A stretch of 64,000 nt of DNA from Parcubacteria group bacterium GW2011_GWC1_45_14 (GTDB taxonomy: Bacteria > Patescibacteriota > Minisyncoccia > Moranbacterales > GWC2-37-73), in contig LCKI01000003.1 of NCBI GenBank assembly GCA_001001345.1, positions 4,614-68,613 on the forward strand, read 5' to 3'. The stretch's first letter is position 1; each line of letters starts with the position of its first letter. Position numbers and translations under genes: made by a program. The notes under the pieces are model-generated. The model had not been told where the DNA came from and did no database searches. It worked only from the letters and a program-made list of their open reading frames with translations. Positions 1 through 64,000 of this stretch are shown piece by piece.

Positions 1-90
1 ACGCTGATCACCGATCAATACGGATTCCACGGATTAAATCCGTGATCCGTGCAAATCAGTCCATCATCCGTGAATATCCGCAATTGAAAT

Positions 91-297
91 ATGGAAAAGA
101 AATCTTGTTTTTTCTGCGAAGAAAAAATGGAAAAAATAGACTACAAGGAAGCTTATATGCTCAGGAGATTCATGAATTCCCAGGGTAAGATCTATCCTCC
201 GAAAAGACACGGTACCTGCACAAGGCATCAGAGAGCTCTCGTCAGCGCGATCAAAAGAGCCCGCGTCATGGCTCTGGTACCATACGTAGTCAAATAA
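91..297 (+). CDS. rpsR: 30S ribosomal protein S18
   Basis: 68 aa. The '[28 protein letters not shown]' segment matches the conserved S18 core. Confidence 0.9.
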
Positions 298-396
298 CAC
301 GCGATACGAACGATACGAATCGCATACGAACGATACGAAACAGAAACACAAGTTCGTAGCGTTCGTATATGTTCGTAGGTTAGTATCGATTTATAT
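298..396. repeat. Array of 4x ATACGAA(C) direct repeats followed by 3x GTTCGTA, the inverse orientation, filling the rpsR-efp intergenic region
   Basis: Read directly from the sequence: gatacgaac gatacgaat cg catacgaac gatacgaaa ... gttcgtagc gttcgtatat gttcgtagg. Confidence 0.6.
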
Positions 397-954
397 ATGC
401 TGAATATAAACGAAATAAAAAACGGCAAGAACATCCTCTGGAACGAAGAGCCTTTCGTGGTGCTTTCTTCCCAGCATTCCAAGACCGGAAGAGCCGGAGC
501 AGTGCTTCGAACCAAGCTCAAGAACCTCATCACCGGAGCGATGATCGACAAAACCTTCCAGGGTTCCGACAAAGTGGAAGAGGCCGATATCTCCAAGTCC
601 AAAGCGCAATACCTCTACCAAGAGGGAGACGCATACAACTTCATGGATACCGCCACTTACGACCAATTTTCCCTTTCAAAAGACGTGATCGGTGATTTGG
701 CTCTCTGGATGATCGAAGGGACGGAAGTGACGGTTTCAAACTTCAACTCCAACCCGGTCAACATTGAGCTTCCGGTCAAAGTCACTCTCACTGTCGTCGA
801 TGCCCCTCCGGGAATCAAAGGAGACACGGCTTCCAGCGGAGACAAACTTGTTACCCTGGAAACAGGAGCGAAGGTTACCACCCCGCTTTTCGTGGAAACG
901 GGAGACAAGATAATCGTGAACACGGAAACAGGAACATACGTTTCAAGAGCGTAA
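397..954 (+). CDS. efp: Translation elongation factor P
   Basis: 185 aa with EF-P hallmarks: N-terminal KOW-like 'KNGKNILWNEEPFVVL' and the C-terminal 'KGDTASSGDKLVTLETGAKVTTPLFVETGDKIIVNTETGTYVSRA'. Confidence 0.9.
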   Translation: MLNINEIKNGKNILWNEEPFVVLSSQHSKTGRAGAVLRTKLKNLITGAMIDKTFQGSDKVEEADISKSKAQYLYQEGDAYNFMDTATYDQFSLSKDVIGDLALWMIEGTEVTVSNFNSNPVNIELPVKVTLTVVDAPPGIKGDTASSGDKLVTLETGAKVTTPLFVETGDKIIVNTETGTYVSRA

Positions 955-985
955 GGGCAGTTTTTTAGGAAAATACGCTACACAC

Positions 986-1010
986 AAAAACCGCGCGAAG
1001 CGGTTTTTTG
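986..1010 (+). terminator. Rho-independent terminator of efp
   Basis: aaccgc-gcgaa-gcggtt hairpin followed by a TTTTTT run. Confidence 0.6.
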
Positions 1011-1068
1011 TTGTTCTTAATTAGTACGGTGGATAAATTTGGAATTTTATACTAAGATGCATATTTCA

Positions 1069-1198
1069 TTTGTCATCTTGAGCGAAGTGATTCCGCCCTT
1101 AGGCGGGGAACGTAGTCGAAAGATCTACGCGATAATACAGCTTGACGTGTTATAACGCAGATTTTTCGACTTCGCTACGCTCCGCTCAAGATGACAAA
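1069..1198. other. About 130-nt imperfect palindrome or structured element between efp and the DGR RT 3' end
   Basis: The 16-bp outer arms tttgtcatcttgagcg / cgctcaagatgacaaa enclose nested hairpins (ccgccc tta ggcggg; cgtag tcgaaagat ctacg). No flanking T-run, so it is not a canonical terminator. Confidence 0.4.
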
Positions 1199-1212
1199 AA
1201 TCGACACATTAA

Positions 1213-2085
1213 TCAACAGGTGGCCGATTTTTTGACGCTTTCTTCCAATTTCTTCGCATTTCCGTGACTCAGCAATCCCAAATAAGACTGTATCGTCTCA
1301 TTTTTTGGATTTTTCGTAATATTCTTCATCATTCTTCTCTTCGTGCTGGTCCGCAATATCCTGTGATGCGGGAAATGCACCCATCCCAGAAAATCAACTC
1401 CCGAAGCGTACGTCTTTATGAAGACCTTATCCGGATGAAGCGTGAGTTTCAATCTTGTTTCCAAGAAATCACTTATTTTCGGCAAAACATTTTCCAAGTA
1501 TGCCATATCGTCATGCAGAATTACAAAATCATCCGCATATCGTATATAGTGGCGGATTTTTAATTGGCGTTTCGCAAATTGGTCGAACTCATTCATATAG
1601 ATGTTCACCAGGAGTTGCGAAGTCAGATTGCCGAGCGGTAGCCCGATTCCTATTTTTCCGTTAAAACTTTCTATGACTTGCGAAAGGAGCCGTAAAACAT
1701 CCCTATCTCCGATACGTTTCGATAAGATGACTCTTAAGATACTGTGATCTATGCTTGCGAAGAATTTCCTGATGTCGCATTTCAAAACCCAACACGTCTG
1801 GGTATTATTCCTTGAAACCTTGAGACTGAAACATTGAAAACGATCCATGGCCCTATGCGTGCCTTTATCTAACCTACAGGAATATGAGTCATGGATGAAT
1901 TTCCTGTCAAAATGCGGATACAGGATCCGATGAATGGCGTGATGGAGCAGGCGGTCGCGCACGCTCGCTTTATGGATGTCGCGCGGTTTGGGATCGTTTA
2001 TCTTGAAAGCTTTATAACCTCCGTGCCGGTATGTTTTATCCGCAAGTTCGCGGTGAAGCGCGAGGATGTTGTCCATGAAATGCAC
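1213..2085 (-). CDS. DGR-type reverse transcriptase. The annotated ORF starts at GTG 2085, but the conserved N-terminus continues in-frame upstream to 2253.
   Basis: RT motifs are present: 'LKCDIRKFFASIDH', the DGR-specific 'GLPLGNLTSQLLVNIY' (an IGxxxSQ variant) and 'YIRYADDFVIL'. The same frame is open upstream through 'IYDNIISFDNLLISWREFLRGKRKRKDVAEFQ', which resembles the N-terminal region of the Bordetella phage bRT. Confidence 0.85.
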   Translation of the reverse strand: MHFMDNILALHRELADKTYRHGGYKAFKINDPKPRDIHKASVRDRLLHHAIHRILYPHFDRKFIHDSYSCRLDKGTHRAMDRFQCFSLKVSRNNTQTCWVLKCDIRKFFASIDHSILRVILSKRIGDRDVLRLLSQVIESFNGKIGIGLPLGNLTSQLLVNIYMNEFDQFAKRQLKIRHYIRYADDFVILHDDMAYLENVLPKISDFLETRLKLTLHPDKVFIKTYASGVDFLGWVHFPHHRILRTSTKRRMMKNITKNPKNETIQSYLGLLSHGNAKKLEESVKKSATC

Positions 2086-2200
2086 CTGGAATTCGGCGAC
2101 GTCTTTCCGTTTCCTTTTTCCACGTAAAAATTCCCGCCAAGAAATTAGCAGGTTATCGAAAGAAATGATATTATCGTATATATGAAAAAGACTCCCTTTA

Positions 2201-2226
2201 CTCTCTCTCTCTCTCTCTCTCTCTCT
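2201..2226. repeat. (CT)13 dinucleotide microsatellite, which is (GA)13 on the RT coding strand
   Basis: Perfect ctctct... run. It lies inside the open upstream extension of the RT frame, where it translates as (ER)n. Confidence 0.95.
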
Positions 2227-2267
2227 CGAAAAATGCCTCTGTTCTCCAGCGGATCAAAGAGGGATAT

Positions 2268-2618
2268 TTGATTTGGATGGATGTTTCCGTTCATATTCCT
2301 AAAAGTGCGCGCTATACTATCGGCGCAAGGATTGAAAATAAATATCTTGATCTGCTTGAACTTGCCCGCGTCGCCTACTTCACTGGCAGAGAAGAAACCG
2401 AAAATAAAATCAAGAGAATATCGGACTGCATCTTCGTTTTGGACGCCTTGAAATTTTTGGTAACCGTAGCTTGGGAAGCCAAACTGCTTTCAAACAAACA
2501 CTACGAAAACGTGGGACTGAAACTGGAAGAAATCGGCAGGATGCTTTGGGGTTGGATGGAGGGATTGAAAAACCCTGAAAAGAAAAACCGCGCCTTTGAC
2601 GGAACGGAAAAGAAATGA
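2268..2618 (+). CDS. avd: DGR accessory variability determinant (Avd-like four-helix-bundle protein, 23S rRNA IVS protein family). The likely true start is ATG 2277.
   Basis: About 113 aa. 'KSARYTIGARIENKYLDLLELARVAY...LDALKFLVTVAWEAKLLSNKHYENVGLKLEEIGRMLWGW' fits the Avd/IVS four-helix-bundle signature. It is adjacent to the TR and RT. Confidence 0.7.
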   Translation: MIWMDVSVHIPKSARYTIGARIENKYLDLLELARVAYFTGREETENKIKRISDCIFVLDALKFLVTVAWEAKLLSNKHYENVGLKLEEIGRMLWGWMEGLKNPEKKNRAFDGTEKK

Positions 2619-2754
2619 CTTTCGGAAACGGAAGACAAACTCATTGTCGGCATTCCACCTATTGTCAGACTTCGCCCAGTTGTCGTTCAGCCACGACTTG
2701 CCGTCATTGTTCCGGTTCACGTTGAACACGTGCGGATTACCGTCAGAGTCGATT
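2618..2754 (-). repeat. DGR template repeat (TR)
   Basis: 137 bp, about 87% identical to 3082-3218. Every mismatch is a T on the + strand, which is an A on the minus (sense) strand, in this copy. On the minus strand it reads ...NRNNDGKSWLNDNWAKSDNRWNADNEFVFRFRK, rich in AAC codons. Confidence 0.88.
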
Positions 2755-3061
2755 CGTATGCAACGCCATCCATATCACTGCCCGCTCAAATTGGAGCTGT
2801 GCTGTATTTTATTCGGGATCTAAAATCCTCCAGCGTCGCATACCAAGTCTATTTTCTTTATTTTGAAAATATCGTTCCATATCACAAAAAGCCTTGGCCG
2901 TTTGCGCTTCGGGAACGTACTTGCAGAAAGGTTCCAAAAAGCCGTAACCGTTTGGCATGACCAATCTATTCTAAAGTATACCAAATTTTAAAGATTGGAA
3001 GAAATTCCAAAGGATCAAAAAGTCAAAAATTCAAAGTGACAGAATAAAATAATTCAAGGTT

Positions 3062-5005
3062 TCAAGATTCCAAAGAGTTTAACTTGCGGAAACGGAAGAC
3101 AAACTCATCGCCGGCACTCCACCTATCGTCAGACTCCGCCCAGTCGTCGCTCAGCCACGACTCGCCGTCACAGTACCGGTACACGAAGAACACGTGCGGA
3201 CTACCGTCAGAGTCGACAATCTGCTTCATAGCGATCCAAAAATAATCTCCAGGGGACTGCTGTCTGCCGAAAATATCCTCGTAATGGAGGCGCAGGTGAG
3301 GTCCTGTTTCCGGAGGGCACAGATCCAGCCCCAGTTCTTCGGCCCTTTTGTAAATTTGATCCGTTGTCGCTCCGGCGAGAAAACCTAAATCCTTAACCTT
3401 GAGTTTTACGAATTTGACCTGCTCCTTGTTTTCAAGTGTGAAAAATTCATCCCTTTTCAACATGGTTTCCACACCACTGGAAATATATATCTTATCATCC
3501 CCTTCCGCTTTCTTTCTGCTTTCCAGTTCTCTTATGATATTTTCCTTACTTTCCCCTCCCATCCAAGCATCGAATCCTGATATTTTTCCTTCGGGGAAAG
3601 AGGTGTGGATATGCTCGATTCCTTTTGAGAAAATTCCTTCAAAAAGCGGTCCGACATACGTCTTGGTGTTTTCATCGATGTCCTCTTTTTTCCAGGCAAT
3701 TTCAGAGGGATCACGTTCGAACACGACAGGCGCGTCTTCTTGCGCGATCCTTTGTTTCCTTAACTGCTCAATGCGTGGATCCTTATCATAGCCGAAACCT
3801 TCGATCGCATGGTTTATTTCATATAAAAATAATAAATCCTCTTTGGAAAAATGTTCGCCAATTTCCTGTTTCTTCACAAGCTCCGTCACTTTTTTCATAT
3901 CGGAAGCTTTCTTGTCATACGATTCCCCTCCGGGAAGCGAGTGGTACTTTTCCTGCGCGATATCCACCAGTTCCGGTTCGAGCTCCTGCCTGTGATTCAC
4001 TCCGCGCACTTCCCCGACCTTGTCTCCGTCCATACGGATAGCCACGCGCGGCTCGGTATATCCGCCGTTCTCTCCTTTCAGATAATACACATAGAAATCA
4101 CCGCCTTGGAGATGCGCTTGGGCGCTTCCGGTCGCCGTACACCATCCGGTTCCTTTATTTTTGAGATCGTTTTCCAGAATGTAATGATCGCTTCCTTGGT
4201 CATATTTCCTCCATTCCCCCTCGATCTTCTCACCGTTAAGTTCCATGGCTTTGCCGGCAGTTTCAACTAGCGCGAATGCGTACAGTTTCGAAAAATCTTT
4301 CGCATTGAGCAATTTTTCCAATGTATTTTTCTTTTCTGCAAGTTTCGTTTTTTCTTCATCCGATTGGCCTTCCCATGGCTCGAATTCTTTCTGGTCTATT
4401 CCCTCGTCGAGTTTTTTAAAAACCCAGCCCAACGCTTCGGAGTTGAGTTCCGGAAAAGGTGCGACTGTCGATTTCGCCCTCTTGGAAAATTCCAGAGTTT
4501 CCTTGCTCAATATTCCCATCTTCTCGATGCTCCGCATCACGAAATATCGGAACCACATCGGATGTTTCGAATCGTTCTGCTTCAGATAATCAAGCCACGC
4601 GGAAAGTGTCTTGCGCTGGATTTCGGCTTTTTCCATGACGAGCGGTTTGTATTTCTCGACAATCTCCTGCGTCGAACCGAACTTTTGGATATCCGCTCCA
4701 CGGCCCTGTTCGATTGCGATACGCTTTTCCGATTCATAAAGACCTTCCGCGATCTTCTCAAGCGTTTCAGGATTTTCCACATTCAAAGTAAAGCGGCTTA
4801 GAATGCGTCTTTTGAGAAGTTCGTATCCATGGTCATTCTCAACGATCGCCTCGAGACGGTCCAAATACGTATCCACCCGTTCCTGCTTGTTTTCAGGTCC
4901 CGGTTCCCCTTCGCGGAGATTTTTAGCCACCGCGCGTTCCACCGGCTTGGAGCCGGCAAGGTCGGGATATTTTTGAGGGAGAAAGTGTTTTTCCATATGA
5001 GGCAA
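3062..5005 (-). CDS. DGR target (variable) protein, 647 aa, with the VR at its C-terminus
   Basis: Long ORF whose last roughly 45 codons are the VR. There is no obvious N-terminal signal peptide. An extended -10 (TGgTATAAT) sits just upstream of the start. Confidence 0.8.
   Translation of the reverse strand: MPHMEKHFLPQKYPDLAGSKPVERAVAKNLREGEPGPENKQERVDTYLDRLEAIVENDHGYELLKRRILSRFTLNVENPETLEKIAEGLYESEKRIAIEQGRGADIQKFGSTQEIVEKYKPLVMEKAEIQRKTLSAWLDYLKQNDSKHPMWFRYFVMRSIEKMGILSKETLEFSKRAKSTVAPFPELNSEALGWVFKKLDEGIDQKEFEPWEGQSDEEKTKLAEKKNTLEKLLNAKDFSKLYAFALVETAGKAMELNGEKIEGEWRKYDQGSDHYILENDLKNKGTGWCTATGSAQAHLQGGDFYVYYLKGENGGYTEPRVAIRMDGDKVGEVRGVNHRQELEPELVDIAQEKYHSLPGGESYDKKASDMKKVTELVKKQEIGEHFSKEDLLFLYEINHAIEGFGYDKDPRIEQLRKQRIAQEDAPVVFERDPSEIAWKKEDIDENTKTYVGPLFEGIFSKGIEHIHTSFPEGKISGFDAWMGGESKENIIRELESRKKAEGDDKIYISSGVETMLKRDEFFTLENKEQVKFVKLKVKDLGFLAGATTDQIYKRAEELGLDLCPPETGPHLRLHYEDIFGRQQSPGDYFWIAMKQIVDSDGSPHVFFVYRYCDGESWLSDDWAESDDRWSAGDEFVFRFRKLNSLES
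3082..3218 (-). repeat. DGR variable repeat (VR), encoding the C-terminus of the target protein
   Basis: Homologous to the TR. It differs at about 18 positions, all corresponding to TR adenines. It encodes ...YRYCDGESWLSDDWAESDDRWSAGDEFVFRFRK. Confidence 0.88.
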
Positions 5006-5043
5006 TTATACCACAATTCACACAAGCTCTTCTGAATAAAAAC

Positions 5044-5070
5044 AAAAAACCGCACGAGGCGGTATTTTTG
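5044..5070 (-). terminator. Rho-independent terminator downstream of recA
   Basis: ccgc-acga-ggcgg hairpin with a T-run on the minus strand. Confidence 0.6.
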
Positions 5071-5074
5071 TTTC

Positions 5075-5105
5075 CCTGATTCCTGATTCCTGATTCCTGA
5101 TTCCT
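5075..5105. repeat. (CCTGATT)4.4 heptamer tandem repeat
   Basis: cctgatt x4 plus cct. It lies in the recA 3' UTR, which is also the region upstream of the DGR target gene. Confidence 0.9.
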
Positions 5106-5128
5106 AAAGCCTAAATCCTAATTCCTGC

Positions 5129-6145
5129 TTATATCTTGGCTTTGGCCGCAATTTCCTTAAAGATCTTTTGCGCGATCTTCTCATTTTCCCGAAGGAAAGT
5201 CTTGGCGGCCTCCCTGCCGACTCCCAATTTCACTTCCTCGAAGGTATATGAATTTCCTGATTTTTTGACAACCTCGAACTTCACTCCGGAATCAATGATG
5301 TCTCCGGCCAGCGAAATCCCCTCGTTATACATGATGTCGAATTCCGCGACTTTGAAAGGCGGAGCGACTTTGTTTTTGACGACTTTCACCTTCACCCTGT
5401 TGCCGACCACATCTTCGCCTTTCTTGATCTGGGCGGATCTTCTGACCTCAAGCCTGACCGAAGAATAAAACTTGAGAGCCTGCCCTCCGGAAGTGGTCTC
5501 AGGATTACCGAACATCACTCCGATCTTCATCCTGATCTGATTGATGAAAATGACGATGACATTGGACCTGGCGACGATGGCGGTGAGTTTTCGCAGGGCC
5601 TGGGACATGAGCCTGGCCTGCCTTCCTACATGCTGGTCTCCCATCTCTCCCTCGATTTCAGCTCTGGGAACCAAGGCGGCGACGGAGTCGATAACGACCA
5701 CGTCCACGGCGTTGGAGCGGACCAGCGTTTCCACGATGTCGAGCGCCTGTTCTCCCGTGTCCGGCTGGGAAACCAACAGGTCGTCGATTTTAACTCCGAT
5801 CTTCTTGGCATATTCCGGATCAAGAGCGTGTTCGGCATCCACGAAAGCCGAAGTCCCTCCTTTTTTCTGGGCGTTCGCGATGATGTGAAGCGCCAAGGTG
5901 GTCTTTCCGGATGACTCAGGTCCGTATACCTCGATTATCCTGCCCCTCGGCACTCCGCCGATTCCCAACGCGATATCCAAGGAAACCGAACCGGTCGGGA
6001 TCGACTCCACGTCGACCCTGCGGACATCCCCCAGCTTCATGATCATCCCCTCGCCGAACTTCTCCCGGATTTCACTCACCACGTTATCCACCTTCTTGTC
6101 ATCTGCGACCGCCCCTACTTCCGGCTTCGTTGTTTTCTTTGCCAT
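5129..6145 (-). CDS. recA: Recombinase RecA
   Basis: 338 aa. Walker A 'GPESSGKTT' and the canonical RecA core '[18 protein letters not shown]...[13 protein letters not shown]'. Confidence 0.97.
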
Positions 6146-6228
6146 ATTCTTATCAACTGCGCCAATCGACGGATTACTAAATCAGCAATCGGAGGATCGG
6201 TGCAATGTTTTAATAACTTTTTTAAATA

Positions 6229-7221
6229 TTATAAAGCGCGTCCATCGGGGGTGAAAACAATGTCGCGCACTACACCTGATTCGCTGCTTAAAATTTCTTC
6301 TTCCTTTCCTTCCAATTTTATATGGGTATCGTTTCCCTTTCCGGATGTCACGCTTATCTTCTCCTTGGCTGTGAACTTCTGCACCGAATCCGGAAGCAGG
6401 ACCCCGCTATACATCAAATTCCCATCAGCTTCGACTGAAATCCAAGTGGGATTGGATGAAACATAGAGCTCCATATCGAACTCCTCCTTGTTCCCAGCAT
6501 CTTCCCCCTCGGAAGCGCCCGCTCCGGAAGATGGGGATTCCACGTTCTGATAATTGGCGTTGACTGAAACGGTCTGCCTGGATTCCTTATCAAACTTGTT
6601 CCTGGCTACCACGGTTATGGCGTTGAGCCCTTCCCGAAGTCCCACATCCTCACTGAATTCTCCCTTCTCGTTGACCAAAATAGGCTGGTCGTTTATGAAA
6701 AGCTGGGCGTTTTTTTCCGCCACCCCTGCTATCCTGACGGTTCTTCCGTCCACACTGGACCCGTCGGACGGGGTCATGACGACCAATCTTGGCATGGAAA
6801 CGAAATTGTTGACCTGCCGGTATAAATACAGGAATCCCGAAAAAACGAACAGGACGCTCAATGTTATTATGATTATCTTGGGAGTCACCACGAAACTTGA
6901 AAACTTTATCGGCTTTATCTCCTTGTTGCCCGCATCTTCCCCTTTGATATTCTGCGCTATCTTCTGTTCCCTTTCGTATTGCTTGAGAAGCGACTGTCCG
7001 CTTATCCCCATGAAGATGGCATAGTTGCGGAGGAATCCTTTGACATAAACCTGTGCCGGAAGCTTGGAATAGTTCCCTTCCTCAAGATACTCCAGATATT
7101 TCACCTGCACGCGCGTGCTCTTGGAGATTTCACTCAAACTCAAACGGCGTTCCTCGCGAAGCTTTTTCATTTGCTCCCCAAGAGTCATCGAGTCTATCTT
7201 TTTCGTAGTGAATCGCACCAT
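6229..7221 (-). CDS. HTH (XRE-like) domain membrane protein, RodZ-like
   Basis: N-terminal 'LGEQMKKLREERRLSLSEISKSTRVQVKYLEYLE' HTH, a single TM segment, then a Ser/Gly-rich extracellular region. Confidence 0.55.
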   Translation of the reverse strand: MVRFTTKKIDSMTLGEQMKKLREERRLSLSEISKSTRVQVKYLEYLEEGNYSKLPAQVYVKGFLRNYAIFMGISGQSLLKQYEREQKIAQNIKGEDAGNKEIKPIKFSSFVVTPKIIIITLSVLFVFSGFLYLYRQVNNFVSMPRLVVMTPSDGSSVDGRTVRIAGVAEKNAQLFINDQPILVNEKGEFSEDVGLREGLNAITVVARNKFDKESRQTVSVNANYQNVESPSSGAGASEGEDAGNKEEFDMELYVSSNPTWISVEADGNLMYSGVLLPDSVQKFTAKEKISVTSGKGNDTHIKLEGKEEEILSSESGVVRDIVFTPDGRAL

Positions 7222-7331
7222 AGCTGAAAAATTTCTAATTCCTAATTACTAATTTCCGATCAAACCTCCTTGCCCGGCGCCGAAGTCTAAAAAATATTTC
7301 TAGGTCGACCAGGAATCCTTACATTTGCCAT

Positions 7332-9463
7332 TTATCCCTTTCCACCTGATCGTCCATGGCGCTGGCATATTGTGGGCCGCTTTTCTCTCCGACCAGGATC
7401 TCCCTGGCTTTCGCCCCGTCTCCGGGACCGATCACTCCTCTTTCTTCCAGGATGTCGATCAGTCTGGCCGCCCTCGCATATCCTATCCTGAATTTCCTTT
7501 GCCTCGAATTTCATGGAACCGAAATCCAGCTTGTCCTCGCTTGGCAGATCCAATTCCTGCTGCTCTCCGGGCGCGCCCGCCACGATGTTCTCGCCGATCT
7601 CTTCCTCCCCTCTCTCGATTTTCTGGTTCTTCACGAAAGAAACCACTTTCTTCACTTCTTCCTCTGAGACATATACTCCCTGGATACGCTTCATGCCTGT
7701 CGCTGAAACCGAAAGGAAAAGCATGTCTCCGTTGCCCAAAAGCTTCTCTGCTCCGGCGCTGTCCAGCATGGTCCGCGAGTCCATCAAGGATGGGACTTTG
7801 AAAGCGCCCTGGCCATCTGCGCCAAACGGATTATCGCACCTTCTACTTCTTTCCCGTGCGTGGCCATAAGGTCGGCCAGCTCGTCAATCACGATGACGAT
7901 ATATGGAATCTTCTCAATTTCCTCTTCAATCGTCTCGTTCGTGTCGGGATCGACGATCGTCACGGTCTCGCCAGCTTCCGCTTTCTTGTTATATGAAACG
8001 ATGTCCCTCGAACCGCTGAGCTGAAGTTTCTTATATCTTCTTTCCATCTCCCCGATCGCCCATTTGAGGGCGCTGAGAACCTTGCCGTTGTCCACGATCA
8101 CGTCCGAAAGCAGATGAGGTATCCCGTTATAAAGCGAGAGTTCCACTCTCTTGGGATCCACCAAAATAAGCTTGAGGTCTTCCGGCGAATTCTGGTATAT
8201 CATCGAAAGAAGGATGGAGTTCACGCAGACGCTTTTTCCGCTGTTTGTCGATCCCGCGATCATAAGATGGGGCATCTTCTTGAGGTCGGCATAGATGAAA
8301 CTTCCGCTCACGTCTTTTCCAAGCGCCAACAAAAGATTCGAGTTCCTGCTTTCGAATTCCGGGGTTTCCAAGAGCTCCCTCATCCTGACCATCGCGATTG
8401 ACTTGTTCGGCACTTCGATTCCGATCAAGGATTTTCCCGGAATCGGAGCCTCTATCCTGACCGAATGGGCGGCAAGCGCCAAAGCCAGATCCTGAGAATA
8501 CGAGGTTATCCTGCTCAGTTTCACTCCCACCGCAGGACGGAAACTGTATTGCGTCACCGTCGGACCGGTCTTGATCTCGCCCGGCTCCACGTCTATTCCG
8601 AAATGCCTGAACGTATCCTGGATTATTTTAGAATTCTTGCCCACATCCCCGCCCAAGGCGGTCTCGGTCGAAGTTTCCAAAAGATCCAACGGCGGAAGCT
8701 CCCAATCCTCCGGACTGACCTTCTTTTTCTTCTTGAATATCTTTTCCATGATAGGCATCCTGACTTCGGCCTCCACGTCCTCATTTGGATCCTCGACGTA
8801 CTGGGACTCCTCCGGAACATTCTCGGGTTCAACGTGGTGCTCAAGGATAGGGTTGGCGTCCTCTTCAACTTCATCCTCTTCTTCTTTGGAGATTTCCATC
8901 GCCTCCATTTTCCTACTGATGAACTTCCTAACGAAAGTCACCAAGGAGAAGTTGAAAGCAACGATGATTCCGGAAAGCAGCAGCGCCGACAAAATTACGG
9001 TTCCTCCGATCCTTCCCGTGAGCTTGATAAGCAGATAGGCAATGGCGTAACCGATATATCCTCCTCCCTGTCCGTCCTGGGCCAGTTCAAGCAGTTCATT
9101 ATTATCGAAATAAATATGGAAGAAAGCCAGGACGCTGAAAAAAGCTATGGAAAGACCGATGATTTTGGAAATATAGAAAAGCGCTTCCTTGCGGAAAAGC
9201 AAAATGATGCCGGCTGCGATTAAAACGAATGGGGAAAGCCATTTTCCCCAACCGAACAAGGATCCGGCCGCCATGTCGAGATATTCTCCCAGCAGTCCGG
9301 CTTGCTCGAAAAAGCCGAGCACGAAAAGGATAGCCAAGGCGAAAAGAAAAATCGCCGTCGCCCCTCTTTTCGCGTCGCTATGCACGACCGCTTTTTTTTC
9401 CGCTATCTCTTTTTCAATATCCTCTTTTTTTCTTCTTCCCATTTGTTTTGATTTTTCCGCCAA
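7332..9463 (-). pseudogene. ftsK: DNA translocase FtsK/SpoIIIE, disrupted. The ORFs 7784..9463 and 7332..7787 are in different frames, and the gamma domain is in a third frame.
   Basis: Walker A 'GSTNSGKS' and '...IIRLAQMARA' run straight into a stop. The next frame resumes at 'AFKVPSLMDSRTMLDSAGAEKLLGNGDML', so about 29 aa, the expected 'GIHL..[12 protein letters not shown]...' segment, is missing. The gamma-domain '[23 protein letters not shown]' is in yet another frame behind a stop. Confidence 0.7.
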
Positions 9464-9624
9464 AAATCGGCGGCAAATATAGAGCTTAATACCCTTATTC
9501 TATCACACAAGCGCCCTCTCCGCCATATTCCACGGAGCCCGCCTGGACCCAGATGAAGAGCAATTCCTGCGCTATATTTTCTATTTCCATATTTTTGTTT
9601 TTTAGGGCCCGTTTGGGCCATTGA

Positions 9625-10287
9625 TCAGATACTGACGAACGCCACCGGTAGCACTTTCTTGAAAGTCCCCGCGATCATGATCGAATCCGTTTCCGAAATG
9701 TAGATCGGATGGTGCGTCTTGTTCGTGGATTCAGGGAAAAGCCCGATAACCCCGTCCCCTAACTTCTTAAAACGCTTGATGGTCGCCATGCCGTTGATGA
9801 CCGCGACCACCGTTTTGCCGTCGAGATCGTCGAATCCTTCCGCTTTCTCGAAAATCACGTAATCACCGTCGTTTATTCCCGCTTTGTTCATGGAATCCCC
9901 CAGGGCTTTGACTGCGAAAAGCTTTTTCGGATCGGCCTTGAAAAAAAGATTCTTGGAAATCTGCAGGAAGTCGTCCGCCGCCCCTCCATCCGCATAGGCC
10001 AGAGCCTCCCCGCAGGAAGCCAGACCATAAAGCGGAAGGGAAATCACGCTGTTGAGATTGGAATAATTTTTGTTCTCGACGAGATAAATCCTTTTCTGCT
10101 CATCCCTCTTAATGAGGTCCTTTTTCTCCAGGGCCTCGACTACCTGCATGACCGACTTGAGGCTCTCCTCCACCCCCATGGAAGAAAGCTGTTTGTGCAG
10201 GCGGTAACCGGTCGGGTTCTCCTTCCGGCTCTCGATCGCCTCCCTGATCGACTCGAGAATGTTTTTCTGTTTTGAAGTGAGTTTCAT
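9625..10287 (-). CDS. lexA: LexA repressor
   Basis: 220 aa. N-terminal wHTH, C-terminal S24 peptidase with 'GDSM' Ser and 'TIKRFKK' Lys. Confidence 0.85.
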   Translation of the reverse strand: MKLTSKQKNILESIREAIESRKENPTGYRLHKQLSSMGVEESLKSVMQVVEALEKKDLIKRDEQKRIYLVENKNYSNLNSVISLPLYGLASCGEALAYADGGAADDFLQISKNLFFKADPKKLFAVKALGDSMNKAGINDGDYVIFEKAEGFDDLDGKTVVAVINGMATIKRFKKLGDGVIGLFPESTNKTHHPIYISETDSIMIAGTFKKVLPVAFVSI

Positions 10288-10295
10288 GTATTTCT

Positions 10296-10338
10296 CTACG
10301 AATTACGAATTTTGTACGAATATACGAATGTACAAAAG
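10296..10338. promoter_or_regulatory. Operator-like repeat block upstream of lexA: 4x TACGAAT plus a TTTTGTAC-N12-GTACAAAA palindrome
   Basis: Read directly from the sequence, 10-50 nt upstream of the lexA start on the minus strand. Confidence 0.4.
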
Positions 10339-10371
10339 CATAATCTTAAGCTTAAATATAATGCATCAAAT

Positions 10372-10956
10372 CTATCGCTTTTTAGATTCAAATCCTATTT
10401 TATTTTTTCGGGATTTCATATCTGGATCTTCCTTTTTTAAAAACTCCCTCAATGTGTCGAAAATTATTTTGAATCTTTTATCATATCTCCTTTCCATCTC
10501 TTCGATCCTGGTCCTCAGTTCCTTGTTGCTGATTATCATTTCCCGAAGCTTCACGAATGTCCTGATAATCTGGATATTCACTTCGATAGCCCTGCGGCTA
10601 TTCAAGACGCTTGATAACATCGCTACGCCTTGCTCCGTGAAAACATATGGCAAATATCGTCTGCCTCCATAACCTGAGGTGACAATTTGGAACCTCAAGT
10701 TTTCAAATTCCTTCTTATTGAGCTGAAACATGAAATCATCAGGGAAGCGAGCGATGTTTCGTTTAACCGCCTTGTTGAGATTTTTCGTTTCAACGTCATA
10801 AAGAACGGCTAAATCGCTGTCCAGCATCACTTTCTTGCCTCTTGTCAGAAAGATTTTACTCTCTATTGTTTCTTGCGGGACTGGGATTATGTCGGATTTT
10901 ATATTTTTCATTTTTGTTTTTTCAAGCAGGCTGTCTTCGGGTAGTCGGAGTATCAA
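10372..10956 (-). CDS. ORF6N-domain protein (phage antirepressor-like, KilA-N-related)
   Basis: 'KVMLDSDLAVLYDVETKNLNKAVKRNIARFPDDFMFQL...YLPYVFTEQGVAMLSSVL' matches the ORF6N consensus. Confidence 0.7.
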   Translation of the reverse strand: MILRLPEDSLLEKTKMKNIKSDIIPVPQETIESKIFLTRGKKVMLDSDLAVLYDVETKNLNKAVKRNIARFPDDFMFQLNKKEFENLRFQIVTSGYGGRRYLPYVFTEQGVAMLSSVLNSRRAIEVNIQIIRTFVKLREMIISNKELRTRIEEMERRYDKRFKIIFDTLREFLKKEDPDMKSRKNKIGFESKKR

Positions 10957-10977
10957 TGAAAGCAGCCTGCGCTTTTC

Positions 10978-11208
10978 CTATTTCAAGAATTTTCCCGCTT
11001 CGGCCAGCGCCGTGGAGAATTCCCTGAGATTGTCGGAAAAAATCATCAGGCGGTTCCTGACGGACTCCCCGTCCTTCTTTTTCCAAGTCTCGGAAATGGT
11101 CAAGTAGTTGTTTCCGCTCTTAGCCTTCTTCACGTCAAAGAAATAGGTTTTTCCTCCAGCTTTGACGACCTGTGAATTCACGACTTCCTGCTGTGCGTTT
11201 TGTTCCAT
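10978..11208 (-). CDS. DUF3276 / PUR-alpha-like nucleic-acid-binding protein
   Basis: 76 aa. 'KAGGKTYFFDVKKAKSGNNYLTISE' fits the DUF3276 pattern. Confidence 0.5.
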   Translation of the reverse strand: MEQNAQQEVVNSQVVKAGGKTYFFDVKKAKSGNNYLTISETWKKKDGESVRNRLMIFSDNLREFSTALAEAGKFLK

Positions 11209-11324
11209 TTTATTTTTTTAATTGTTACATTTTCGGAGCACCCCCGCACTCCTTAGTGTTATTCTATCACTGCTATGTTATCACTGCAAGATACCACTTA
11301 TCCACAGGTTGTCAGGAAAATAAA

Positions 11325-11362
11325 AAAACCGGCGACCAAACAGGTCACCGGCAAACAAATAC
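11325..11362 (-). terminator. Terminator downstream of the sigma factor gene
   Basis: ccggtgacc...ggtcgccgg hairpin followed by a T-run on the minus strand. Confidence 0.5.
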
Positions 11363-11363
11363 G

Positions 11364-13097
11364 TCACATGCGCTTCATTTTTTCAAGTCCGTCCATCAGC
11401 AGGACATTGATGCGGGCTTCAATCTTGGATTTCTTTCGCAAGGAAAGCCTCAGACATTCCTCGACCGCCTTGACTTGCAGTTCCTCGAAAGGAATCGCGG
11501 CGATCGCCAAAGCGGCTTCCATCCGGAAAAAAGGTTTCCCGTTTTTCGAAGGGACGCTGAAAATCATCCTTCTGGCTTCCAGGCAGAGCGTTTCCAGCCC
11601 TTTGAACTTGCGGAACCATTCGTCTCCTTTGCCCACCTTCTTCAGCAGTTCCTTCTTGCCGAAGCCCTCTTTCTCCAGACATTTCTTCATCCATTTGAGG
11701 ACATTGAGATAATGGGCGGACGGATCAGCCAAGAGTTCCTTCAGTTTCTCCAATGGATCCTTTTCTTTTTCCGGCAAATGAGGAGCGTCCGAAGAACCGA
11801 CCAGCGGAGCATCGTAGTCGAATTCATCCTCGAGTACGTTACCATAGATCGTTCCGGCCTTGAATACCTGCCTGTTTTTCTCAAAAACGGCCTTGGCTTC
11901 TTTTCTGGCTATGAAACCCCAAACCTTCCGGTTGCTTTTGTTTTCCCTTTGCCTGATTCTTTCCCTGGTCCGTCCGTGCATCCGGCCGATGTTGTCGAGT
12001 GAGAAAGTCTCACCTCCGGTCCCATGCCACCAAATCAGCAGGTCGATCTCTTCATGCCTCAGGATTTCCAGCATCGCGTCTATGATCACGTCTTCCGTTT
12101 CCTTGACAAGGCACTTGTCACCCCGCTTGAGACCGAAGAAGATTTCCATCTCCTGCTTGGAAATCCCAACTTTGGTCTTGAGCACGTGCTCTGAAAGCTT
12201 CTGGAAAATCTCCCTGGCCTTTCCGTCGCACTTTTGATGCTCCGAAGGGCACTCCCATTCTTCCTTGCGCGCGGCCAAAAGGGCCATGTCGCAAAAAGTC
12301 AGGGTTTCTTTCATTGCCTCAAGAAAGAGCTCCGCCCATTCGATCGCCTCGACCAACCTGTCGGACTTCGATGATTTGCAATCCTCGACCGTATCGCCAA
12401 GGGTGTAAGCGTCGTCTTTGTTCCCATAGGGATGTTCCAATGATTCGACATGGCGGCGCATGAGCATCGATTTCTCGACCTGCTCCTCGCTTATTCCCAG
12501 ATCCTGCGCGATCTCACTGATCGATGGCTGCCTTGCCAGCTTCGCCGTCAGCTTTTCCTCCACCGCGGCTATTTTGCTTATTTCGTCATGGACATGTACG
12601 GGATAGCGCATGGTCCTGGATTTGTCGGCGATAGCCCTGGTTATCGACTGGCGTATCCACCAGGTCGCATAGGTCGTCAGGCGGAAGCCTTTCTCAACTT
12701 CGAACCTTTTCACCGCCGTCATCAATCCGATATTGCCCTCGCTGATAAGGTCAGCCAAAGGAAGGCCCCTTCCCTGGTATTTCCTGGCGATCTTGACGAC
12801 CAAACGCAAATTGGACTCAATCAGCTTGTCACGAGCCCAAGAATCACCGTTTTTGATCCGATAAGCCAGTTCGCGCTCTTCCTCGGCGGTCAACAAATTG
12901 GTTCTGTATATCTCTTTCAGATACGCGGCCACCGGGCCGCTGCTTGCCGCTTCGCCCGGCTCAAATTTGACGTCTTCGCCGTCTTCTTCCGGCTCCTCTT
13001 CTTCGATATTATTGGGTTCCTCTATCTCTTCCTCATCGAAATCGGAAAATTCATCCTCTTCAACTTCAGCCAAATTACCCCTCTCAAAATCCTCCAC
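11364..13097 (-). CDS. RNA polymerase sigma-70 family factor (RpoD-like) with an insertion between regions 3 and 4 and a long C-terminal extension
   Basis: Acidic N-terminus, region 1.2 'AAYLKEIYRTNLLTAEEERELAYRI', region 2 'LISEGNIGLMTAVKRFEVEKGFRLTTYATWWIRQSITRAI' and region 4.2 'TRERIRQ'. About 80 extra residues sit before region 4 and about 190 after it. Confidence 0.8.
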   Translation of the reverse strand: MEDFERGNLAEVEEDEFSDFDEEEIEEPNNIEEEEPEEDGEDVKFEPGEAASSGPVAAYLKEIYRTNLLTAEEERELAYRIKNGDSWARDKLIESNLRLVVKIARKYQGRGLPLADLISEGNIGLMTAVKRFEVEKGFRLTTYATWWIRQSITRAIADKSRTMRYPVHVHDEISKIAAVEEKLTAKLARQPSISEIAQDLGISEEQVEKSMLMRRHVESLEHPYGNKDDAYTLGDTVEDCKSSKSDRLVEAIEWAELFLEAMKETLTFCDMALLAARKEEWECPSEHQKCDGKAREIFQKLSEHVLKTKVGISKQEMEIFFGLKRGDKCLVKETEDVIIDAMLEILRHEEIDLLIWWHGTGGETFSLDNIGRMHGRTRERIRQRENKSNRKVWGFIARKEAKAVFEKNRQVFKAGTIYGNVLEDEFDYDAPLVGSSDAPHLPEKEKDPLEKLKELLADPSAHYLNVLKWMKKCLEKEGFGKKELLKKVGKGDEWFRKFKGLETLCLEARRMIFSVPSKNGKPFFRMEAALAIAAIPFEELQVKAVEECLRLSLRKKSKIEARINVLLMDGLEKMKRM

Positions 13098-13213
13098 GTT
13101 TTCCTCCTCTATGAATTTGTAAAAGTGCCGTTATATATAAAAAAATCCCTATTCGAAATTGAACCTGGATTATACCAGGCTTTGATAAAAAAATCAAGCT
13201 TATTTCCCACCGG

Positions 13214-13831
13214 TCAAAGGGGGAATTTTAGCTGTTCGATCGTCTCCAAAATCTCGTCGAAGCTCGAAACGATCTTGAAAGGTTTTCCTTTTTCCAGCCT
13301 TTCCCTTTCATGGAAGCCGAAATCCACCGCGATCGTCCTGAGACCGACTTTGTTCCCTTCGAGTATGTCACCCAACGTGTCAGTCACAAAAACGCAATCC
13401 TCACGCTTCAGGCTATATTTTTCAAACAAATATTTAAATTTCTCGACTTTGGACCTGTGCGTTTCAGCTCCCAGCACTTCTTTGAAAACGTTCACGAAAT
13501 TATTATTTTGAAAATAAGTGTTCAAGGCGGCTTCCTGATTCGAAGAAACGATGAACAGCGGATATTGCCCGGACAGCTTTTTCAAATTCTTCTTGATGTT
13601 CTCTTCCAGCTTCAAGAGCTTAAACGCTTCGTTTTGCAATTCGTAAAATTTTTTTATGGACACCTCTTCCTTTTCCGCATCATCCACCTTCCTTTCGAAA
13701 ATATTACCATTGAAAAAATCCCTATATTTCTCCTTGGTTATCTTCCCTCCCGTGATCTCGACATTTATCCCATAAGCCAACTCGAACGTATCGTGGATCA
13801 CGCCGTCGAAATCGAAAATAATAGCTTTCAT
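13214..13831 (-). CDS. HAD-superfamily hydrolase
   Basis: Motif I 'IIFDFDGVIHDT'. Confidence 0.7.
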   Translation of the reverse strand: MKAIIFDFDGVIHDTFELAYGINVEITGGKITKEKYRDFFNGNIFERKVDDAEKEEVSIKKFYELQNEAFKLLKLEENIKKNLKKLSGQYPLFIVSSNQEAALNTYFQNNNFVNVFKEVLGAETHRSKVEKFKYLFEKYSLKREDCVFVTDTLGDILEGNKVGLRTIAVDFGFHERERLEKGKPFKIVSSFDEILETIEQLKFPL

Positions 13832-13849
13832 ACTCCTTATTTTTATATA

Positions 13850-15034
13850 TTACTTCACGAAAAGCTTCCCGTCCTTTTCCGCCTTCTCCAACATTTCCAT
13901 TTTTTCCTTCTGTCTTTTCTCCAATTCTTCCGCCTCCGCTTTCCGTTTGGCTAGCAATTCTCCCATGTCCTGCTCATTAAAACTCTTGAATGTGGCCGCT
14001 TCATTTTCCTTTTCAAAATCCCAATATTCCGCAAAGTCCTCCGCCACTTTCCGAAAAGATCCCTTGCCTAGAGATTTTTCAATCACTCGCGCCAAAGGCA
14101 GCAGCCTTCCGGAAAAATGCGCCCGCATGAACAATTCGGTAATTTTTTGCCGATCGGCATATTCGCCGGCTGAGTTTTCCAAAATTGAATCAACCAAAAA
14201 ATCGAATTTTTTTCTTTCCTGAAATCTCTCACGGAAAACCACGTCGCCTTTTTTCAACATCTCCTCGACATATCCGCTGAGAAAACCAAGCTTATAATCC
14301 TCGCTTTCATCCCCGTTAAGATTTTCAATGAGGCTGTTGACGTCAGGAAACGAATGGGTATTGTCTAAAAACTCCTTTTGTTTCTCTGAGATGCCTCCGT
14401 CCGTTTCGAATAATTTGCGAAACCAGCCCTTGATAAAATCGGTTTTGGCGATTTCATCGGCGAACCGCGGATCTTTTCGCAAATATTCGTCGTAAAGCAT
14501 GCTTACCGCCTGCGCTATAAGCGCTTCCTCGACATCCTTAAAATATGAAGTGGTGCCGTCCTTCGATTCCAGCGCCATCCCGGTCCTATATAAATCCATA
14601 TCGTTCTTTTCCTTTGAGAAACGCAAAGAGGTGTAGCCGGCCAAATGGAACATTTCATGCGCCAAGGTTGTCGCAAAAAATACACGGGAAGGATGCGAGT
14701 CAATGATTATCCGTCTCCGGTATTGCGAGCAAGCGCCATCGTCGAATCTTCCTTTGGTGGCTTTATTGACTCCCCCGGGCTTGAACAAGATGACTTCCGG
14801 AGCCAATTTCTCCTCCGCCCCATACCGATGTGCGATTTCATTCACATAACCTTCTATACGCCCGATGTCTTCGCGTTGCTCTGCCGTGAGCTGCTGCTTA
14901 AATTCGGCAAATCCGCTCTCGTTCTTTTTTGAAAGCTCTTCGATTTCCTGATGCCAATTTTCTTTCAGCTCTTTTTTCCTCTCTTCATCCGCCCCGACTA
15001 TGTTATTGAACGGAAATTCCATTTTGTTTTTCAT
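13850..15034 (-). CDS. Hypothetical HExxH-motif protein, a putative zinc metallopeptidase-like protein; paralog of 17172..18119
   Basis: 'TTLAHEMFHLAGY'. Shares the C-terminal block 'FSGRLLPLARVIEKSLGKGSFRKVAED' with 17172..18119. Confidence 0.5.
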   Translation of the reverse strand: MKNKMEFPFNNIVGADEERKKELKENWHQEIEELSKKNESGFAEFKQQLTAEQREDIGRIEGYVNEIAHRYGAEEKLAPEVILFKPGGVNKATKGRFDDGACSQYRRRIIIDSHPSRVFFATTLAHEMFHLAGYTSLRFSKEKNDMDLYRTGMALESKDGTTSYFKDVEEALIAQAVSMLYDEYLRKDPRFADEIAKTDFIKGWFRKLFETDGGISEKQKEFLDNTHSFPDVNSLIENLNGDESEDYKLGFLSGYVEEMLKKGDVVFRERFQERKKFDFLVDSILENSAGEYADRQKITELFMRAHFSGRLLPLARVIEKSLGKGSFRKVAEDFAEYWDFEKENEAATFKSFNEQDMGELLAKRKAEAEELEKRQKEKMEMLEKAEKDGKLFVK

Positions 15035-15215
15035 ATTTTAAAATATTCCCATTTAACGAACCTGAGAAATTAGCCGATTTCAATCCGCCTTCTTTTTCAG
15101 ATCTCCGTCGCGTCTTCATCCCCGACTCTGATTTTCTTCACTTCTTTGAAATTCCCTCCTTCGAAAAACATCTTTTCCATTTTTTTATTCCTTTTATTTA
15201 AGATTTGATACTTTT

Positions 15216-15527
15216 TTACACAAGGATCAACACGGTTATCGCGGCTGCGAAAAACAGGGCGAGCCAACCGAGAGTGAATGCGAATACCCGCACGGCCTCC
15301 TCTTTCTTATTCTCCAGATAAAGCAGGACCGGCTTGCCGAAGACCAGCGCGGCTGAGATTGCGGCGGAAATCACGAACAGAAGCAGAAACGTCAATGGAG
15401 CCAGGAAATTGTCCGGTTTGTCTCCCAGAAATTTCTCCGCTCCGCGCATAAGGGTCGCGACCAACAGGATGTAGGCAGCCTCACTCGCCGCCAAGAAAAA
15501 AGCAGTTTTCAAAAACTTTTTGTCCAT
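15216..15527 (-). CDS. Small integral membrane protein
   Basis: 103 aa with three hydrophobic TM-like segments. Confidence 0.4.
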   Translation of the reverse strand: MDKKFLKTAFFLAASEAAYILLVATLMRGAEKFLGDKPDNFLAPLTFLLLFVISAAISAALVFGKPVLLYLENKKEEAVRVFAFTLGWLALFFAAAITVLILV

Positions 15528-15605
15528 ATGTTTTTTTAATTTAAAAAATTATTTAAATCTTTAAAATTATATTTTCATTTTCCTCATTATCTCACGGCCG
15601 TAGGA

Positions 15606-16187
15606 TTATGAGGAATTTTTAAAATTCCCTATGGCCTTGGAGAAATGTCTTTTGAGGGAGTCCTCGTTGTCGATTTTTTCCGCCGTGATCACCCTCACAT
15701 AAGCCTGGGCGGAATACAGACGCGTCAGTTCCAGGATGGCATCCTCGAAAGGGTGGGGCGAAACGAAGACGCTGTGTTGCAATTTGAAAAATTTCAATTC
15801 CCCGAGATGCGCGCGCAGTATGTTGCGGAAAACCCTGTCTTTTTCGGGAATGTCAAAAATCACGATTCGCCATTTCTTGTCCCATTTTTTCGGTTTTTTG
15901 AAATTTATCGAACCGCCCAACAAATCCAATCGTCTTGCCTGTTCCTCCCCCTTTTTGGTCAACACCAGCTTGAAAGAGCCGTCGGGAAGGATTTTTTCCT
16001 CGATAAGTTTTTCCGAGGATAGGCGCCGGAGGGAACGATCGAAATTATATCGGTTAGACTTGCTCCACTCCTTGCGGATTTTGCGGAGCGTGTCGAAATA
16101 CTGGCGGGGAGAAGAAGACACTCCCAGAGCCACCCCTCCGAGAAGTGTTATCATGATTTTCTTCTGCACCGGTCCGAATTTATACAT
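15606..16187 (-). CDS. PaaX-like / Cas2-fold regulator-domain protein
   Basis: 'WDKKWRIVIFDIPEKDRVFRNILRAHLGELKFFKLQHSVFVSPHP' matches the PaaX C-terminal, Cas2-like motif. No CRISPR array is present. Confidence 0.45.
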   Translation of the reverse strand: MYKFGPVQKKIMITLLGGVALGVSSSPRQYFDTLRKIRKEWSKSNRYNFDRSLRRLSSEKLIEEKILPDGSFKLVLTKKGEEQARRLDLLGGSINFKKPKKWDKKWRIVIFDIPEKDRVFRNILRAHLGELKFFKLQHSVFVSPHPFEDAILELTRLYSAQAYVRVITAEKIDNEDSLKRHFSKAIGNFKNSS

Positions 16188-16251
16188 ATCCCTATTTTAT
16201 CACCAACCCACGGCCGTGAGAAGATGAGGATTTTTTTATTATCGACTGTTT

Positions 16252-16284
16252 TCCTCATAATTATACGGTCGTGGGATTATGAGG
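16252..16284. repeat. Palindromic operator-like repeat CCTCATAATTATACGGTCGTGGGATTATGAGGA
   Basis: Identical copy at 17032..17064. Related copies at 16301..16320, 20291..20313 and 20546..20573, and a partial at 16210..16230. Confidence 0.8.
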
Positions 16285-16352
16285 ATATTATCATTAACTT
16301 ACGGCCGTATAATTATGAGGAAAGTGGGGATGGCGACCGGTTTTTTAAATTC

Positions 16353-16997
16353 CTAATGATTGTTTTTAAATATCCTGACGGATTCCTGGTGGATATCGGA
16401 AATCTTTTCCGCCATGGCGGGATCTTTTTGGAATTTTTCGCATCTCAAGGTAACTTCCCTTCCCATTCTTGCCGGAATCCCGAAGAAATCCCAGAGCTTT
16501 TCATAATCATCCAGCGCCGGCGCTTCTTCCCTGTCATAAAACTTTCTCACAAATCCGTAATATCTTTCCATGTCGGAAATATCCTCTCCGTTTGGCAAAT
16601 CGCCTGCTTTGAGATATTTGAGATATTTTCTTATTTGAAAACCTTCCAGATCGCGCATCTCCTGCAAGATCTTCACCGCGGTCAAACTGATCCAGAGGTC
16701 GTCATATTGGGAAATTTCTTTGCCAAGGGGGTTTATGAGTTTCGCAGCCAAGTCCTTTTGGATCTCGTCGCAAAAAAGATGGACCTGCCAACCCTTTTTG
16801 AAATCGTCGGCCGCGAATCCTTTTTCCAAAAATTCCTTGGCGTGCGTAAGGTTCCTTGCGGTCTTCGCGATATACCTGCTGTCGGGATAGATCGTACCGG
16901 AAAGATATTGCCGCATATCCTTGATGCCCAATTTATCCTTAACGGCTAACGCAAATTTTATGTGAGTTCCTTCTAGTGCCATTTTATTTATTTCCAA
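16353..16997 (-). CDS. Hypothetical protein
   Basis: 214-aa ORF with no recognised motif. Confidence 0.4.
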   Translation of the reverse strand: MEINKMALEGTHIKFALAVKDKLGIKDMRQYLSGTIYPDSRYIAKTARNLTHAKEFLEKGFAADDFKKGWQVHLFCDEIQKDLAAKLINPLGKEISQYDDLWISLTAVKILQEMRDLEGFQIRKYLKYLKAGDLPNGEDISDMERYYGFVRKFYDREEAPALDDYEKLWDFFGIPARMGREVTLRCEKFQKDPAMAEKISDIHQESVRIFKNNH

Positions 16998-17031
16998 ATG
17001 CTTATTATGATATTTTTCATACCGATCGTTT

Positions 17032-17064
17032 TCCTCATAATTATACGGTCGTGGGATTATGAGG
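17032..17064. repeat. Second identical copy of the CCTCATAAT..CGGYCG..ATTATGAGG palindrome
   Basis: Exact match to 16252..16284. It is immediately followed at 17070..17098 by the hairpin also found at 27010..27038. Confidence 0.8.
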
Positions 17065-17171
17065 AGGGGTTCAACGGCTCAGGTGGGGTGGGCCGTTGAG
17101 GGAAGGGTTTATTTGAGGGAATAATACGCGAATTTTCCCATGCCCTTGTCTATTAATTTATTAGCCATGCG

Positions 17172-18119
17172 CTAGAACTTCATCATCGACTCTTCCCCGA
17201 TTTTTCGGAAAAATCCTTTGCCATAAGTCTTTTCTATCAACCGCGCGACCGGCAGAAGCCTTCCGGAAAAATACGCCTTCGCGAAAAAATCGAAAACCTC
17301 CTCGGCACTCTTGAATTTTTCAGGATTCTTTTCGTGGATATGTTCAAACATGGCCATGGCCTTTTCGTGCTCTTCTTCATAAGTTACCCTGGCAACAGGA
17401 TCAGGATCTCCTCCTTCTCCTTCGCGCATCCAAAGCACCGGAGGAAAAGGCTCATGCGCGCCATATCTCTTCTTCAATATCCAAACTTCATCCCTAAACA
17501 TCTCATGACTCTTCATGCGCGCATGGAAACGATTGGTCAATTCCGTAGTTACCGCCTCGTTTATATACCCGAAATACTGGTCCTTTTCATCCTTAGATGA
17601 GGAAATGGCCAACCCAGTGCGTTCAAATGATACATCTGCATAACCATCGCTCTTCCCACCTTCAAGCACGATCCTAGAAAAACCGAACAAGTGCATCAAC
17701 TCATGGAAGGCAGTTTCCGCCAATTCGGTCTTGGACGTTTTTCTATCCACCATGACAGCGACAACCTGTTTGAATGTAACGCAAACCCCTACCGCTTTTT
17801 CAAGTCGGACTTCCTTAAAAAAACCCGCGTCGACCAGCTTGATAAAATCCACCGAGGCCTTCGATTCTTTTTCCGCATATTTCCCCAAAAGAGCGTTGGC
17901 TTCTTCGACGACCAGTTCCAATATTTTCCGCTGTTCCGGGGTCTTCTTCATCTCGTGCCTTTCAATCATTTTGCTGATCCGCCCAAAATCATCCCGCACC
18001 TCGCGCTTTTCCCAATCAGCCTTGATGTTTTGGTATTTCTTTTCGGAAAGATTATCCGGTTTCCTTACGAAAGTGTTTCCCTCCTGCCCATTGGGCATCT
18101 TCAAAAAATTTCCTTCCAT
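17172..18119 (-). CDS. Hypothetical HExxH-motif protein; paralog of 13850..15034
   Basis: 'ETAFHELMHLFGF' and 'FSGRLLPVARLIEKTYGKGFFRKIGEE'. Confidence 0.5.
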   Translation of the reverse strand: MEGNFLKMPNGQEGNTFVRKPDNLSEKKYQNIKADWEKREVRDDFGRISKMIERHEMKKTPEQRKILELVVEEANALLGKYAEKESKASVDFIKLVDAGFFKEVRLEKAVGVCVTFKQVVAVMVDRKTSKTELAETAFHELMHLFGFSRIVLEGGKSDGYADVSFERTGLAISSSKDEKDQYFGYINEAVTTELTNRFHARMKSHEMFRDEVWILKKRYGAHEPFPPVLWMREGEGGDPDPVARVTYEEEHEKAMAMFEHIHEKNPEKFKSAEEVFDFFAKAYFSGRLLPVARLIEKTYGKGFFRKIGEESMMKF

Positions 18120-18316
18120 ATGACTAATTTTAATTTTAAACTACGTTCTTTTGCCCTTGGTTTCGATTACGAGTTTTTCTGCCTCAACCACCAAGCCTGC
18201 GACCGCAAGGATCAGGATAAGATTTAATGTGTTTATTAATTTATTTATTAATTTAATTAAATCCAGACGACACGATCTGACGGTCGTCTCAGGATGTGGG
18301 TTTTTTATTTTTATAA

Positions 18317-19816
18317 TCAAACTGATTTCAATACCTTCCAAATTTCAACCATGGCTAGGGTGTCGAGGTGGCAATAGTCTTTGAGTGCCTGTATCTTAAC
18401 ATTTTTATCCTCCTCGGAGTATTCTCCTGACACGATACGGTTCCAAGTGTCCGAAGCGGTGCCTCCTTCTTGGATATACAAATTCTTATATGAAAGATGG
18501 GGCACAAGGGCCGGCAAGACATATTTTATCGAAGCGCTTCCCTTGAATGCCGGATGGTCATACATTGTCGTTTTTCCATAAAATGGAATCATCAGGTCAA
18601 CGATGCGATCATTAACTTTTTGCATAAAATCATGATATTCCAGCAAGCGTTGCCCGATTTCCTCATTCCTGCTTTTTTCAAAGCTTTGATTCCAAACGAC
18701 CACACTTCCCTTTTTTGGAAGATGCACTTCCAACGCTTTGGTAAAATGCTCATCAGGGCACCCAGATCCCGTATAAATAAAATCGAAATGTTCCAATTCG
18801 CTCTCATGCGAATCAATCACATGCAGAGAAAACTGGAAAGTAATTTGCTGGTATGGTTTGTATCCGTCATATCTCGGCACGGCAGAAGGGTATGTTTCAT
18901 AATCAAGAAAAGACAATGGATATTTCCAATTTTGCAAAAATTCAACAATGCCTTTTTTATCGATATATTCCTTGCCTGATTGCGCTGTATCAACTTGTCT
19001 TCTTTGATTGTCAGACAACTTGAAATCTTCCGGAACATCTTTGATGCTGAAAATTCCACTATCAACCAATTCTGCTAGCTTTTTCTTGCTGGTGCCGATT
19101 CTTGAAATTTCATGAACCGAATATTCCGGAAGATCAGAATTTGAATACCACGAAGTCGTGCAATGTGAATTTTTACCTTTCAAAATACAGTCGCAGTGTC
19201 CCTTTGGTTCATTTTCATTGGACAGTAATTCATAGGCGCCTTCCATCTTGTTTTTCACATCCTCCAGTTTTTCATTCACCTTGTCGGTCAAATTTTCTAT
19301 CAAAAAGAGCTTTTTTAAATCAAGCTCTCCTCGGCGCACATATTCTTTGTTTAGTCTGATCAAATTCAAAGTTCCCACTTCAACACCCAGATCATTCAAA
19401 ACATTTTTCTGAAAAGCCATATCGATCAAATAGTCTTCGGCTTTCCTTCCGCCATTTTCTTCCGTGCTTGTCGAAGATTTTACTTCATACAAATCATAAA
19501 CGTTTTTTTCAGGATTAAAAACAAATATATCAGCTACGGCATAATATCTTTCCGTGGCAAAAACCGGCTGATAAATCACAGGGGTCCTGTTTTCCATGAG
19601 CTTTTTTGTGTATTCAGCGTCATCACGGGATTCGACGAGCACACCACCAGGGAAAAGACCGCGCGCAAGCTCATCGATCTGATTGCCGGTGTCGATAATA
19701 TTCTGCTCAAAAGAAGAAAGCGCTTTTTGCTTGTACACCTCGGGCCTGTGAATTTTAAGCCAAGCGTTTTTCGCACAATCGAGGCAGATCAGAAAATTTG
19801 TTTTTGATAATTTCAT
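18317..19816 (-). CDS. DUF2779-like nuclease with an N-terminal PD-(D/E)xK and a C-terminal DnaQ-like exonuclease
   Basis: 'YYAVADIFVFNPEKNVYDLYEVKSSTS' looks like a PD-(D/E)xK motif. 'LSFLDYETYPSAVP' is an Exo-I-like DEDD motif. Confidence 0.55.
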   Translation of the reverse strand: MKLSKTNFLICLDCAKNAWLKIHRPEVYKQKALSSFEQNIIDTGNQIDELARGLFPGGVLVESRDDAEYTKKLMENRTPVIYQPVFATERYYAVADIFVFNPEKNVYDLYEVKSSTSTEENGGRKAEDYLIDMAFQKNVLNDLGVEVGTLNLIRLNKEYVRRGELDLKKLFLIENLTDKVNEKLEDVKNKMEGAYELLSNENEPKGHCDCILKGKNSHCTTSWYSNSDLPEYSVHEISRIGTSKKKLAELVDSGIFSIKDVPEDFKLSDNQRRQVDTAQSGKEYIDKKGIVEFLQNWKYPLSFLDYETYPSAVPRYDGYKPYQQITFQFSLHVIDSHESELEHFDFIYTGSGCPDEHFTKALEVHLPKKGSVVVWNQSFEKSRNEEIGQRLLEYHDFMQKVNDRIVDLMIPFYGKTTMYDHPAFKGSASIKYVLPALVPHLSYKNLYIQEGGTASDTWNRIVSGEYSEEDKNVKIQALKDYCHLDTLAMVEIWKVLKSV

Positions 19817-19903
19817 ACAATATATTTCTTAACCTTCAGGGATTTGTTTCAGTTATTGATCATCACTAATTATATTTTTCTCTTACAAGACATTCTCACA
19901 TTC

Positions 19904-20284
19904 TCAAGAATGTGAGAATGTCTTCAGGAATTTTTGGATGGCTTGGCCATAGGGGGAAAGCTCGTGGACGACCAGGCGACCCATATTCCTTTTTCTCACG
20001 AGCCCGGCTTGTTCCAGGCGCAAGATATGGGCGGAGATGGTCTTGAGGTTGCACTTCAATATCGCGGAAACGGAATCCACGCTGATTCCCTTCTTCTCCG
20101 CGATCAGGAAAAGGATTTCGATCCTTCTGTGGTTCGCCACACCCTTAAGGTGCCGTTCCATCTGCTTGGAGGATTTTTCCTGGCGGACTTTTTCCTTGGG
20201 ATATTTTTTTCTTTTTATCGCAAGCATAAGTTTATACTCACATTTTACCCCCAAAACCCTCTCCGGACAACATTCTTTAGCCAT
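19904..20284 (-). CDS. ArsR/SmtB-family transcriptional regulator
   Basis: 'HRRIEILFLIAEKKGISVDSVSAILKCNLKTISAHILRLEQAGLV' is a wHTH signature. The true start is probably an internal Met. Confidence 0.65.
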   Translation of the reverse strand: MAKECCPERVLGVKCEYKLMLAIKRKKYPKEKVRQEKSSKQMERHLKGVANHRRIEILFLIAEKKGISVDSVSAILKCNLKTISAHILRLEQAGLVRKRNMGRLVVHELSPYGQAIQKFLKTFSHS

Positions 20285-20324
20285 TGACTTGTGGCTGTGG
20301 GATTATGAGGAGGATATAGAAAAG

Positions 20325-20489
20325 CTATTTCCAATCTTTAATTATGATTGTTTTGCCCTTGGTTTCGATGACAAGTTTCTGACGCTCGCGGATTTTTAGC
20401 GCGTCCACGATTTCAGCGGGGATGTTGATTGAGAGGCTGCGCTTCCCCTGCCTCGTCACCTTGCGCACGAATTTTTCTCCTTTTTTCAT
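20325..20489 (-). CDS. Small AbrB/MazE/SpoVT-family, antitoxin-like DNA-binding protein; absent from the ORF track because it is under 60 aa
   Basis: Translated by hand: MKKGEKFVRKVTRQGKRSLSINIPAEIVDALKIRERQKLVIETKGKTIIIKDWK, a looped-hinge helix pattern. Confidence 0.5.
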   Translation of the reverse strand: MKKGEKFVRKVTRQGKRSLSINIPAEIVDALKIRERQKLVIETKGKTIIIKDWK

Positions 20490-20545
20490 ACTCTCTTGTC
20501 ATTCCAGCCTTTAAGCCGGAATCTATATTAATTTTTTATTATAGT

Positions 20546-20573
20546 CATAATTCCACGGCCGTGGAATTATGAC
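20546..20573. repeat. Perfect 28-bp palindrome TCATAATTCCACGGCCGTGGAATTATGA
   Basis: Same family as 16252 and 17032. It lies in the region upstream of the AbrB-like and ArsR genes. Confidence 0.8.
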
Positions 20574-20610
20574 TATGTTGAAAATACAGGTGTTACGTAG
20601 CATGTTACGT

Positions 20611-20640
20611 AGCGCAAAAAGGTACCTGACCTTTTTCTTT
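20611..20640 (-). terminator. Terminator closing the four-gene RM operon
   Basis: aaaggtcaggtaccttt hairpin plus a T-run on the minus strand, directly after the 20641 stop. Confidence 0.5.
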
Positions 20641-21612
20641 TTAGTCATTGATATTCTTTATCAGCAGATCAATCCATGCATCCGTATAAATATAATCCTT
20701 ATGCGGTTCATCATATTGGCAATATTCTACTTTACAACTTTTTGAATTTGGCCTAACATTGTATTTTTTCCACATCTTGGTGTGCCAACTCATTGTCTTT
20801 TTTTGCTTTGTTCTTTCTTTAATAATTTCCAACACACTTGTTGGCTTATGCTTTCCTTGGTTTGCAACTTGAATATTTTTTTCTTTTATCCCTACAATAA
20901 ATTTCTCATATTTTTTCATTTCCTCACTATTGCTTTGATCAAACTTAACATACTCAACAGCAACATCAGATGAATTACGATGATTACCTAGCTTAGGAAT
21001 AAAAAAAGCTTTGAAAGAAAATTTTTGAGAATCTGAAATGTCAGCAGAAAGAGAATTTCTAAAAGTTTTAATAAAATCAATAATTTTTTCATCTTGTTTT
21101 GATTTTGGCAAGGTTTTTCTTTGTTCTGTAAATTGCAATGGTATGAAGAGATTTTCTACAATGGAATGCTTATCTCCAAACTCTTGCACTAGAAGCTCCT
21201 CAAAATTCAATAGCAATGACTGACATTCACCAGAAATCATAGGGTCTATTATTGGCATAAACCTATGTTCAATTTTATTTCTTATCTCATAAAAAAAGGA
21301 AATATTTTTTAAAACTGGACTATTTTCATCCTTATAGAATTCTGTTGCGGAGTCTAATAATCCCCAAGCCTTATTTTCTCCATTAATTTTTTTAAATCTT
21401 TTTGGATTTTTTTCGTCTAGATAAAAATATTTAACCCTTTGTTTTTCAAAAATAGCATGGAACAATGATGTCCAAGCTATGCACATTAAAACCACAAATC
21501 CACCGGCACGAAATGAAGTCTTCGGCTTATTATAAATATCCACACCCAACAAAGCTGACTCCTTTGCTTTTTCTAATAAATTTGAAACTTTTCCGGGTAA
21601 TCCTCTAGACAT
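20641..21612 (-). CDS. DUF3644-like protein, last gene of the RM operon
   Basis: N-terminus 'ALLGVDIYNKPKTSFRAGGFVVLMCIAWTSLFHAIFEK' resembles DUF3644, assigned from memory. Confidence 0.4.
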   Translation of the reverse strand: MSRGLPGKVSNLLEKAKESALLGVDIYNKPKTSFRAGGFVVLMCIAWTSLFHAIFEKQRVKYFYLDEKNPKRFKKINGENKAWGLLDSATEFYKDENSPVLKNISFFYEIRNKIEHRFMPIIDPMISGECQSLLLNFEELLVQEFGDKHSIVENLFIPLQFTEQRKTLPKSKQDEKIIDFIKTFRNSLSADISDSQKFSFKAFFIPKLGNHRNSSDVAVEYVKFDQSNSEEMKKYEKFIVGIKEKNIQVANQGKHKPTSVLEIIKERTKQKKTMSWHTKMWKKYNVRPNSKSCKVEYCQYDEPHKDYIYTDAWIDLLIKNIND

Positions 21613-21627
21613 ATATCAATATCCTAT

Positions 21628-22392
21628 TTATATTCTTTTCATTTGACTAATAATAGCGTTTGCAAGGTCACGTTTATCAATCAAAAAGTTATCCCATTTA
21701 TTTGCTTCATTTCTCTTTCTGCCCGCAACAAATCCAAACATTGCCTTTCCATTGTTGGAAATTTTATTTGCAAGTCGCACAAAGTCAGGACCTGGAACAA
21801 ACCAAAGATAATCCCAGAGATCACCTTCCTCCGTGTCAAAATAACAAAAAATTGTGGCCGTTGAGTAGTGATCATTAACACCAGAAGCCTTTGCTGTTGC
21901 AGTGAAAATCTCATCGGGATTATTACCAAAACGACTTTTGATCTGGATATACATCGTTTTCAAACTTCCTTTCTCCTTAACAATCAAATCAATTCCCTCA
22001 TCATCAGAAATTGGTTTATAACACGACAAGGTTGTATCGCCATATAAAATAACAAGCTCTGCAATTCGAGCCTCTGCGATATCTCCTTTTTGTTTCGTGG
22101 AAACATCTTTTGAAATGTTGTGAGTTTTATCTTCTTTTTGCGACTTTGATTTTACAGTTTCCCTGAATTCAGGATTCAATCCAAATGTCGAAGGTGCGGT
22201 CTTAATAAAACGAGATTTTTCTTTCTTTGAATTTGTATCAACAACAAGCTGAGCATTCATAGTGGCTTTTGGTGTTTTTCCTGCTGTTTTTAACCAACCC
22301 CTATCAAGAGCAACTTGTGTAATGTCGTTACTATGCAATGGCTTTCCAATTTCTTTTAATATTTGAAAAGCGATTTCTTTAAAAGAATTCAT
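21628..22392 (-). CDS. HARE-HTH domain fused to a PD-(D/E)xK restriction-endonuclease-like domain
   Basis: N-terminal 'EIAFQILKEIGKPLHSNDITQVALDRGWLKTAGKTPKATMNAQL' is a HARE-HTH. C-terminal 'DDEGIDLIVKEKGSLKTMYIQIKSR' is a D..(E)xK-type nuclease motif. Confidence 0.55.
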   Translation of the reverse strand: MNSFKEIAFQILKEIGKPLHSNDITQVALDRGWLKTAGKTPKATMNAQLVVDTNSKKEKSRFIKTAPSTFGLNPEFRETVKSKSQKEDKTHNISKDVSTKQKGDIAEARIAELVILYGDTTLSCYKPISDDEGIDLIVKEKGSLKTMYIQIKSRFGNNPDEIFTATAKASGVNDHYSTATIFCYFDTEEGDLWDYLWFVPGPDFVRLANKISNNGKAMFGFVAGRKRNEANKWDNFLIDKRDLANAIISQMKRI

Positions 22393-22404
22393 GCAATTTT
22401 ATTA

Positions 22405-25140
22405 TTAAAAAATATTTTTTCTAATGTTATACAAAGTTTTCAGCGAACCAATTATATTATCCCTATATTCTGAAATACCGAATGCATCAAAAACCACATC
22501 GTCAAATTCTTTCCTATCACTACTTCTTAACTCATCTAAAATTGGCAGAATTTCTCGATTTTTTAAGACAGCAAATTTTTTCTTTATATCGTCTTTTTGT
22601 TTGTCAGATAACAAATCAGAATTTAAAATTTGCAGACTATTTTTCATCCGAGTTGAACTCAAGTCAAGAGCCCCTAATCCTCTTCCAAATCCCAACGCTT
22701 CAATAAAGAAAATTCCTAAAACACTATTTAACAGTGCCTGCGATAAATCGATATCGATATCGATATTTTTAGCAGTAAATCTCGTCAAGCGCTGATTAAC
22801 GAAAGATCTTTTTTCAAGTTTGGCAACGAAAATTCTCTTATCAAAATTCATACTCGTGACTAAATCTGCCATTGTTGAATTATTCATTTCATACCAGAAA
22901 TATCCAGCCCTCTTTAAAGCATCCGGTAATAGCTTATCCCCACTAGTGTTAAATTCATGTTCGAATTTTCTGATCCAATTTAACGCTCCCGTGTGTCCAA
23001 GCTTTTGTAAATTTTCCAACGATTCAGAACAGCAAAATGATTCTGATTCAGCTTGCGTCACAAGCATATTTATATCTCTTGATGATTTTAAAACAGGCTG
23101 TAAATATTCCGCCTCAATGTTATGCCCAGACTCTGGATAAAACATCGCGTCCCATCCTCTTCTTTCTCCCCTGTTAATATCAAACAAATTACTAGCCAAA
23201 ATAAGTTTATTTTCTATATCTTTAAGCCATGAAACATCGCTAAATAATGCACTCCAATTTAACGTAAAGTCAGACAATTCTTTGGTTTTATATTTTCGAA
23301 TAATTACATGTTCACTTGAAAGGCCAGCCAACACATTTTCCAAAACTTCACCGACCTTTTGATTATCAGTTTCCTTCTGCAAATCAAAATCAATTGTTAT
23401 GAAATTAGTAACTTCATCCTCATTGATTTCATTTAATAAATTTCTTCTATTTAAAATTAGAATGGTAGTTACAACATCAGCATTATTAAACCACCTTCCC
23501 TTACCTGAAATTAATATGGACTCGATGTGATAAAACTTATTCAGAGCAACCTTGAAAGCTGAACCCCATTCTGTACCGAGCCAAGAATTAGAAGTGATAA
23601 TTCCCAGCCTGCCGCCTGTCTTTAATATTTTCCATAAATAAAAAGGTATATATGCATATAAATCACTTTTTGCTTTTAGACTTAAATTTTCACCTAAAAG
23701 ATTTTCAAAAATTTCCCTTGTATTTTCTTTTATATTTGGATTCAAAATCTCTAAATCTTCTTGCTGAATGAATGGCAAATTAGAAGCAATGTAATTAACG
23801 CCCTCATACTTTTTAACGACGGGCTTACCTGTGTAGGGGTCTTTGAATTCAATGTCTTGTCCAATGAAAACATTAGTGCAGTCTTCCTTGAAAATTTGAA
23901 TAATCTCTCCAATATTTACTGGCTCTGTTAATGCGATTGTCGCCATTTGAAGAGGAAAAGCAACCTTGTCACTAGAAAAAATAGTTTTTAATGAATCCTT
24001 AGAGCTTATCCCTGATTCTTTTTTAATATCGTACGCACATCTTGCGATGGTTCCAGTTCCACAGCATGGATCATGAAAGGTTAACTCCTTATTTAACATT
24101 ACTAGACCGGTTAACAACCGAGCCAAAAACATTGGTGTTGCATATTGACCGGCAATTTTTCTTTTTGAAGAATAGATAATATCTTGCAAAAGCTCCTGAA
24201 GGAGTTCTTGACCCACGGATGACAATTCAACATTATTTAATAAGACATTCAATTGGATAATCTCCGACCACGATTCATCTGTTAAATAGTTTTCACCGAG
24301 CTGTGGCTGAAAAATATTCCAAAAATTACATTCGGCAGATATTTCTTGAAAAATTATTTCAGCTTCTTCAACGGAAGTTTCATCCTTAATCAATTCTATT
24401 TTTTTGGCTGGATCAAAGAATGCAATAAGAATATGTGCAAATAGAATCTTGTTAATCCAATTTATCAATATTATTTTAGATAGGATTTCCCATTGATTTT
24501 GTTGCGGATAGTCAAGCTTCGCAACTCGCCACCAAATGTTCGCTTCAGCTGAAAATCGCGCATCTTTCGTGGCCGCTTTTTTTAAATTCTCCGCAACGCC
24601 TGTATCATTTCTTAAAATAAAGTCTACTATCTCACTATCCTTAAAGGACTCTATGAATGTTTTTTTCTCGATAAAACCACTTTCAAAAAAAGCATTAAGA
24701 TCCTTTAATATTTCTTGAAGTAACTTTTTCCATTCATCCTTAAATTCATCAACCTTATCTCTTGTTGTAATTGATTTCTTTAAACTATCCCAAAGTTTAG
24801 CTGGTTCAAATTCGTTGTCCTTTTTTACATACAAAACAGCAACTCCCACATTCCAAAGCAAGAAACTATTCAAGCCCAATATATTTGCCTTTAAAATTGC
24901 GTTCTTAATAAACTCTTCATCTGTAACCAACGTGTCAGGCATCTTTAACTCCCAACCCATTAAAATTTCACTATTACGTCCATACAAAAGAACATCAGGA
25001 AATAGTCTCTTTTTTCCAGTATTTATTGTTGTTTCTCCACCAGCCCTGTCAATTGTCTTATTTTTTGCTGAAGAATATGCATTAATCTCCGAAATGAGAT
25101 CAATTGCCCAACTTCTTTCATTGTAAGAAGTTTTTGCCAT
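22405..25140 (-). CDS. Type IIG (MmeI-like) restriction-modification enzyme: PD-ExK endonuclease, gamma-class N6-adenine MTase and TRD
   Basis: 911 aa (MmeI is 919 aa). N-terminal 'FPDVLLYGRNSEILMGWELK' is a D-ExK motif. MTase motif I is 'HDPCCGTGTI' and motif IV is 'SNLPF'. A long C-terminal target-recognition region follows. Confidence 0.75.
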   Translation of the reverse strand: MAKTSYNERSWAIDLISEINAYSSAKNKTIDRAGGETTINTGKKRLFPDVLLYGRNSEILMGWELKMPDTLVTDEEFIKNAILKANILGLNSFLLWNVGVAVLYVKKDNEFEPAKLWDSLKKSITTRDKVDEFKDEWKKLLQEILKDLNAFFESGFIEKKTFIESFKDSEIVDFILRNDTGVAENLKKAATKDARFSAEANIWWRVAKLDYPQQNQWEILSKIILINWINKILFAHILIAFFDPAKKIELIKDETSVEEAEIIFQEISAECNFWNIFQPQLGENYLTDESWSEIIQLNVLLNNVELSSVGQELLQELLQDIIYSSKRKIAGQYATPMFLARLLTGLVMLNKELTFHDPCCGTGTIARCAYDIKKESGISSKDSLKTIFSSDKVAFPLQMATIALTEPVNIGEIIQIFKEDCTNVFIGQDIEFKDPYTGKPVVKKYEGVNYIASNLPFIQQEDLEILNPNIKENTREIFENLLGENLSLKAKSDLYAYIPFYLWKILKTGGRLGIITSNSWLGTEWGSAFKVALNKFYHIESILISGKGRWFNNADVVTTILILNRRNLLNEINEDEVTNFITIDFDLQKETDNQKVGEVLENVLAGLSSEHVIIRKYKTKELSDFTLNWSALFSDVSWLKDIENKLILASNLFDINRGERRGWDAMFYPESGHNIEAEYLQPVLKSSRDINMLVTQAESESFCCSESLENLQKLGHTGALNWIRKFEHEFNTSGDKLLPDALKRAGYFWYEMNNSTMADLVTSMNFDKRIFVAKLEKRSFVNQRLTRFTAKNIDIDIDLSQALLNSVLGIFFIEALGFGRGLGALDLSSTRMKNSLQILNSDLLSDKQKDDIKKKFAVLKNREILPILDELRSSDRKEFDDVVFDAFGISEYRDNIIGSLKTLYNIRKNIF

Positions 25141-25146
25141 ACTGAT

Positions 25147-26754
25147 TTACTTTAAACTTAATTTCTCTTTTGCTAATTCAACCCTGTCATTGCATATTTT
25201 TACATAGTCAATCTTTTTATCTTTAAATAAGTGCACGTCGGTATTTTTTTCAATTCCAACAAAATCCCTGCCTTCAACAACAGCGGAAACCAAAAAACTT
25301 CCGCTTCCGCATGTATTGTCCAGAATAATTTCGCCAGGATTGCTAAATGTTCTTATTAGATACTGACCAAGTTCTACTGGTTTTTGAGTAGGATGATATA
25401 CTTTTCCTTCGCTTTCTGCGGTTTTGAAATAAACAACATCAATTGGGTATCTCTCTCCATCGCTCTTGACCTCAACAGGTTTAAAATCACCATAACTTCC
25501 AGTAAGTTGATTTTTCCTAACACCCTTATTATATGCCTCTCCTTTTCTCATTTGTGGATTATAAGTTGGCTGTGTTTTATAAAAAACACAGATATCCTCA
25601 TGCTTTCTTAATGGCTGTTTTTTTGCATTCAAAAAATTTGTTGGTTTTGATTTTTCCCAAATTATTTTATATTTAAATAATTTCTCATTACTTAAAATTA
25701 GTTTTGCTGTAAATAATCCTTGAGCTGTTAATACTATTGCGCCGTTGTCTTTTATTATCCTCTCGTATTGCTCCCATAATTTATCCAAAGGAATAACACT
25801 ATCCCATTTATTTTGCGTAGTTCCATAAGGAAGATCACACAAAATCATATCGATAGATTTGTCTGGGATTTTTTTCATCACATCCAAACAATCTCCCGAA
25901 TGAACTTTATTTACAAAATCTTTTATTTCTTTCCTCAAAACTGGTTTTTTTATATTACTCATCGGAAAGTTATTTGCCTCAAAAGCCTGCTCCTCGAGAC
26001 TTGTCTCATAGGCCGTCTTTTCAGTTTCAAGTAATTCAAACAGAGCTGCCTGCGCTCCCTCAGCAACATAATCAAGGCTTTTATTTTTACCCTTTAGATC
26101 TTCAGAAAAACTATAACTTCCCTCACTAGAAGTAATTATAAAATCAATCACATTTATACCGAGAAGTGATCCTGCCTCTGCAATTTTTTTTATGACTTCA
26201 ATATCTTTCTCACTTGGCAAAGGATCCCCGGAAGGATGATTATGAACCAAAACTATACTTGCTGCCCTGAGTTCAAGTGCTGGTGCAAATATTTCTCTTG
26301 GATGAATAAGACTTTTGTCAAGCAAGCCTATGGTTATTGTTTCTTTTTTTATCAACACATTTCTAGCATTCAAATAGAGACACACGAGATATTCTTTCTT
26401 TTTATCTCTCAAACCATAAGTGAGGGAAAGGACACTATTTGAATTTTTAATAACAATTTCATTCCCCCTTCCTTCTTCATAATATCTTTTAACTAGCGCT
26501 ATCGCAGATGAAATTTGCAAGGCTTTTGCTTTTCCAATTCCCTTAATTTGGAGCAAATCGTCAACGGACGAGCTTAAAAATTTTACACCAAATTTTCTTA
26601 TAATTTGTTCCGACAATTCTTTCACATTCTTTCCCATGATTCCACTACCAAGAAGTATGGCAAGTAGTTCACTTTTCGTAAGTGCATCTGAGCCCTTTTT
26701 TAGAAATTTTTCCCTAGGACGATCAACTCTTGATATATCTTTTATTTTTGCCAT
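25147..26754 (-). CDS. RadC-like JAB/JAMM domain fused to a beta-class (N4/N6) DNA methyltransferase
   Basis: RadC 'VLVHNHPSGDPLPSEKDIEV' at residues about 170-190. MTase motif IV 'ILCDLPYGT' precedes motif I 'ILDNTCGSGSFLVSA', which is the beta-class order. Confidence 0.75.
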   Translation of the reverse strand: MAKIKDISRVDRPREKFLKKGSDALTKSELLAILLGSGIMGKNVKELSEQIIRKFGVKFLSSSVDDLLQIKGIGKAKALQISSAIALVKRYYEEGRGNEIVIKNSNSVLSLTYGLRDKKKEYLVCLYLNARNVLIKKETITIGLLDKSLIHPREIFAPALELRAASIVLVHNHPSGDPLPSEKDIEVIKKIAEAGSLLGINVIDFIITSSEGSYSFSEDLKGKNKSLDYVAEGAQAALFELLETEKTAYETSLEEQAFEANNFPMSNIKKPVLRKEIKDFVNKVHSGDCLDVMKKIPDKSIDMILCDLPYGTTQNKWDSVIPLDKLWEQYERIIKDNGAIVLTAQGLFTAKLILSNEKLFKYKIIWEKSKPTNFLNAKKQPLRKHEDICVFYKTQPTYNPQMRKGEAYNKGVRKNQLTGSYGDFKPVEVKSDGERYPIDVVYFKTAESEGKVYHPTQKPVELGQYLIRTFSNPGEIILDNTCGSGSFLVSAVVEGRDFVGIEKNTDVHLFKDKKIDYVKICNDRVELAKEKLSLK

Positions 26755-26839
26755 TTTGTTTCAAAAATAAGCGCCTTGTTACGTATACTGGGGGATGTGA
26801 GGCAGGTGGCGGTTTACCGCTTATATGACCATTCTACTC

Positions 26840-27040
26840 CCCTTTCCCCCCATGGTCCAGCTTTTTAGGGGGTGCGAAATTCCCAATCAAAGCAGGGGTT
26901 CACATTATCAATTATAAATTATCAGTTATAAAATCCCCTTATTTAAGCCGAAATACTGTTATCAGTTACAGGTTATCGGTTATCAAAAATGCCCTGATTT
27001 AAGCAAAAATCAACGGCTCAGGTGGGGTGGGCCGTTGAAA
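26840..27040. repeat. Interspersed intergenic repeat, copy A: C-rich/agcttttt box, GTTATC modules and a caacggctcagg..ccgttga hairpin
   Basis: Related copies at 28412..28630, 35705..35825, 37575..37720, 40871..40900 (partial) and 39262..39288 (hairpin only). The hairpin alone also occurs at 17070..17098. Confidence 0.75.
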
Positions 27041-27084
27041 AAAAGGGCTTAGGAAGGCTTCAAAACCTCCTGGGCGTCGTTTTT

Positions 27085-28410
27085 TCAGGCTTCGCACCTT
27101 TCCAAAAATTCCTTCTGGGCGGAGCGTTTTTTCAAGATGCCCATCTTGGCGACTTCGGCGGAGCTTTTTTGGGAAAGTTTTTGCAAAGCCTTGTCGAACT
27201 CGTGCACCTGCGGATTCACTTCCAAGGCGATATAGTTGATGCCCAAAAGCTTGATTCCCCCGAGGGTCCTGACGCGGGAAAGGGCGACATAGCCCATGCC
27301 GAACTCGAACGATTTGCTAAGGTCCATCTCCACCGCGTCCAGCGTCATGCCTTGGCTTTTGTGGACCGTGATCGCCCAAGCGAGGCGGAGCGGAACCTGG
27401 CTTATGGAAACCAAGGTTTTCTCGTTTTCCTCTATCGACCATTTCTCGGGAGTCGCGACGATCGTTTTTCCTGAAACCGTTTCGACGATCGGCATCCCGC
27501 TTCCGTTGAATCCCGCGACTTTGCCCAGTGTGCCGTTGACATAGCCCTGCTCGAAATTGTTCTTCACGAACATCACCACCGCGCCTTTTTTGAGAAAAAG
27601 GATTTCCGGAGCCAGACAACCTTTCTTGACGGAGCTGACCAAAAACTCGTTGCCGTTCGAGGTCATTTCGAAAACCCGCGCTTCCTCTTTGATCTTTTGC
27701 AATTCCGTTTTATTGATGGCGTCCACGTTGACGTTGTGGGTATAGAGCCTAGTCGGCGTGATTTTGCTGGCTATGGATTTGTTTTCCCGCGAAAGGATCG
27801 TAGCCATGGTTTTCGCGTCGCACGACCGGCTCCGGATGTCGGAAAGTATTTTGAGCATTTCCTTGTCTTCCTGGCGGTGCTGTTCTTCCAGATAGCAGAT
27901 TTTCGGATCCATTTCCTTCCAGGAGTCGGATTCGATTACGAACTGCGCCTGCTGGCCGTATTTCGCGACCGGAGGAAGCTGGAAAAAGTCCCCGCAAAGG
28001 ACCACTTGCAATCCGCCGAACGGCTTGAAGGGGTTTTTGAATTTCTTGCAGATGGCGTTGACGATGTCCAACTGGTAGGCGTGAAGCATAGAGATTTCGT
28101 CTATGATCAGCACGCTGGCGGCCGCGAAGCGGTTTTTGTGGTAATGCCTTTTTTTGAGTTTGGCGTATTCGGCCTCGTCGAAAACTTCGCTGATGCCCAT
28201 GCCTGACCAGCTGTGGATCGTCTGCCCGTTCATGTGGGTCGCGGCGATCCCGGTGGAAGCGGTGACCGCGACTCCGATGTTATTCTTTTTGAGATATTCG
28301 ATATATTGCTTGAGCACGTGGGTCTTTCCGCTCCCGGCCGGACCGGTCAAAAAAACGCTGTGCCCAAGTTTGAGGATATCCAACGCGGTTTTTTGTTTCA
28401 TACTAGCCAT
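27085..28410 (-). CDS. Pif1/RecD-family (AAA_30) DNA helicase
   Basis: Walker A 'GPAGSGKT', 'LIIDEISM', 'GDFFQLPPV', 'HKSQGMTLD' and 'YVALSRV'. Confidence 0.8.
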   Translation of the reverse strand: MASMKQKTALDILKLGHSVFLTGPAGSGKTHVLKQYIEYLKKNNIGVAVTASTGIAATHMNGQTIHSWSGMGISEVFDEAEYAKLKKRHYHKNRFAAASVLIIDEISMLHAYQLDIVNAICKKFKNPFKPFGGLQVVLCGDFFQLPPVAKYGQQAQFVIESDSWKEMDPKICYLEEQHRQEDKEMLKILSDIRSRSCDAKTMATILSRENKSIASKITPTRLYTHNVNVDAINKTELQKIKEEARVFEMTSNGNEFLVSSVKKGCLAPEILFLKKGAVVMFVKNNFEQGYVNGTLGKVAGFNGSGMPIVETVSGKTIVATPEKWSIEENEKTLVSISQVPLRLAWAITVHKSQGMTLDAVEMDLSKSFEFGMGYVALSRVRTLGGIKLLGINYIALEVNPQVHEFDKALQKLSQKSSAEVAKMGILKKRSAQKEFLERCEA

Positions 28411-28411
28411 G

Positions 28412-28630
28412 CTACCCCCTTTTAAACAGCTAGTCTAGCTTTTTAGGCTTTAGCTTTTTAGGGGGGTACGAAATCCCCAATCTAGGAAGGGATGCTGTTA
28501 TCTGTTATGAGTTATCGGTTATCAAAATGCCCTGATTTAAGACGGAATGCCGTTATCGGTTACAGGTTATCTGTTATCGAAATGCCTTAATTTAAGCCGA
28601 AAACAACGGCTTAGGTGGCCGAAGCCTTTT
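28412..28630. repeat. Interspersed intergenic repeat, copy B, with a tandemly duplicated GTTATC module
   Basis: Shares ccccttttaaacagctagtctagctttttag..gggggtacgaaatcccc, gttatcggttatcaaaatgccctgatttaag twice, and a variant hairpin with copy A. Confidence 0.75.
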
Positions 28631-28701
28631 AATCCTCCATTTTAAGCCAAAAAGAAAACCGGAATTAATCCCGGTTTTTCTGCTTGAAATCAATAAAAGG
28701 C

Positions 28702-28893
28702 TTATTTGCAAGAATTTGTCTGCAAGCTACCGAATTTGCGATCATATTCCTTTACGAGCTTGAGCTGATCCTTGTTGGCTCGCTTAGTAGCCTCCACGAC
28801 AAGCTTCTTTTGCTCCCTCGAAGATAAATCAAAAAAACTAAGCTCCTTGCCTGCCTTATTGCGTGTAATTTTTTGAATTATTTTTTTCAACAT
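28702..28893 (-). CDS. Small hypothetical protein overlapping the 3' end of the zeta-like gene by 7 nt
   Basis: 63-aa ORF. Its position suggests a possible cognate partner of the zeta-like kinase. Confidence 0.3.
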   Translation of the reverse strand: MLKKIIQKITRNKAGKELSFFDLSSREQKKLVVEATKRANKDQLKLVKEYDRKFGSLQTNSCK

Positions 28894-29603
28894 AATATTT
28901 TGCTTAGTGATTTCTTATTATATGGCATATCCAAGTAATTGTCAATATTGTCTATGTTAAATTTTATTTTTTCAGTCTCATTTGAATAATTTTTTATTAC
29001 CAGATTAATTTCAACATCTTTTCCAAATTCCTTTTTAATAGCGTTTACATTTTCCTTTGCCTTGAAAAATGCATCCACAAAAGCGTCTTTTGGAATATAT
29101 CTGCCCTCGAGCTCCTCTCGCTTTCTCGTAAACTCCCACGCCCTGAGCGGATCCTGATATAAATAAAATACGCTTATGACCCTGCCTTTCCTTAAGGATC
29201 TTTTGATATTTTCACGTGCGATCTCGTATTTTGCAAATGTTCCATCCATTAAGGCGTTTTGTCTATATTTTAAGACATGGTCGTATATCTTTTCGACTCC
29301 AAGCGAAGAAGCGCCTTGGATAATATCTGAATTTTTTCCATTATATTGCGGGATAATTTTTTTGATTTCATCCGCATCTATTCTTACAATTTCAGTAGCA
29401 TTTTTATATTTTGAAAATAGGATTATAAGTTCTTTTGAAAATTCGGTTTTACCCGCACCAGGAGAACCCGCCATGAAAATAGTAAACGGTTTCTCCACTG
29501 ATGGAAAATTATCAAGACTGCAAAATTTATCCAATAAAGTACGTTTTTCTTTTTGGATAAAAATTCTAGCTTCCTGTGATATTTTCAGCTCATCTCCATT
29601 CAT
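28887..29603 (-). CDS. Zeta-toxin-family P-loop kinase
   Basis: 'FTIFMAGSPGAGKTEFSKEL' is a Walker A. The 238-aa size fits zeta/PezT-like proteins. Confidence 0.65.
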   Translation of the reverse strand: MNGDELKISQEARIFIQKEKRTLLDKFCSLDNFPSVEKPFTIFMAGSPGAGKTEFSKELIILFSKYKNATEIVRIDADEIKKIIPQYNGKNSDIIQGASSLGVEKIYDHVLKYRQNALMDGTFAKYEIARENIKRSLRKGRVISVFYLYQDPLRAWEFTRKREELEGRYIPKDAFVDAFFKAKENVNAIKKEFGKDVEINLVIKNYSNETEKIKFNIDNIDNYLDMPYNKKSLSKILC

Positions 29604-29872
29604 TTATCAATTTTATCAATTTTATTATAGAAAAGCAAAAACATCCTCACAAAAAAGTCTGTTTTTAAGAAAATTACCTTCCTGTTTCTCAGTCACTCAC
29701 CTGACAAGAGTAAGAAATGATGCTAATCCGCGAATTCACCCTATTAAATCCCCGACGTGTCAGGGTGCTTGCCCTGTTGAATTTCAATGATTCAACAGGG
29801 TAAACAATTCAACAGGGTAAATGCCAATCCGCGAATTGCGAATATTATCAAAAGATTGAATATGGCTCAATT

Positions 29873-30337
29873 CTACTCCCCCTTCCCTTTAATCTCAATC
29901 CTATCCAATCCATGCTCATAAAGTTCGTCTCCGTACTTATCGATAAACTCATAACGTTTATAAAATCGCTCGTCCTTACCCATCTTCTTTATTTTATCCT
30001 CACCGTATTTCCGCAAAAAATCCCTCTCGCCCAAGCGATCGGCCAACTCTTCCCAGAAAACATCCTCGTCATATTCTTCTTTGAAATGATCGACAAGTTC
30101 TTCGAACTCAGCCGTCGGGAAATATTTCATATCTCCGACAGGTTCATCATCGACGTATTTTTCCAATCCCGCTTCCTGCGCATATGAAAAAATATAGCTT
30201 TCCAAAAAATTAAACTCCTTGAATTTGTCATCCGTCCGGATTGCATTCACCATCCAATTGCCCAAATATACCAATTTGAGCAAATTTCCATATTGCTTCT
30301 TGGTTAGCTGCACATTGATTTTATTGTTTTCAGTCAT
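29873..30337 (-). CDS. Hypothetical acidic protein
   Basis: 154-aa ORF with no recognised motif. Confidence 0.35.
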   Translation of the reverse strand: MTENNKINVQLTKKQYGNLLKLVYLGNWMVNAIRTDDKFKEFNFLESYIFSYAQEAGLEKYVDDEPVGDMKYFPTAEFEELVDHFKEEYDEDVFWEELADRLGERDFLRKYGEDKIKKMGKDERFYKRYEFIDKYGDELYEHGLDRIEIKGKGE

Positions 30338-30391
30338 ATTTTTTTGAAATCCATATCCCAGCCATATATGATTGTATGGAATTATATAAGA

Positions 30392-31282
30392 TTATTTTTC
30401 ATACTTGAATCCGGCTCCTATTTTCCAAACCCCTTTTTCCCTAAACGCCGGGATGTTTTGGCGGCGGGCGGCGTTGAAGATAGCCGGCGCCGATTTCTCG
30501 TGACCCTTGGCGTATTCCGAAAGGGTAATTATTTTTTCGCCTTTGAGATAGGCAATCCTTTTGTGCAGAGATTCCATAAGCGCTAACGCCAGGATTTTTT
30601 CCATCGTCTTGGTGTTCTTTTTGTCACGGTAATCTCCGAATGCCTTGTAGTATTCGGCTTTTTCCTTATCCCTAATTATGATCGGCACGAGCCCGAGTCT
30701 CATCAATTGGTAGCAGATGATCACGCGCCCGATGCGCCCGTTGCCGTCGCAAAACGGGTGGACGGTCTCGAAGTCAAGATGGAATTTCGCGATTTTTTCC
30801 AAAAAGTACGCATCCAGTTCTTTTGAATATTCCTGCAGAGTCGAGTCTATCATAAGCTCGACATGCTCGGGCGCAGGCGCTATATGCGTGCCGACCCTGA
30901 CGTATTCATATTGCTTGCGGAATCTTCCGGCGATGCCGTCATTTATGCCCCCGATCAACATCTGGTGCATCAGTAAAATAAGCTCTTTGTCGATTTCTTT
31001 TTCTTGCGACTTCGTTCGGATATATTCCATGACACGTGCAAGATTCTTCGCTTCAAATATTTCGCGGACATTCAAATCGCGCGAGACCTCCATCTCCAGC
31101 AGGATTTTCTCCGTTTCCTTGAGCGTAAGGGTTGAATTTTCAATGGCATTCGAGTTATAAACGCTTTCCGGCACCTCCGCCTCATCAATCATAACCAAAA
31201 GCGCCTCCTTGCCCTTTCTGAGGGAGTCGAATTCATTTTTAAGCTCTTGTATGCGCTTTTTAATCGGATTTGTTATGGCCAT
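30392..31282 (-). CDS. Fic-family protein, with an AMPylator-type motif
   Basis: Canonical 'HPFCDGNGRIGR'. Confidence 0.85.
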   Translation of the reverse strand: MAITNPIKKRIQELKNEFDSLRKGKEALLVMIDEAEVPESVYNSNAIENSTLTLKETEKILLEMEVSRDLNVREIFEAKNLARVMEYIRTKSQEKEIDKELILLMHQMLIGGINDGIAGRFRKQYEYVRVGTHIAPAPEHVELMIDSTLQEYSKELDAYFLEKIAKFHLDFETVHPFCDGNGRIGRVIICYQLMRLGLVPIIIRDKEKAEYYKAFGDYRDKKNTKTMEKILALALMESLHKRIAYLKGEKIITLSEYAKGHEKSAPAIFNAARRQNIPAFREKGVWKIGAGFKYEK

Positions 31283-31469
31283 ATTTTTTAGTGAATATTA
31301 CAATAACATCATATCATATTCACGTTTTTTTGTCAATATTTAGTGAATATTATCAATATATTGCATAAATTCACTACTTTTTATAGACCATTTCTGCCCT
31401 TAAGGCTTAAATGGGCCTCTTTTATGGAGATGGCATTAGTCAATTTTGTGAAGGTTTTTTATTTTCATT

Positions 31470-31922
31470 TTACTTTTTGCGAAGTTTGAGGGATTTGACG
31501 GTGATGATGGCAAGGCTTGTGATGAGAAAGGTTACGGGGAGAGCAAAAATAAACATCTCCTTGAGACTTGGGAAAAGCAAATCTCCGCTAGGAGAAGCTG
31601 TAAAAATCAAAATAATTGAAATCGGAACATAAATAACCGCAAATTTTTTCCATGCATAAAAAACTTGTTCGCGCAAAAACAGCAACAGGAAAGAAATAAT
31701 AAAAATAGGAACAGAAAAAACAAAAAGTGGCACAAAAATAGGGTTGTAACGATCTATATATTTGTGCAAACACCCTATATCATCCTTTTCACAAAGACCT
31801 AAAATTTCTGGCGAACCGAGTGCGAGGCTTAGCAAGATTATAAACACAGAAAAAGCAATAGTCGAATAGATTTTCTTTTTGTAGCTCATTTTTTTATTTT
31901 TAAAAATTATAAACTTAATCAA
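31470..31922 (-). CDS. Integral membrane protein
   Basis: 150 aa with several TM helices. It overlaps the downstream giant gene by 8 nt. Confidence 0.4.
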   Translation of the reverse strand: MIKFIIFKNKKMSYKKKIYSTIAFSVFIILLSLALGSPEILGLCEKDDIGCLHKYIDRYNPIFVPLFVFSVPIFIISFLLLFLREQVFYAWKKFAVIYVPISIILIFTASPSGDLLFPSLKEMFIFALPVTFLITSLAIITVKSLKLRKK

Positions 31923-34900
31923 TTAATTGGATTCGCTCTATAATCACTATCAGCTTTTCCGCTTCCTCTTTCGGAATACGGAATTTTTCCGGAGCATTTT
32001 CCCTGCTGAACGTTTCTATTTGCTGTTTCACATTGGCAAGCATGGCATTGGTCGCTATGTTATGGCCTTTTTCCAGCTGCTTCCTGGCATTGCCTATCTT
32101 GTCGATGAGCCTGTCTTTGACCGTTTGATGGATGTCCAGAAAGCCGATCATCTTTTCGAGGATTTCCAATGATGTTTCCTTGCTTGCCTCCTCTCCAGGA
32201 CGGATAATGAAATCTTTCTCCCCGTCTCCGTTAATGTCTATTTCCATCTCTCCGACGGAATCGGAAATCGCTATTTCGGCGATCATCCCTTCCATAACCG
32301 GGATGTTTTCAAAAGTCGTGTTTTTCGTTTCGCCTGTTCCGAAAACCTCGTCGATCTCAAAGGTGAATGTCCCCAGATCCTCTCCCTTGAGTATAACATC
32401 TTGAGCGATTCTCCCCTCCGCTCCGGCGTATTTCGTTTCGCCGAATTCCATATAATACGAGTTCGGCACTTCTTGTTCATATCGCCGGATGTCCGAATCC
32501 TGGTCATTGTTTTCGATGATGCCGATATGGTTTCCATTTTCATCTATTATGTCGATCTTAACCGGTGAATGCAGACGGTATCTTAAACGTTTATACTCTT
32601 TTTCTACTTTTGGCTTTTCTGTTGAAATATAAGTTACTTGTTCTTTTTTATTTTGAATAATATTTTTTATAAAGTCTTGCAATGGTGTAGCTTCCAGTAT
32701 ATCAGCATGGTTCCTACTTATTCTAAACTTAAGATCCAAAGGGTTATTGTAAAGTTTGAGATTCAAATAATACCTCTCCTCCCCCTCCATCGCCGCCGCG
32801 CTAGGGACGACCACCGTTTCGTCCCCGTCCTCGGTCAGGATCAACTTGCGGTCGAGGTTGCTGAGATTGTCCGGGCAAAAGAGAATGTCGCAATCGTCAT
32901 AACTTATTCCGCGCACCGTATCCAAGCCCCAGCCGGCGATTTGGATCACTTCCATATGCTCCGGCGCTCGCCAAGAATCAAGATTATTATGGGTCTCAAT
33001 GGAGCGGGAAAGGAAGGTGTTTTTCAGGACATTGGGCGAATCGGTGTCGTCCTCCTCCGGCTCCGTGCGCTCTCCGTTGTCCCCAAGCAAAAAGCTTTTG
33101 AACGAACCGAAACCGCTTATGCTCTCGCCGTAGATGGAACGGAAATCATAAATATCCCTGACATCATAATCAAATTCGATGACCGGACTTTGCACGATTT
33201 CGAAATATTTTTTCGACGGCAGAAGGTTGTAGGCGCTGGCCATGTTCTCTCCCAAGCCACGCGCAGTCTCCTTATCCAGAAGCAATCCCTTGAGAAGATT
33301 GATACCGTCCCCATGAAGAAGCCCCGCCATAGCTTTGGGCGTCCCGATTTGGGGCGTGCCGACCATGATCAGCCTGTCCACAAGACCAGCCTCTCCGGAT
33401 TTTTCCAAACGGTCGATGACCACTTTCGCCAGCAAGCCCCCGTTGCTGTGCCCGACAAGTGAAACCTTTCCGCTCTTGGAAGACTTCGCCATTTCGCGGA
33501 TCTGCTCAAGGACATTGGCCGTGCTCCCGTCCTCAAGCCTCGTCCCTTCGTCGACGATCTCTTCCAATGGCATGCGCCAATCATATGGGAAAGCGCGCCA
33601 TTCCTTGATCGCCCCGCTCTCGACGAATTCGTCCATCGACAGCATGAATTTTTTGTACACGTTGTCGGCGAAACCGAACGCTTCGTCTATCGCGTCGCGG
33701 GTATAGATGCCGGGATCGACGCTCTCTCCGCTTTCCGGATCCATAAATAGCTGCCGGACATCCTGGTTGCGGTTAGGCTCCCAGAGCTGATCTTCAGTTC
33801 CTATTACGCCTTCACGGTATAGCCGGCTGGCCTGATGGCCGGGCAGGAAAAGGACGCTGGAATGGCAATTTTCCTGACAAGCCGATCCGACAGCGTCTTC
33901 GTGCTTAAATTCTTGTGCCCAAGGATAATAATCGATTATCTTGCCGGAACCGTACGGATTATCGCAAATCTTGTCATTATTCGAATCTACACACTTAGCT
34001 TCGTTCTTTTTCCAATAATTGCCACCGATCGGCAAATCGAGATTGAAAGAAATACCGTTAGAAAAATTGGCCTGAAATATCGAAATGCTAGTCCCCATGA
34101 AATTATTATTGTAAAACAGGTTGTTGTTACTGCTGGACAAATAAGCTCTTTCGAGAGTGTTTTTCCTGATAATATTATTGTCGGACCCCGAAAAATCGAT
34201 AGTGATATTTTTATCCGGAGAAGTTATGTTTTCCAACAAAGAACCCTTCGTATTCAAAAAACGTATCTGGGCGTTATTTTCCGATAATGTCAGGTTTCTA
34301 AATGTCACATCGGCACAATTCACGCAATAAATTATTCCCGCATCCGCCAACCCGTCATACGTCACGCCTTCAATGTTTTTTATAAAATAAATCGATTTTT
34401 CCTCGACTTTATTACTTGTATCTATATCGTTGGTGTCTATATTCCCTCCTCCCTGCATTAAAAAATTGTAAGGCTTGTTGCCGGACATGGCATTACCATG
34501 AAGCTTTTCATAATAACCCTCGACTATCCGCATACCGTCCGAAAGATTTCCATCAATCTTGTTGTTATCCAAAATATCGCCCCTACCACCGTAAATGTAA
34601 ATGCCCGCTTCCCCATTTCCCGAAATATCATTATTTTCATAGGTGTTGCCGGTAGTACTGCCGTTATAGTTTTGCCATGCTTGTGAGACTCCATACTTAT
34701 TACCGCCACTTATGGTATTGTTGGAGAGAATATTTCTCATGGCATAATTAAGTTTTATTCCACTATCGATGCTTTGGATTATCGCACTATCAGTGACGAT
34801 ATTATTTCCGGAATACTGAAAGTAAACGCCGTTCCGGTTATTTTTCAGATTAACAAAGGAAACTTCGTTGTAACTTGAGGATGAAGAAAAATAGATTCCA

Positions 34901-35601
34901 TAATAAAAGGAATTAATGGTGACATTCTTAATCTTGATGCCTTTTTTATAAGAGGCATAAATTCCGGATCCCGTGCCGGTTCCCGTGATGGAGTGGCCAT
35001 TACCATCCAATGTTATATTATCGCTGTTTATCTGGATAGACTCGTTCACGTCTTGCGTCAAGGCGCAGGTTTTGCTGGCCACATCCCAGCTACCGATAGA
35101 TCCACAATCCCCTCCGGTAGCGTCATTTTTTATGAATTTCGTGCTCTTTCTCGGCTGGATGAAAATCACATGCCTTTCGCCTATGTCTTGGACGAAAGAA
35201 AACGAGCCTTCCGCGTCGGTGGCGAATGGCTCGTGATTTTGATAACCGTCCTGGTATTTGTGATACGTCGTTTTGGGACTGAGTCCGGAAAGGACCATTT
35301 GGGAAGACTCGGCGGCGCCTGAAGATTCCACTTCCAAAACCACCATCTCCGGCGCGGATTCCATCCTGACCGCCACCTCCTCGGCACTTTCCAATTTTAT
35401 GTTCAAATACTCGCTGTCCGTGATCTCGAAACGCGTCCCGGTTCCGGAAAAGGTCCCGGGCATATGCGGAAATTCCTCGGCGGTTTGGGCGAAAGAAACC
35501 GGCGCGGCGAAAAGCAAAAATGACGCTACTGACAAAAAGAAAGTAGATTTTTTTACGGCTTCGCGCATCGCTTTTTTAAAATCGTTATTCTTATTCTCCA
35601 T
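31915..35601 (-). CDS. Large secreted protein with a signal peptide, right-handed beta-helix repeats and an alpha/beta-hydrolase (GHSxG lipase/PGAP1-like) domain
   Basis: N-terminal 'KKSTFFLSVASFLLFAAPVSFAQTAEE'. Repeated 'NNxIxGG/NNxI' beta-helix-like units. 'VSLVGHSNGGLLAKVV' nucleophile elbow. Confidence 0.6.
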   Translation of the reverse strand: MENKNNDFKKAMREAVKKSTFFLSVASFLLFAAPVSFAQTAEEFPHMPGTFSGTGTRFEITDSEYLNIKLESAEEVAVRMESAPEMVVLEVESSGAAESSQMVLSGLSPKTTYHKYQDGYQNHEPFATDAEGSFSFVQDIGERHVIFIQPRKSTKFIKNDATGGDCGSIGSWDVASKTCALTQDVNESIQINSDNITLDGNGHSITGTGTGSGIYASYKKGIKIKNVTINSFYYGIYFSSSSSYNEVSFVNLKNNRNGVYFQYSGNNIVTDSAIIQSIDSGIKLNYAMRNILSNNTISGGNKYGVSQAWQNYNGSTTGNTYENNDISGNGEAGIYIYGGRGDILDNNKIDGNLSDGMRIVEGYYEKLHGNAMSGNKPYNFLMQGGGNIDTNDIDTSNKVEEKSIYFIKNIEGVTYDGLADAGIIYCVNCADVTFRNLTLSENNAQIRFLNTKGSLLENITSPDKNITIDFSGSDNNIIRKNTLERAYLSSSNNNLFYNNNFMGTSISIFQANFSNGISFNLDLPIGGNYWKKNEAKCVDSNNDKICDNPYGSGKIIDYYPWAQEFKHEDAVGSACQENCHSSVLFLPGHQASRLYREGVIGTEDQLWEPNRNQDVRQLFMDPESGESVDPGIYTRDAIDEAFGFADNVYKKFMLSMDEFVESGAIKEWRAFPYDWRMPLEEIVDEGTRLEDGSTANVLEQIREMAKSSKSGKVSLVGHSNGGLLAKVVIDRLEKSGEAGLVDRLIMVGTPQIGTPKAMAGLLHGDGINLLKGLLLDKETARGLGENMASAYNLLPSKKYFEIVQSPVIEFDYDVRDIYDFRSIYGESISGFGSFKSFLLGDNGERTEPEEDDTDSPNVLKNTFLSRSIETHNNLDSWRAPEHMEVIQIAGWGLDTVRGISYDDCDILFCPDNLSNLDRKLILTEDGDETVVVPSAAAMEGEERYYLNLKLYNNPLDLKFRISRNHADILEATPLQDFIKNIIQNKKEQVTYISTEKPKVEKEYKRLRYRLHSPVKIDIIDENGNHIGIIENNDQDSDIRRYEQEVPNSYYMEFGETKYAGAEGRIAQDVILKGEDLGTFTFEIDEVFGTGETKNTTFENIPVMEGMIAEIAISDSVGEMEIDINGDGEKDFIIRPGEEASKETSLEILEKMIGFLDIHQTVKDRLIDKIGNARKQLEKGHNIATNAMLANVKQQIETFSRENAPEKFRIPKEEAEKLIVIIERIQLID

Positions 35602-35835
35602 GACAAAAAATCATCAGCCCCAAGAATCTATCTATATTCCGATTTTACCACGCCAGCAACACTTCGCATAGCATTACTAAGCGAGCCTGAGGGAATCAAG
35701 TAACCAGTTCGTCAAGAAACACCGAATTTAAGCCGAGATACACATTATCGATTATGAATTATCAGTTATCAAAAATGCCCTGATTTAAGCCGAAACCAAC
35801 GGCTCAGGCGGGCTGAGCCGTTGAAACTACCCTTT

Positions 35836-36816
35836 TCAACCCTTTGTCGACAACAGCGTCGTGACGAGCGCTGTCATTTGGTCTTTTTTCTTCGGATCGC
35901 TCTCGGCGATAAGCAAGGTCAGAACAGTCAGAGCGGCGGGGTTGATTATTCTCGCTCCCTTCGTGCGGGTTTTGCGCAAAAACCACACGAAAGCGAACGC
36001 TCCGGAACGCTTGTTGCCGTCGACGAACGGATGGTTTTTCACCATGAAATATAGGAGGTGCGCCGCTTTCTCTTCGACCGTGGCATAGACCGGCTTGCCG
36101 CCGAAAGACTGCATCACGTTTCCGACGATTCCTTCCACGCTTCCGCCTTTTCTCTCCTGCGCGAAAATATCCGTCGCCTCGCCTTTTCTCATCAATTCCC
36201 CACGAAGACTCGCGATCGCTTCTGAAAGTTCGGTCCCGGTCAGTTTCACCGCCCTCTTGGTCGTTCCGATGGGCCTCAGCTCTTCCTTGTCATAGGCGTC
36301 CAGCGAAACCCAAGTGCCGGCGAATTCCTTGATCAAGTCCAGCACCATTTTCGGATCCAAGGTCACGTGCTCCGGCAAAAGCGCTTGGATGTCCGCGACC
36401 GCCTTCATGAAAGAGTCATAATTCTTGCCGATCCGTTGGCGGTTGATGGTGTAGCCTTTCGTGATATGCTCGCGCAAAGTCCTTGTCGCCCATCTTCGAA
36501 ATTCCGTAGCTGTTTTCGAATTGACCCTATACCCGACTGAAATAATGGCATCTAAATTGTAATATTCTACCTGATAAACCTTGCCGTCAGCGGCAGTTGT
36601 TGCATTTTTTGCAACAACTGCTTTTCTCTGCAGCTCACCTTCTTTAAAAATATTCCTTAAATGGCGGGATATTACCGATTTATCGCGCCCAAAAACGTCA
36701 GCAATCTGATCCAAAGATGCCCAAATAGTCTCATGTTGAAAATCTCCCTTGAGCTCGATCGCCCCGTTTTCGGCTTGGTAAATCACCATATTATTTTGCA
36801 ACTTTTTCTTTTTCAT
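35836..36816 (-). CDS. RhuM-family N-terminal domain fused to a Doc-type Fic domain
   Basis: N-terminus 'ETIWASLDQIADVFGRDKSVISRHLRNIFKEGEL' is RhuM-like. C-terminus 'HPFVDGNKRSG' is a Doc/Fic motif. Confidence 0.75.
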   Translation of the reverse strand: MKKKKLQNNMVIYQAENGAIELKGDFQHETIWASLDQIADVFGRDKSVISRHLRNIFKEGELQRKAVVAKNATTAADGKVYQVEYYNLDAIISVGYRVNSKTATEFRRWATRTLREHITKGYTINRQRIGKNYDSFMKAVADIQALLPEHVTLDPKMVLDLIKEFAGTWVSLDAYDKEELRPIGTTKRAVKLTGTELSEAIASLRGELMRKGEATDIFAQERKGGSVEGIVGNVMQSFGGKPVYATVEEKAAHLLYFMVKNHPFVDGNKRSGAFAFVWFLRKTRTKGARIINPAALTVLTLLIAESDPKKKDQMTALVTTLLSTKG

Positions 36817-36925
36817 TTTTTTTGGTTTTGATAATGGTTATAGTGATATAGTATCACTCATTATCCTTCCTTGCAAATCGCTTTGTTTCCTATCCTTTAA
36901 CTAAGCTGTTATTGAGCCGACAAAA

Positions 36926-36950
36926 AAGGCTGGTTGCCCAGCCTTCCCGT
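36926..36950 (-). terminator. Terminator of the RDD-family gene
   Basis: aggctgg-gcaa-ccagcct hairpin plus a T-run on the minus strand. Confidence 0.5.
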
Positions 36951-36992
36951 TATTTCACCTTCGCATACGCATGGCGGTCGAGATATTTCCCG

Positions 36993-37517
36993 TCATTTTT
37001 TCCGGTAAATAACCACGGAATCTCCGATGAAGTCATGAAGCGCCTGCTTCCTTTTCGTGAAAGCCGCGATCAAGTAGCCGATATTGAAAGTCACGGAAGA
37101 AACTATCTTCCCCACGACTTCGCGCATGAGGACCTTTTTGAAAGTGAGTTTCTCGAAATTTTCCGAAACGACCATGAGACCGAAAAGTCTCTTTCCGAGC
37201 GTGTCCTGATATTTGTCCGTCATGAACGCGAAATAGATGAATGAAACGAATGGTATAAGGATCCAACCGACTATAGGGATAAGGACCAAGGAAAAAATGG
37301 CGACCGAAAGTATCAGTCCGTCAATCATGGAAGCGACAAACCTGATCCAAAAGCCGGCATATTTAATTTCCGCCGTCGTCGCCTGCGCTCCTGCTTGGGG
37401 TTGGATAGGAGCTTCGCTCACTGACTGACCCGCGGAAGCGTCGAATTTTTGGGAACCGCATTTATGGCAGAAAGTTCCGCCCTCGGCGATCTGTTCACCG
37501 CAATTGTGACAATACAT
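36993..37517 (-). CDS. RDD-family membrane protein with an N-terminal zinc ribbon
   Basis: 'MYCHNCGEQIAEGGTFCHKCG' zinc ribbon followed by RDD-like TM segments. Confidence 0.6.
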   Translation of the reverse strand: MYCHNCGEQIAEGGTFCHKCGSQKFDASAGQSVSEAPIQPQAGAQATTAEIKYAGFWIRFVASMIDGLILSVAIFSLVLIPIVGWILIPFVSFIYFAFMTDKYQDTLGKRLFGLMVVSENFEKLTFKKVLMREVVGKIVSSVTFNIGYLIAAFTKRKQALHDFIGDSVVIYRKK

Positions 37518-37747
37518 TTTTTTATTGGCTTAAAAATTATTAATCGAAATTTGAAGGGTTCCCATGCTTGTGCTTCCATTTTACCCCCTTTTGAAAAGCT
37601 GGTCTAGCTTCTCAGGCTTTAGCTTTTTAGGGGGGGATAGAAATAGTGTCATCAGTTATCGGTTATCAAAATGCCATATCCAAGCCGAAACCAACGGCTT
37701 TTACGCTCTGAGCCGTTGAATTAGGCTTTTTTGGCTATGCTTTTCCC

Positions 37748-37776
37748 TTGACTTTTCCGCTTTAAAATGCTATGCT
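37748..37776 (+). promoter_or_regulatory. Sigma-70-like promoter: TTGACT, 17 nt spacer, TATGCT
   Basis: Consensus-like -35/-10 with a 17-nt spacer. The RBS aaaggagg lies 7 nt before ATG 37819. Confidence 0.55.
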
Positions 37777-37818
37777 TTCCGGAAGTTAACTTGAAAAACT
37801 AACCCAAAGGAGGATGCG

Positions 37819-38307
37819 ATGCCACTGTTCATTTGCAGTACCCATTGCGAAAGCTGTGAGGAAACGGCTACCTGCCCGATGAAAGGACAAGTAGCGACGC
37901 AGACGGCGGAAAAAATCGGGGATCTGCCGGATCCGATCAAGAAGATCATGCTCGCAAAAATCGAAAAGTTGGCCCCCGCGGATTTTTTGGAGTCGACTGA
38001 AATCAGCGTTTTCAATTTTCTCAGCTTGATCAAGTTTCTGCAAAACGACGGCATCGACCTCACCGTCAGCGACATCGCTTTCCGGCTCGAGGATGCCATC
38101 AGCAAAAAGCGTCCAGACATCAAGGATAACGATCTTGCCTTCAAAGAAAAGATACAAGCCATGATCCTGACGGTCGCCCAACGGATTTTCGAATCAGTCA
38201 GCGGAAACTGCCAGCGAGACTGCCGCTCCTGCTATCTCGCCGAGGAGTGCAAACTCCTAAAGGACTTAGTCTCGGTATCCGACAGCGCAAAAAACGGACG
38301 TCCCTGA
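37819..38307 (+). CDS. Cys-rich hypothetical protein
   Basis: N-terminal 'CSTHCESCEETATCP' and C-terminal 'CQRDCRSCYLAEEC' cysteine clusters. Confidence 0.4.
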   Translation: MPLFICSTHCESCEETATCPMKGQVATQTAEKIGDLPDPIKKIMLAKIEKLAPADFLESTEISVFNFLSLIKFLQNDGIDLTVSDIAFRLEDAISKKRPDIKDNDLAFKEKIQAMILTVAQRIFESVSGNCQRDCRSCYLAEECKLLKDLVSVSDSAKNGRP

Positions 38308-38336
38308 CATTCCAACGAGAAAGAAAGGTGAAAAAA

Positions 38337-38633
38337 ATGGAATATTTCTTTTCATTCCTTCTTGTTCCGACCAATTGCGTGCTCGGAGTCAATATTTTCC
38401 AGCACACCATAAAGACGGTCGGAAACGAGTGGCGCGACAAATTACCCTTCACGGTCTATTCTTCGCTCATGTTACTGGTCGCCCTCGCATGCATGATGCT
38501 TGTGATCGCCTGCTTGTTCAAGGATGAACATTTGCCGGAAGCCTTTAGGATAAACATCCTCATCCTTATCCACCTTGGACTGATACTGTTGTATTGGAAA
38601 AAGCGATACCCATTGCCTACAAAAGGGCAATAA
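38337..38633 (+). CDS. Small membrane protein, reading from the internal Met of ORF 38247..38633
   Basis: Three hydrophobic segments, co-directional with 37819..38307. Confidence 0.4.
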   Translation: MEYFFSFLLVPTNCVLGVNIFQHTIKTVGNEWRDKLPFTVYSSLMLLVALACMMLVIACLFKDEHLPEAFRINILILIHLGLILLYWKKRYPLPTKGQ

Positions 38634-38641
38634 AACCACCA

Positions 38642-38690
38642 CCCCCTCCCAGGATTTTCTTGGGAGGGGTTTTATTTTATTTTTTACCAA
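38642..38690 (+). terminator. Rho-independent terminator
   Basis: ccctcccagg-attttc-ttgggagggg hairpin plus a T-run. Confidence 0.65.
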
Positions 38691-38741
38691 AGAAAAAAGG
38701 CCTTCCGTTCGGAAGGCCCTGTTTGCCAAAATTGGCGGATG

Positions 38742-39260
38742 CTACTTTGAGAATTTCCCGCTTTCGAAATCATCGGCGATATTTTTGAGAAAATCCAATC
38801 TTCTCTTGAGTTCGGGAATATTTTTTTGACTGAATTCCCTTATTTTTTTCCTGCCTTTGAACGGGTCGGTTTTTTGAAGCTCGTTCAAGCTTCCGATCAA
38901 ATCCGCCTGCGTTTGCGCAAAGGATATGTGGGTCTCGATCACGCGCTGGACCCCGAGCCTATCGAAAGCTTCCCTTGATGACTCTTCCTTCATGACCAAA
39001 CATAGCCGTTCAAGCTGGAAACTGATTTCTTCCAAGACGTCTTCCACTCTGTTGATCTCTTGGTGGCCTTTTAGGGACACATAATGTTTTCTAAAGCTTT
39101 GCCACTGGGTTTGCGCACATGCGGCCATGATGCACCCCAGGATGATCAAAATTGAGCCTACCATATTCGTCCTCCTTCCGAGGTTTCGGGTTTCAGGTTT
39201 TAATAAATCAAATAACTGAAAAACCATCATACACCCGTCCTTCAAAATTATCAACTCCAA
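38742..39260 (-). CDS. Hypothetical protein; the real start may be an internal Met
   Basis: ORF with one TM-like segment. Confidence 0.3.
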   Translation of the reverse strand: MELIILKDGCMMVFQLFDLLKPETRNLGRRTNMVGSILIILGCIMAACAQTQWQSFRKHYVSLKGHQEINRVEDVLEEISFQLERLCLVMKEESSREAFDRLGVQRVIETHISFAQTQADLIGSLNELQKTDPFKGRKKIREFSQKNIPELKRRLDFLKNIADDFESGKFSK

Positions 39261-39352
39261 TCCAACGGCTTAGGCCGAAAAGTCGTTGAAAAAAGCCGGG
39301 GGTGCGAATCGCACTCCCGGCTGATAGGTTTCCGGATGTTCCGGTCATGTTC

Positions 39353-40063
39353 TCATATGCTGCTGATGTACCCTTCCCGATATTTCACCAGCATGTCTTC
39401 ATATTCGTCGAGCGAATCGACGATAAACTGCTCGATGGCGGAGAACGGAAGGGTCTTCGTTTCAAGATGATGGTCCGTCTGATAGGGCGAATCGCGGACG
39501 GTCCCGTCGACCAGGAATTCGGCCGTGAATTTTTTGGCGCCCGGATCCACGCTGATGATCTTACCGGATATCGCATGATAAAATCCCCTGGATACCCGCA
39601 CCCACTCGCCGATCTTCGGACGGAAGATCGCACCGCTCAGCAGTTCTTTGAACTTATTGCCGATGTTGTCAGGAAACTTTCTGGTGAGATCACGGACTTT
39701 TTCGCAAATATCCTTCCGCTCCTGTCCGGAAAATTCCGATTCCTCAAGCTTTTTGCAGGCCAGTTGGAATTTAGACAAAAGCCTGTTAAGAGTTTCCATG
39801 TTGGCGAGCCAATCCCTCTCGCTTTCCAAGTCAAAAGGAAATTCCTTGAAGTTCATCTCCCACAAAGGCCTTCTGGTCTCCTCGATGCAATCGCGCGCCA
39901 ATGCCAAAATCGCCTCCAGCCGGTTTCCGATCTCATGCTTCTTCATCTCGATATCCTCCCTTGGTTGATTTTCAAGTTGCTGCCGATAAGTCCCAATTTT
40001 AGCAACTGCGCGGATTTCGTCAAGAAGCGAGGAGCTGCCACCACACGAAGGAAACCGCACCAT
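39353..40063 (-). CDS. Hypothetical protein with a C-terminal Tudor/KOW-like segment
   Basis: 'IGEWVRVSRGFYHAISGKIISVDPGAKKFTAEFLVDG' resembles small beta-barrel RNAP-interacting domains. This is a weak assignment. Confidence 0.3.
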   Translation of the reverse strand: MVRFPSCGGSSSLLDEIRAVAKIGTYRQQLENQPREDIEMKKHEIGNRLEAILALARDCIEETRRPLWEMNFKEFPFDLESERDWLANMETLNRLLSKFQLACKKLEESEFSGQERKDICEKVRDLTRKFPDNIGNKFKELLSGAIFRPKIGEWVRVSRGFYHAISGKIISVDPGAKKFTAEFLVDGTVRDSPYQTDHHLETKTLPFSAIEQFIVDSLDEYEDMLVKYREGYISSI

Positions 40064-40911
40064 AGCCGAAGTTCAAATCTTCGGACTGAAAGAAAAAGGC
40101 CGGGAAGATTCCCAGCCTCATCGGATCAAACATGAAAAAACATTATGGCCAAACTTGTAAAATGTCCGCGGTTTCCTGCCGTTCTTTTGCCAGACAGCCG
40201 CACGCATCTCCGCAAACGGCGGATCCGCAGCAGCCCTTCCCGCTTTTCCTCGCCTCCGCCACTTCGAACGCATGGCGGACGAAATCGTCATCAACCGAAA
40301 CCAAAACGTTGCCTCCGGCTCCTATCTCTTTCGCGCATTTTTGGCACATAATCTCCTCCTTGTTTTTTCCGCTTAGTCCATATCCCACGCTTGAAACATG
40401 CTGATTATATCCGGATGATGCTTCCAGGACACCAGACAACTTTCAAGATTAGAGACAATTCTCCAGGGAATCAGCAAACAATCGATGATCGTTTCTTTCA
40501 CTATGGCACATTTCTTTTTCGAATCCTCCATGCTCAGAAAGAAAGTCAGCGTCACGCTTGCGAGAATAATAAAAACCAATATATCCATAAACTGTCCTAT
40601 CATGGCCGTCCTCCTTTTTTGAAAAGCAAATTAAACTGCCTAGCAACCTCCCTGATATTGTTCCAAAGCGGATATCTGCGCCCATCGACCCAGTTGGTGA
40701 ACATTCCCCAGGCCAATGCGGCCAAAAGCAATAAAAACAAAATCATGATGTCGTTATTGGGAATACCCATAGCTCTCTCCTTCCCTTTTATTGTTAAAGA
40801 AAATTGAAAACTCCTGTTGCCTCCATATTAACCCCTTTTTACCTACAGTTCAAGCGAGGAATAAGCGCTACCGGCCATCAGTTATCCGTTATCAAAAATA
40901 TGGACCTTTCC

Positions 40912-40940
40912 TTGACTTTTAGGCTGAAATCTGCTATAAT
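40912..40940 (+). promoter_or_regulatory. Sigma-70-like promoter: TTGACT, 17 nt spacer, TATAAT
   Basis: Perfect -10 and near-perfect -35. The RBS gggagg lies before ATG 41034. Confidence 0.55.
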
Positions 40941-41033
40941 AGATTATTGGAACTTAACAACCGCCTAGCGCGTTTTTTGGCTATACATAGCCCGATACCA
41001 ATTACAGGATCGACAACCTAAGGGAGGAAAGAA

Positions 41034-41219
41034 ATGAGAGGACACCTAACAGATGCGGAATTGATGGCCCACCGCTTCAATAAGGATGAGGACGGCAAGC
41101 CGCTACTTTCGGACAGCGAGGTCAACTGGGTGTCCAGCCATCTACTGGACTGCCCGGAATGCCTTGAGCGGAGCGAGGCTCTGGCCGAAGAAAGACTCGC
41201 TTCCAAAACCCCGACCTGA
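41034..41219 (+). CDS. Small protein with a zinc-binding anti-sigma (ZAS, HxxxCxxC) motif
   Basis: 'SSHLLDCPEC'. Confidence 0.35.
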   Translation: MRGHLTDAELMAHRFNKDEDGKPLLSDSEVNWVSSHLLDCPECLERSEALAEERLASKTPT

Positions 41220-41313
41220 GAACGCCAGGCCGACAGAAAAAGAAAAGCCTCTCGGACTTCCGCGGGGCTTTTTTCTTTGGAAAAAACTTGAGAAAAAAAT
41301 ATCACGCAAAACA

Positions 41314-41346
41314 AAAAACGCCCCGCATATCGCGGAGCGTTTTTTA
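41314..41346. terminator. Bidirectional terminator hairpin, downstream of rpoC on the minus strand
   Basis: aacgccccgc-atat-cgcggagcgtt flanked by A/T runs on both strands. Confidence 0.5.
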
Positions 41347-41517
41347 AAGTTGTTTCCCCTAACCCATTAGTCATTAAAGCAATGAAGCATGAAAACATAA
41401 AAGCGGTAATGCCATGGGATTTTTTAAAACGATGCTTTTCTCAATAACAATAAACCTATCTCCTGACACCTAAAACCTAACGACTGAAAACTAGAAACTA
41501 AAAACTAAAAACTGTTC

Positions 41518-44500
41518 CTATTTTCCGATTTCGCGGTAACCCGTTCCCGCAGGAATGAGCCGTCCGATAATCACGTTCTCCTTAAGTCCCCTGAGCTTGT
41601 CGTCTTTTCCGGTAACCGCGGCGTTGATCAGAACGCGGGCGGTCTCTTGGAAGGACGCGGCTGAAAGGAAGGATTCGGTCGAAAGGGCGACCTTGGTGAT
41701 TCCCATGATCAATTCCTCTCCTGCAGCCGACTCGCCTTTCTGAGCAAGAGCTTCCACGTTGGATTCGTTGAACTGGTCCTTCTCAACGATGTCTCCCGGG
41801 ATAAGGTCGGTGTCTCCGGCTTCGATAATCTTGATCCTTGAGAACATCTGGCGGATGATCACTTCGATATGCTTGTCATTGATTCCCTCTCCCTGCGCAG
41901 CATAGATCTCCTGGATTTCCTTGACGATATATCTTTGGACTTCCTGCCTTCCCATCGTTTCATAGAGCTTCTTGAGATCGATATGTCCTTCGTTGAACTG
42001 GGTTCCCTTGCCGATGAGCTGACCTTTCTCGACGGTCAAAGAGGTTTCGGCCGGCACTTGGAATTCCTTGATTTCGGAATTCTTGCCCTGCGTCTCGACT
42101 TTGATCGTGATGGTCTTCTTGTTCTCGTCGATAATTTCGAGAATCTTGCCGTCTACGTCCGAGATGACCGATTCACCTTTCGGAGGCCTGTTTTCGAAAA
42201 TTTCCTCGACACGCGGGAGACCCTGGGTGATGTCCGATCCCGCGACACCTCCGATATGGAAGGTACGCATCGTCAGCTGTGTTCCCGGCTCACCGATCGC
42301 CTGGGCGGCGACGATTCCCACTGCCTGTCCGGTCTGAACGATCTCCGATCTTCCGAGGTCCACGCCGTAGCATTTCTTGCAGATTCCTCTTTTGGTCTTG
42401 CAAGTAACGACGCTTCGGATCTTGAGCTGAGGTATGTTGGCTTCTTCGATTTTCTTGGCATCGGCCTTTTCAACCAAGGCGTTCTTCTTGATGATGACTT
42501 CTCCTGTCTTCGGATCAACCACGTTCTCGGCGACATATCTTCCTTCGATCCTCGGAGCGAACGATAGTCCGATCCTGTCGGAATCAGCCTTGTATAGGTA
42601 TGCTCCTTCTTTGTCTCCACAATCATCCTCGCGCACGATGATGTCCTGGGAAACGTCAACCAAACGCCTAGTGAGGTATCCGGCAGTCGCCGTTCGAAGG
42701 GCGGTGTCGGCCATACCTTTTCGGGCTCCATGGGTAGAAATGAAGTATTCCAACACGTTGAATCCTTCCTTGAAAGAGCTTTTGACAGGGAGCTCGATGG
42801 TTTCTCCGGTAGGACCGGCCACCAAACCTTTCATACCCATCATCTGCACCACTACGGATTCGGATCCCCTAGCTTTGGAGTGGACCATGGTATACACCGG
42901 TCCTTCCTTGTCCAAGGATTTCTTCACCGCGTCGGCGATGATGTTCTTAGCTCTGTTCCAAACTTCGATGACCCTGTTTTTCCTTTCCTCATTAGTGAGG
43001 AGTCCCATATTGTATTGGTCATTGATCAGTTCGACGTCCTTCTCGGCTTTCTCAATAGCTTCTTTCTTCTCGGCAGGAACTTTGAGGTCGTCCATTCCCC
43101 AACTGATTCCGGATTTCTTGGCGAAATCGAAACCGAGTTTTTTGATCCTATCGATGAATTTGGCTGTTTCCTCCTGTCCTTTGAGGGCGAGCATCTTGGC
43201 AACCAGGACCTTGATGTCCTTGGCGGTCAATTCTTCGTTTAGGTATCTGAGTTCTTCCGGCAAAATGTCGTTCAGGATGATCCTTCCGGCTGAGGTCTCG
43301 ATCACCGATCCTTCGTAATCCAATTTGATCTTGGCATTGATGGCGATGACGTCGTTCTGGTAAGCCAGAATGGCCTCGTTCATAGAAGCGAATATTTTCC
43401 CTTCGCCTTTGACTCCGTCCTTGGTATGGGTGATGTAATAGACTCCCAACACGATATCCTTGGAAGGAACCGCGATAGGCTCTCCGGAAGCAGGCTTGAG
43501 AAGGTTCTTGGATGAAAGCATCAAGTTCTTGCTTTCTTCACGGGCCTTGTCAGTCAGCGGAACATGCACGGCCATTTGGTCTCCATCGAAGTCGGCATTG
43601 AAAGCGGCGCAGACCATCGGGTGGACCTGGATAGCTTTTCCTTCGATAAGTACTGGCTGGAAAGCCTGGATCGAAAGCCTGTGAAGCGTCGGTGCGCGGT
43701 TAAGCAGCACGTAGTGATGTTCGATTATCTGGTCGAGGATTTCATAGGCTTCTTCCGCTTCGGCGTCCACCATCCTTCCGGCGGTCCTCACGTTGTGTGC
43801 GTATTCTTTCTCGATCAGCTTATTGATGATGAACGGCTTGAAAAGCTCCAACGCCATTTTCTTCGGAAGTCCGGCCTGGTGCAGCTTAAGCTGCGGTCCG
43901 ACCACGATAACGGATCGCCCTGAATAGTCGACGCGTTTTCCAAGAAGGTTCTGCCTGAATCTTCCCTGTTTTCCTTTGAGGGCGTCAGCAAGAGAACGCA
44001 GGGCTCTTCTTTGTCCTGTCGAAGCGGCTACTGAGGCCTGTCCTTTTCTGGCGCTGTTGTCAAAGAGGGCGTCCACAGCTTCCTGGAGCATCCTTTTTTC
44101 GTTTCTGGTGATGACTTCAGGAGCTCCGAGGTCGATGAGTTTTTTCAAACGGTTGTTCCTGTTGATGATCCTTCGGTAAAGGTCGTTCAAATCGGAAGTC
44201 GCGAAGCGTCCTCCGTCCAAAGCTACCATCGGGCGAAGATCCGGCGGGATGACAGGGATAGCTGTCGGAAGCATCCATTCGAGATGGAGTCCTGATTTCT
44301 TGAATCCCTGGTAAAGCTTCATCCTTTTGAGAACCTTCTTCTTGTCGACGATATCCTCGTTGTCGATCTCCTTCTTGAGTTCGACGATCGTCTTGTCGAC
44401 GTCAGTCTTTTCCAAAATGGACCTGACCGCTTCGGCTCCGATTCCGGCGGTGAAAACCTGTCCGAATCTCATGGAAAGATTGAAGTATTCCAATTCGGAA

Positions 44501-45105
44501 AGGATCTGCATCGGGCGAAGGCTCTTGAGATCGTCCTTGATTCCCCTGAACTGCTCTTTGAGTTCTTCCAAAGCTTTCTCCAATTCCTTGCTGTCGGCTT
44601 TGGCTGATTTTACTTCCTTCTGCTTGTTCTTATATTCTGATTCCAACTGATCCAAAACGGATTCGCGGGCTTCTTCATCGACATCCTTCACGATATATGA
44701 AGAGAAGTAAACGACTTTCTCAAGTTCCATCAGCGAGATACCCAAGGCGAGGCCGATCCTGGACGGAACACCCCTCAAAAACCAAATATGGGAAACAGGC
44801 ACGGCCAATTTGATGTGCCCCATCCTTTCGCGCCTAACAATCGAGCGGGTAACTTCCACTCCGCATTTGTCGCAGACGATCCCTTTGTAACGGATCCTTT
44901 TGTATTTTCCGCAATAACACTCCCAGTCCTTCGAAGGTCCGAAGATCTTCTCACAGAAAAGTCCGTCTTTTTCATACCTCTGCGTCCTGTAGTTGATAGT
45001 TTCAGGCTTGGTAATTTCGCCGTGCGACCAGTTCATGATCTCCTCCGGGCTCGCCAGCTTGAGCTTCACACTATTGAAGTCACTTACCTTGGTGATATTT
45101 TCCAT
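41518..45105 (-). CDS. rpoC: DNA-directed RNA polymerase subunit beta'
   Basis: 1195 aa. The Zn-binding '[35 protein letters not shown]' and conserved NADFDGD-region homologues. Confidence 0.97.
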
Positions 45106-45163
45106 AATGTTATTAAACTTAAGATTTTTACGAAGTTATTTAATGTTGGAATGCTTAGCCCTG

Positions 45164-48100
45164 TTAGATCTGGTCGATGTCAACTGCCGTCTTCGGTTCG
45201 TCTTCATCCTCTTCTTCACTGACCAAAGATCCGACTAATTCCACATCCAAACATAGTCCCTTAAGTTCATTAACGAGCACGTGGAACGACGCTGGTATGT
45301 TCGGACTCTTGATAGGTTCTCCCTTGATGATGGATTCATATGCTTTCGATCTTCCAAGGACGTCGTCCGATTTGATCGTGAGCATTTCCTGCAAGGTGTA
45401 AGCGGCTCCGTATCCTTCGAGCGCCCACACTTCCATTTCTCCGAACCTCTGTCCTCCGAACTGGGCCTTTCCTCCGAGAGGCTGCTGGGTGATGAGGGAG
45501 TATGGTCCGATCGAGCGCATATGTATCTTGTCTTCAACCAAGTGGTTCAGTTTCATGACATACATCACTCCGACCGTTACCTCGTTATCGAAATATTCTC
45601 CGGTTCTTCCGTCGATGAGTCTTGATTTTCCGTTCTCGGAAAGTCCGGCTTTCTTGAGTTCTTCCTTGATGTCCTCTTCAGTCACACCGTCCAGAGCTGG
45701 GGTAGCGGCCTTGTATCCAAGGTGGAGCGCCGCCCAACCAAGATGGGTTTCCAAAATCTGTCCGATGTTCATACGGCTGACGACTCCGAGCGGGTTCAAA
45801 ATGACATCCACCGGTCTTCCGTCCGGAAGGTGCGGCATGTCTTCGATAGGCGCTATCCTTGAGATAACACCTTTGTTTCCGTGTCGTCCGGCCAATTTGT
45901 CTCCGACGGAGACTTTTCTCAGCTGAGCAATGGAAACTTGGATCTGCTTGATGACTCCGGTCGAAAGCTTGTCTCCCTGCTCTCTGGAAAGGATCTTGAT
46001 GTCGACGATCTTTCCTTTCTCTCCATGAGGAAGGTAGAGTGAAGAATCCTTCACGTCTTTGGACTTCTCTCCGAAGATGGCTCGGAGCAATCTTTCTTCC
46101 GGGGTGAGGTCTCCCTCTCCCTTGGGAGTGATCTTTCCGACCAGGATGTCTCCTGATGAAACTTCCGCTCCGATCCTGATGATTCCGGTCTCGTCGAGGT
46201 TTTTCAATCTTTCCTCTCCGATGTTCGGGATGTCCCTCGTCACGACCTCCGGTCCAAGCTTCGTGTCTCGCACGTCTATCGAGAAATCCTCGATATGGAT
46301 CGAACTGTATCTGTCTTCATGCAAAAGTCTTTCTGAAAGGATGATGGCATCTTCATAGTTGTATCCTTCCCAAGAAACGAAAGCGACGACGGCGTTCTGT
46401 CCGAGCGCCAACTCTCCGTTGTCAGTGGCGGCCCCATCGGCAAGAAGCTGTCCTTTCTTCACTATCTGTCCTTTTTCCACTCTCGGCGACTGGCTCATGG
46501 AAGTGAAGGCGTTCGATTTCTGGAAAGACAGCAGGTTATATGTCCTCTTGAAATAATCTTTTTTAGCTCCGGCCGGGGCTTTTTCTTTGACCACGACATG
46601 GGCGGCGTCCACTTCGACGACTTCTCCGTCATTCATCGCCAAAACCACCTGACCTGAGTCAGCGGCAGCTTTGTCCTCGATTCCTGTTCCTACGATCGGA
46701 GACTGCGGAACGATACAAGGCACGGCCTGGCGCTGCATGTTCGATCCCATCAAAGCTCGGTTGGCATCGTCGTGCTCGATGAAAGGAATGAGCGAGGTCG
46801 CGACCGAGATGCACTGCTTGGCGGAAACGTCGAGATAATCCAACTTGGTGGACTCGATCATTCCAGGATGCCCTTTGATCCTGGCTTCCACGAACTCATC
46901 GGCGATGTTCCTGTTGTCGTCAAGATTGATCGTCGCATGCGCGATGACCATCCTGTCTTCCACAGTCGCGTTGATGTAGTCGATCTGTTCGATTATATAT
47001 GGTTTTACTTTGACGTTTTCTTTTTTCTCCTTGGCGATCTTCTTAGCCAATTCCTCGGAAACTTTCTCTCCGACTTTTCCTCCGGCGATTTCCTCGTTCA
47101 AAATCCTTCCGACCAAAAGTTCCGCTTTCGGCTCAACCTCATGCATCACCTTGATATAGGGAGTTTCCAAAAATCCGAATTCGTTGATCCTGGCGTAAGT
47201 TGCCATGTGTCCCACCAAACCGATGTTCGGTCCTTCAGGAGTCTCAATAGGACAGATCCTTCCGTAATGGGAATAGTGGACGTCGCGGACTTCAAAGCCA
47301 GCCCTTTCGCGGGTAAGTCCTCCCGGTCCCATCGCTGAAAGCCTTCTTTTGTGCTCAAGCTCGGCCAAAGGATTGACCTGGTCCATGAACTGCGAAAGCT
47401 GCGAAGATGAGAAGAATTCTTTGATAGCGGCGGCTACGGGCCTCGAGTTCACCAATTGTCCCGGAAGCACGGTCGCTACGTCGCAAGTACTCATCCTGTC
47501 CTTGATGTTCCTGCTCATTCTGGCCATACCGACCCTGAGCTTGTTCTGGATAAGCTCGCCGACTCCCCTGACTCTCCTGTTTCCAAGATGGTCTATATCG
47601 TCAGGCAAAGCGTTCGGATCATTGTTGAGTCGGATGATTTCCCTGATGACCAAAATGAGGTCGTCAAGGCGAAGGATTCTGTTTTCCTCATTGTCTTCCC
47701 TCTCGACGGTGAGCCTCTGGTTCATGCGGTACCTTCCGACGCTGCCGAAGTCATATTTCTCAAAATTGAAGAACATCGAATCGATCAGCTGCTTGGCGTT
47801 CTCCTCGGTCGCCAAATCTCCCGGCCTGATCCTTTTGTATATTTCCTTATATCCCTCTCCCTGGCTCTTGGTTATATCTTTGGCGATCGTAGTCTCGATG
47901 TAATTCACTTCTCCCTTGTCGATGTCGGCGAACTCCTGAATGATCTGCTCATCCGAGCTCATTCCGAAAGCTCGAAGCAGCGCCGTTACCGGAATCTTTC
48001 TCTTGCGATCGATTCTCACGTTGATGACGCCGGCGATGTCGGTGTCGATTTCAAGCCACGCTCCCCTATTAGGGATAAGTTTGGATCCGAAAAGCTTCTT

Positions 48101-48601
48101 TCCTTTCTGATATTCCATCGTAAAGAAGACTCCCGAACTCCTGATGAGCTGGCTGACCACGACTCTTTCGACTCCGTTGATTACAAAAGTTCCTCGGTCA
48201 GTCATGACCGGGAAATCTCCAAGATATATTTCCTGCTCCTTGACCTCGCCGGTCTTCTTGTTTACCAGGCGGGCTTTGGCGCGTAGAGGCGCCTCATAGG
48301 AAATGTTTTTGCTTTTGGCGGTAAGTTCGTCGTATTTAGGCTCGTCGAGATAGTAGTCTATGAATGAAAGCTCCAGATCTTTTCCTGTGAAATCCCCGAT
48401 AGGATTGACTTCATCGAAAAGCTCCTTAAGACCCTTTTCCAAAACCCACTGATATGAGTCCAATTGCCCTTCTATAAGGTTGGGCAGCGAGACCATCAGA
48501 TGCTTTCGGAAGAATTTCCTCTTGGAAAGCGATGAGGTGGAACTGTACGAATCTCTCATTTTCAGCACTTTTTTCTCTTTGAGCATAAAAACAACCCTCA
48601 C
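45164..48601 (-). CDS. rpoB: DNA-directed RNA polymerase subunit beta
   Basis: 1145 aa. 'ELEHKRRLSAMGPGGLTRERAGFEVRDVHYSHYGRICPIETPEGPNIGL'. Confidence 0.97.
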   Translation of the reverse strand: MRVVFMLKEKKVLKMRDSYSSTSSLSKRKFFRKHLMVSLPNLIEGQLDSYQWVLEKGLKELFDEVNPIGDFTGKDLELSFIDYYLDEPKYDELTAKSKNISYEAPLRAKARLVNKKTGEVKEQEIYLGDFPVMTDRGTFVINGVERVVVSQLIRSSGVFFTMEYQKGKKLFGSKLIPNRGAWLEIDTDIAGVINVRIDRKRKIPVTALLRAFGMSSDEQIIQEFADIDKGEVNYIETTIAKDITKSQGEGYKEIYKRIRPGDLATEENAKQLIDSMFFNFEKYDFGSVGRYRMNQRLTVEREDNEENRILRLDDLILVIREIIRLNNDPNALPDDIDHLGNRRVRGVGELIQNKLRVGMARMSRNIKDRMSTCDVATVLPGQLVNSRPVAAAIKEFFSSSQLSQFMDQVNPLAELEHKRRLSAMGPGGLTRERAGFEVRDVHYSHYGRICPIETPEGPNIGLVGHMATYARINEFGFLETPYIKVMHEVEPKAELLVGRILNEEIAGGKVGEKVSEELAKKIAKEKKENVKVKPYIIEQIDYINATVEDRMVIAHATINLDDNRNIADEFVEARIKGHPGMIESTKLDYLDVSAKQCISVATSLIPFIEHDDANRALMGSNMQRQAVPCIVPQSPIVGTGIEDKAAADSGQVVLAMNDGEVVEVDAAHVVVKEKAPAGAKKDYFKRTYNLLSFQKSNAFTSMSQSPRVEKGQIVKKGQLLADGAATDNGELALGQNAVVAFVSWEGYNYEDAIILSERLLHEDRYSSIHIEDFSIDVRDTKLGPEVVTRDIPNIGEERLKNLDETGIIRIGAEVSSGDILVGKITPKGEGDLTPEERLLRAIFGEKSKDVKDSSLYLPHGEKGKIVDIKILSREQGDKLSTGVIKQIQVSIAQLRKVSVGDKLAGRHGNKGVISRIAPIEDMPHLPDGRPVDVILNPLGVVSRMNIGQILETHLGWAALHLGYKAATPALDGVTEEDIKEELKKAGLSENGKSRLIDGRTGEYFDNEVTVGVMYVMKLNHLVEDKIHMRSIGPYSLITQQPLGGKAQFGGQRFGEMEVWALEGYGAAYTLQEMLTIKSDDVLGRSKAYESIIKGEPIKSPNIPASFHVLVNELKGLCLDVELVGSLVSEEEDEDEPKTAVDIDQI

Positions 48602-48928
48602 CCGTTCTTCCCCTGCTTCGATATGATGTTTATCGGAAGCCCGAGAAGCTCGAAAATGAGTTTATATTAAGACTATTTATTTACTTAATTGTAGGTTTTA
48701 CCATTCCCGCTTGACGCGAAGTCTGTTTATAGGGGGAATTAAAAGATGTGGAATAAAGTACCCGTACTTTCCTAGTTCGTGAATGTAGATTGAATTTAGC
48801 ATATAAAAAAGGAACTGTCAATAGTTCCTTTTCGTCAAGTCCCTGTCCTGTTTCGCCTTTATTCACAAGTTATCCACAACGTAAAACCCGACGCGTTGTC
48901 GGGTCACGTTGCACGGCACAATAAAGAT

Positions 48929-49477
48929 TCAATTCACCGCCTTAAAGGTCGGGATGATCTTATCGAAAAGCTCGACCGATTGTTCGACGCTCCGGCTGAG
49001 GTATGTCAGGGTGATCACGTCCTCTCCCTGGATGATCTTGGCGGTCTGATTCAAAACCTCCGCTTCCACCTTCTCAATCTTCACTCCATTGGCTTCAGTC
49101 AAAGGTTGGACATTCGCGCTCTCATCGGATTCCATGGTCTGTGCAAGCAGTTTCTCGGCAGAGATATCCTCGTCAGCTTCCTCGATCATCACGCTTATTT
49201 CCTCCGCTTCACCCTCTGCCACGAATTTTCCGCTTTCGTCCTGCAGTTTCCAATTTTCAGGCAAACTGAATTCGTAACCCTCGTTGTCGTTGCGGAAAAT
49301 CTTCCACGCCCCCTCATTCTCCTTCTTGGTGGAAGCGCCGTTCTCACTGCTGATGGAAATCGTCGGTGCGCTGTCAGTCGAAATATTCATAGCGCCCTTC
49401 CAAAAGATATAAGCGAAAGTTCCAGCAACTATAAGTATCACCGCGATGGCGAACTCACTGCTAAGTTTTTTGTCCAT
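48929..49477 (-). CDS. Hypothetical membrane-anchored acidic protein
   Basis: N-terminal TM segment. Terminator-like hairpins follow at 48811..48830 and 48880..48905. Confidence 0.4.
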   Translation of the reverse strand: MDKKLSSEFAIAVILIVAGTFAYIFWKGAMNISTDSAPTISISSENGASTKKENEGAWKIFRNDNEGYEFSLPENWKLQDESGKFVAEGEAEEISVMIEEADEDISAEKLLAQTMESDESANVQPLTEANGVKIEKVEAEVLNQTAKIIQGEDVITLTYLSRSVEQSVELFDKIIPTFKAVN

Positions 49478-49617
49478 TTTTGATGCGCCCGCCTGAAGTC
49501 TTAAATTAGACGAAGGAGAGCTTTAAAAAAGAAATTTAATATGGTTATATTATACAACAAAAAAATCCTGCCGACAAACAGGATTTTTTCCTATGGATAT
49601 GTATTTCGAAAAATTCC

Positions 49618-49890
49618 TTACTTACGGGCGACGCTTGCAATGTTCCAAGCGTCCGCCACCGTCTGCACGATGCGCGCGGAAGTGACCGAGCTCTCCTCGT
49701 CATATACGGCGACCGCTTTTCCAACTTGCTCTTTGGAAAAACCGTTGCATCTCAATAGGTTATCTATTTCACCAAGAAGTCTTTCGGAAAGAGAAAGGTC
49801 GCCATCCCAGCCTGACTGGGCGACGATCTTATCGCCGTCTTTTATCAGCAACTTCACATTGCTTTTTTCCAAAATTATCTCCAATACCAT
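49618..49890 (-). CDS. Short TsaB/YeaZ-like N-terminal-domain protein
   Basis: 'LLIKDGDKIVAQSGWDG...LSERLLGEIDNLL...SVTSARIVQTVADAWNIA' resembles the TsaB N-terminal half. Only 90 aa. Confidence 0.35.
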   Translation of the reverse strand: MVLEIILEKSNVKLLIKDGDKIVAQSGWDGDLSLSERLLGEIDNLLRCNGFSKEQVGKAVAVYDEESSVTSARIVQTVADAWNIASVARK

Positions 49891-49896
49891 AATTTG

Positions 49897-50682
49897 TTAT
49901 TTTAATTCATCCCAATCAAAGTTCCACGGATCAGTCTTTCTTCCGGGCGCGATATCATCGTGCCCCAGGACATATTTGATGTCATAATCCCCCTTTATCT
50001 TGGCGATCAAAGCGGATACCGCTTCGTATTGTTCGCTTGTGTATCCGTCGTCATAATTTCCCACGATCTCGATTCCGATCGAAAACGCGTTAATGTTCGT
50101 CCTGCCGTCCGGCACCGAACTTACTCCGGCGTGGTAGGAAACATCATTGTCTTTCACAAGTCGGTATGCCGTGCCATTGCGACCAATGATATAGTGCGCG
50201 CTTACTCCGTAACTCTTATAGATATCTATTATCTTGTCCACGTCATATTGATCGCCCCCGAGCGAATTGAATGAGGAATGCAAAATTACCGTGTCTATTT
50301 TCCTTTCTCCGCTGACTTTCTGAAATCCGAAAGAAACCAGCCTGTCTTCGATGTCCAAAGAAGTTTCCTTCTTCGCTTGGGCAGGTTCCTTTATGATTTC
50401 CTCCGGCTTAATGACGGTTTCCGTAGGCTTTTTCTGTTCCTGTTTGAACTGCTCGATTATTTCCTCCGGGGATTTCTCGATGATTTCGTCGCGCCTGACG
50501 TCTTCATCGGCCGGAGCCTGTTCGAAAACTACCTGGGGTTCCGCGGCTTTTTCCTCTGTTTCCCCGCTTTCCTGCGAAATCTCCATTTTCCCCGCTTTAC
50601 CGCCATAAAAAATATACCAAGCCGCCATGCCTGCCACAAAAAACACCGTAATGACTATTGAAATCGCTTTTTTCTTATCCAT
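49897..50682 (-). CDS. N-acetylmuramoyl-L-alanine amidase (Amidase_2/PGRP family) with an N-terminal membrane anchor
   Basis: 'HYIIGRNGTAYRLV...SYHAG...SIGIEIVG...YVLGHDDIAPGRKTDP'. Confidence 0.75.
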   Translation of the reverse strand: MDKKKAISIVITVFFVAGMAAWYIFYGGKAGKMEISQESGETEEKAAEPQVVFEQAPADEDVRRDEIIEKSPEEIIEQFKQEQKKPTETVIKPEEIIKEPAQAKKETSLDIEDRLVSFGFQKVSGERKIDTVILHSSFNSLGGDQYDVDKIIDIYKSYGVSAHYIIGRNGTAYRLVKDNDVSYHAGVSSVPDGRTNINAFSIGIEIVGNYDDGYTSEQYEAVSALIAKIKGDYDIKYVLGHDDIAPGRKTDPWNFDWDELK

Positions 50683-50858
50683 AAGCTTTTATATAATACG
50701 AAAATGCCATATTTTTATTTTAAACTAAAGAAAAAAGCGGATCCACCCACCTTTTTAACATATCTATTATAGCAAGACTTTATCTAGTCGTCCAAAACCC
50801 AGACATCAATATACTGGTTTTTTATATTGACTTCGACCACCTCCCCTGTTACAATCAT

Positions 50859-51500
50859 TTGAACCTGCGGTTATTTAAAAGCAACATAAAATACGCCAAA
50901 AAAAGGAGATCCACGATGCCGGAAAATTCAAGCGCTCCAACCTTGAAACCTAGCGTTCCGATGACCGTGAACCAGATACACGTACTGAAGACATTCATAC
51001 ATCTCAGTACTTCCGTGTTAGGAGGGGAGGCCTGCAGGCTTCGGCACGCGGCCATAAGAATCTGTGAATACTTGAACAAGCAGAATGTCTCCATCTCCAT
51101 CCAAACGGTCTATGCTTCGCTAGATTCCCTGGTTAAAATCGGCTTCCTGGCAATCTCTTCCAAACTGCGACTGCCCAAGGAAAGGACCGATTCCAAGTCT
51201 TACGACTTGAACAGAAGCTTCTACGACAACCATGACTATCACAAGGTCGAATCGTGGGAATGGCAGGCCCTCCTCAAACAAAGACGGGGCGAAAAGAAAG
51301 AAAAAGCGACCCCTCTCGAGCAACTCCTGCGGCCAGCCAAAAAGAAATTGACTGAACTGGAAAAACAGGTTGAAGACTTGCGAAAAAAAACGAACAAGCC
51401 GCAAGAAAAAATACTCCAGAAAAAAAGACAGATGGCCGAAATCAAAAAGGCCATGCAAAAACTCAAAGAAAGCGCAACCGCGCTCAAAGAAGTCATCTAG
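50859..51500 (+). CDS. Hypothetical protein with a coiled-coil, basic C-terminus; the likely start is Met at 50916
   Basis: ORF with a K/E-rich C-terminal coiled coil. Confidence 0.35.
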   Translation: MNLRLFKSNIKYAKKRRSTMPENSSAPTLKPSVPMTVNQIHVLKTFIHLSTSVLGGEACRLRHAAIRICEYLNKQNVSISIQTVYASLDSLVKIGFLAISSKLRLPKERTDSKSYDLNRSFYDNHDYHKVESWEWQALLKQRRGEKKEKATPLEQLLRPAKKKLTELEKQVEDLRKKTNKPQEKILQKKRQMAEIKKAMQKLKESATALKEVI

Positions 51501-51556
51501 CAAAGCGCATCAAAAAAGGAGCAGCCATCGGCCGCTCCTTTTTCAATTTCCTTTTT

Positions 51557-52297
51557 CTAATCCTTCTTCCCGAATTTCTCGAAAGCCCGAAGGACCTCGA
51601 TCGGGGTAGCGAAAATAACCGTATTGGACTGGTCTGACGAAAGATCATTCAAGGTATGCAGGGTTCGAAGGTGCAAAGCCCCGTCATGCCCGGAAAGAAT
51701 GCTGGCGGCCTTGGCGATGTTTTCGGCGGCGATAACCTCTCCCGAAGCTTTAATGATGACCGCCCTCTTCTCCCTCTCGGCCTCGGCCTGCTTGCCGATT
51801 ACCCTCTTCATCTCTTCCGGAAGAGTAACATCCTTGAGTTCCACGGACTGCACTTCAATTCCCCAAGCGTCCGATGCCTTGTCCACAATAGCCCTGATCT
51901 TTTCCGCAATCTGGTCGCGACTCGAAAGCAACTGATCCAGATCAACCTCTCCCACCACATTCCTCATCGTGGTCTGAGCCAGTTGGGAAACCGCGAACAA
52001 AAAGTTTTCAACTTCGATAATCGCTTTTTCCGAGTTGGAAACCTTGTAATAGATGACCGCGTTTACTCTGACTGAAATGTTGTCCTTGGTGATCGCCTCC
52101 TGATCCGGCACGTCCACTGCGCGCACACGGATATCCACCTTTTGGTAGCTCTGGAAAATCGGAACAACCAATCTCCAGCCAGGCTCCATAATGCCGACAT
52201 ATTTTCCTAACATGAACTTCACGCCTTTTTCATATTGATTGATCTGCTTGATGGAAACGAGCAGAACCGCCGCGATAAAAAGTAAAAAACCTGTCAT
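51557..52297 (-). CDS. SPFH/band-7 (stomatin/slipin-like) protein
   Basis: N-terminal TM segment and an SPFH core 'RVRAVDVPDQEAITKDNISVRVNAVIYYKV'. Confidence 0.8.
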   Translation of the reverse strand: MTGFLLFIAAVLLVSIKQINQYEKGVKFMLGKYVGIMEPGWRLVVPIFQSYQKVDIRVRAVDVPDQEAITKDNISVRVNAVIYYKVSNSEKAIIEVENFLFAVSQLAQTTMRNVVGEVDLDQLLSSRDQIAEKIRAIVDKASDAWGIEVQSVELKDVTLPEEMKRVIGKQAEAEREKRAVIIKASGEVIAAENIAKAASILSGHDGALHLRTLHTLNDLSSDQSNTVIFATPIEVLRAFEKFGKKD

Positions 52298-52334
52298 ATT
52301 TTTGTTCGTTTATTAATTAACCAGATGCCACGAT

Positions 52335-53108
52335 TTATTTGACCTCGTAATTAAGACCCATTTCTACGACGATTTCCTGCGTTCCGGTCGGCACATTGGC
52401 CGATGATTCCTTCGCGTCTCCGCCGTAACCCAAAGATGAGAACACCGGCCTAGGCTCCGGGGAACCGAGGACGTTCTCATACCAGCCGACTATCTTTCCC
52501 AATCTCGTTCCAGTGACCTGACTGAGCTCGGCCGCCTTGGCTTTCGCATCCGCAACCGCCAAAATCCTAGCCTGTTGGCGAAGGTCGCTCACCGAAGAGA
52601 CATCGAACGAGATTCCATTCACCTGGTTAGTGCCGGCTTTTCCCGCCTCGGCTATCACGGCGCTGACCGCATCCTTGTCCTCCTGGATATTTTCAACCTT
52701 GATGGAAAGCTGCTGCGCGGCGTTATATCCGGACTGCACGCTGCGCCCTTCCACAAAATCATATTGCGGATAGACGGAGTAGTTTTGCGTCTGGATGTTC
52801 TCCCTTTTGACTCCTGTCGCCACTACGGATTCGACGACTTTGTTGATTTTCTCATTGAGCTGGTTGAGCGCGCTCTCCGCTGTTTGGGCTTTGTCTATCT
52901 GGACCCCCAAAGTCACGACCGCGATGTCGGGCTGGTAAGCTACCTTTCCTTGCCCCGTGACCGTCACCTGGTTTTCCCTGGGACTCACGATCCTTTCGCG
53001 CACGAGCGCCGTGATCACGACGGCACCCACCAACAAAATCCCCGCCAGCATCAAGACGGCTTTGGGCTCCTTCCATCTCTCGCCCACAAGAACGGTTCTC
53101 TCTTCCAT
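52335..53108 (-). CDS. SIMPL-domain (DUF541) protein
   Basis: TM anchor plus repeated beta-sheet regions typical of SIMPL, with a 'GYNAAQQLSIKV' pattern. Confidence 0.65.
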   Translation of the reverse strand: MEERTVLVGERWKEPKAVLMLAGILLVGAVVITALVRERIVSPRENQVTVTGQGKVAYQPDIAVVTLGVQIDKAQTAESALNQLNEKINKVVESVVATGVKRENIQTQNYSVYPQYDFVEGRSVQSGYNAAQQLSIKVENIQEDKDAVSAVIAEAGKAGTNQVNGISFDVSSVSDLRQQARILAVADAKAKAAELSQVTGTRLGKIVGWYENVLGSPEPRPVFSSLGYGGDAKESSANVPTGTQEIVVEMGLNYEVK

Positions 53109-53267
53109 ATTTTTTTATTAATAAATTAAAAAGCACCTTGAAAGACTTTACTGCTCTTATATTACCACAAAACCGGTATAAAAATAACACCGCTGGTGGA
53201 AATATTCCACTCCATTGACCCTGTTAAATCCGCTTTCAGCGGTGCCGCGCTCGGCAATTTAACAGGG

Positions 53268-53296
53268 TTGACACCTTTTGCGCGCCATAGTATAAA
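53268..53296 (+). promoter_or_regulatory. Sigma-70 promoter: TTGACA, 17 nt spacer, TATAAA, upstream of the efflux operon
   Basis: Textbook -35/-10. It is preceded by the CTGTTAAAT..ATTTAACAG palindrome at 53221..53266. Confidence 0.6.
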
Positions 53297-53350
53297 GGAT
53301 AAGTATATACCCCCCTGGGGTATCATTAATCAATAACTAATTTATCCAGG

Positions 53351-53458
53351 ACTTACGCGTTTTGCTTCTTGGAATTTCCGGCAATATTGTTTTTTGCGCA
53401 CTGCCGGCCGACTCGGGAGGGAAAGGCAAGCAAAAAACAATATTTGTCGGAAAACCAA
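53351..53458 (+). ncRNA. Conserved roughly 105-nt leader element, copy 1 (copy 2 at 58108..58218); candidate cis-regulatory RNA
   Basis: About 90% identical to 58108..58218. Nested stems ttttgctt/aagcaaaa and tccggca/tgccgg. It lies between the promoter and ATG 53488. Confidence 0.5.
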
Positions 53459-53487
53459 CTAATCTCGTAATTAACTATTATCCAAAA

Positions 53488-54648
53488 ATGAAAAAACTTA
53501 AATTTATCCTGCCGGCAGGCATGGCACTGGCAGCTATCGCGTTCATCTCTTTAGGAGCCGGCTTTGAAGACAAAGAAAGCGTTAAAGATTCCCTCAAACA
53601 AGTATCCGTCCAAACGGCGGAAATAGGAACGATCGAACGCGTCGGGCAATATTCCGGCATAGTGAAAGGAGCGAACGAAACCCAATTATCACCGAAAATA
53701 TCAGGGACTATCCGAAGCCTTCTGAAAAATGAAGGTGATTTCGTAAGGGCCGGAGAGCTCCTGGCTACGATAGACAGCTCGGAGCTGCAAGCCGAATCGG
53801 CCCTGGCCAAGGAAAACATCTCAGCAAACGAAAGTTCCCTGAAAGAAACCGGTGATTATTACGACCAGCTGGTCGATGAGGCCAAATCCGCCTTGAAAAA
53901 ATCGGAAAGAGCTTATGACATAGCGAAAGAAAGTTCCGATCAGGACAGCGAGGACTTGGCCGCAAGAGATTTGGAGAAAGCTCAGGAAGCAGTGAGCAGC
54001 GCAAAAAGACTCCGAGACCTGCAGATAAGCTCCACCAAGGGCCAACTGGACCTATCGAAAAAACAACTTGGCGTGGCCGATGCTTACTTAAAAAATTCCC
54101 GTATAGTCGCCCCTTTTTCCGGAGTGATAACAGCTAAAAATTCCCAATTGGGATCACTGGCTGCTCCGGGAAGCCCGATATATTCACTTTCCTCATCCGA
54201 CAAGAAAGAGGTTTTGATTTCCGTGGCCGGAGAAGAAGCCGAGAGAATGGAAGTTGGACAAGCGGTGAAGATATCCCTGGAAGGACAAGATGAAACCGAA
54301 GGGAAAATAATCTCAATCAGCCCTGTTTCCGACTTTAAAGACCGCAAGTCCAGCATAAGGATAGCGGTGTCCGAAGAGGTCAGACTCGGCTCCTATGTGC
54401 AAATCTCCATTCTACTCGAAAAGAAAGATTCTATCTTGGTTGTTCCGACCGAAGCGATCGTGAAAAAATATCATGACACCTTCATCTATGTATCCGAAAA
54501 TGGAAAAGCGGCGCAAAGGGCCGTGGAGACAGGGATAGCGCAAAACGGATCGACGGAAATAGTTTCCGGGTTGAGCGCGGGAGAAATATTGATCACCAAG
54601 GGACAGCATTACCTGCGAAATGGCGACACGATCGGATTTCAAAATTAA
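53488..54648 (+). CDS. Efflux RND transporter periplasmic adaptor (membrane fusion protein)
   Basis: Signal/lipoprotein-like 'MKKLKFILPAGMALAAIAFISLGAG', then coiled-coil and beta-barrel segments typical of HlyD/MFP. The upstream TTG-initiated ORF extension would translate the leader repeat. Confidence 0.75.
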   Translation: MKKLKFILPAGMALAAIAFISLGAGFEDKESVKDSLKQVSVQTAEIGTIERVGQYSGIVKGANETQLSPKISGTIRSLLKNEGDFVRAGELLATIDSSELQAESALAKENISANESSLKETGDYYDQLVDEAKSALKKSERAYDIAKESSDQDSEDLAARDLEKAQEAVSSAKRLRDLQISSTKGQLDLSKKQLGVADAYLKNSRIVAPFSGVITAKNSQLGSLAAPGSPIYSLSSSDKKEVLISVAGEEAERMEVGQAVKISLEGQDETEGKIISISPVSDFKDRKSSIRIAVSEEVRLGSYVQISILLEKKDSILVVPTEAIVKKYHDTFIYVSENGKAAQRAVETGIAQNGSTEIVSGLSAGEILITKGQHYLRNGDTIGFQN

Positions 54649-54663
54649 AAATTGCGAATAAAC

Positions 54664-57600
54664 ATGTCTATGGAAAATAAAGCGGAAAAACTAGGCCTTC
54701 CGGGAAAGATGACCAGGTTCTTTTTGGAAAACAGGGAGTTCGGGATATTGAGCATGATAGTCATTTTTGCCTGGGGCATATTCAGCTTTTTCACAATGCC
54801 AAAGCAATACAACCCTGAGATAGTGGCTCCGGCTTTCAACGTCGTCACAGAATTTCCGGGCGCGGACAGCGAAGAGGTGTATGAGCTCATCACCCGCCGC
54901 ATGGAAGACAAAGTCAAAGAAATCCCTGCAGTGGACGAAGTGATGTCCCGCTCCATGGAAGGAGGAACGAGTATCGTAACGGTCAAATTCCATATCGGGG
55001 AGAATCTGGAAAACGCGAAGATAACCTTGGCGCAAAAACTTCGCGACAATATGGGACTGAAACCCCTGGGAGCCGAGGATCCCCAAATAGCATCCATCGA
55101 TCCGGAAGACATCCCCATTATGAATCTGGGGCTCACTTCGGAAACTTTTTCCGAAGAATCGTTGCGCTCCTTGGCTTTCGACCTGGCCGACAGGCTTAAG
55201 CAGGTCGAAAAAACCTCGAACATTGAAATCAAGGGAGGAAAAACCAAGCAACTGAGCGTTAATTTCGACGCCGGAAAAATCAATCTCTATGAAATTACCT
55301 TGGATGGAGCCTTGGAAATCATAAAACAAAACAATCTCAACTCCATCCCGGGCGTCATCGACGGATTCCAACAAAACTTCACCGTGGAAATAAGGGGGTC
55401 CATCGAAAACGCCGAGAATATGGGAAAGGTAATTATAAAACAAAGCCCTTCCTCGACCGTCCGCCTCTCCGACGTCGCCGATATCACCTATGACGGCGGC
55501 GAGATAGAAAACTACATGAGGCTTTCCCAAAAAGATTCTTCCCTGCCTGTCGTCAACATCGCGATTTCCAAACTCAAGGGGAGCAACGTGATGACGGTTT
55601 CAAAAGATCTGGAGAAAGAAATCGTAAATCTGCGCGAAAATTTCCTGCCGGACGGAGTCAAGATGGAAATACTCCGGGACGACGGCGCGGTGGCCAGCGA
55701 AGCTGTCTTGGGACTGACGTCGAATCTTTTCACTTCGGTCCTGATAGTCGCCCTGGTGCTCTTGGTTTTCTTGAGCTTCAAAAGCGCGCTGATCGTCGCC
55801 GTTTCCATACCCCTGACCCTGGCCGCCGTTTTCGGTATCGGCAGCTTGGCCGGACAAAATATCAATCGAATAACCCTTTTCGCGCTGATATTATCCCTTG
55901 GACTGCTGGTGGACAGCGCGACCGTCGTTATTGAGAACATCTGGAGGAAGTTGAAAGCCGACAAGGTTTCCAGTAAAAAGGAAATCATCATAAGAGCAGT
56001 GGATGAGGTGGGAATGGGACTTTTTATGTCCACGGTCACAACCATCCTGGCTTTCTATCCGATGGCTTTCGTAACCGGCATGATGGGACCATATATGGGA
56101 CCTATTCCCTTTTTCGTTCCGGCCGCCCTCATCGCCTCGCTTTTGATATCCTACACGATAAATCCTTTCCTGGCCGATATCTTGATCAAAAAACATGACA
56201 CTGACGATCAGGAAAAAACCGCCAACGCCAAACAAAAAATTTCAAACCGCCTCATGGATTCGATCCGCAAAAGATACGCGGACTTATTGAAAGACCTGCT
56301 TGAAAATGACAAAAAAAGAAAGTTTGTCATTTTGTCTTGCGTAGCCGCGTTTTTCCTAGTTATGACTTTTCCCGTCTTCCAGATCGTCAAATTCAGGATG
56401 CTTCCGAAAGCGGACAAGGAGCAATTTTATCTGTACCTCGATCTCCCTTCGGGTTCTTCCCTGGAAAAGACCGACGGCATATCCAAGAAAATAGAGGAAT
56501 TTCTTTTGAAAAAAGAGACTGTCACGAAAATCCAGAGCTTCGTGGGAGATCCGCAGATAGTCGACTTCAACGGACTTTTCAAGGGGAGCGACGCCAGGAC
56601 CGGGGAAAACCAGGCGACCTTGAAAATAAACCTTGTTCCCAAGCAATCAAGGAAAGAAACTTCGGAACAAATAGCTCTCGCGATAAGGGAGGAGCTCTCG
56701 GACGAATTGCAAAATGAGCCCGACGCGAAAATAAAGATCGTCGAGGATCCGCCGGGACCTCCGGTGCTTTCGACGGTCTTGGTAAAAATACAGGGAGACA
56801 ACATCCGGAGATCGAAAGAAATCGCCCTCGACATGGAGGCTGCCCTGAAAAATATCAGCGAAGTGGTGGATATCGACAATTCCCTGGATGAAAACAGCGT
56901 GGAATATGTCCTCAGAATAGACCAAGAGAAGGCCGGGTCTTTCGGGGTTTCTTCCGCCCAAATTTCAAACGTGCTAAGGACCGCGCTGAGCGGAAGCGCC
57001 GTCGGGATATATCACAAAAACGACGACTCCCGATTGCGAAAACCGGAGCCGGAATATATCGTCGCCAGACTTAAAAAGCAGGACCGCGACCAAGAAGAGG
57101 ACCTTGCCAAAATTTGGATATCAAACTCAAAAGGAGAACATATTCCCCTGCTCGAGATAGCCCGGGAGGCGGACTCCGAAGCCAAGGAAACGATCTATTC
57201 GGACGAGAGAAGAAAGACTTCCTACGTCTCGGCTGAAATGGGAGAGCGGAGCTCCGCTTACGCAATGATCGATATGCTCAAGTTCCTCCGTTCATATGAA
57301 TTGGAAAACGGGAATGGAAAAATATCATCCTGGTCCCTTTTCGGGGTCGATTACGTCGACAAAGAAACTGGTGAAACTTTTTCTGTCGCCCTCGACGGCG
57401 AATGGAAACTGACCCTGGAAGTTTTCCGGGATTTGGGAATAGCCATGGCAGTCGCTATTTTTCTGATATATTTCGTCCTGGTCGCGCAGTTCCGCTCGTT
57501 GAAAGTCCCATTGTTGGTCATGGGAACCATTCCGTTGGCCATGATAGGTGTCATGCCTGGATTCGCCCTGCTGGGAGCGATCAAAGGAACCTATTTCAAT

Positions 57601-57921
57601 GCCACCTCGATGATCGGGGTCATAGCTCTTGCCGGAATCGTAGTCAACAATGCTATTATACTTTTGGAGTATCTCAATGAATTGAAGGCGAGAAAATATG
57701 GCATCCGGGAGGCGCTGTTGGAAACCGGAAAAACAAGATTCCTGCCGATCATACTCACTTCCATAACGACGATCCTGGGATCGCTCACGATCATCAGTGA
57801 TCCGGTCTGGGAAGGCCTGGCCTGGTCAATCATCTGGGGACTTTCCCTTTCTACCGCCCTGACCCTCGTCATATTCCCCCTCCTCTACTACACGTTCGAA
57901 AAAAATAATTGGGAAAAATAG
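54664..57921 (+). CDS. RND-family efflux permease (AcrB/MMPL-like)
   Basis: About 1085 aa, 12-TM RND architecture with two large periplasmic loops. Start is Met 54664. Confidence 0.8.
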   Translation: MSMENKAEKLGLPGKMTRFFLENREFGILSMIVIFAWGIFSFFTMPKQYNPEIVAPAFNVVTEFPGADSEEVYELITRRMEDKVKEIPAVDEVMSRSMEGGTSIVTVKFHIGENLENAKITLAQKLRDNMGLKPLGAEDPQIASIDPEDIPIMNLGLTSETFSEESLRSLAFDLADRLKQVEKTSNIEIKGGKTKQLSVNFDAGKINLYEITLDGALEIIKQNNLNSIPGVIDGFQQNFTVEIRGSIENAENMGKVIIKQSPSSTVRLSDVADITYDGGEIENYMRLSQKDSSLPVVNIAISKLKGSNVMTVSKDLEKEIVNLRENFLPDGVKMEILRDDGAVASEAVLGLTSNLFTSVLIVALVLLVFLSFKSALIVAVSIPLTLAAVFGIGSLAGQNINRITLFALILSLGLLVDSATVVIENIWRKLKADKVSSKKEIIIRAVDEVGMGLFMSTVTTILAFYPMAFVTGMMGPYMGPIPFFVPAALIASLLISYTINPFLADILIKKHDTDDQEKTANAKQKISNRLMDSIRKRYADLLKDLLENDKKRKFVILSCVAAFFLVMTFPVFQIVKFRMLPKADKEQFYLYLDLPSGSSLEKTDGISKKIEEFLLKKETVTKIQSFVGDPQIVDFNGLFKGSDARTGENQATLKINLVPKQSRKETSEQIALAIREELSDELQNEPDAKIKIVEDPPGPPVLSTVLVKIQGDNIRRSKEIALDMEAALKNISEVVDIDNSLDENSVEYVLRIDQEKAGSFGVSSAQISNVLRTALSGSAVGIYHKNDDSRLRKPEPEYIVARLKKQDRDQEEDLAKIWISNSKGEHIPLLEIAREADSEAKETIYSDERRKTSYVSAEMGERSSAYAMIDMLKFLRSYELENGNGKISSWSLFGVDYVDKETGETFSVALDGEWKLTLEVFRDLGIAMAVAIFLIYFVLVAQFRSLKVPLLVMGTIPLAMIGVMPGFALLGAIKGTYFNATSMIGVIALAGIVVNNAIILLEYLNELKARKYGIREALLETGKTRFLPIILTSITTILGSLTIISDPVWEGLAWSIIWGLSLSTALTLVIFPLLYYTFEKNNWEK

Positions 57922-58107
57922 TATCCGAGTTGGAGTTTTTGCAAAACTACTTTCTTTTTGGTCCGTTGATGACGACAGGAATCAAGAGCTCTTGGTCATA
58001 GATTTCGACTGAGAGCGTGCCGAAAAAGAAAGCAGATAGAGCAAAAAATTTTCCAAGAAACCTAAATTGCGCATAACTGATTATCCGTAAAAAATTATCA
58101 ATATGGA

Positions 58108-58218
58108 ACTTACGCGTTTTGCTTCTTAGAATTTCCGGCAAATATTATTTTTTTGCGCACTGCCGGCCGACCCAGGAGGGAAAGGCAAGCAAAAAAATAT
58201 ATATTTTCCGGAAAACCA
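58108..58218 (+). ncRNA. Conserved leader element, copy 2, upstream of the DUF2892 gene
   Basis: See 53351..53458. It is followed by TATAAT and ATG 58250. Confidence 0.5.
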
Positions 58219-58249
58219 GTCAAACGCGCAACTCCTATAATAAAAAAAT

Positions 58250-58480
58250 ATGAAGCAAGAAAAAATCTATCGACTCGACACCGAAACATGGTATATCGAA
58301 AGAGCGGTTTATCTGTTGGCAGGAATCTTCGTCCTGGCGTCGATAATCCTCTCACTCACCGTGCACAAAAACTTTCTTTACTTCACGGCCTTGGTGGGAG
58401 CGATGCTCATCAATTTCTCCCTAACCGGCTATTGCCCCCTTTCGATCCTGCTCGGAAAAACGGGGCTGAAGAAAAAATAG
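58250..58480 (+). CDS. DUF2892 (YgaP-like) small membrane protein
   Basis: 76 aa with two TM helices and 'LTGYCPLSILLG'. Confidence 0.55.
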   Translation: MKQEKIYRLDTETWYIERAVYLLAGIFVLASIILSLTVHKNFLYFTALVGAMLINFSLTGYCPLSILLGKTGLKKK

Positions 58481-58484
58481 GATA

Positions 58485-58517
58485 ATAAAAAACCCGCCGT
58501 TTTCGGCGGGTTTTTTA
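58485..58517. terminator. Strong bidirectional terminator between the DUF2892 gene (+) and folC (-)
   Basis: cccgccg-tttt-cggcggg hairpin flanked by A and T runs. Confidence 0.7.
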
Positions 58518-59885
58518 TTGGAAACTTTCCAAATTTTCCAAGATATAATCCTCGCTGATCCACTTCTTGCGAAGCTCACCTGAAAGATAAAACGAGCCGG
58601 TAGCCAAGACAAGGTCTTTTTCTCCCGCCAAGGAAAGAGCTTTTTCCAAGGCTGCTTCTTTATTTGGCATGCTTTCCGCTGCCACCCCATCCTTCAAAAA
58701 TTCCCTGGAAATTTCCGCGAGTTTTTCCGGGTCAAAGCACGGACCGAAATCGAAAGTCGTGAAAATTACGTGGTCGGCTTTCGGGATAAGCGTCTCCAGT
58801 ATTTCCCCGACGTCCTTTTTCTGTGAAATGCCCAGAATCAAAATCATTTTTCCATATTCAAGTTTCTCGACATTCGAAACGGTACTGGCCATCTTGGCGG
58901 GATTATGCGCCCCATCCAGAACCACCAAGGGTTTTTCCTGAATTATCTCGAACCGGCATGGCAGATTCGCCTTCGCGATTCCCCGGACGATCTCCTCCTC
59001 TCCGATTCCCAGAAACTTCGCGATTTCCACGACCAATGAAATGTTTTTCTCCTGGTACTCACCCCAAAGTTTGCTCGCGATTTCCTTTTTCAATCCTTCG
59101 ATTTTTATTTCCATCCCGTCTTCGGAATATCTTATTTTTTCCGTTTTTTCTTCGACGACGTTCATCCGCACTTTTTCCTTTCCGCACACGTCGGAGAATA
59201 TTTCCAGGATTTCCGGCCTTTTTTCCGTCGTGAAAAATTCGCAGCCGCCTTTGATTATGCCGGCTTTTTCAAAGGCGATCTTTTCCAAGGTATCGCCGAT
59301 GATATGCATATGGTCCAGATCGATATTGGTGACAGCCGCCACCGGCTTTTTCTCGACGACGTTGGAAGCGTCGTACCTTCCGCCACATCCGACTTCCAAG
59401 ACGACCATTTCACAACCCTTCTTTTTGAAATGGAAAAGCGCGATCGCCAAGAAAATTTCAAAATATGTCGGCCTGCCCCAAGGACATTCCTTCGCCGCTT
59501 TCTCGATATAGGGCTTGAAAAAATCCATGATCTGGACGAACTCTCGCGGGAAAATATACTTACCGTCGACGGAAATCTTCTCGATCGAAGTCGTGGCGAA
59601 CGGCGAAGTGAAAAGCCCGGTTTTTTTTCCGCTTTCCGAAATTACCCCGGAAAGCATCGTTGAAACCGAACCCTTGCCGGAGGTCCCGGTGATGTGCACG
59701 AATTCCAATTCCTTGTCCGGATTTCCAAGAAGCTCCAAAAACCATCGCATCCTTTCAAGATACGCTTCGGGATTTTTCGAAGCCGAAGGCGCGAAACACC
59801 CGTTTGTGATCGACGGCAGATTCTCCAGATATTCCACGGCTTCGTGATATTTTCGAAATTTATCCATAAACCCGATGTCGCCCAT
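58515..59885 (-). CDS. folC: Folylpolyglutamate synthase / dihydrofolate synthase (Mur-ligase family)
   Basis: 'VHITGTSGKGSVSTM' P-loop and Mur-ligase middle and C-terminal domains. Confidence 0.8.
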   Translation of the reverse strand: MGDIGFMDKFRKYHEAVEYLENLPSITNGCFAPSASKNPEAYLERMRWFLELLGNPDKELEFVHITGTSGKGSVSTMLSGVISESGKKTGLFTSPFATTSIEKISVDGKYIFPREFVQIMDFFKPYIEKAAKECPWGRPTYFEIFLAIALFHFKKKGCEMVVLEVGCGGRYDASNVVEKKPVAAVTNIDLDHMHIIGDTLEKIAFEKAGIIKGGCEFFTTEKRPEILEIFSDVCGKEKVRMNVVEEKTEKIRYSEDGMEIKIEGLKKEIASKLWGEYQEKNISLVVEIAKFLGIGEEEIVRGIAKANLPCRFEIIQEKPLVVLDGAHNPAKMASTVSNVEKLEYGKMILILGISQKKDVGEILETLIPKADHVIFTTFDFGPCFDPEKLAEISREFLKDGVAAESMPNKEAALEKALSLAGEKDLVLATGSFYLSGELRKKWISEDYILENLESFQ

Positions 59886-59978
59886 ATTAAAGATAATTAA
59901 ACTATTATAATCATTACTGGGGAAAATACAAATGAAAAACCGCCCGGTGCGGGCGGCTCAAAAAAATCCTAACGTGAT

Positions 59979-61232
59979 TCATTTCTTCCAAGCGTTTTTC
60001 AATATCTTGTTTATGACATCCTCATCCTGGCAGGAATACTTATTGGACGGGGAATAAAATTCCCTCTTGTCCCCATAACACCCGCCGTTATCCTCAGCCA
60101 AAACCGCCAAAATCGGAAGCATGAACCCGTTGCCGCGCGACACGAAATATTTATGCAGATCTTCCAAAGTCTCTTCTCGCATGTCCTTGTCCATCCTGGC
60201 GAAAGTACTCATGTCATCCCCGACTTTCGGAGTCCAATCCAAATGCAAGAAAACGTTATTGGCCTTGCTGGCGAAGGTCTTGTGCCAAAGAAGCGCCCAA
60301 CACCAATCTCCCGGCTTTTTCCACCACCTGGAAGAACAAGCCCCTTGCTGGATCGATCCGTCGCTTTTGAGTCCCACTCCCCCGTCTATGAAATCGAAAT
60401 TCCGAAGATATTCCTCGTCGGTGATATCGTTCGTCTGCGCCCCGATGACGATTTCCATTCCTAAGGAAGCAGCGTATTCCCTCATCTCTTTTATGATTTC
60501 AGGAATGACCGGGTCTGAAAGGTTGCTTTTGTCCTGATAAAAAATCTGGCCGAAAAGGAAACTCTGGATCCCGATATCCATAGCCTTTTGCGTTATCTGC
60601 CGAAGATATCTTCTGTACTCGGGAGATTCGAAAGACGGGATGCAAATATTCTTCTTCCAGAAATCCTCCTTGCCCTGCTTACACATCCTTTCGAAATCAA
60701 ACTTGCGGTCCCCGTCCTGATATTTATACACTGTTTTCGTGTTGATGGCTTCGGCGATGAACATCCCCCAAACCGCTTCCTTTTTGCCGACCTTGGCTAT
60801 CACTTTTGCCGCGTCTTCAAAATCAGGGTTGTCCGCCCAACTCTCCAACGCGCGGTGGAAATAATAGCAGTTTGACCGCTGGGCGACTCTTATCATTTCC
60901 TTCTCATCACCGCCGAAACCCGAAAGCAGCCCGTCAGCCACGCAGCCTTGCCTTTTCATCCTTTCCATATCAGGGGGCGGAGGCGGAGGCAATTTTATGG
61001 GCGCCGCAGGAATAGAGGTTACGATACTGTCGGGTCTTTCAATCTCCACTATTTCAACCACAGGAACCTCGAAATCGCGATTTTCCTTCACCAAAAAATA
61101 CCCGATCCCGACGGAATCAAGCAGGATGATCGTTATTGCGACCCAAGATTTTATCTGGAAATTTCTAATCATAACCGTCTTAAGTATACAACATGTAATA
61201 CCAAAAAGAACCTGCTTTCTTTTTCCCCTCAA
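59979..61232 (-). CDS. Hypothetical membrane-anchored protein
   Basis: TM anchor and a proline run 'PPPPPP'. No recognised catalytic motif. Confidence 0.35.
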   Translation of the reverse strand: MRGKRKQVLFGITCCILKTVMIRNFQIKSWVAITIILLDSVGIGYFLVKENRDFEVPVVEIVEIERPDSIVTSIPAAPIKLPPPPPPDMERMKRQGCVADGLLSGFGGDEKEMIRVAQRSNCYYFHRALESWADNPDFEDAAKVIAKVGKKEAVWGMFIAEAINTKTVYKYQDGDRKFDFERMCKQGKEDFWKKNICIPSFESPEYRRYLRQITQKAMDIGIQSFLFGQIFYQDKSNLSDPVIPEIIKEMREYAASLGMEIVIGAQTNDITDEEYLRNFDFIDGGVGLKSDGSIQQGACSSRWWKKPGDWCWALLWHKTFASKANNVFLHLDWTPKVGDDMSTFARMDKDMREETLEDLHKYFVSRGNGFMLPILAVLAEDNGGCYGDKREFYSPSNKYSCQDEDVINKILKNAWKK

Positions 61233-61287
61233 AAAACAAAAAAACGCCCTTTGAAAGGCGCCGAAAACAGACGTTGGAAAACATTCC

Positions 61288-62208
61288 TCATTCCCTTCTC
61301 TTCATTTGATGGAGATAAATAATTTGCATCTTCCCGATATCGGCCGGCAAGTTGCGAAAGAGTTTTTCATACTCCTCTGTGCTTATGGTATGGAGAGCTC
61401 CCTGCTTATTTGGCCCAACCATATCAATACCGTGAAATCTTCGAAGTATCTCAAGAACGCTTCCGACCATGACCACAAACATCAACGATATCGCCGCGCC
61501 GTTTGCCGAAGCTAAGAAGCTTGCATCGAGCGCGCCACCGGCTTTTCTTAAGAAGGAATTGATTTCATTTTTAAAAATCGCTACTTTGTTTCCCGCGCTT
61601 CCGATGAGGGTGCTTTTTCCCGCAAGCAAACCGCTGTCTATCAAAACAGCCCTCTTGGTTTCAGATGTCGCTTCCTTTTCCCTGACCGGTTCTTTTTTCT
61701 TCTCTGGCAAAGCGACAGCCCCTGTGCGGTTTCCGAACTGCTGGACGGTGATGATGGTTTCCTTTCCATTTATAGTTCCGCTCGCCACCGCCACACCGAC
61801 TTCATTGAACTGCTCTCCTAAAATATTCTTCCTGTGCGTCGCGCTGTCCATCAATGCCTTGTTTTGCTTTTCAGCGGTTTTGAAATTTATCGCCAGATTC
61901 TCCCCGGCGAACTTATAGTCGTATCCAGCTTTCTCAATCCAATACCATGGCGTCAGCCCCTCGGGCGAAGTATGGGAAAAATAATTCTTTTCCAACATAT
62001 CCTGGGCCTTTTTCTGGGCGGCCCGGGAAAGATTCCCGTTTTCAACCAACGGCACTAAACCAGCCATCTCCCTTTCCTGATTAACCAGTCCGATCACGTT
62101 TTCAATCGTTATTTCGCTGGCCGAAGCCGAAAAAGCCCAGAAGGCTCCGCCGCCAAGGACTAAAAGGGTGAAAATTGTAATTTTTATGTCTGTTTTTCGC
62201 ATAAACAA
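61288..62208 (-). CDS. CAP/SCP/PR-1-domain secreted protein
   Basis: Signal peptide and 'YFSHTSPEGLTPWYW...GENLA' CAP motifs. Confidence 0.65.
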   Translation of the reverse strand: MFMRKTDIKITIFTLLVLGGGAFWAFSASASEITIENVIGLVNQEREMAGLVPLVENGNLSRAAQKKAQDMLEKNYFSHTSPEGLTPWYWIEKAGYDYKFAGENLAINFKTAEKQNKALMDSATHRKNILGEQFNEVGVAVASGTINGKETIITVQQFGNRTGAVALPEKKKEPVREKEATSETKRAVLIDSGLLAGKSTLIGSAGNKVAIFKNEINSFLRKAGGALDASFLASANGAAISLMFVVMVGSVLEILRRFHGIDMVGPNKQGALHTISTEEYEKLFRNLPADIGKMQIIYLHQMKRRE

Positions 62209-62390
62209 AAGAAAAAGGGCGCTCCGCGAGGAAACACCCTTCTATTTATCTATCTCTATTATACACCCAAAAAGGCGAAAAGTCAAGGAAAAACTTGTCC
62301 TTGTTAAACTGAACACGCTTATCCGCAACGAGCGAGGCTTTGCTTTTTTATGAAAATAAAGTTTAAACAGCTACAAACCTGCAATTCAAA

Positions 62391-62810
62391 TCAAGCCTTG
62401 ATATTGCATTTTTTTGCTTTCCAATGAATTATTGTTTTGGTTACGAGAGACAAAGAAAAAGGTATTCCAAAAAATACCGTCATTATAGCTCCCAGTAAAC
62501 CAGCACCGTCTTCTGAACTTAATATTATAAAATATAACGCCAAAAAAAGACCTCCCGTGCTTATAAGAAAGACGACAAAACTTAACCAATCAATCATTTT
62601 CATTAATCCAAATTGCTCTTTTTTTCTTTTCTTCTCAAATAGCGTGCCTAGGCATGCAACCAAAAAAATAACTGCTAGCGGCACAAGTACAAACTCGATT
62701 ATGTCATTTTGATAAAAATTATTACTGACACTAAAAAACAATATACTTACAATAAAAGAAGCGACTATTAATTCCAAAGTCCACATGACTATTTTTTCAA
62801 ATAAACTCAT
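62391..62810 (-). CDS. Small integral membrane protein
   Basis: Four hydrophobic helices. Confidence 0.35.
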   Translation of the reverse strand: MSLFEKIVMWTLELIVASFIVSILFFSVSNNFYQNDIIEFVLVPLAVIFLVACLGTLFEKKRKKEQFGLMKMIDWLSFVVFLISTGGLFLALYFIILSSEDGAGLLGAIMTVFFGIPFSLSLVTKTIIHWKAKKCNIKA

Positions 62811-62939
62811 ACTTATTTTTATATCAAAATATTATATAAAATTATACCACGGTTCAATTCCCCGTCTGCCGGTAGGTAGGCCTTGTAACTTTTCTTGGCA
62901 CCAAGAAAAGTTAACTATGGGATTGGAGTTTTTAAATTC

Positions 62940-63497
62940 TTATCGCTCAAATTTCCGAAGGTGGTCCATGGCTCCGGAAAGCATCCTTTCAAGAAAATCT
63001 AGTTCTTCGTCTTTTAATTTGCCATTGTTGCGTTTCATCAAGATTTCAAATATTCCCGGATTGATGAAGCTTATTTTGTCTGCCATCTGCAAATATTTCC
63101 CTTCCTTGGTCCTCGGCTTACCCTTCGAGCCGTGGTTCTGTACGCAGTCCGCAACCTTGTCCGAAACAATGACACCCTCCCTTTCCAAAATCGCTATCCC
63201 TCTCTCAGCGTGCCTATCCTCGCATTCGACGTAACCGATGTCATGGAGCCAACCGCCCATTTCCAAAACTTCCCTGTCCACGGTTTTGTCCCCTTCCGAA
63301 AGCGCCAGCGCGGTCTTGGCCACGGCTTTGGCGTGAAAAACGCGAAAATCCCTATCCGCTTCGCTCTCGATTTGTGAAAAGATTTCCAGTGCGAACTGCT
63401 TGGCTTTTTGAGGCGTAAGCGTTTTCTTATCCATATATTTAGGGATAATTCTTATGTTTTGTATTTTGAGCCGGACATGCAATGACGTGCGAATCAC
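62940..63497 (-). CDS. HD-domain phosphohydrolase; the likely start is Met at 63431
   Basis: 'GGWLHDIGY' HD motif. Confidence 0.6.
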   Translation of the reverse strand: MIRTSLHVRLKIQNIRIIPKYMDKKTLTPQKAKQFALEIFSQIESEADRDFRVFHAKAVAKTALALSEGDKTVDREVLEMGGWLHDIGYVECEDRHAERGIAILEREGVIVSDKVADCVQNHGSKGKPRTKEGKYLQMADKISFINPGIFEILMKRNNGKLKDEELDFLERMLSGAMDHLRKFER

Positions 63498-63507
63498 TAC
63501 TGCCGAA

Positions 63508-63960
63508 TCAGAATCCCGGTATGAACCTTAAAAAATCACTTTCCACTGGCCTATTGGTCAATCCACTGGCCATTATATAAAATCCGAGCATCCCGTATAT
63601 GACCAGAAGGAGGCCGATGTATCCCATTAACGAGAGAACTTTGAATTTAAGTTTGTACTCTATCGGAAAAAACCATTTCCCATATTCCACCCTTCTTTTT
63701 TTAAGCAGTGCATAAATAAAATATCCAAAAATCGAAAGGATCAGATAAAAAAATAGTCCCGCGTAAAACATCTCCTCGTTATAATTCCCAAACGGGAAGA
63801 AAACAGTATTTGCCAAAAAACCGATACAAATAGAAACTACGAGCAATCTAAACCCTATTTTGTATAATAAGTTTTCAGTCTCCCATTCTCCTGCTTCAAA
63901 GGGAGGCTTTATAAATAAATCTTTGAATAAAAACCTATAGGCTATGGCTATGCTTACCAA
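63508..63960 (-). CDS. Integral membrane protein
   Basis: Multiple TM helices. Confidence 0.35.
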   Translation of the reverse strand: MVSIAIAYRFLFKDLFIKPPFEAGEWETENLLYKIGFRLLVVSICIGFLANTVFFPFGNYNEEMFYAGLFFYLILSIFGYFIYALLKKRRVEYGKWFFPIEYKLKFKVLSLMGYIGLLLVIYGMLGFYIMASGLTNRPVESDFLRFIPGF

Positions 63961-64000
63961 TAAAAATGATTGTATGCCGACAAACAGCAGGAGTCCCCAA

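Follow-up and report, generated by a model that had tools for sequence, protein, structure and literature searches.

What is the 100- to 250-bp stretch of DNA that recurs in front of a series of unrelated genes near rpoC in a CPR bacterium? The 64-kb window, i.e., the whole stretch of DNA analysed here, is from the chromosome of Candidatus Moranbacteria/Parcubacteria GW2011_GWC1_45_14. The copies occupy an accessory island of mosaic GC content, with rpoC (41518-45105; rpoB, 45164-48601) on one side and, on the other, core genes for a HAD hydrolase, an rpoD-like (sigma-70-like) sigma factor, a lexA-like protein, FtsK and RecA. This island just downstream of rpoC is a hypervariable defence/toxin island of Candidatus Moranbacteria. 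Behind the copies are genes for a RadC-methylase and a type IIG restriction-modification enzyme, PIF1, a beta-helix lipase, RDD and RhuM-Fic proteins, and small membrane proteins; GC content shifts module by module, the PIF1 module (52%) lying between segments of ~35%. With moderate confidence, we read the copies as co-oriented promoter/operator cassettes that double as recombination junctions. If so, defence and toxin genes that are unrelated to one another have the same modular control stretch in front of them, and strains swap gene blocks there.

A family of homologous, co-oriented cassettes

All copies listed in the first-pass annotation are present. A direct-repeat search groups five intergenic regions (26829-27055, 28407-28648, 35716-35841, 37576-37736 and 40873-40901; families D2, D3, D6, D7, D8, D10, D15 and D16), and the hairpins were located too. 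In a MAFFT alignment, these regions are clearly homologous on the minus strand; overall identity between copies is 74-88%, and BLASTN gives 80% over 169 nt for copies A and B, 83% over 101 nt for A and C, and 88% over 60 nt for B and D. A heptad-array pattern has five matches versus 0.00 in 100 shuffles, and a junction pattern of hairpin arm plus array has four versus 0.00 in shuffles. TRF detects period-7 arrays of ~4 copies each and, in copy B, 2.3 copies of a 55-bp period. With an nhmmer profile built from the repeat unit, seven significant units are found in the 64 kb (E values 2e-14 to 3e-8), all on the minus (gene-sense) strand between 26.9 and 40.9 kb, and none elsewhere in the window. 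The doubled unit reported for copy B is borne out, and copy A has a doubled unit as well; the duplication and shuffling of modules between copies likewise holds. Together with nine of nine units at L165, a related locus of a second Moranbacteria lineage, the seven window units make 16/16 units in two lineages that are co-directional with the downstream genes. Confinement of the copies to the window, explainable as tandem duplication of one promoter, had been named in advance as grounds for abandoning the idea. As far as tested, the copies do lie within the island, yet they stand dispersed in front of unrelated genes and do not represent a single promoter duplicated in tandem. The proposal that a modular promoter/operator-type cassette has spread across an accessory region and is shared there, with its GTTATC arrays in promoter regions, is supported.

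The first-pass annotation offered a MITE-like element as an alternative. Dispersed copies of this size that contain a hairpin and vary in number and internal structure would be compatible with a non-autonomous transposable element or with transposon ends. However, the copies are not bounded by terminal inverted repeats or target-site duplications, the units have a single orientation tied to gene direction, and the modules are independent, as palindrome, promoter or array also occur singly. Moreover, a scan of ~60 larger ORFs of the window gave no Pfam/NCBIfam transposase match, a viral collection held no true copy of the cassette, and a metagenome scan found the composite nowhere but in the homologous island in related Moranbacteria. 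A transposable element is, accordingly, a most improbable explanation.

Proposed core promoter and G-run

Read on the gene strand, the cassette has four parts. A palindrome of 26-27 bp, CAACGGCTCAG-N5-CTGAGCCGTTG, is followed by units of ~45-56 bp (one or two in the window, up to four in the related lineage), each of which comprises a conserved 20-bp linker (CGGCTTAAATCAGGGCATTTT) and four contiguous direct heptads NGATAAC (variant GRTGAC). Then come A-tract boxes CTAAAAAGCT, one or two in the window and up to five in the related lineage, and finally a predicted sigma-70-type core promoter, i.e., TnGAC, a 17-bp G-rich spacer and TAnnAT.

Cassette A (26829-27038; like every lettered cassette, on the minus strand) precedes the gene for the RadC-N6/N4 methylase (ATG at 26754) and consists of the palindrome (27038-27010), units A1 (27009-26957) and A2 (26953-26902) with four heptads each, and an AAGCT box with the -35 element TGGACC (26859-26854), a G-rich 17-bp spacer and the -10 element TAGAAT (26836-26831). 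Cassette B (28407-28631), upstream of the PIF1-family helicase gene, has a degenerate palindrome (28631-28603) whose right arm AGCCGTTG alone is intact, units B1 (28602-28550) and B2 (28547-28496), two CTAAAAAGCT boxes (28466-28437), -35 TAGACT (28437-28432) and -10 TAGCAT (28414-28409). Cassette C (35700-35824), upstream of the 1228-aa beta-helix/lipase gene, has a perfect palindrome (35824-35797; 11-bp arms, 5-nt centre), unit C1 (35795-35742) and a partial unit (35741-35700); it lacks the AAGCT/G-spacer promoter module, and an extended -10 element, TGGTAAAAT, comes next. Cassette D (37576-37719), upstream of the RDD/RhuM-Fic operon, contains a palindrome (37719-37692), unit D1 (37689-37648; two GATAAC heptads and one GATGAC heptad), two AAGCT boxes, -35 TAGACC (37606-37601) and -10 TAAAAT (37583-37578). 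Cassette E (40823-40909) is the first promoter after rpoC and lacks a palindrome; its unit E1 (40909-40866) has two GATAAC heptads and degenerate ones, and its promoter (-35 TTGAAC, 40853-40848; G-rich spacer; -10 TAATAT, 40830-40825) is predicted to drive genes of 56, 76 and 68 aa, each with its own Shine-Dalgarno (SD) sequence.

Related promoter modules occur nearby. Two homologous plus-strand modules diverge from the cassettes: CCTTGACTTTT..TGCTATGCT (37746-37776), which would drive a real gene (37819-38307, SD AAGGAGG), and TTGACT-17-TGCTATAAT (40910-40940, 11/12), which precedes a 61-aa gene (41034-41219, SD GGGAGG). An array-less minus-strand region upstream of the zeta-toxin gene (29603-29898) holds a G-spacer promoter-like site, TTGAGA-17-TAGAAT (29898-29870), a module ATTCGCAATTCGCGGATT common with lineage 2, and a promoter, TTGTGA-17-TATAAT, with two perfect 9-bp direct repeats ATTGATAAA (29625-29603) between the -10 element and the ATG.

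We suggest that the cassette supplies a promoter to whichever accessory operon is downstream. A promoter scan calls cassettes A (26859-26831) and D (37606-37578) on the gene strand, both at 9/12, and the 17-bp geometry TnGAC...TAnnAT is present in A, B, D and E. The rpoB promoter, TTGACA-17-TAAATT, exemplifies canonical sigma-70 promoter use in this organism; lineage 2 has similar G-rich-spacer promoters (TGGCCA-17-TAGAAT and TTGCAA-18-TATAGT), and AAARGGGRNTANNAT has seven matches versus 2.5 expected, five of the seven in island promoter regions. The GGGGG run, previously annotated as the ribosome-binding site of the downstream gene, falls within the conserved spacer between TnGAC and TAnnAT, with ATGG as the end of the -10 element, and is more likely a promoter spacer than an RBS. 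The ATG after GGGGG opens ORFs of only 3 codons in A, 10 in E and 53, out of frame, in D, and the real genes in these cassettes begin 46-70 nt further on, in E with a strong SD of its own. In the MAFFT alignment, the similarity between D and E continues ~45 nt beyond ATGG with a 7-nt indel, and this segment is therefore a non-coding leader with no conserved peptide. Only in cassette B could GGGGG act as an SD. In the gene caller's model, PIF1 begins with the second ATG (28401; 438 aa), and because this ATG is only 7 nt beyond the -10 element, the PIF1 mRNA from cassette B may be leaderless.

Each array by itself has the geometry TTGATA-17-GATAAY and may therefore be a promoter and not an operator. 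In this rather unlikely alternative, the arrays are tandem promoters, with TTGATA of heptad 1 as -35 and GATAAT/C of heptad 4 as -10 exactly 17 bp apart, and the C-rich/AAGCT/GGGGG segment is a transcribed leader with GGGGG as SD before a start codon or short uORF, an idea of the G-run that it shares with the first-pass annotation. The scan calls the arrays of C (TTGATA-17-GATAAT, 35772-35744, 10/12) and A2 (9/12); in cassette C, which has no G-spacer module, the array is a leading promoter candidate beside the extended -10 element; a stand-alone promoter next to palindrome F (39254-39226, TTGATA-17-TATGAT) uses TTGATA as -35; and in cassette B, GGGGG lies 5 nt before an in-frame ATG. However, most arrays end in GATAAC and so lack the critical last T of a -10 element, the ORFs after GGGGG in A, D and E are those described above, and the invariant T-A...A-T of TAnnAT at a fixed 17 bp from TnGAC is predicted by a -10/-35 pair, not by an SD and start codon. 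Cassettes B and D have an inverted repeat, CCCCCCTAAAAA/TTTAAAAGGGGG, that extends across the proposed promoter. This repeat (C6TAAAAA/TTTAAAAG5) could mask the G-run and would be consistent with a leader RNA in which a GGGGG SD is sequestered; against this, the lineage-2 PIF1 cassette lacks the C-run while the remainder is 100% conserved.

The palindrome and probable module exchange

The hairpin was initially annotated as a likely terminator followed by T-runs. On the gene strand, ATTTTT follows the hairpin in copy A only; no T-run of at least 5 follows it in C, D, F and B, and a terminator scan does not call it. Canonical terminators with T-tracts lie just upstream of the palindrome in B (28678-28655), at L165 and in F, a lone palindrome (39262-39288, minus strand) directly after its terminator (about 39331-39295). 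In copy D, a divergent promoter faces the hairpin, and upstream of it lies no co-directional gene that would need a terminator. The hairpin is, thus, not the main terminator. An intrinsic, possibly bidirectional terminator/insulator that shields each promoter from upstream read-through would agree with the position of the hairpins, always between a gene 3' end and the next promoter, with their stability (-14 to -22 kcal/mol; z-scores -2.8 to -5.3 on either strand in A, C and D), and with the stem-loops of T4 PeSLs, which are effective terminators (PMC2839356). However, shuffled sequence folds at least as well as B and F, and the inner stem is not maintained. Geometry is constant (26-27 bp, 11-bp arms, variable centre of 5-6 nt). 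Conservation is seen in the outer 7-8 bp, without covariation, and so concerns sequence rather than pairing. We consider a terminator/insulator role unlikely.

These properties, and the canonical terminators that make the palindrome unnecessary for termination, would also suit a site-specific recombination site of the dif/pdif or miniature attC type, at which a host tyrosine recombinase inserts and excises modules. In that case, the island would act as a gene-capture platform, and the spread of the cassette would follow from its travelling with modules. At palindromes F and G, the homology between the window and lineage 2 ends precisely at the downstream edge. Palindrome G (17071-17099, minus strand), after which a different promoter/operator family follows, is identical to palindrome A in 29/29 positions (27010-27038), variable centre included; the two bracket a 9.9-kb low-GC (31-40%) block with restriction-modification genes, and the lineage-2 counterpart of this block is also palindrome-flanked and holds a different restriction-modification system. 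Against such a site, the ~60 larger ORFs scanned gave no Pfam/NCBIfam integrase/recombinase match, cassette E and several promoters lack a palindrome, an invariant right arm is combined with a left arm that decays (copy B), a pattern unexpected for a two-arm core site, and the 14 lineage-1 contigs include no polymorphic empty site. The recently exchanged PIF1 module, moreover, has its breakpoints at the stop codon and within the promoter, away from palindromes. A dedicated recombination site is, therefore, also improbable.

Evidence for the exchange itself comes from the second lineage (L129, L132, L134, L144, L165 and L168), in which the same cassettes precede other genes, i.e., those for RhuM, PIF1, a 112-aa protein and an MmeI restriction-modification enzyme. 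PIF1 with its core promoter is 95-97% identical in nucleotide sequence between lineages (98.9% in protein), while other common genes have 50-86% protein identity, except an ArsR-like gene at about 99%. The PIF1 homology block is bounded by the AAGCT/-35 region and the stop codon. Thus, homology breakpoints fall either within cassettes or at their edges. These 100-250 bp recur throughout the island in a single orientation, and for this reason we suggest that the cassettes serve as junctions where strain-to-strain recombination inserts, deletes or replaces gene modules.

Heptad arrays as possible operators and known counterparts

There are one to four arrays per cassette, each of four contiguous heptads, and TTGATAA occurs in 8/8 promoter regions of the island from 26.9 to 40.9 kb, among them the non-homologous zeta, Fic and F regions. 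The arrays are most likely an operator to which a small DNA-binding protein would bind cooperatively; as a common operator, they would place many island operons under one regulator. They lie 13-170 bp upstream of the -35 element, and this variable spacing fits no simple repression or activation geometry. No RHH/Omega family was among the best 25 of 59 Pfam families for 72 small ORFs of both lineages, and six candidate heptad binders had no PDB sequence matches.

Runs of at least four contiguous heptads also resemble omega/ParB parS sites, the helicase gene is flanked by doubled arrays and a zeta toxin gene is present, as might be expected if the heptad/55-bp arrays were replication-origin iterons or a parS-type centromere of an integrated plasmid-like element. 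This is very unlikely: Rep, ParA and RHH ParB genes were not found among the larger ORFs of the window or the best 25 of 59 small-ORF families, the five separate sites are all directly upstream of promoters and genes, and the arrays are conserved in the second lineage without zeta.

The operator reading has known counterparts. Omega binds 7-10 heptads WATCACW overlapping promoters and needs at least four contiguous heptads for full activity (PMC9499535), and RptR represses a defence island via three 9-bp direct repeats (PMC12255303). We liken the heptad arrays to the operators of the omega and MetJ repressors, which bind cooperatively to 7-8-bp tandem boxes, and the cassettes as a whole to T4 PeSLs as promoter stretches that also serve as recombination junctions.

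Homologous cassettes in the island behind rpoC

We show that a homologous, modular and co-oriented cassette with promoter-like geometry precedes unrelated accessory operons in the window, and that breakpoints between strains lie at these cassettes. The window is part of the chromosome of a candidate-phyla-radiation (CPR) bacterium, Candidatus Moranbacteria / Parcubacteria GW2011_GWC1_45_14, known from groundwater metagenomes, with rpoB and rpoC (48601-41518) on one side of an accessory island between ~13 and 41.4 kb and with EF-P, recA, ftsK, a lexA-like gene and a sigma-70-like gene on the other side. Tiny CPR genomes still carry variable defence islands. The island encodes a RadC-methylase fusion, a type IIG restriction-modification enzyme, a HARE-HTH nuclease, DUF3644 and DUF2779 proteins, a PIF1/Dda-like helicase, a zeta toxin, two Fic proteins, a RhuM-Fic protein, a 1228-aa beta-helix/lipase and small membrane proteins. 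Its GC content changes module by module, i.e., PIF1 has 52% GC between segments of ~35%, and the stretch from 20.6 to 26.8 kb has 30-36%.

Several lines of evidence show that the repeat copies listed in the first-pass annotation are real and homologous. First, in a repeat search of the whole window, their coordinates fall into several overlapping families. The direct-repeat search returned the hairpin (family D7; 17071, 27010, 28603, 35796 and 37691), the hairpin with its linker (D2), the GTTATC module in seven copies (D3) and the C-rich/AGCTTTTT box (D15 and D16). By motif count in the window, GTTATC clusters lie at 26958-26979, 28497-28573, 35765, 37655-37662 and 40881-40888, and six of the eight occurrences of CAACGGC are inside hairpins. 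Second, the copies were read on the minus strand, which carries every real gene next to them, and on this strand five intergenic regions are plainly homologous in a MAFFT alignment, with identities of 74-88% between copies by BLASTN. We refer to the composite copies as cassettes A (~26829-27038), B (~28407-28631), C (~35700-35824), D (~37576-37719) and E (~40823-40909), and to the copies consisting of the palindrome alone as F (39262-39288) and G (17071-17099). Third, the four-heptad pattern has five matches in the window vs none in shuffles, and the pattern joining the hairpin arm to the array has four vs none; a chance origin of these patterns is excluded. Fourth, TRF detected period-7 arrays of ~4 copies each and a 55-bp period of 2.3 copies. 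An nhmmer profile of the unit, a ~45-56-bp module of a linker and four heptads, was built from 13 units. It detected seven copies in the window, each of them on the minus strand and within 26.9-40.9 kb, inside the mosaic-GC island; the core flanks contain none. Rfam covariance models gave no match at gathering score across the 64 kb.

The proposal of the first-pass annotation that a shared modular cassette has spread in an accessory region is supported. Against its alternative, a MITE-like element, and against other nonautonomous transposons, no terminal inverted repeats or target-site duplications were found, the inverted repeats being the internal palindrome and chance A/T-rich pairs only. 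The single fixed orientation also argues against a MITE: in the window and the loci of a second Moranbacteria lineage (lineage 2) together, 16 of 16 units are co-oriented with the genes.

Other features of the window were noted. Four genes at the far edge of the island (11364-13097, 9625-10287, 10372-10956 and 10978-11208) encode a 577-aa sigma-70-family protein, in which RpoD-like regions cover only residues ~20-280 and are followed by a long C-terminal extension, and its companions, a LexA/S24-like repressor, an ORF6N/Rha-like protein and a 76-aa Pur-alpha-like (DUF3276) protein; the LexA/S24-like repressor and ORF6N pair looks phage derived. A 290-aa reverse transcriptase (1213-2085) has a group II intron RT/maturase as its best match, below the cutoff, with DRT/retron RTs weaker, and adjoins a 135-nt direct repeat (2618-2752 and 3082-3216; 88% identity); this may represent either a retroelement or a defence RT that has a structured noncoding RNA. 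A 102-nt repeat (14037-14138 and 17191-17292; 74% identity) lies inside a 394-aa and a 315-aa ORF, which have no family match and are probably paralogous island genes. Finally, the HlyD-AcrB (RND efflux) operon is bracketed by a direct repeat of ~150 bp (53300-53480 and 58057-58240), which is 85% identical overall and nearly identical in its central ~110 bp, and whose two copies may flank an inserted module or stem from duplication of a promoter/leader.

Promoter-like segments and heptad arrays

On the gene strand, a complete cassette has four parts, i.e., palindrome, units, AAGCT boxes and a promoter-like segment. The palindrome, CAACGGCTCAG-N5-CTGAGCCGTTG, has a constant total length of 26-27 bp; its right arm AGCCGTTG does not vary among the eight distinct copies, in contrast to the decaying left arm and inner stem. 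It is followed by one to four units, each with the linker ATTTCGGCTTAAATCAGGGCATTTT and four contiguous heptads, T-GATAAC-N-GATAAC-NN-RTAAC-N-GATAAY. Units are doubled in cassettes A and B and number up to four in lineage 2, and a variant heptad, GRTGAC, is present as well. One to five CTAAAAAGCT boxes then lead into the fourth part, ...AAGCT-AGACC-AGCTnTTnAAAAGGGGG-TAnnAT-GG, which in cassettes A, B, D and E matches a sigma-70 promoter in its geometry (TnGAC, 17-bp spacer, TAnnAT).

The promoter scan calls this segment in cassettes A and D, and other promoters of the organism are canonical, e.g., TTGACA-17-TAAATT for rpoB. We infer that the cassette would provide a sigma-70 promoter to the downstream operon, with an A-tract that appears to resemble an UP element. 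The claim that GGGGG is the Shine-Dalgarno (SD) sequence of the downstream gene is not supported: in cassettes A, D and E, the ATG inside TAnnATGG opens no more than trivial ORFs. In these three cassettes, the real genes start 46-70 nt downstream of TAnnATGG, that of E with its own SD GGAAGGAG. In cassette B, the second ATG, located 7 nt past the -10, is the PIF1 start chosen by the gene caller, suggesting that the mRNA is leaderless. The C-run is missing from the lineage-2 PIF1 cassette, which is otherwise identical. Alternatively, the heptad arrays themselves would be the promoters and GGGGG an SD within the leader. This alternative is compatible with cassette C, with the geometry TTGATA-17-GATAAY and with the presence of an inverted repeat at the G-run; it accounts poorly for the conserved spacing of TAnnAT and for the ORFs being trivial. 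Cassettes D and E also share a divergent plus-strand promoter module, CCTTGACTTTT...TGCTATnnT, which precedes real plus-strand genes with strong SDs. The inverted repeat at the G-run, CCCCCCTAAAAA...TTTAAAAGGGGG, extends across the -35 and spacer in cassettes B (28413-28468) and D (37579-37642) and could form a cruciform or a leader hairpin masking the G-run.

The heptad arrays may be operators to which a small protein would bind cooperatively, as suggested by analogy to omega and RptR and by the recurrence of TTGATAA. All eight promoter regions of the island from 26.9 to 40.9 kb contain this motif, nonhomologous ones included. Upstream of the zeta-toxin gene, 2-2.5 perfect 9-bp direct repeats of ATTGATAAA (gene strand; 29603-29625) lie between the -10 (TATAAT) and the ATG, i.e., in an operator-like position, and share the TTGATAA core with the heptad arrays. 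Searches of Pfam, PHROGs and NCBIfam with ~60 ORFs and 72 small ORFs returned no convincing heptad-binding regulator. RHH/Omega families were absent from the Pfam tables for the ~60 larger ORFs and from the top-25 list for the 72 small ORFs of both lineages, where a very divergent RHH protein could escape, and the same tables contained no ParA. Six candidates, the 63-, 112-, 154-, 162- and 61-aa proteins and RhuM-Fic, had no PDB sequence match. The N-terminal HTH of RhuM, which is encoded behind arrays in both lineages, is a candidate heptad binder, but only a lead. It is unlikely that the arrays are iterons or a centromere; no Rep or Par genes were found among the ORFs scanned.

Other readings of the cassette motifs were rejected. 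On inspection, the GG-N10-GC spacing fails for a sigma-54 reading of TGGCAT-TTTTGATAA, and only TTATC is common with the DnaA box TTATCCACA. The IHF consensus has no match. Fur boxes have the GATAAT hexamers in common with the arrays but require them to be inverted, and the repeats here are direct only. Phase-variable simple repeats do not fit, with imperfect heptads and only four per array. In the genome collection, the matches listed for the generic heptad pattern GATAAYNGATAAYNNNTAAYNGATAA were unrelated perfect heptamer microsatellites only, mostly in cyanobacteria and Bacteroidota, and none had the other modules or homology. One of these genomes, an Anaerolineaceae MAG (locus L002, 4277-4302), has three TTGACAC followed by five TGATAAC just upstream of TATAAT, and others hold perfect heptamer arrays beside promoter-like sequence. 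Such arrays beside promoters may be a broader phenomenon that has received little study.

A second, unrelated interspersed family consists of seven copies of a ~34-bp palindrome, TCCTCATAAT-N3-ACGGCCGT-N3-ATTATGAGGA (15575-15614, 16191-16230, 16246-16285, 16282-16321, 17026-17065, 20272-20311 and 20536-20575). All are intergenic and precede PaaX-like, 209-aa, MazE/AbrB-like, ArsR-like and 103-aa genes, and several contain TATAAT. They are probably the operator/promoter set of one of their neighbouring regulators.

The palindrome and exchange between Moranbacteria lineages

The first-pass annotation took the hairpin for a likely terminator, and several observations speak against this assignment. 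The hairpin is stable on both strands in A, C and D (-14 to -22 kcal/mol), and the folds of hairpins B and F are not better than those of shuffled sequence. No call was made on it by the terminator scan. On the gene strand, a following T-run of at least 5 is missing in C, D, F and B, and only A has ATTTTT. A Rho-independent terminator has a GC-rich stem with a U-tract directly behind it; here, the stem is present and an adequate T-run is absent. Moreover, separate canonical terminators lie upstream of the hairpin in B, F and the related locus L165, and the hairpin of copy D faces the divergent promoter. Pair counting detected no covariation in the hairpin beyond that in shuffles. Its conserved sequence, fixed length and variable centre are more in keeping with recognition by a protein than with an RNA structure. 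Control by LexA was rejected, as the palindrome is absent upstream of recA and the lexA-like gene.

In the metagenome collection, the specific junction pattern led to true relatives (L129, L132, L134 and L144, extended as L165-L168). These lineage-2 loci belong to the Moranbacteria MAGs GWE2_47_10, GWE1_49_15 and GCA_003508985.1. Their cassettes are always gene-sense and precede other genes, i.e., those for a 182-aa RhuM, PIF1, a 112-aa protein and an MmeI-family restriction-modification enzyme, the last of which sits behind four arrays. The further metagenome match L148 lies inside an rpoC homologue and is due to chance. In viral contigs, there was no cassette copy, no PIF1 relative and no promoter-module match; the single viral match to the linker-plus-heptad pattern is a chance match inside a 472-aa ORF, and the three to the junction pattern have no homology.

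Few proteins are common to the window and lineage 2, including an RDD protein (51% identity), a 184-aa protein (60%), RhuM (68-72%) and a 68-aa protein (79-86%). PIF1 (27085-28441) and the ArsR-like wHTH protein (19890-20277) have 98.9% and 99% protein identity, respectively, to their counterparts in L144/L129/L134, which points to recent horizontal exchange of single-gene modules between Moranbacteria lineages. The PIF1 block comprises 1361 bp of 95-97% nucleotide identity, with one boundary in the AAGCT/-35 region and the other at the stop codon. At palindromes F and G, homology between the window and lineage 2 runs through the palindrome and ends at its downstream edge. In this small sample of two lineages, indel and replacement breakpoints between relatives fall in cassettes. 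Palindromes A and G are identical at 29 of 29 positions and bracket a 9.9-kb low-GC restriction-modification block, whose lineage-2 counterpart is also palindrome-flanked and holds a different restriction-modification system. No empty site for this block was found, all 14 lineage-1 contigs, i.e., those of the window's own lineage, sharing one arrangement. We suggest that the dispersed homology of the cassettes would be a substrate for recombination that shuffles gene modules.

A further module, ATTCGCAATTCGCGGATTAG(T/C)AT..TTACTCTTG, is common to the promoter regions upstream of the zeta-toxin gene of the window (29700-29850) and the lineage-2 MmeI gene (L134, 2765-2800). The intergenic regions of the island are a mosaic of several reusable modules.

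A less likely alternative, for which the coincident junctions and the geometry of the site speak, is that the palindrome would be a site-specific recombination site, dif- or attC-like. A dif/pdif site has 28 bp, with 11-bp XerC and XerD arms around a 6-bp centre, and the palindrome has 26-27 bp (11+5(6)+11) with symmetric arms. Module boundaries coincide with palindromes for F, G and the A-G block, but not for the PIF1 module, whose breakpoints lie elsewhere; also against this alternative, the Pfam/NCBIfam scan of ~60 larger window ORFs returned no recombinase. Integron attC sites have ~57-141 bp, R''-L''/L'-R' boxes and extrahelical bases, with IntI and attI adjacent and mostly promoterless cassettes. 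The palindrome is too short for attC, and only its YCAAC...GTTGR ends recall R boxes; with no Phage_integrase/IntI match among the ~60 larger ORFs and with every module having its own promoter, an integron was rejected. We consider it improbable that the island is a gene-capture platform, in which the palindromes would be sites for a host recombinase and incoming defence and toxin modules would be slotted between them, each coming at once under a heptad-operated promoter of one island-wide regulator. If true, the system would resemble an integron whose cassettes each bring or receive a regulated promoter of their own.

Relation to known systems

To our knowledge, transcription signals, regulators and gene-flux mechanisms of CPR bacteria are barely known, and mobile-element biology in this phylum is nearly uncharted. 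The locus, whose function is predicted from sequence, is informative on CPR promoters and island plasticity. It gives concrete, testable promoter and operator candidates, and the heptad arrays could be used as bait for a new CPR transcription factor. The candidate island-wide regulon comprises restriction-modification, Fic/RhuM, PIF1 and the secreted lipase; the zeta-toxin promoter has the TTGATAA motif only. The comparison of lineages suggests that short shared cassettes mark exchange points of modules of different GC content between Moranbacteria species.

The pdif/dif modules of Acinetobacter plasmids and Xer-exploiting elements are known module systems (e.g., PMC6449649). As in these, discrete accessory modules, including toxin systems, lie between short palindromic sites with ~11-bp arms and a 5-6-bp centre, and module content varies between relatives. 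By contrast, the arms here are near-identical, leaving no visible XerC/XerD asymmetry, and some module breakpoints lie away from the palindrome. The locus is not demonstrably a dif module.

In enteropathogenic Escherichia coli, a restriction-modification/toxin defence island is repressed by RptR, acting via three 9-bp direct repeats (PMC12255303). Here, too, short direct repeats lie at defence-island promoters, with binding of a small repressor proposed, and on the opposite strand the AAGCT boxes read TTTAGCTTT, matching 7/9 positions of the RptR repeat TTTAGCTAA. However, the TAGCTA palindrome is not intact here, and the elements are common to many promoters rather than one. In the PDB sequence search, six island proteins did not match the RptR entry 9R2Z, which is possibly absent from the searched copy.

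For omega (ParB, RHH) of the inc18 plasmid pSM19035, 7-10 WATCACW heptads lie over promoters, and at least four contiguous heptads are needed (PMC9499535). The two systems share contiguous, nonpalindromic direct 7-bp repeats in several promoter regions of one accessory element; the arrays of four heptads (~4 copies by TRF) equal the functional minimum of omega, and the window contains a zeta-toxin gene. However, the heptad consensus here is NGATAAC or GRTGAC, NGATAAC agreeing with WATCACW at best at 5-6/7 positions in one register, the arrays have four heptads upstream of the promoter rather than 7-10 over it, and omega/RHH, epsilon and ParA genes were not detected among the ORFs scanned by family search. 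With another heptad and no RHH protein found in that scan, the arrays are not omega operators. Separately, in lineage 2, an inverted pair AGTGATA-N3-TATCACT lies over the -10 upstream of both RhuM genes (L165, ~6975-7000; L144, ~6040-6075, downstream of PIF1); its TATCACT is an exact WATCACW match, which could be chance.

The closest known thing is the PeSL (promoter-early stem-loop), a mobile regulatory cassette of T4-type phages, in which a promoter and a stem-loop mediate modular shuffling in hyperplastic regions (Arbiol et al. 2010, PMC2839356; Comeau et al. 2014, PMC4122927). Like PeSLs, the cassettes are small composite repeats between genes that combine a stable stem-loop with an A/T-rich tract and a sigma-70-like promoter; both concentrate in hyperplastic regions rich in nonessential genes, and in both, insertion, deletion and replacement breakpoints between relatives lie within the repeats. 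By contrast, the cassettes described here reside in a CPR bacterial chromosome, with rpoBC and recA present, and have no sequence similarity to PeSLs; their stem-loop lacks a following T-tract and usually stands behind a separate terminator, and they add an operator-like layer of heptad arrays. Altogether, the locus would work like a PeSL, yet is no PeSL. If this is confirmed, the view drawn from PeSLs that regulatory cassettes serve as recombination linkers would apply to bacterial chromosomes as well as to T4 phages.
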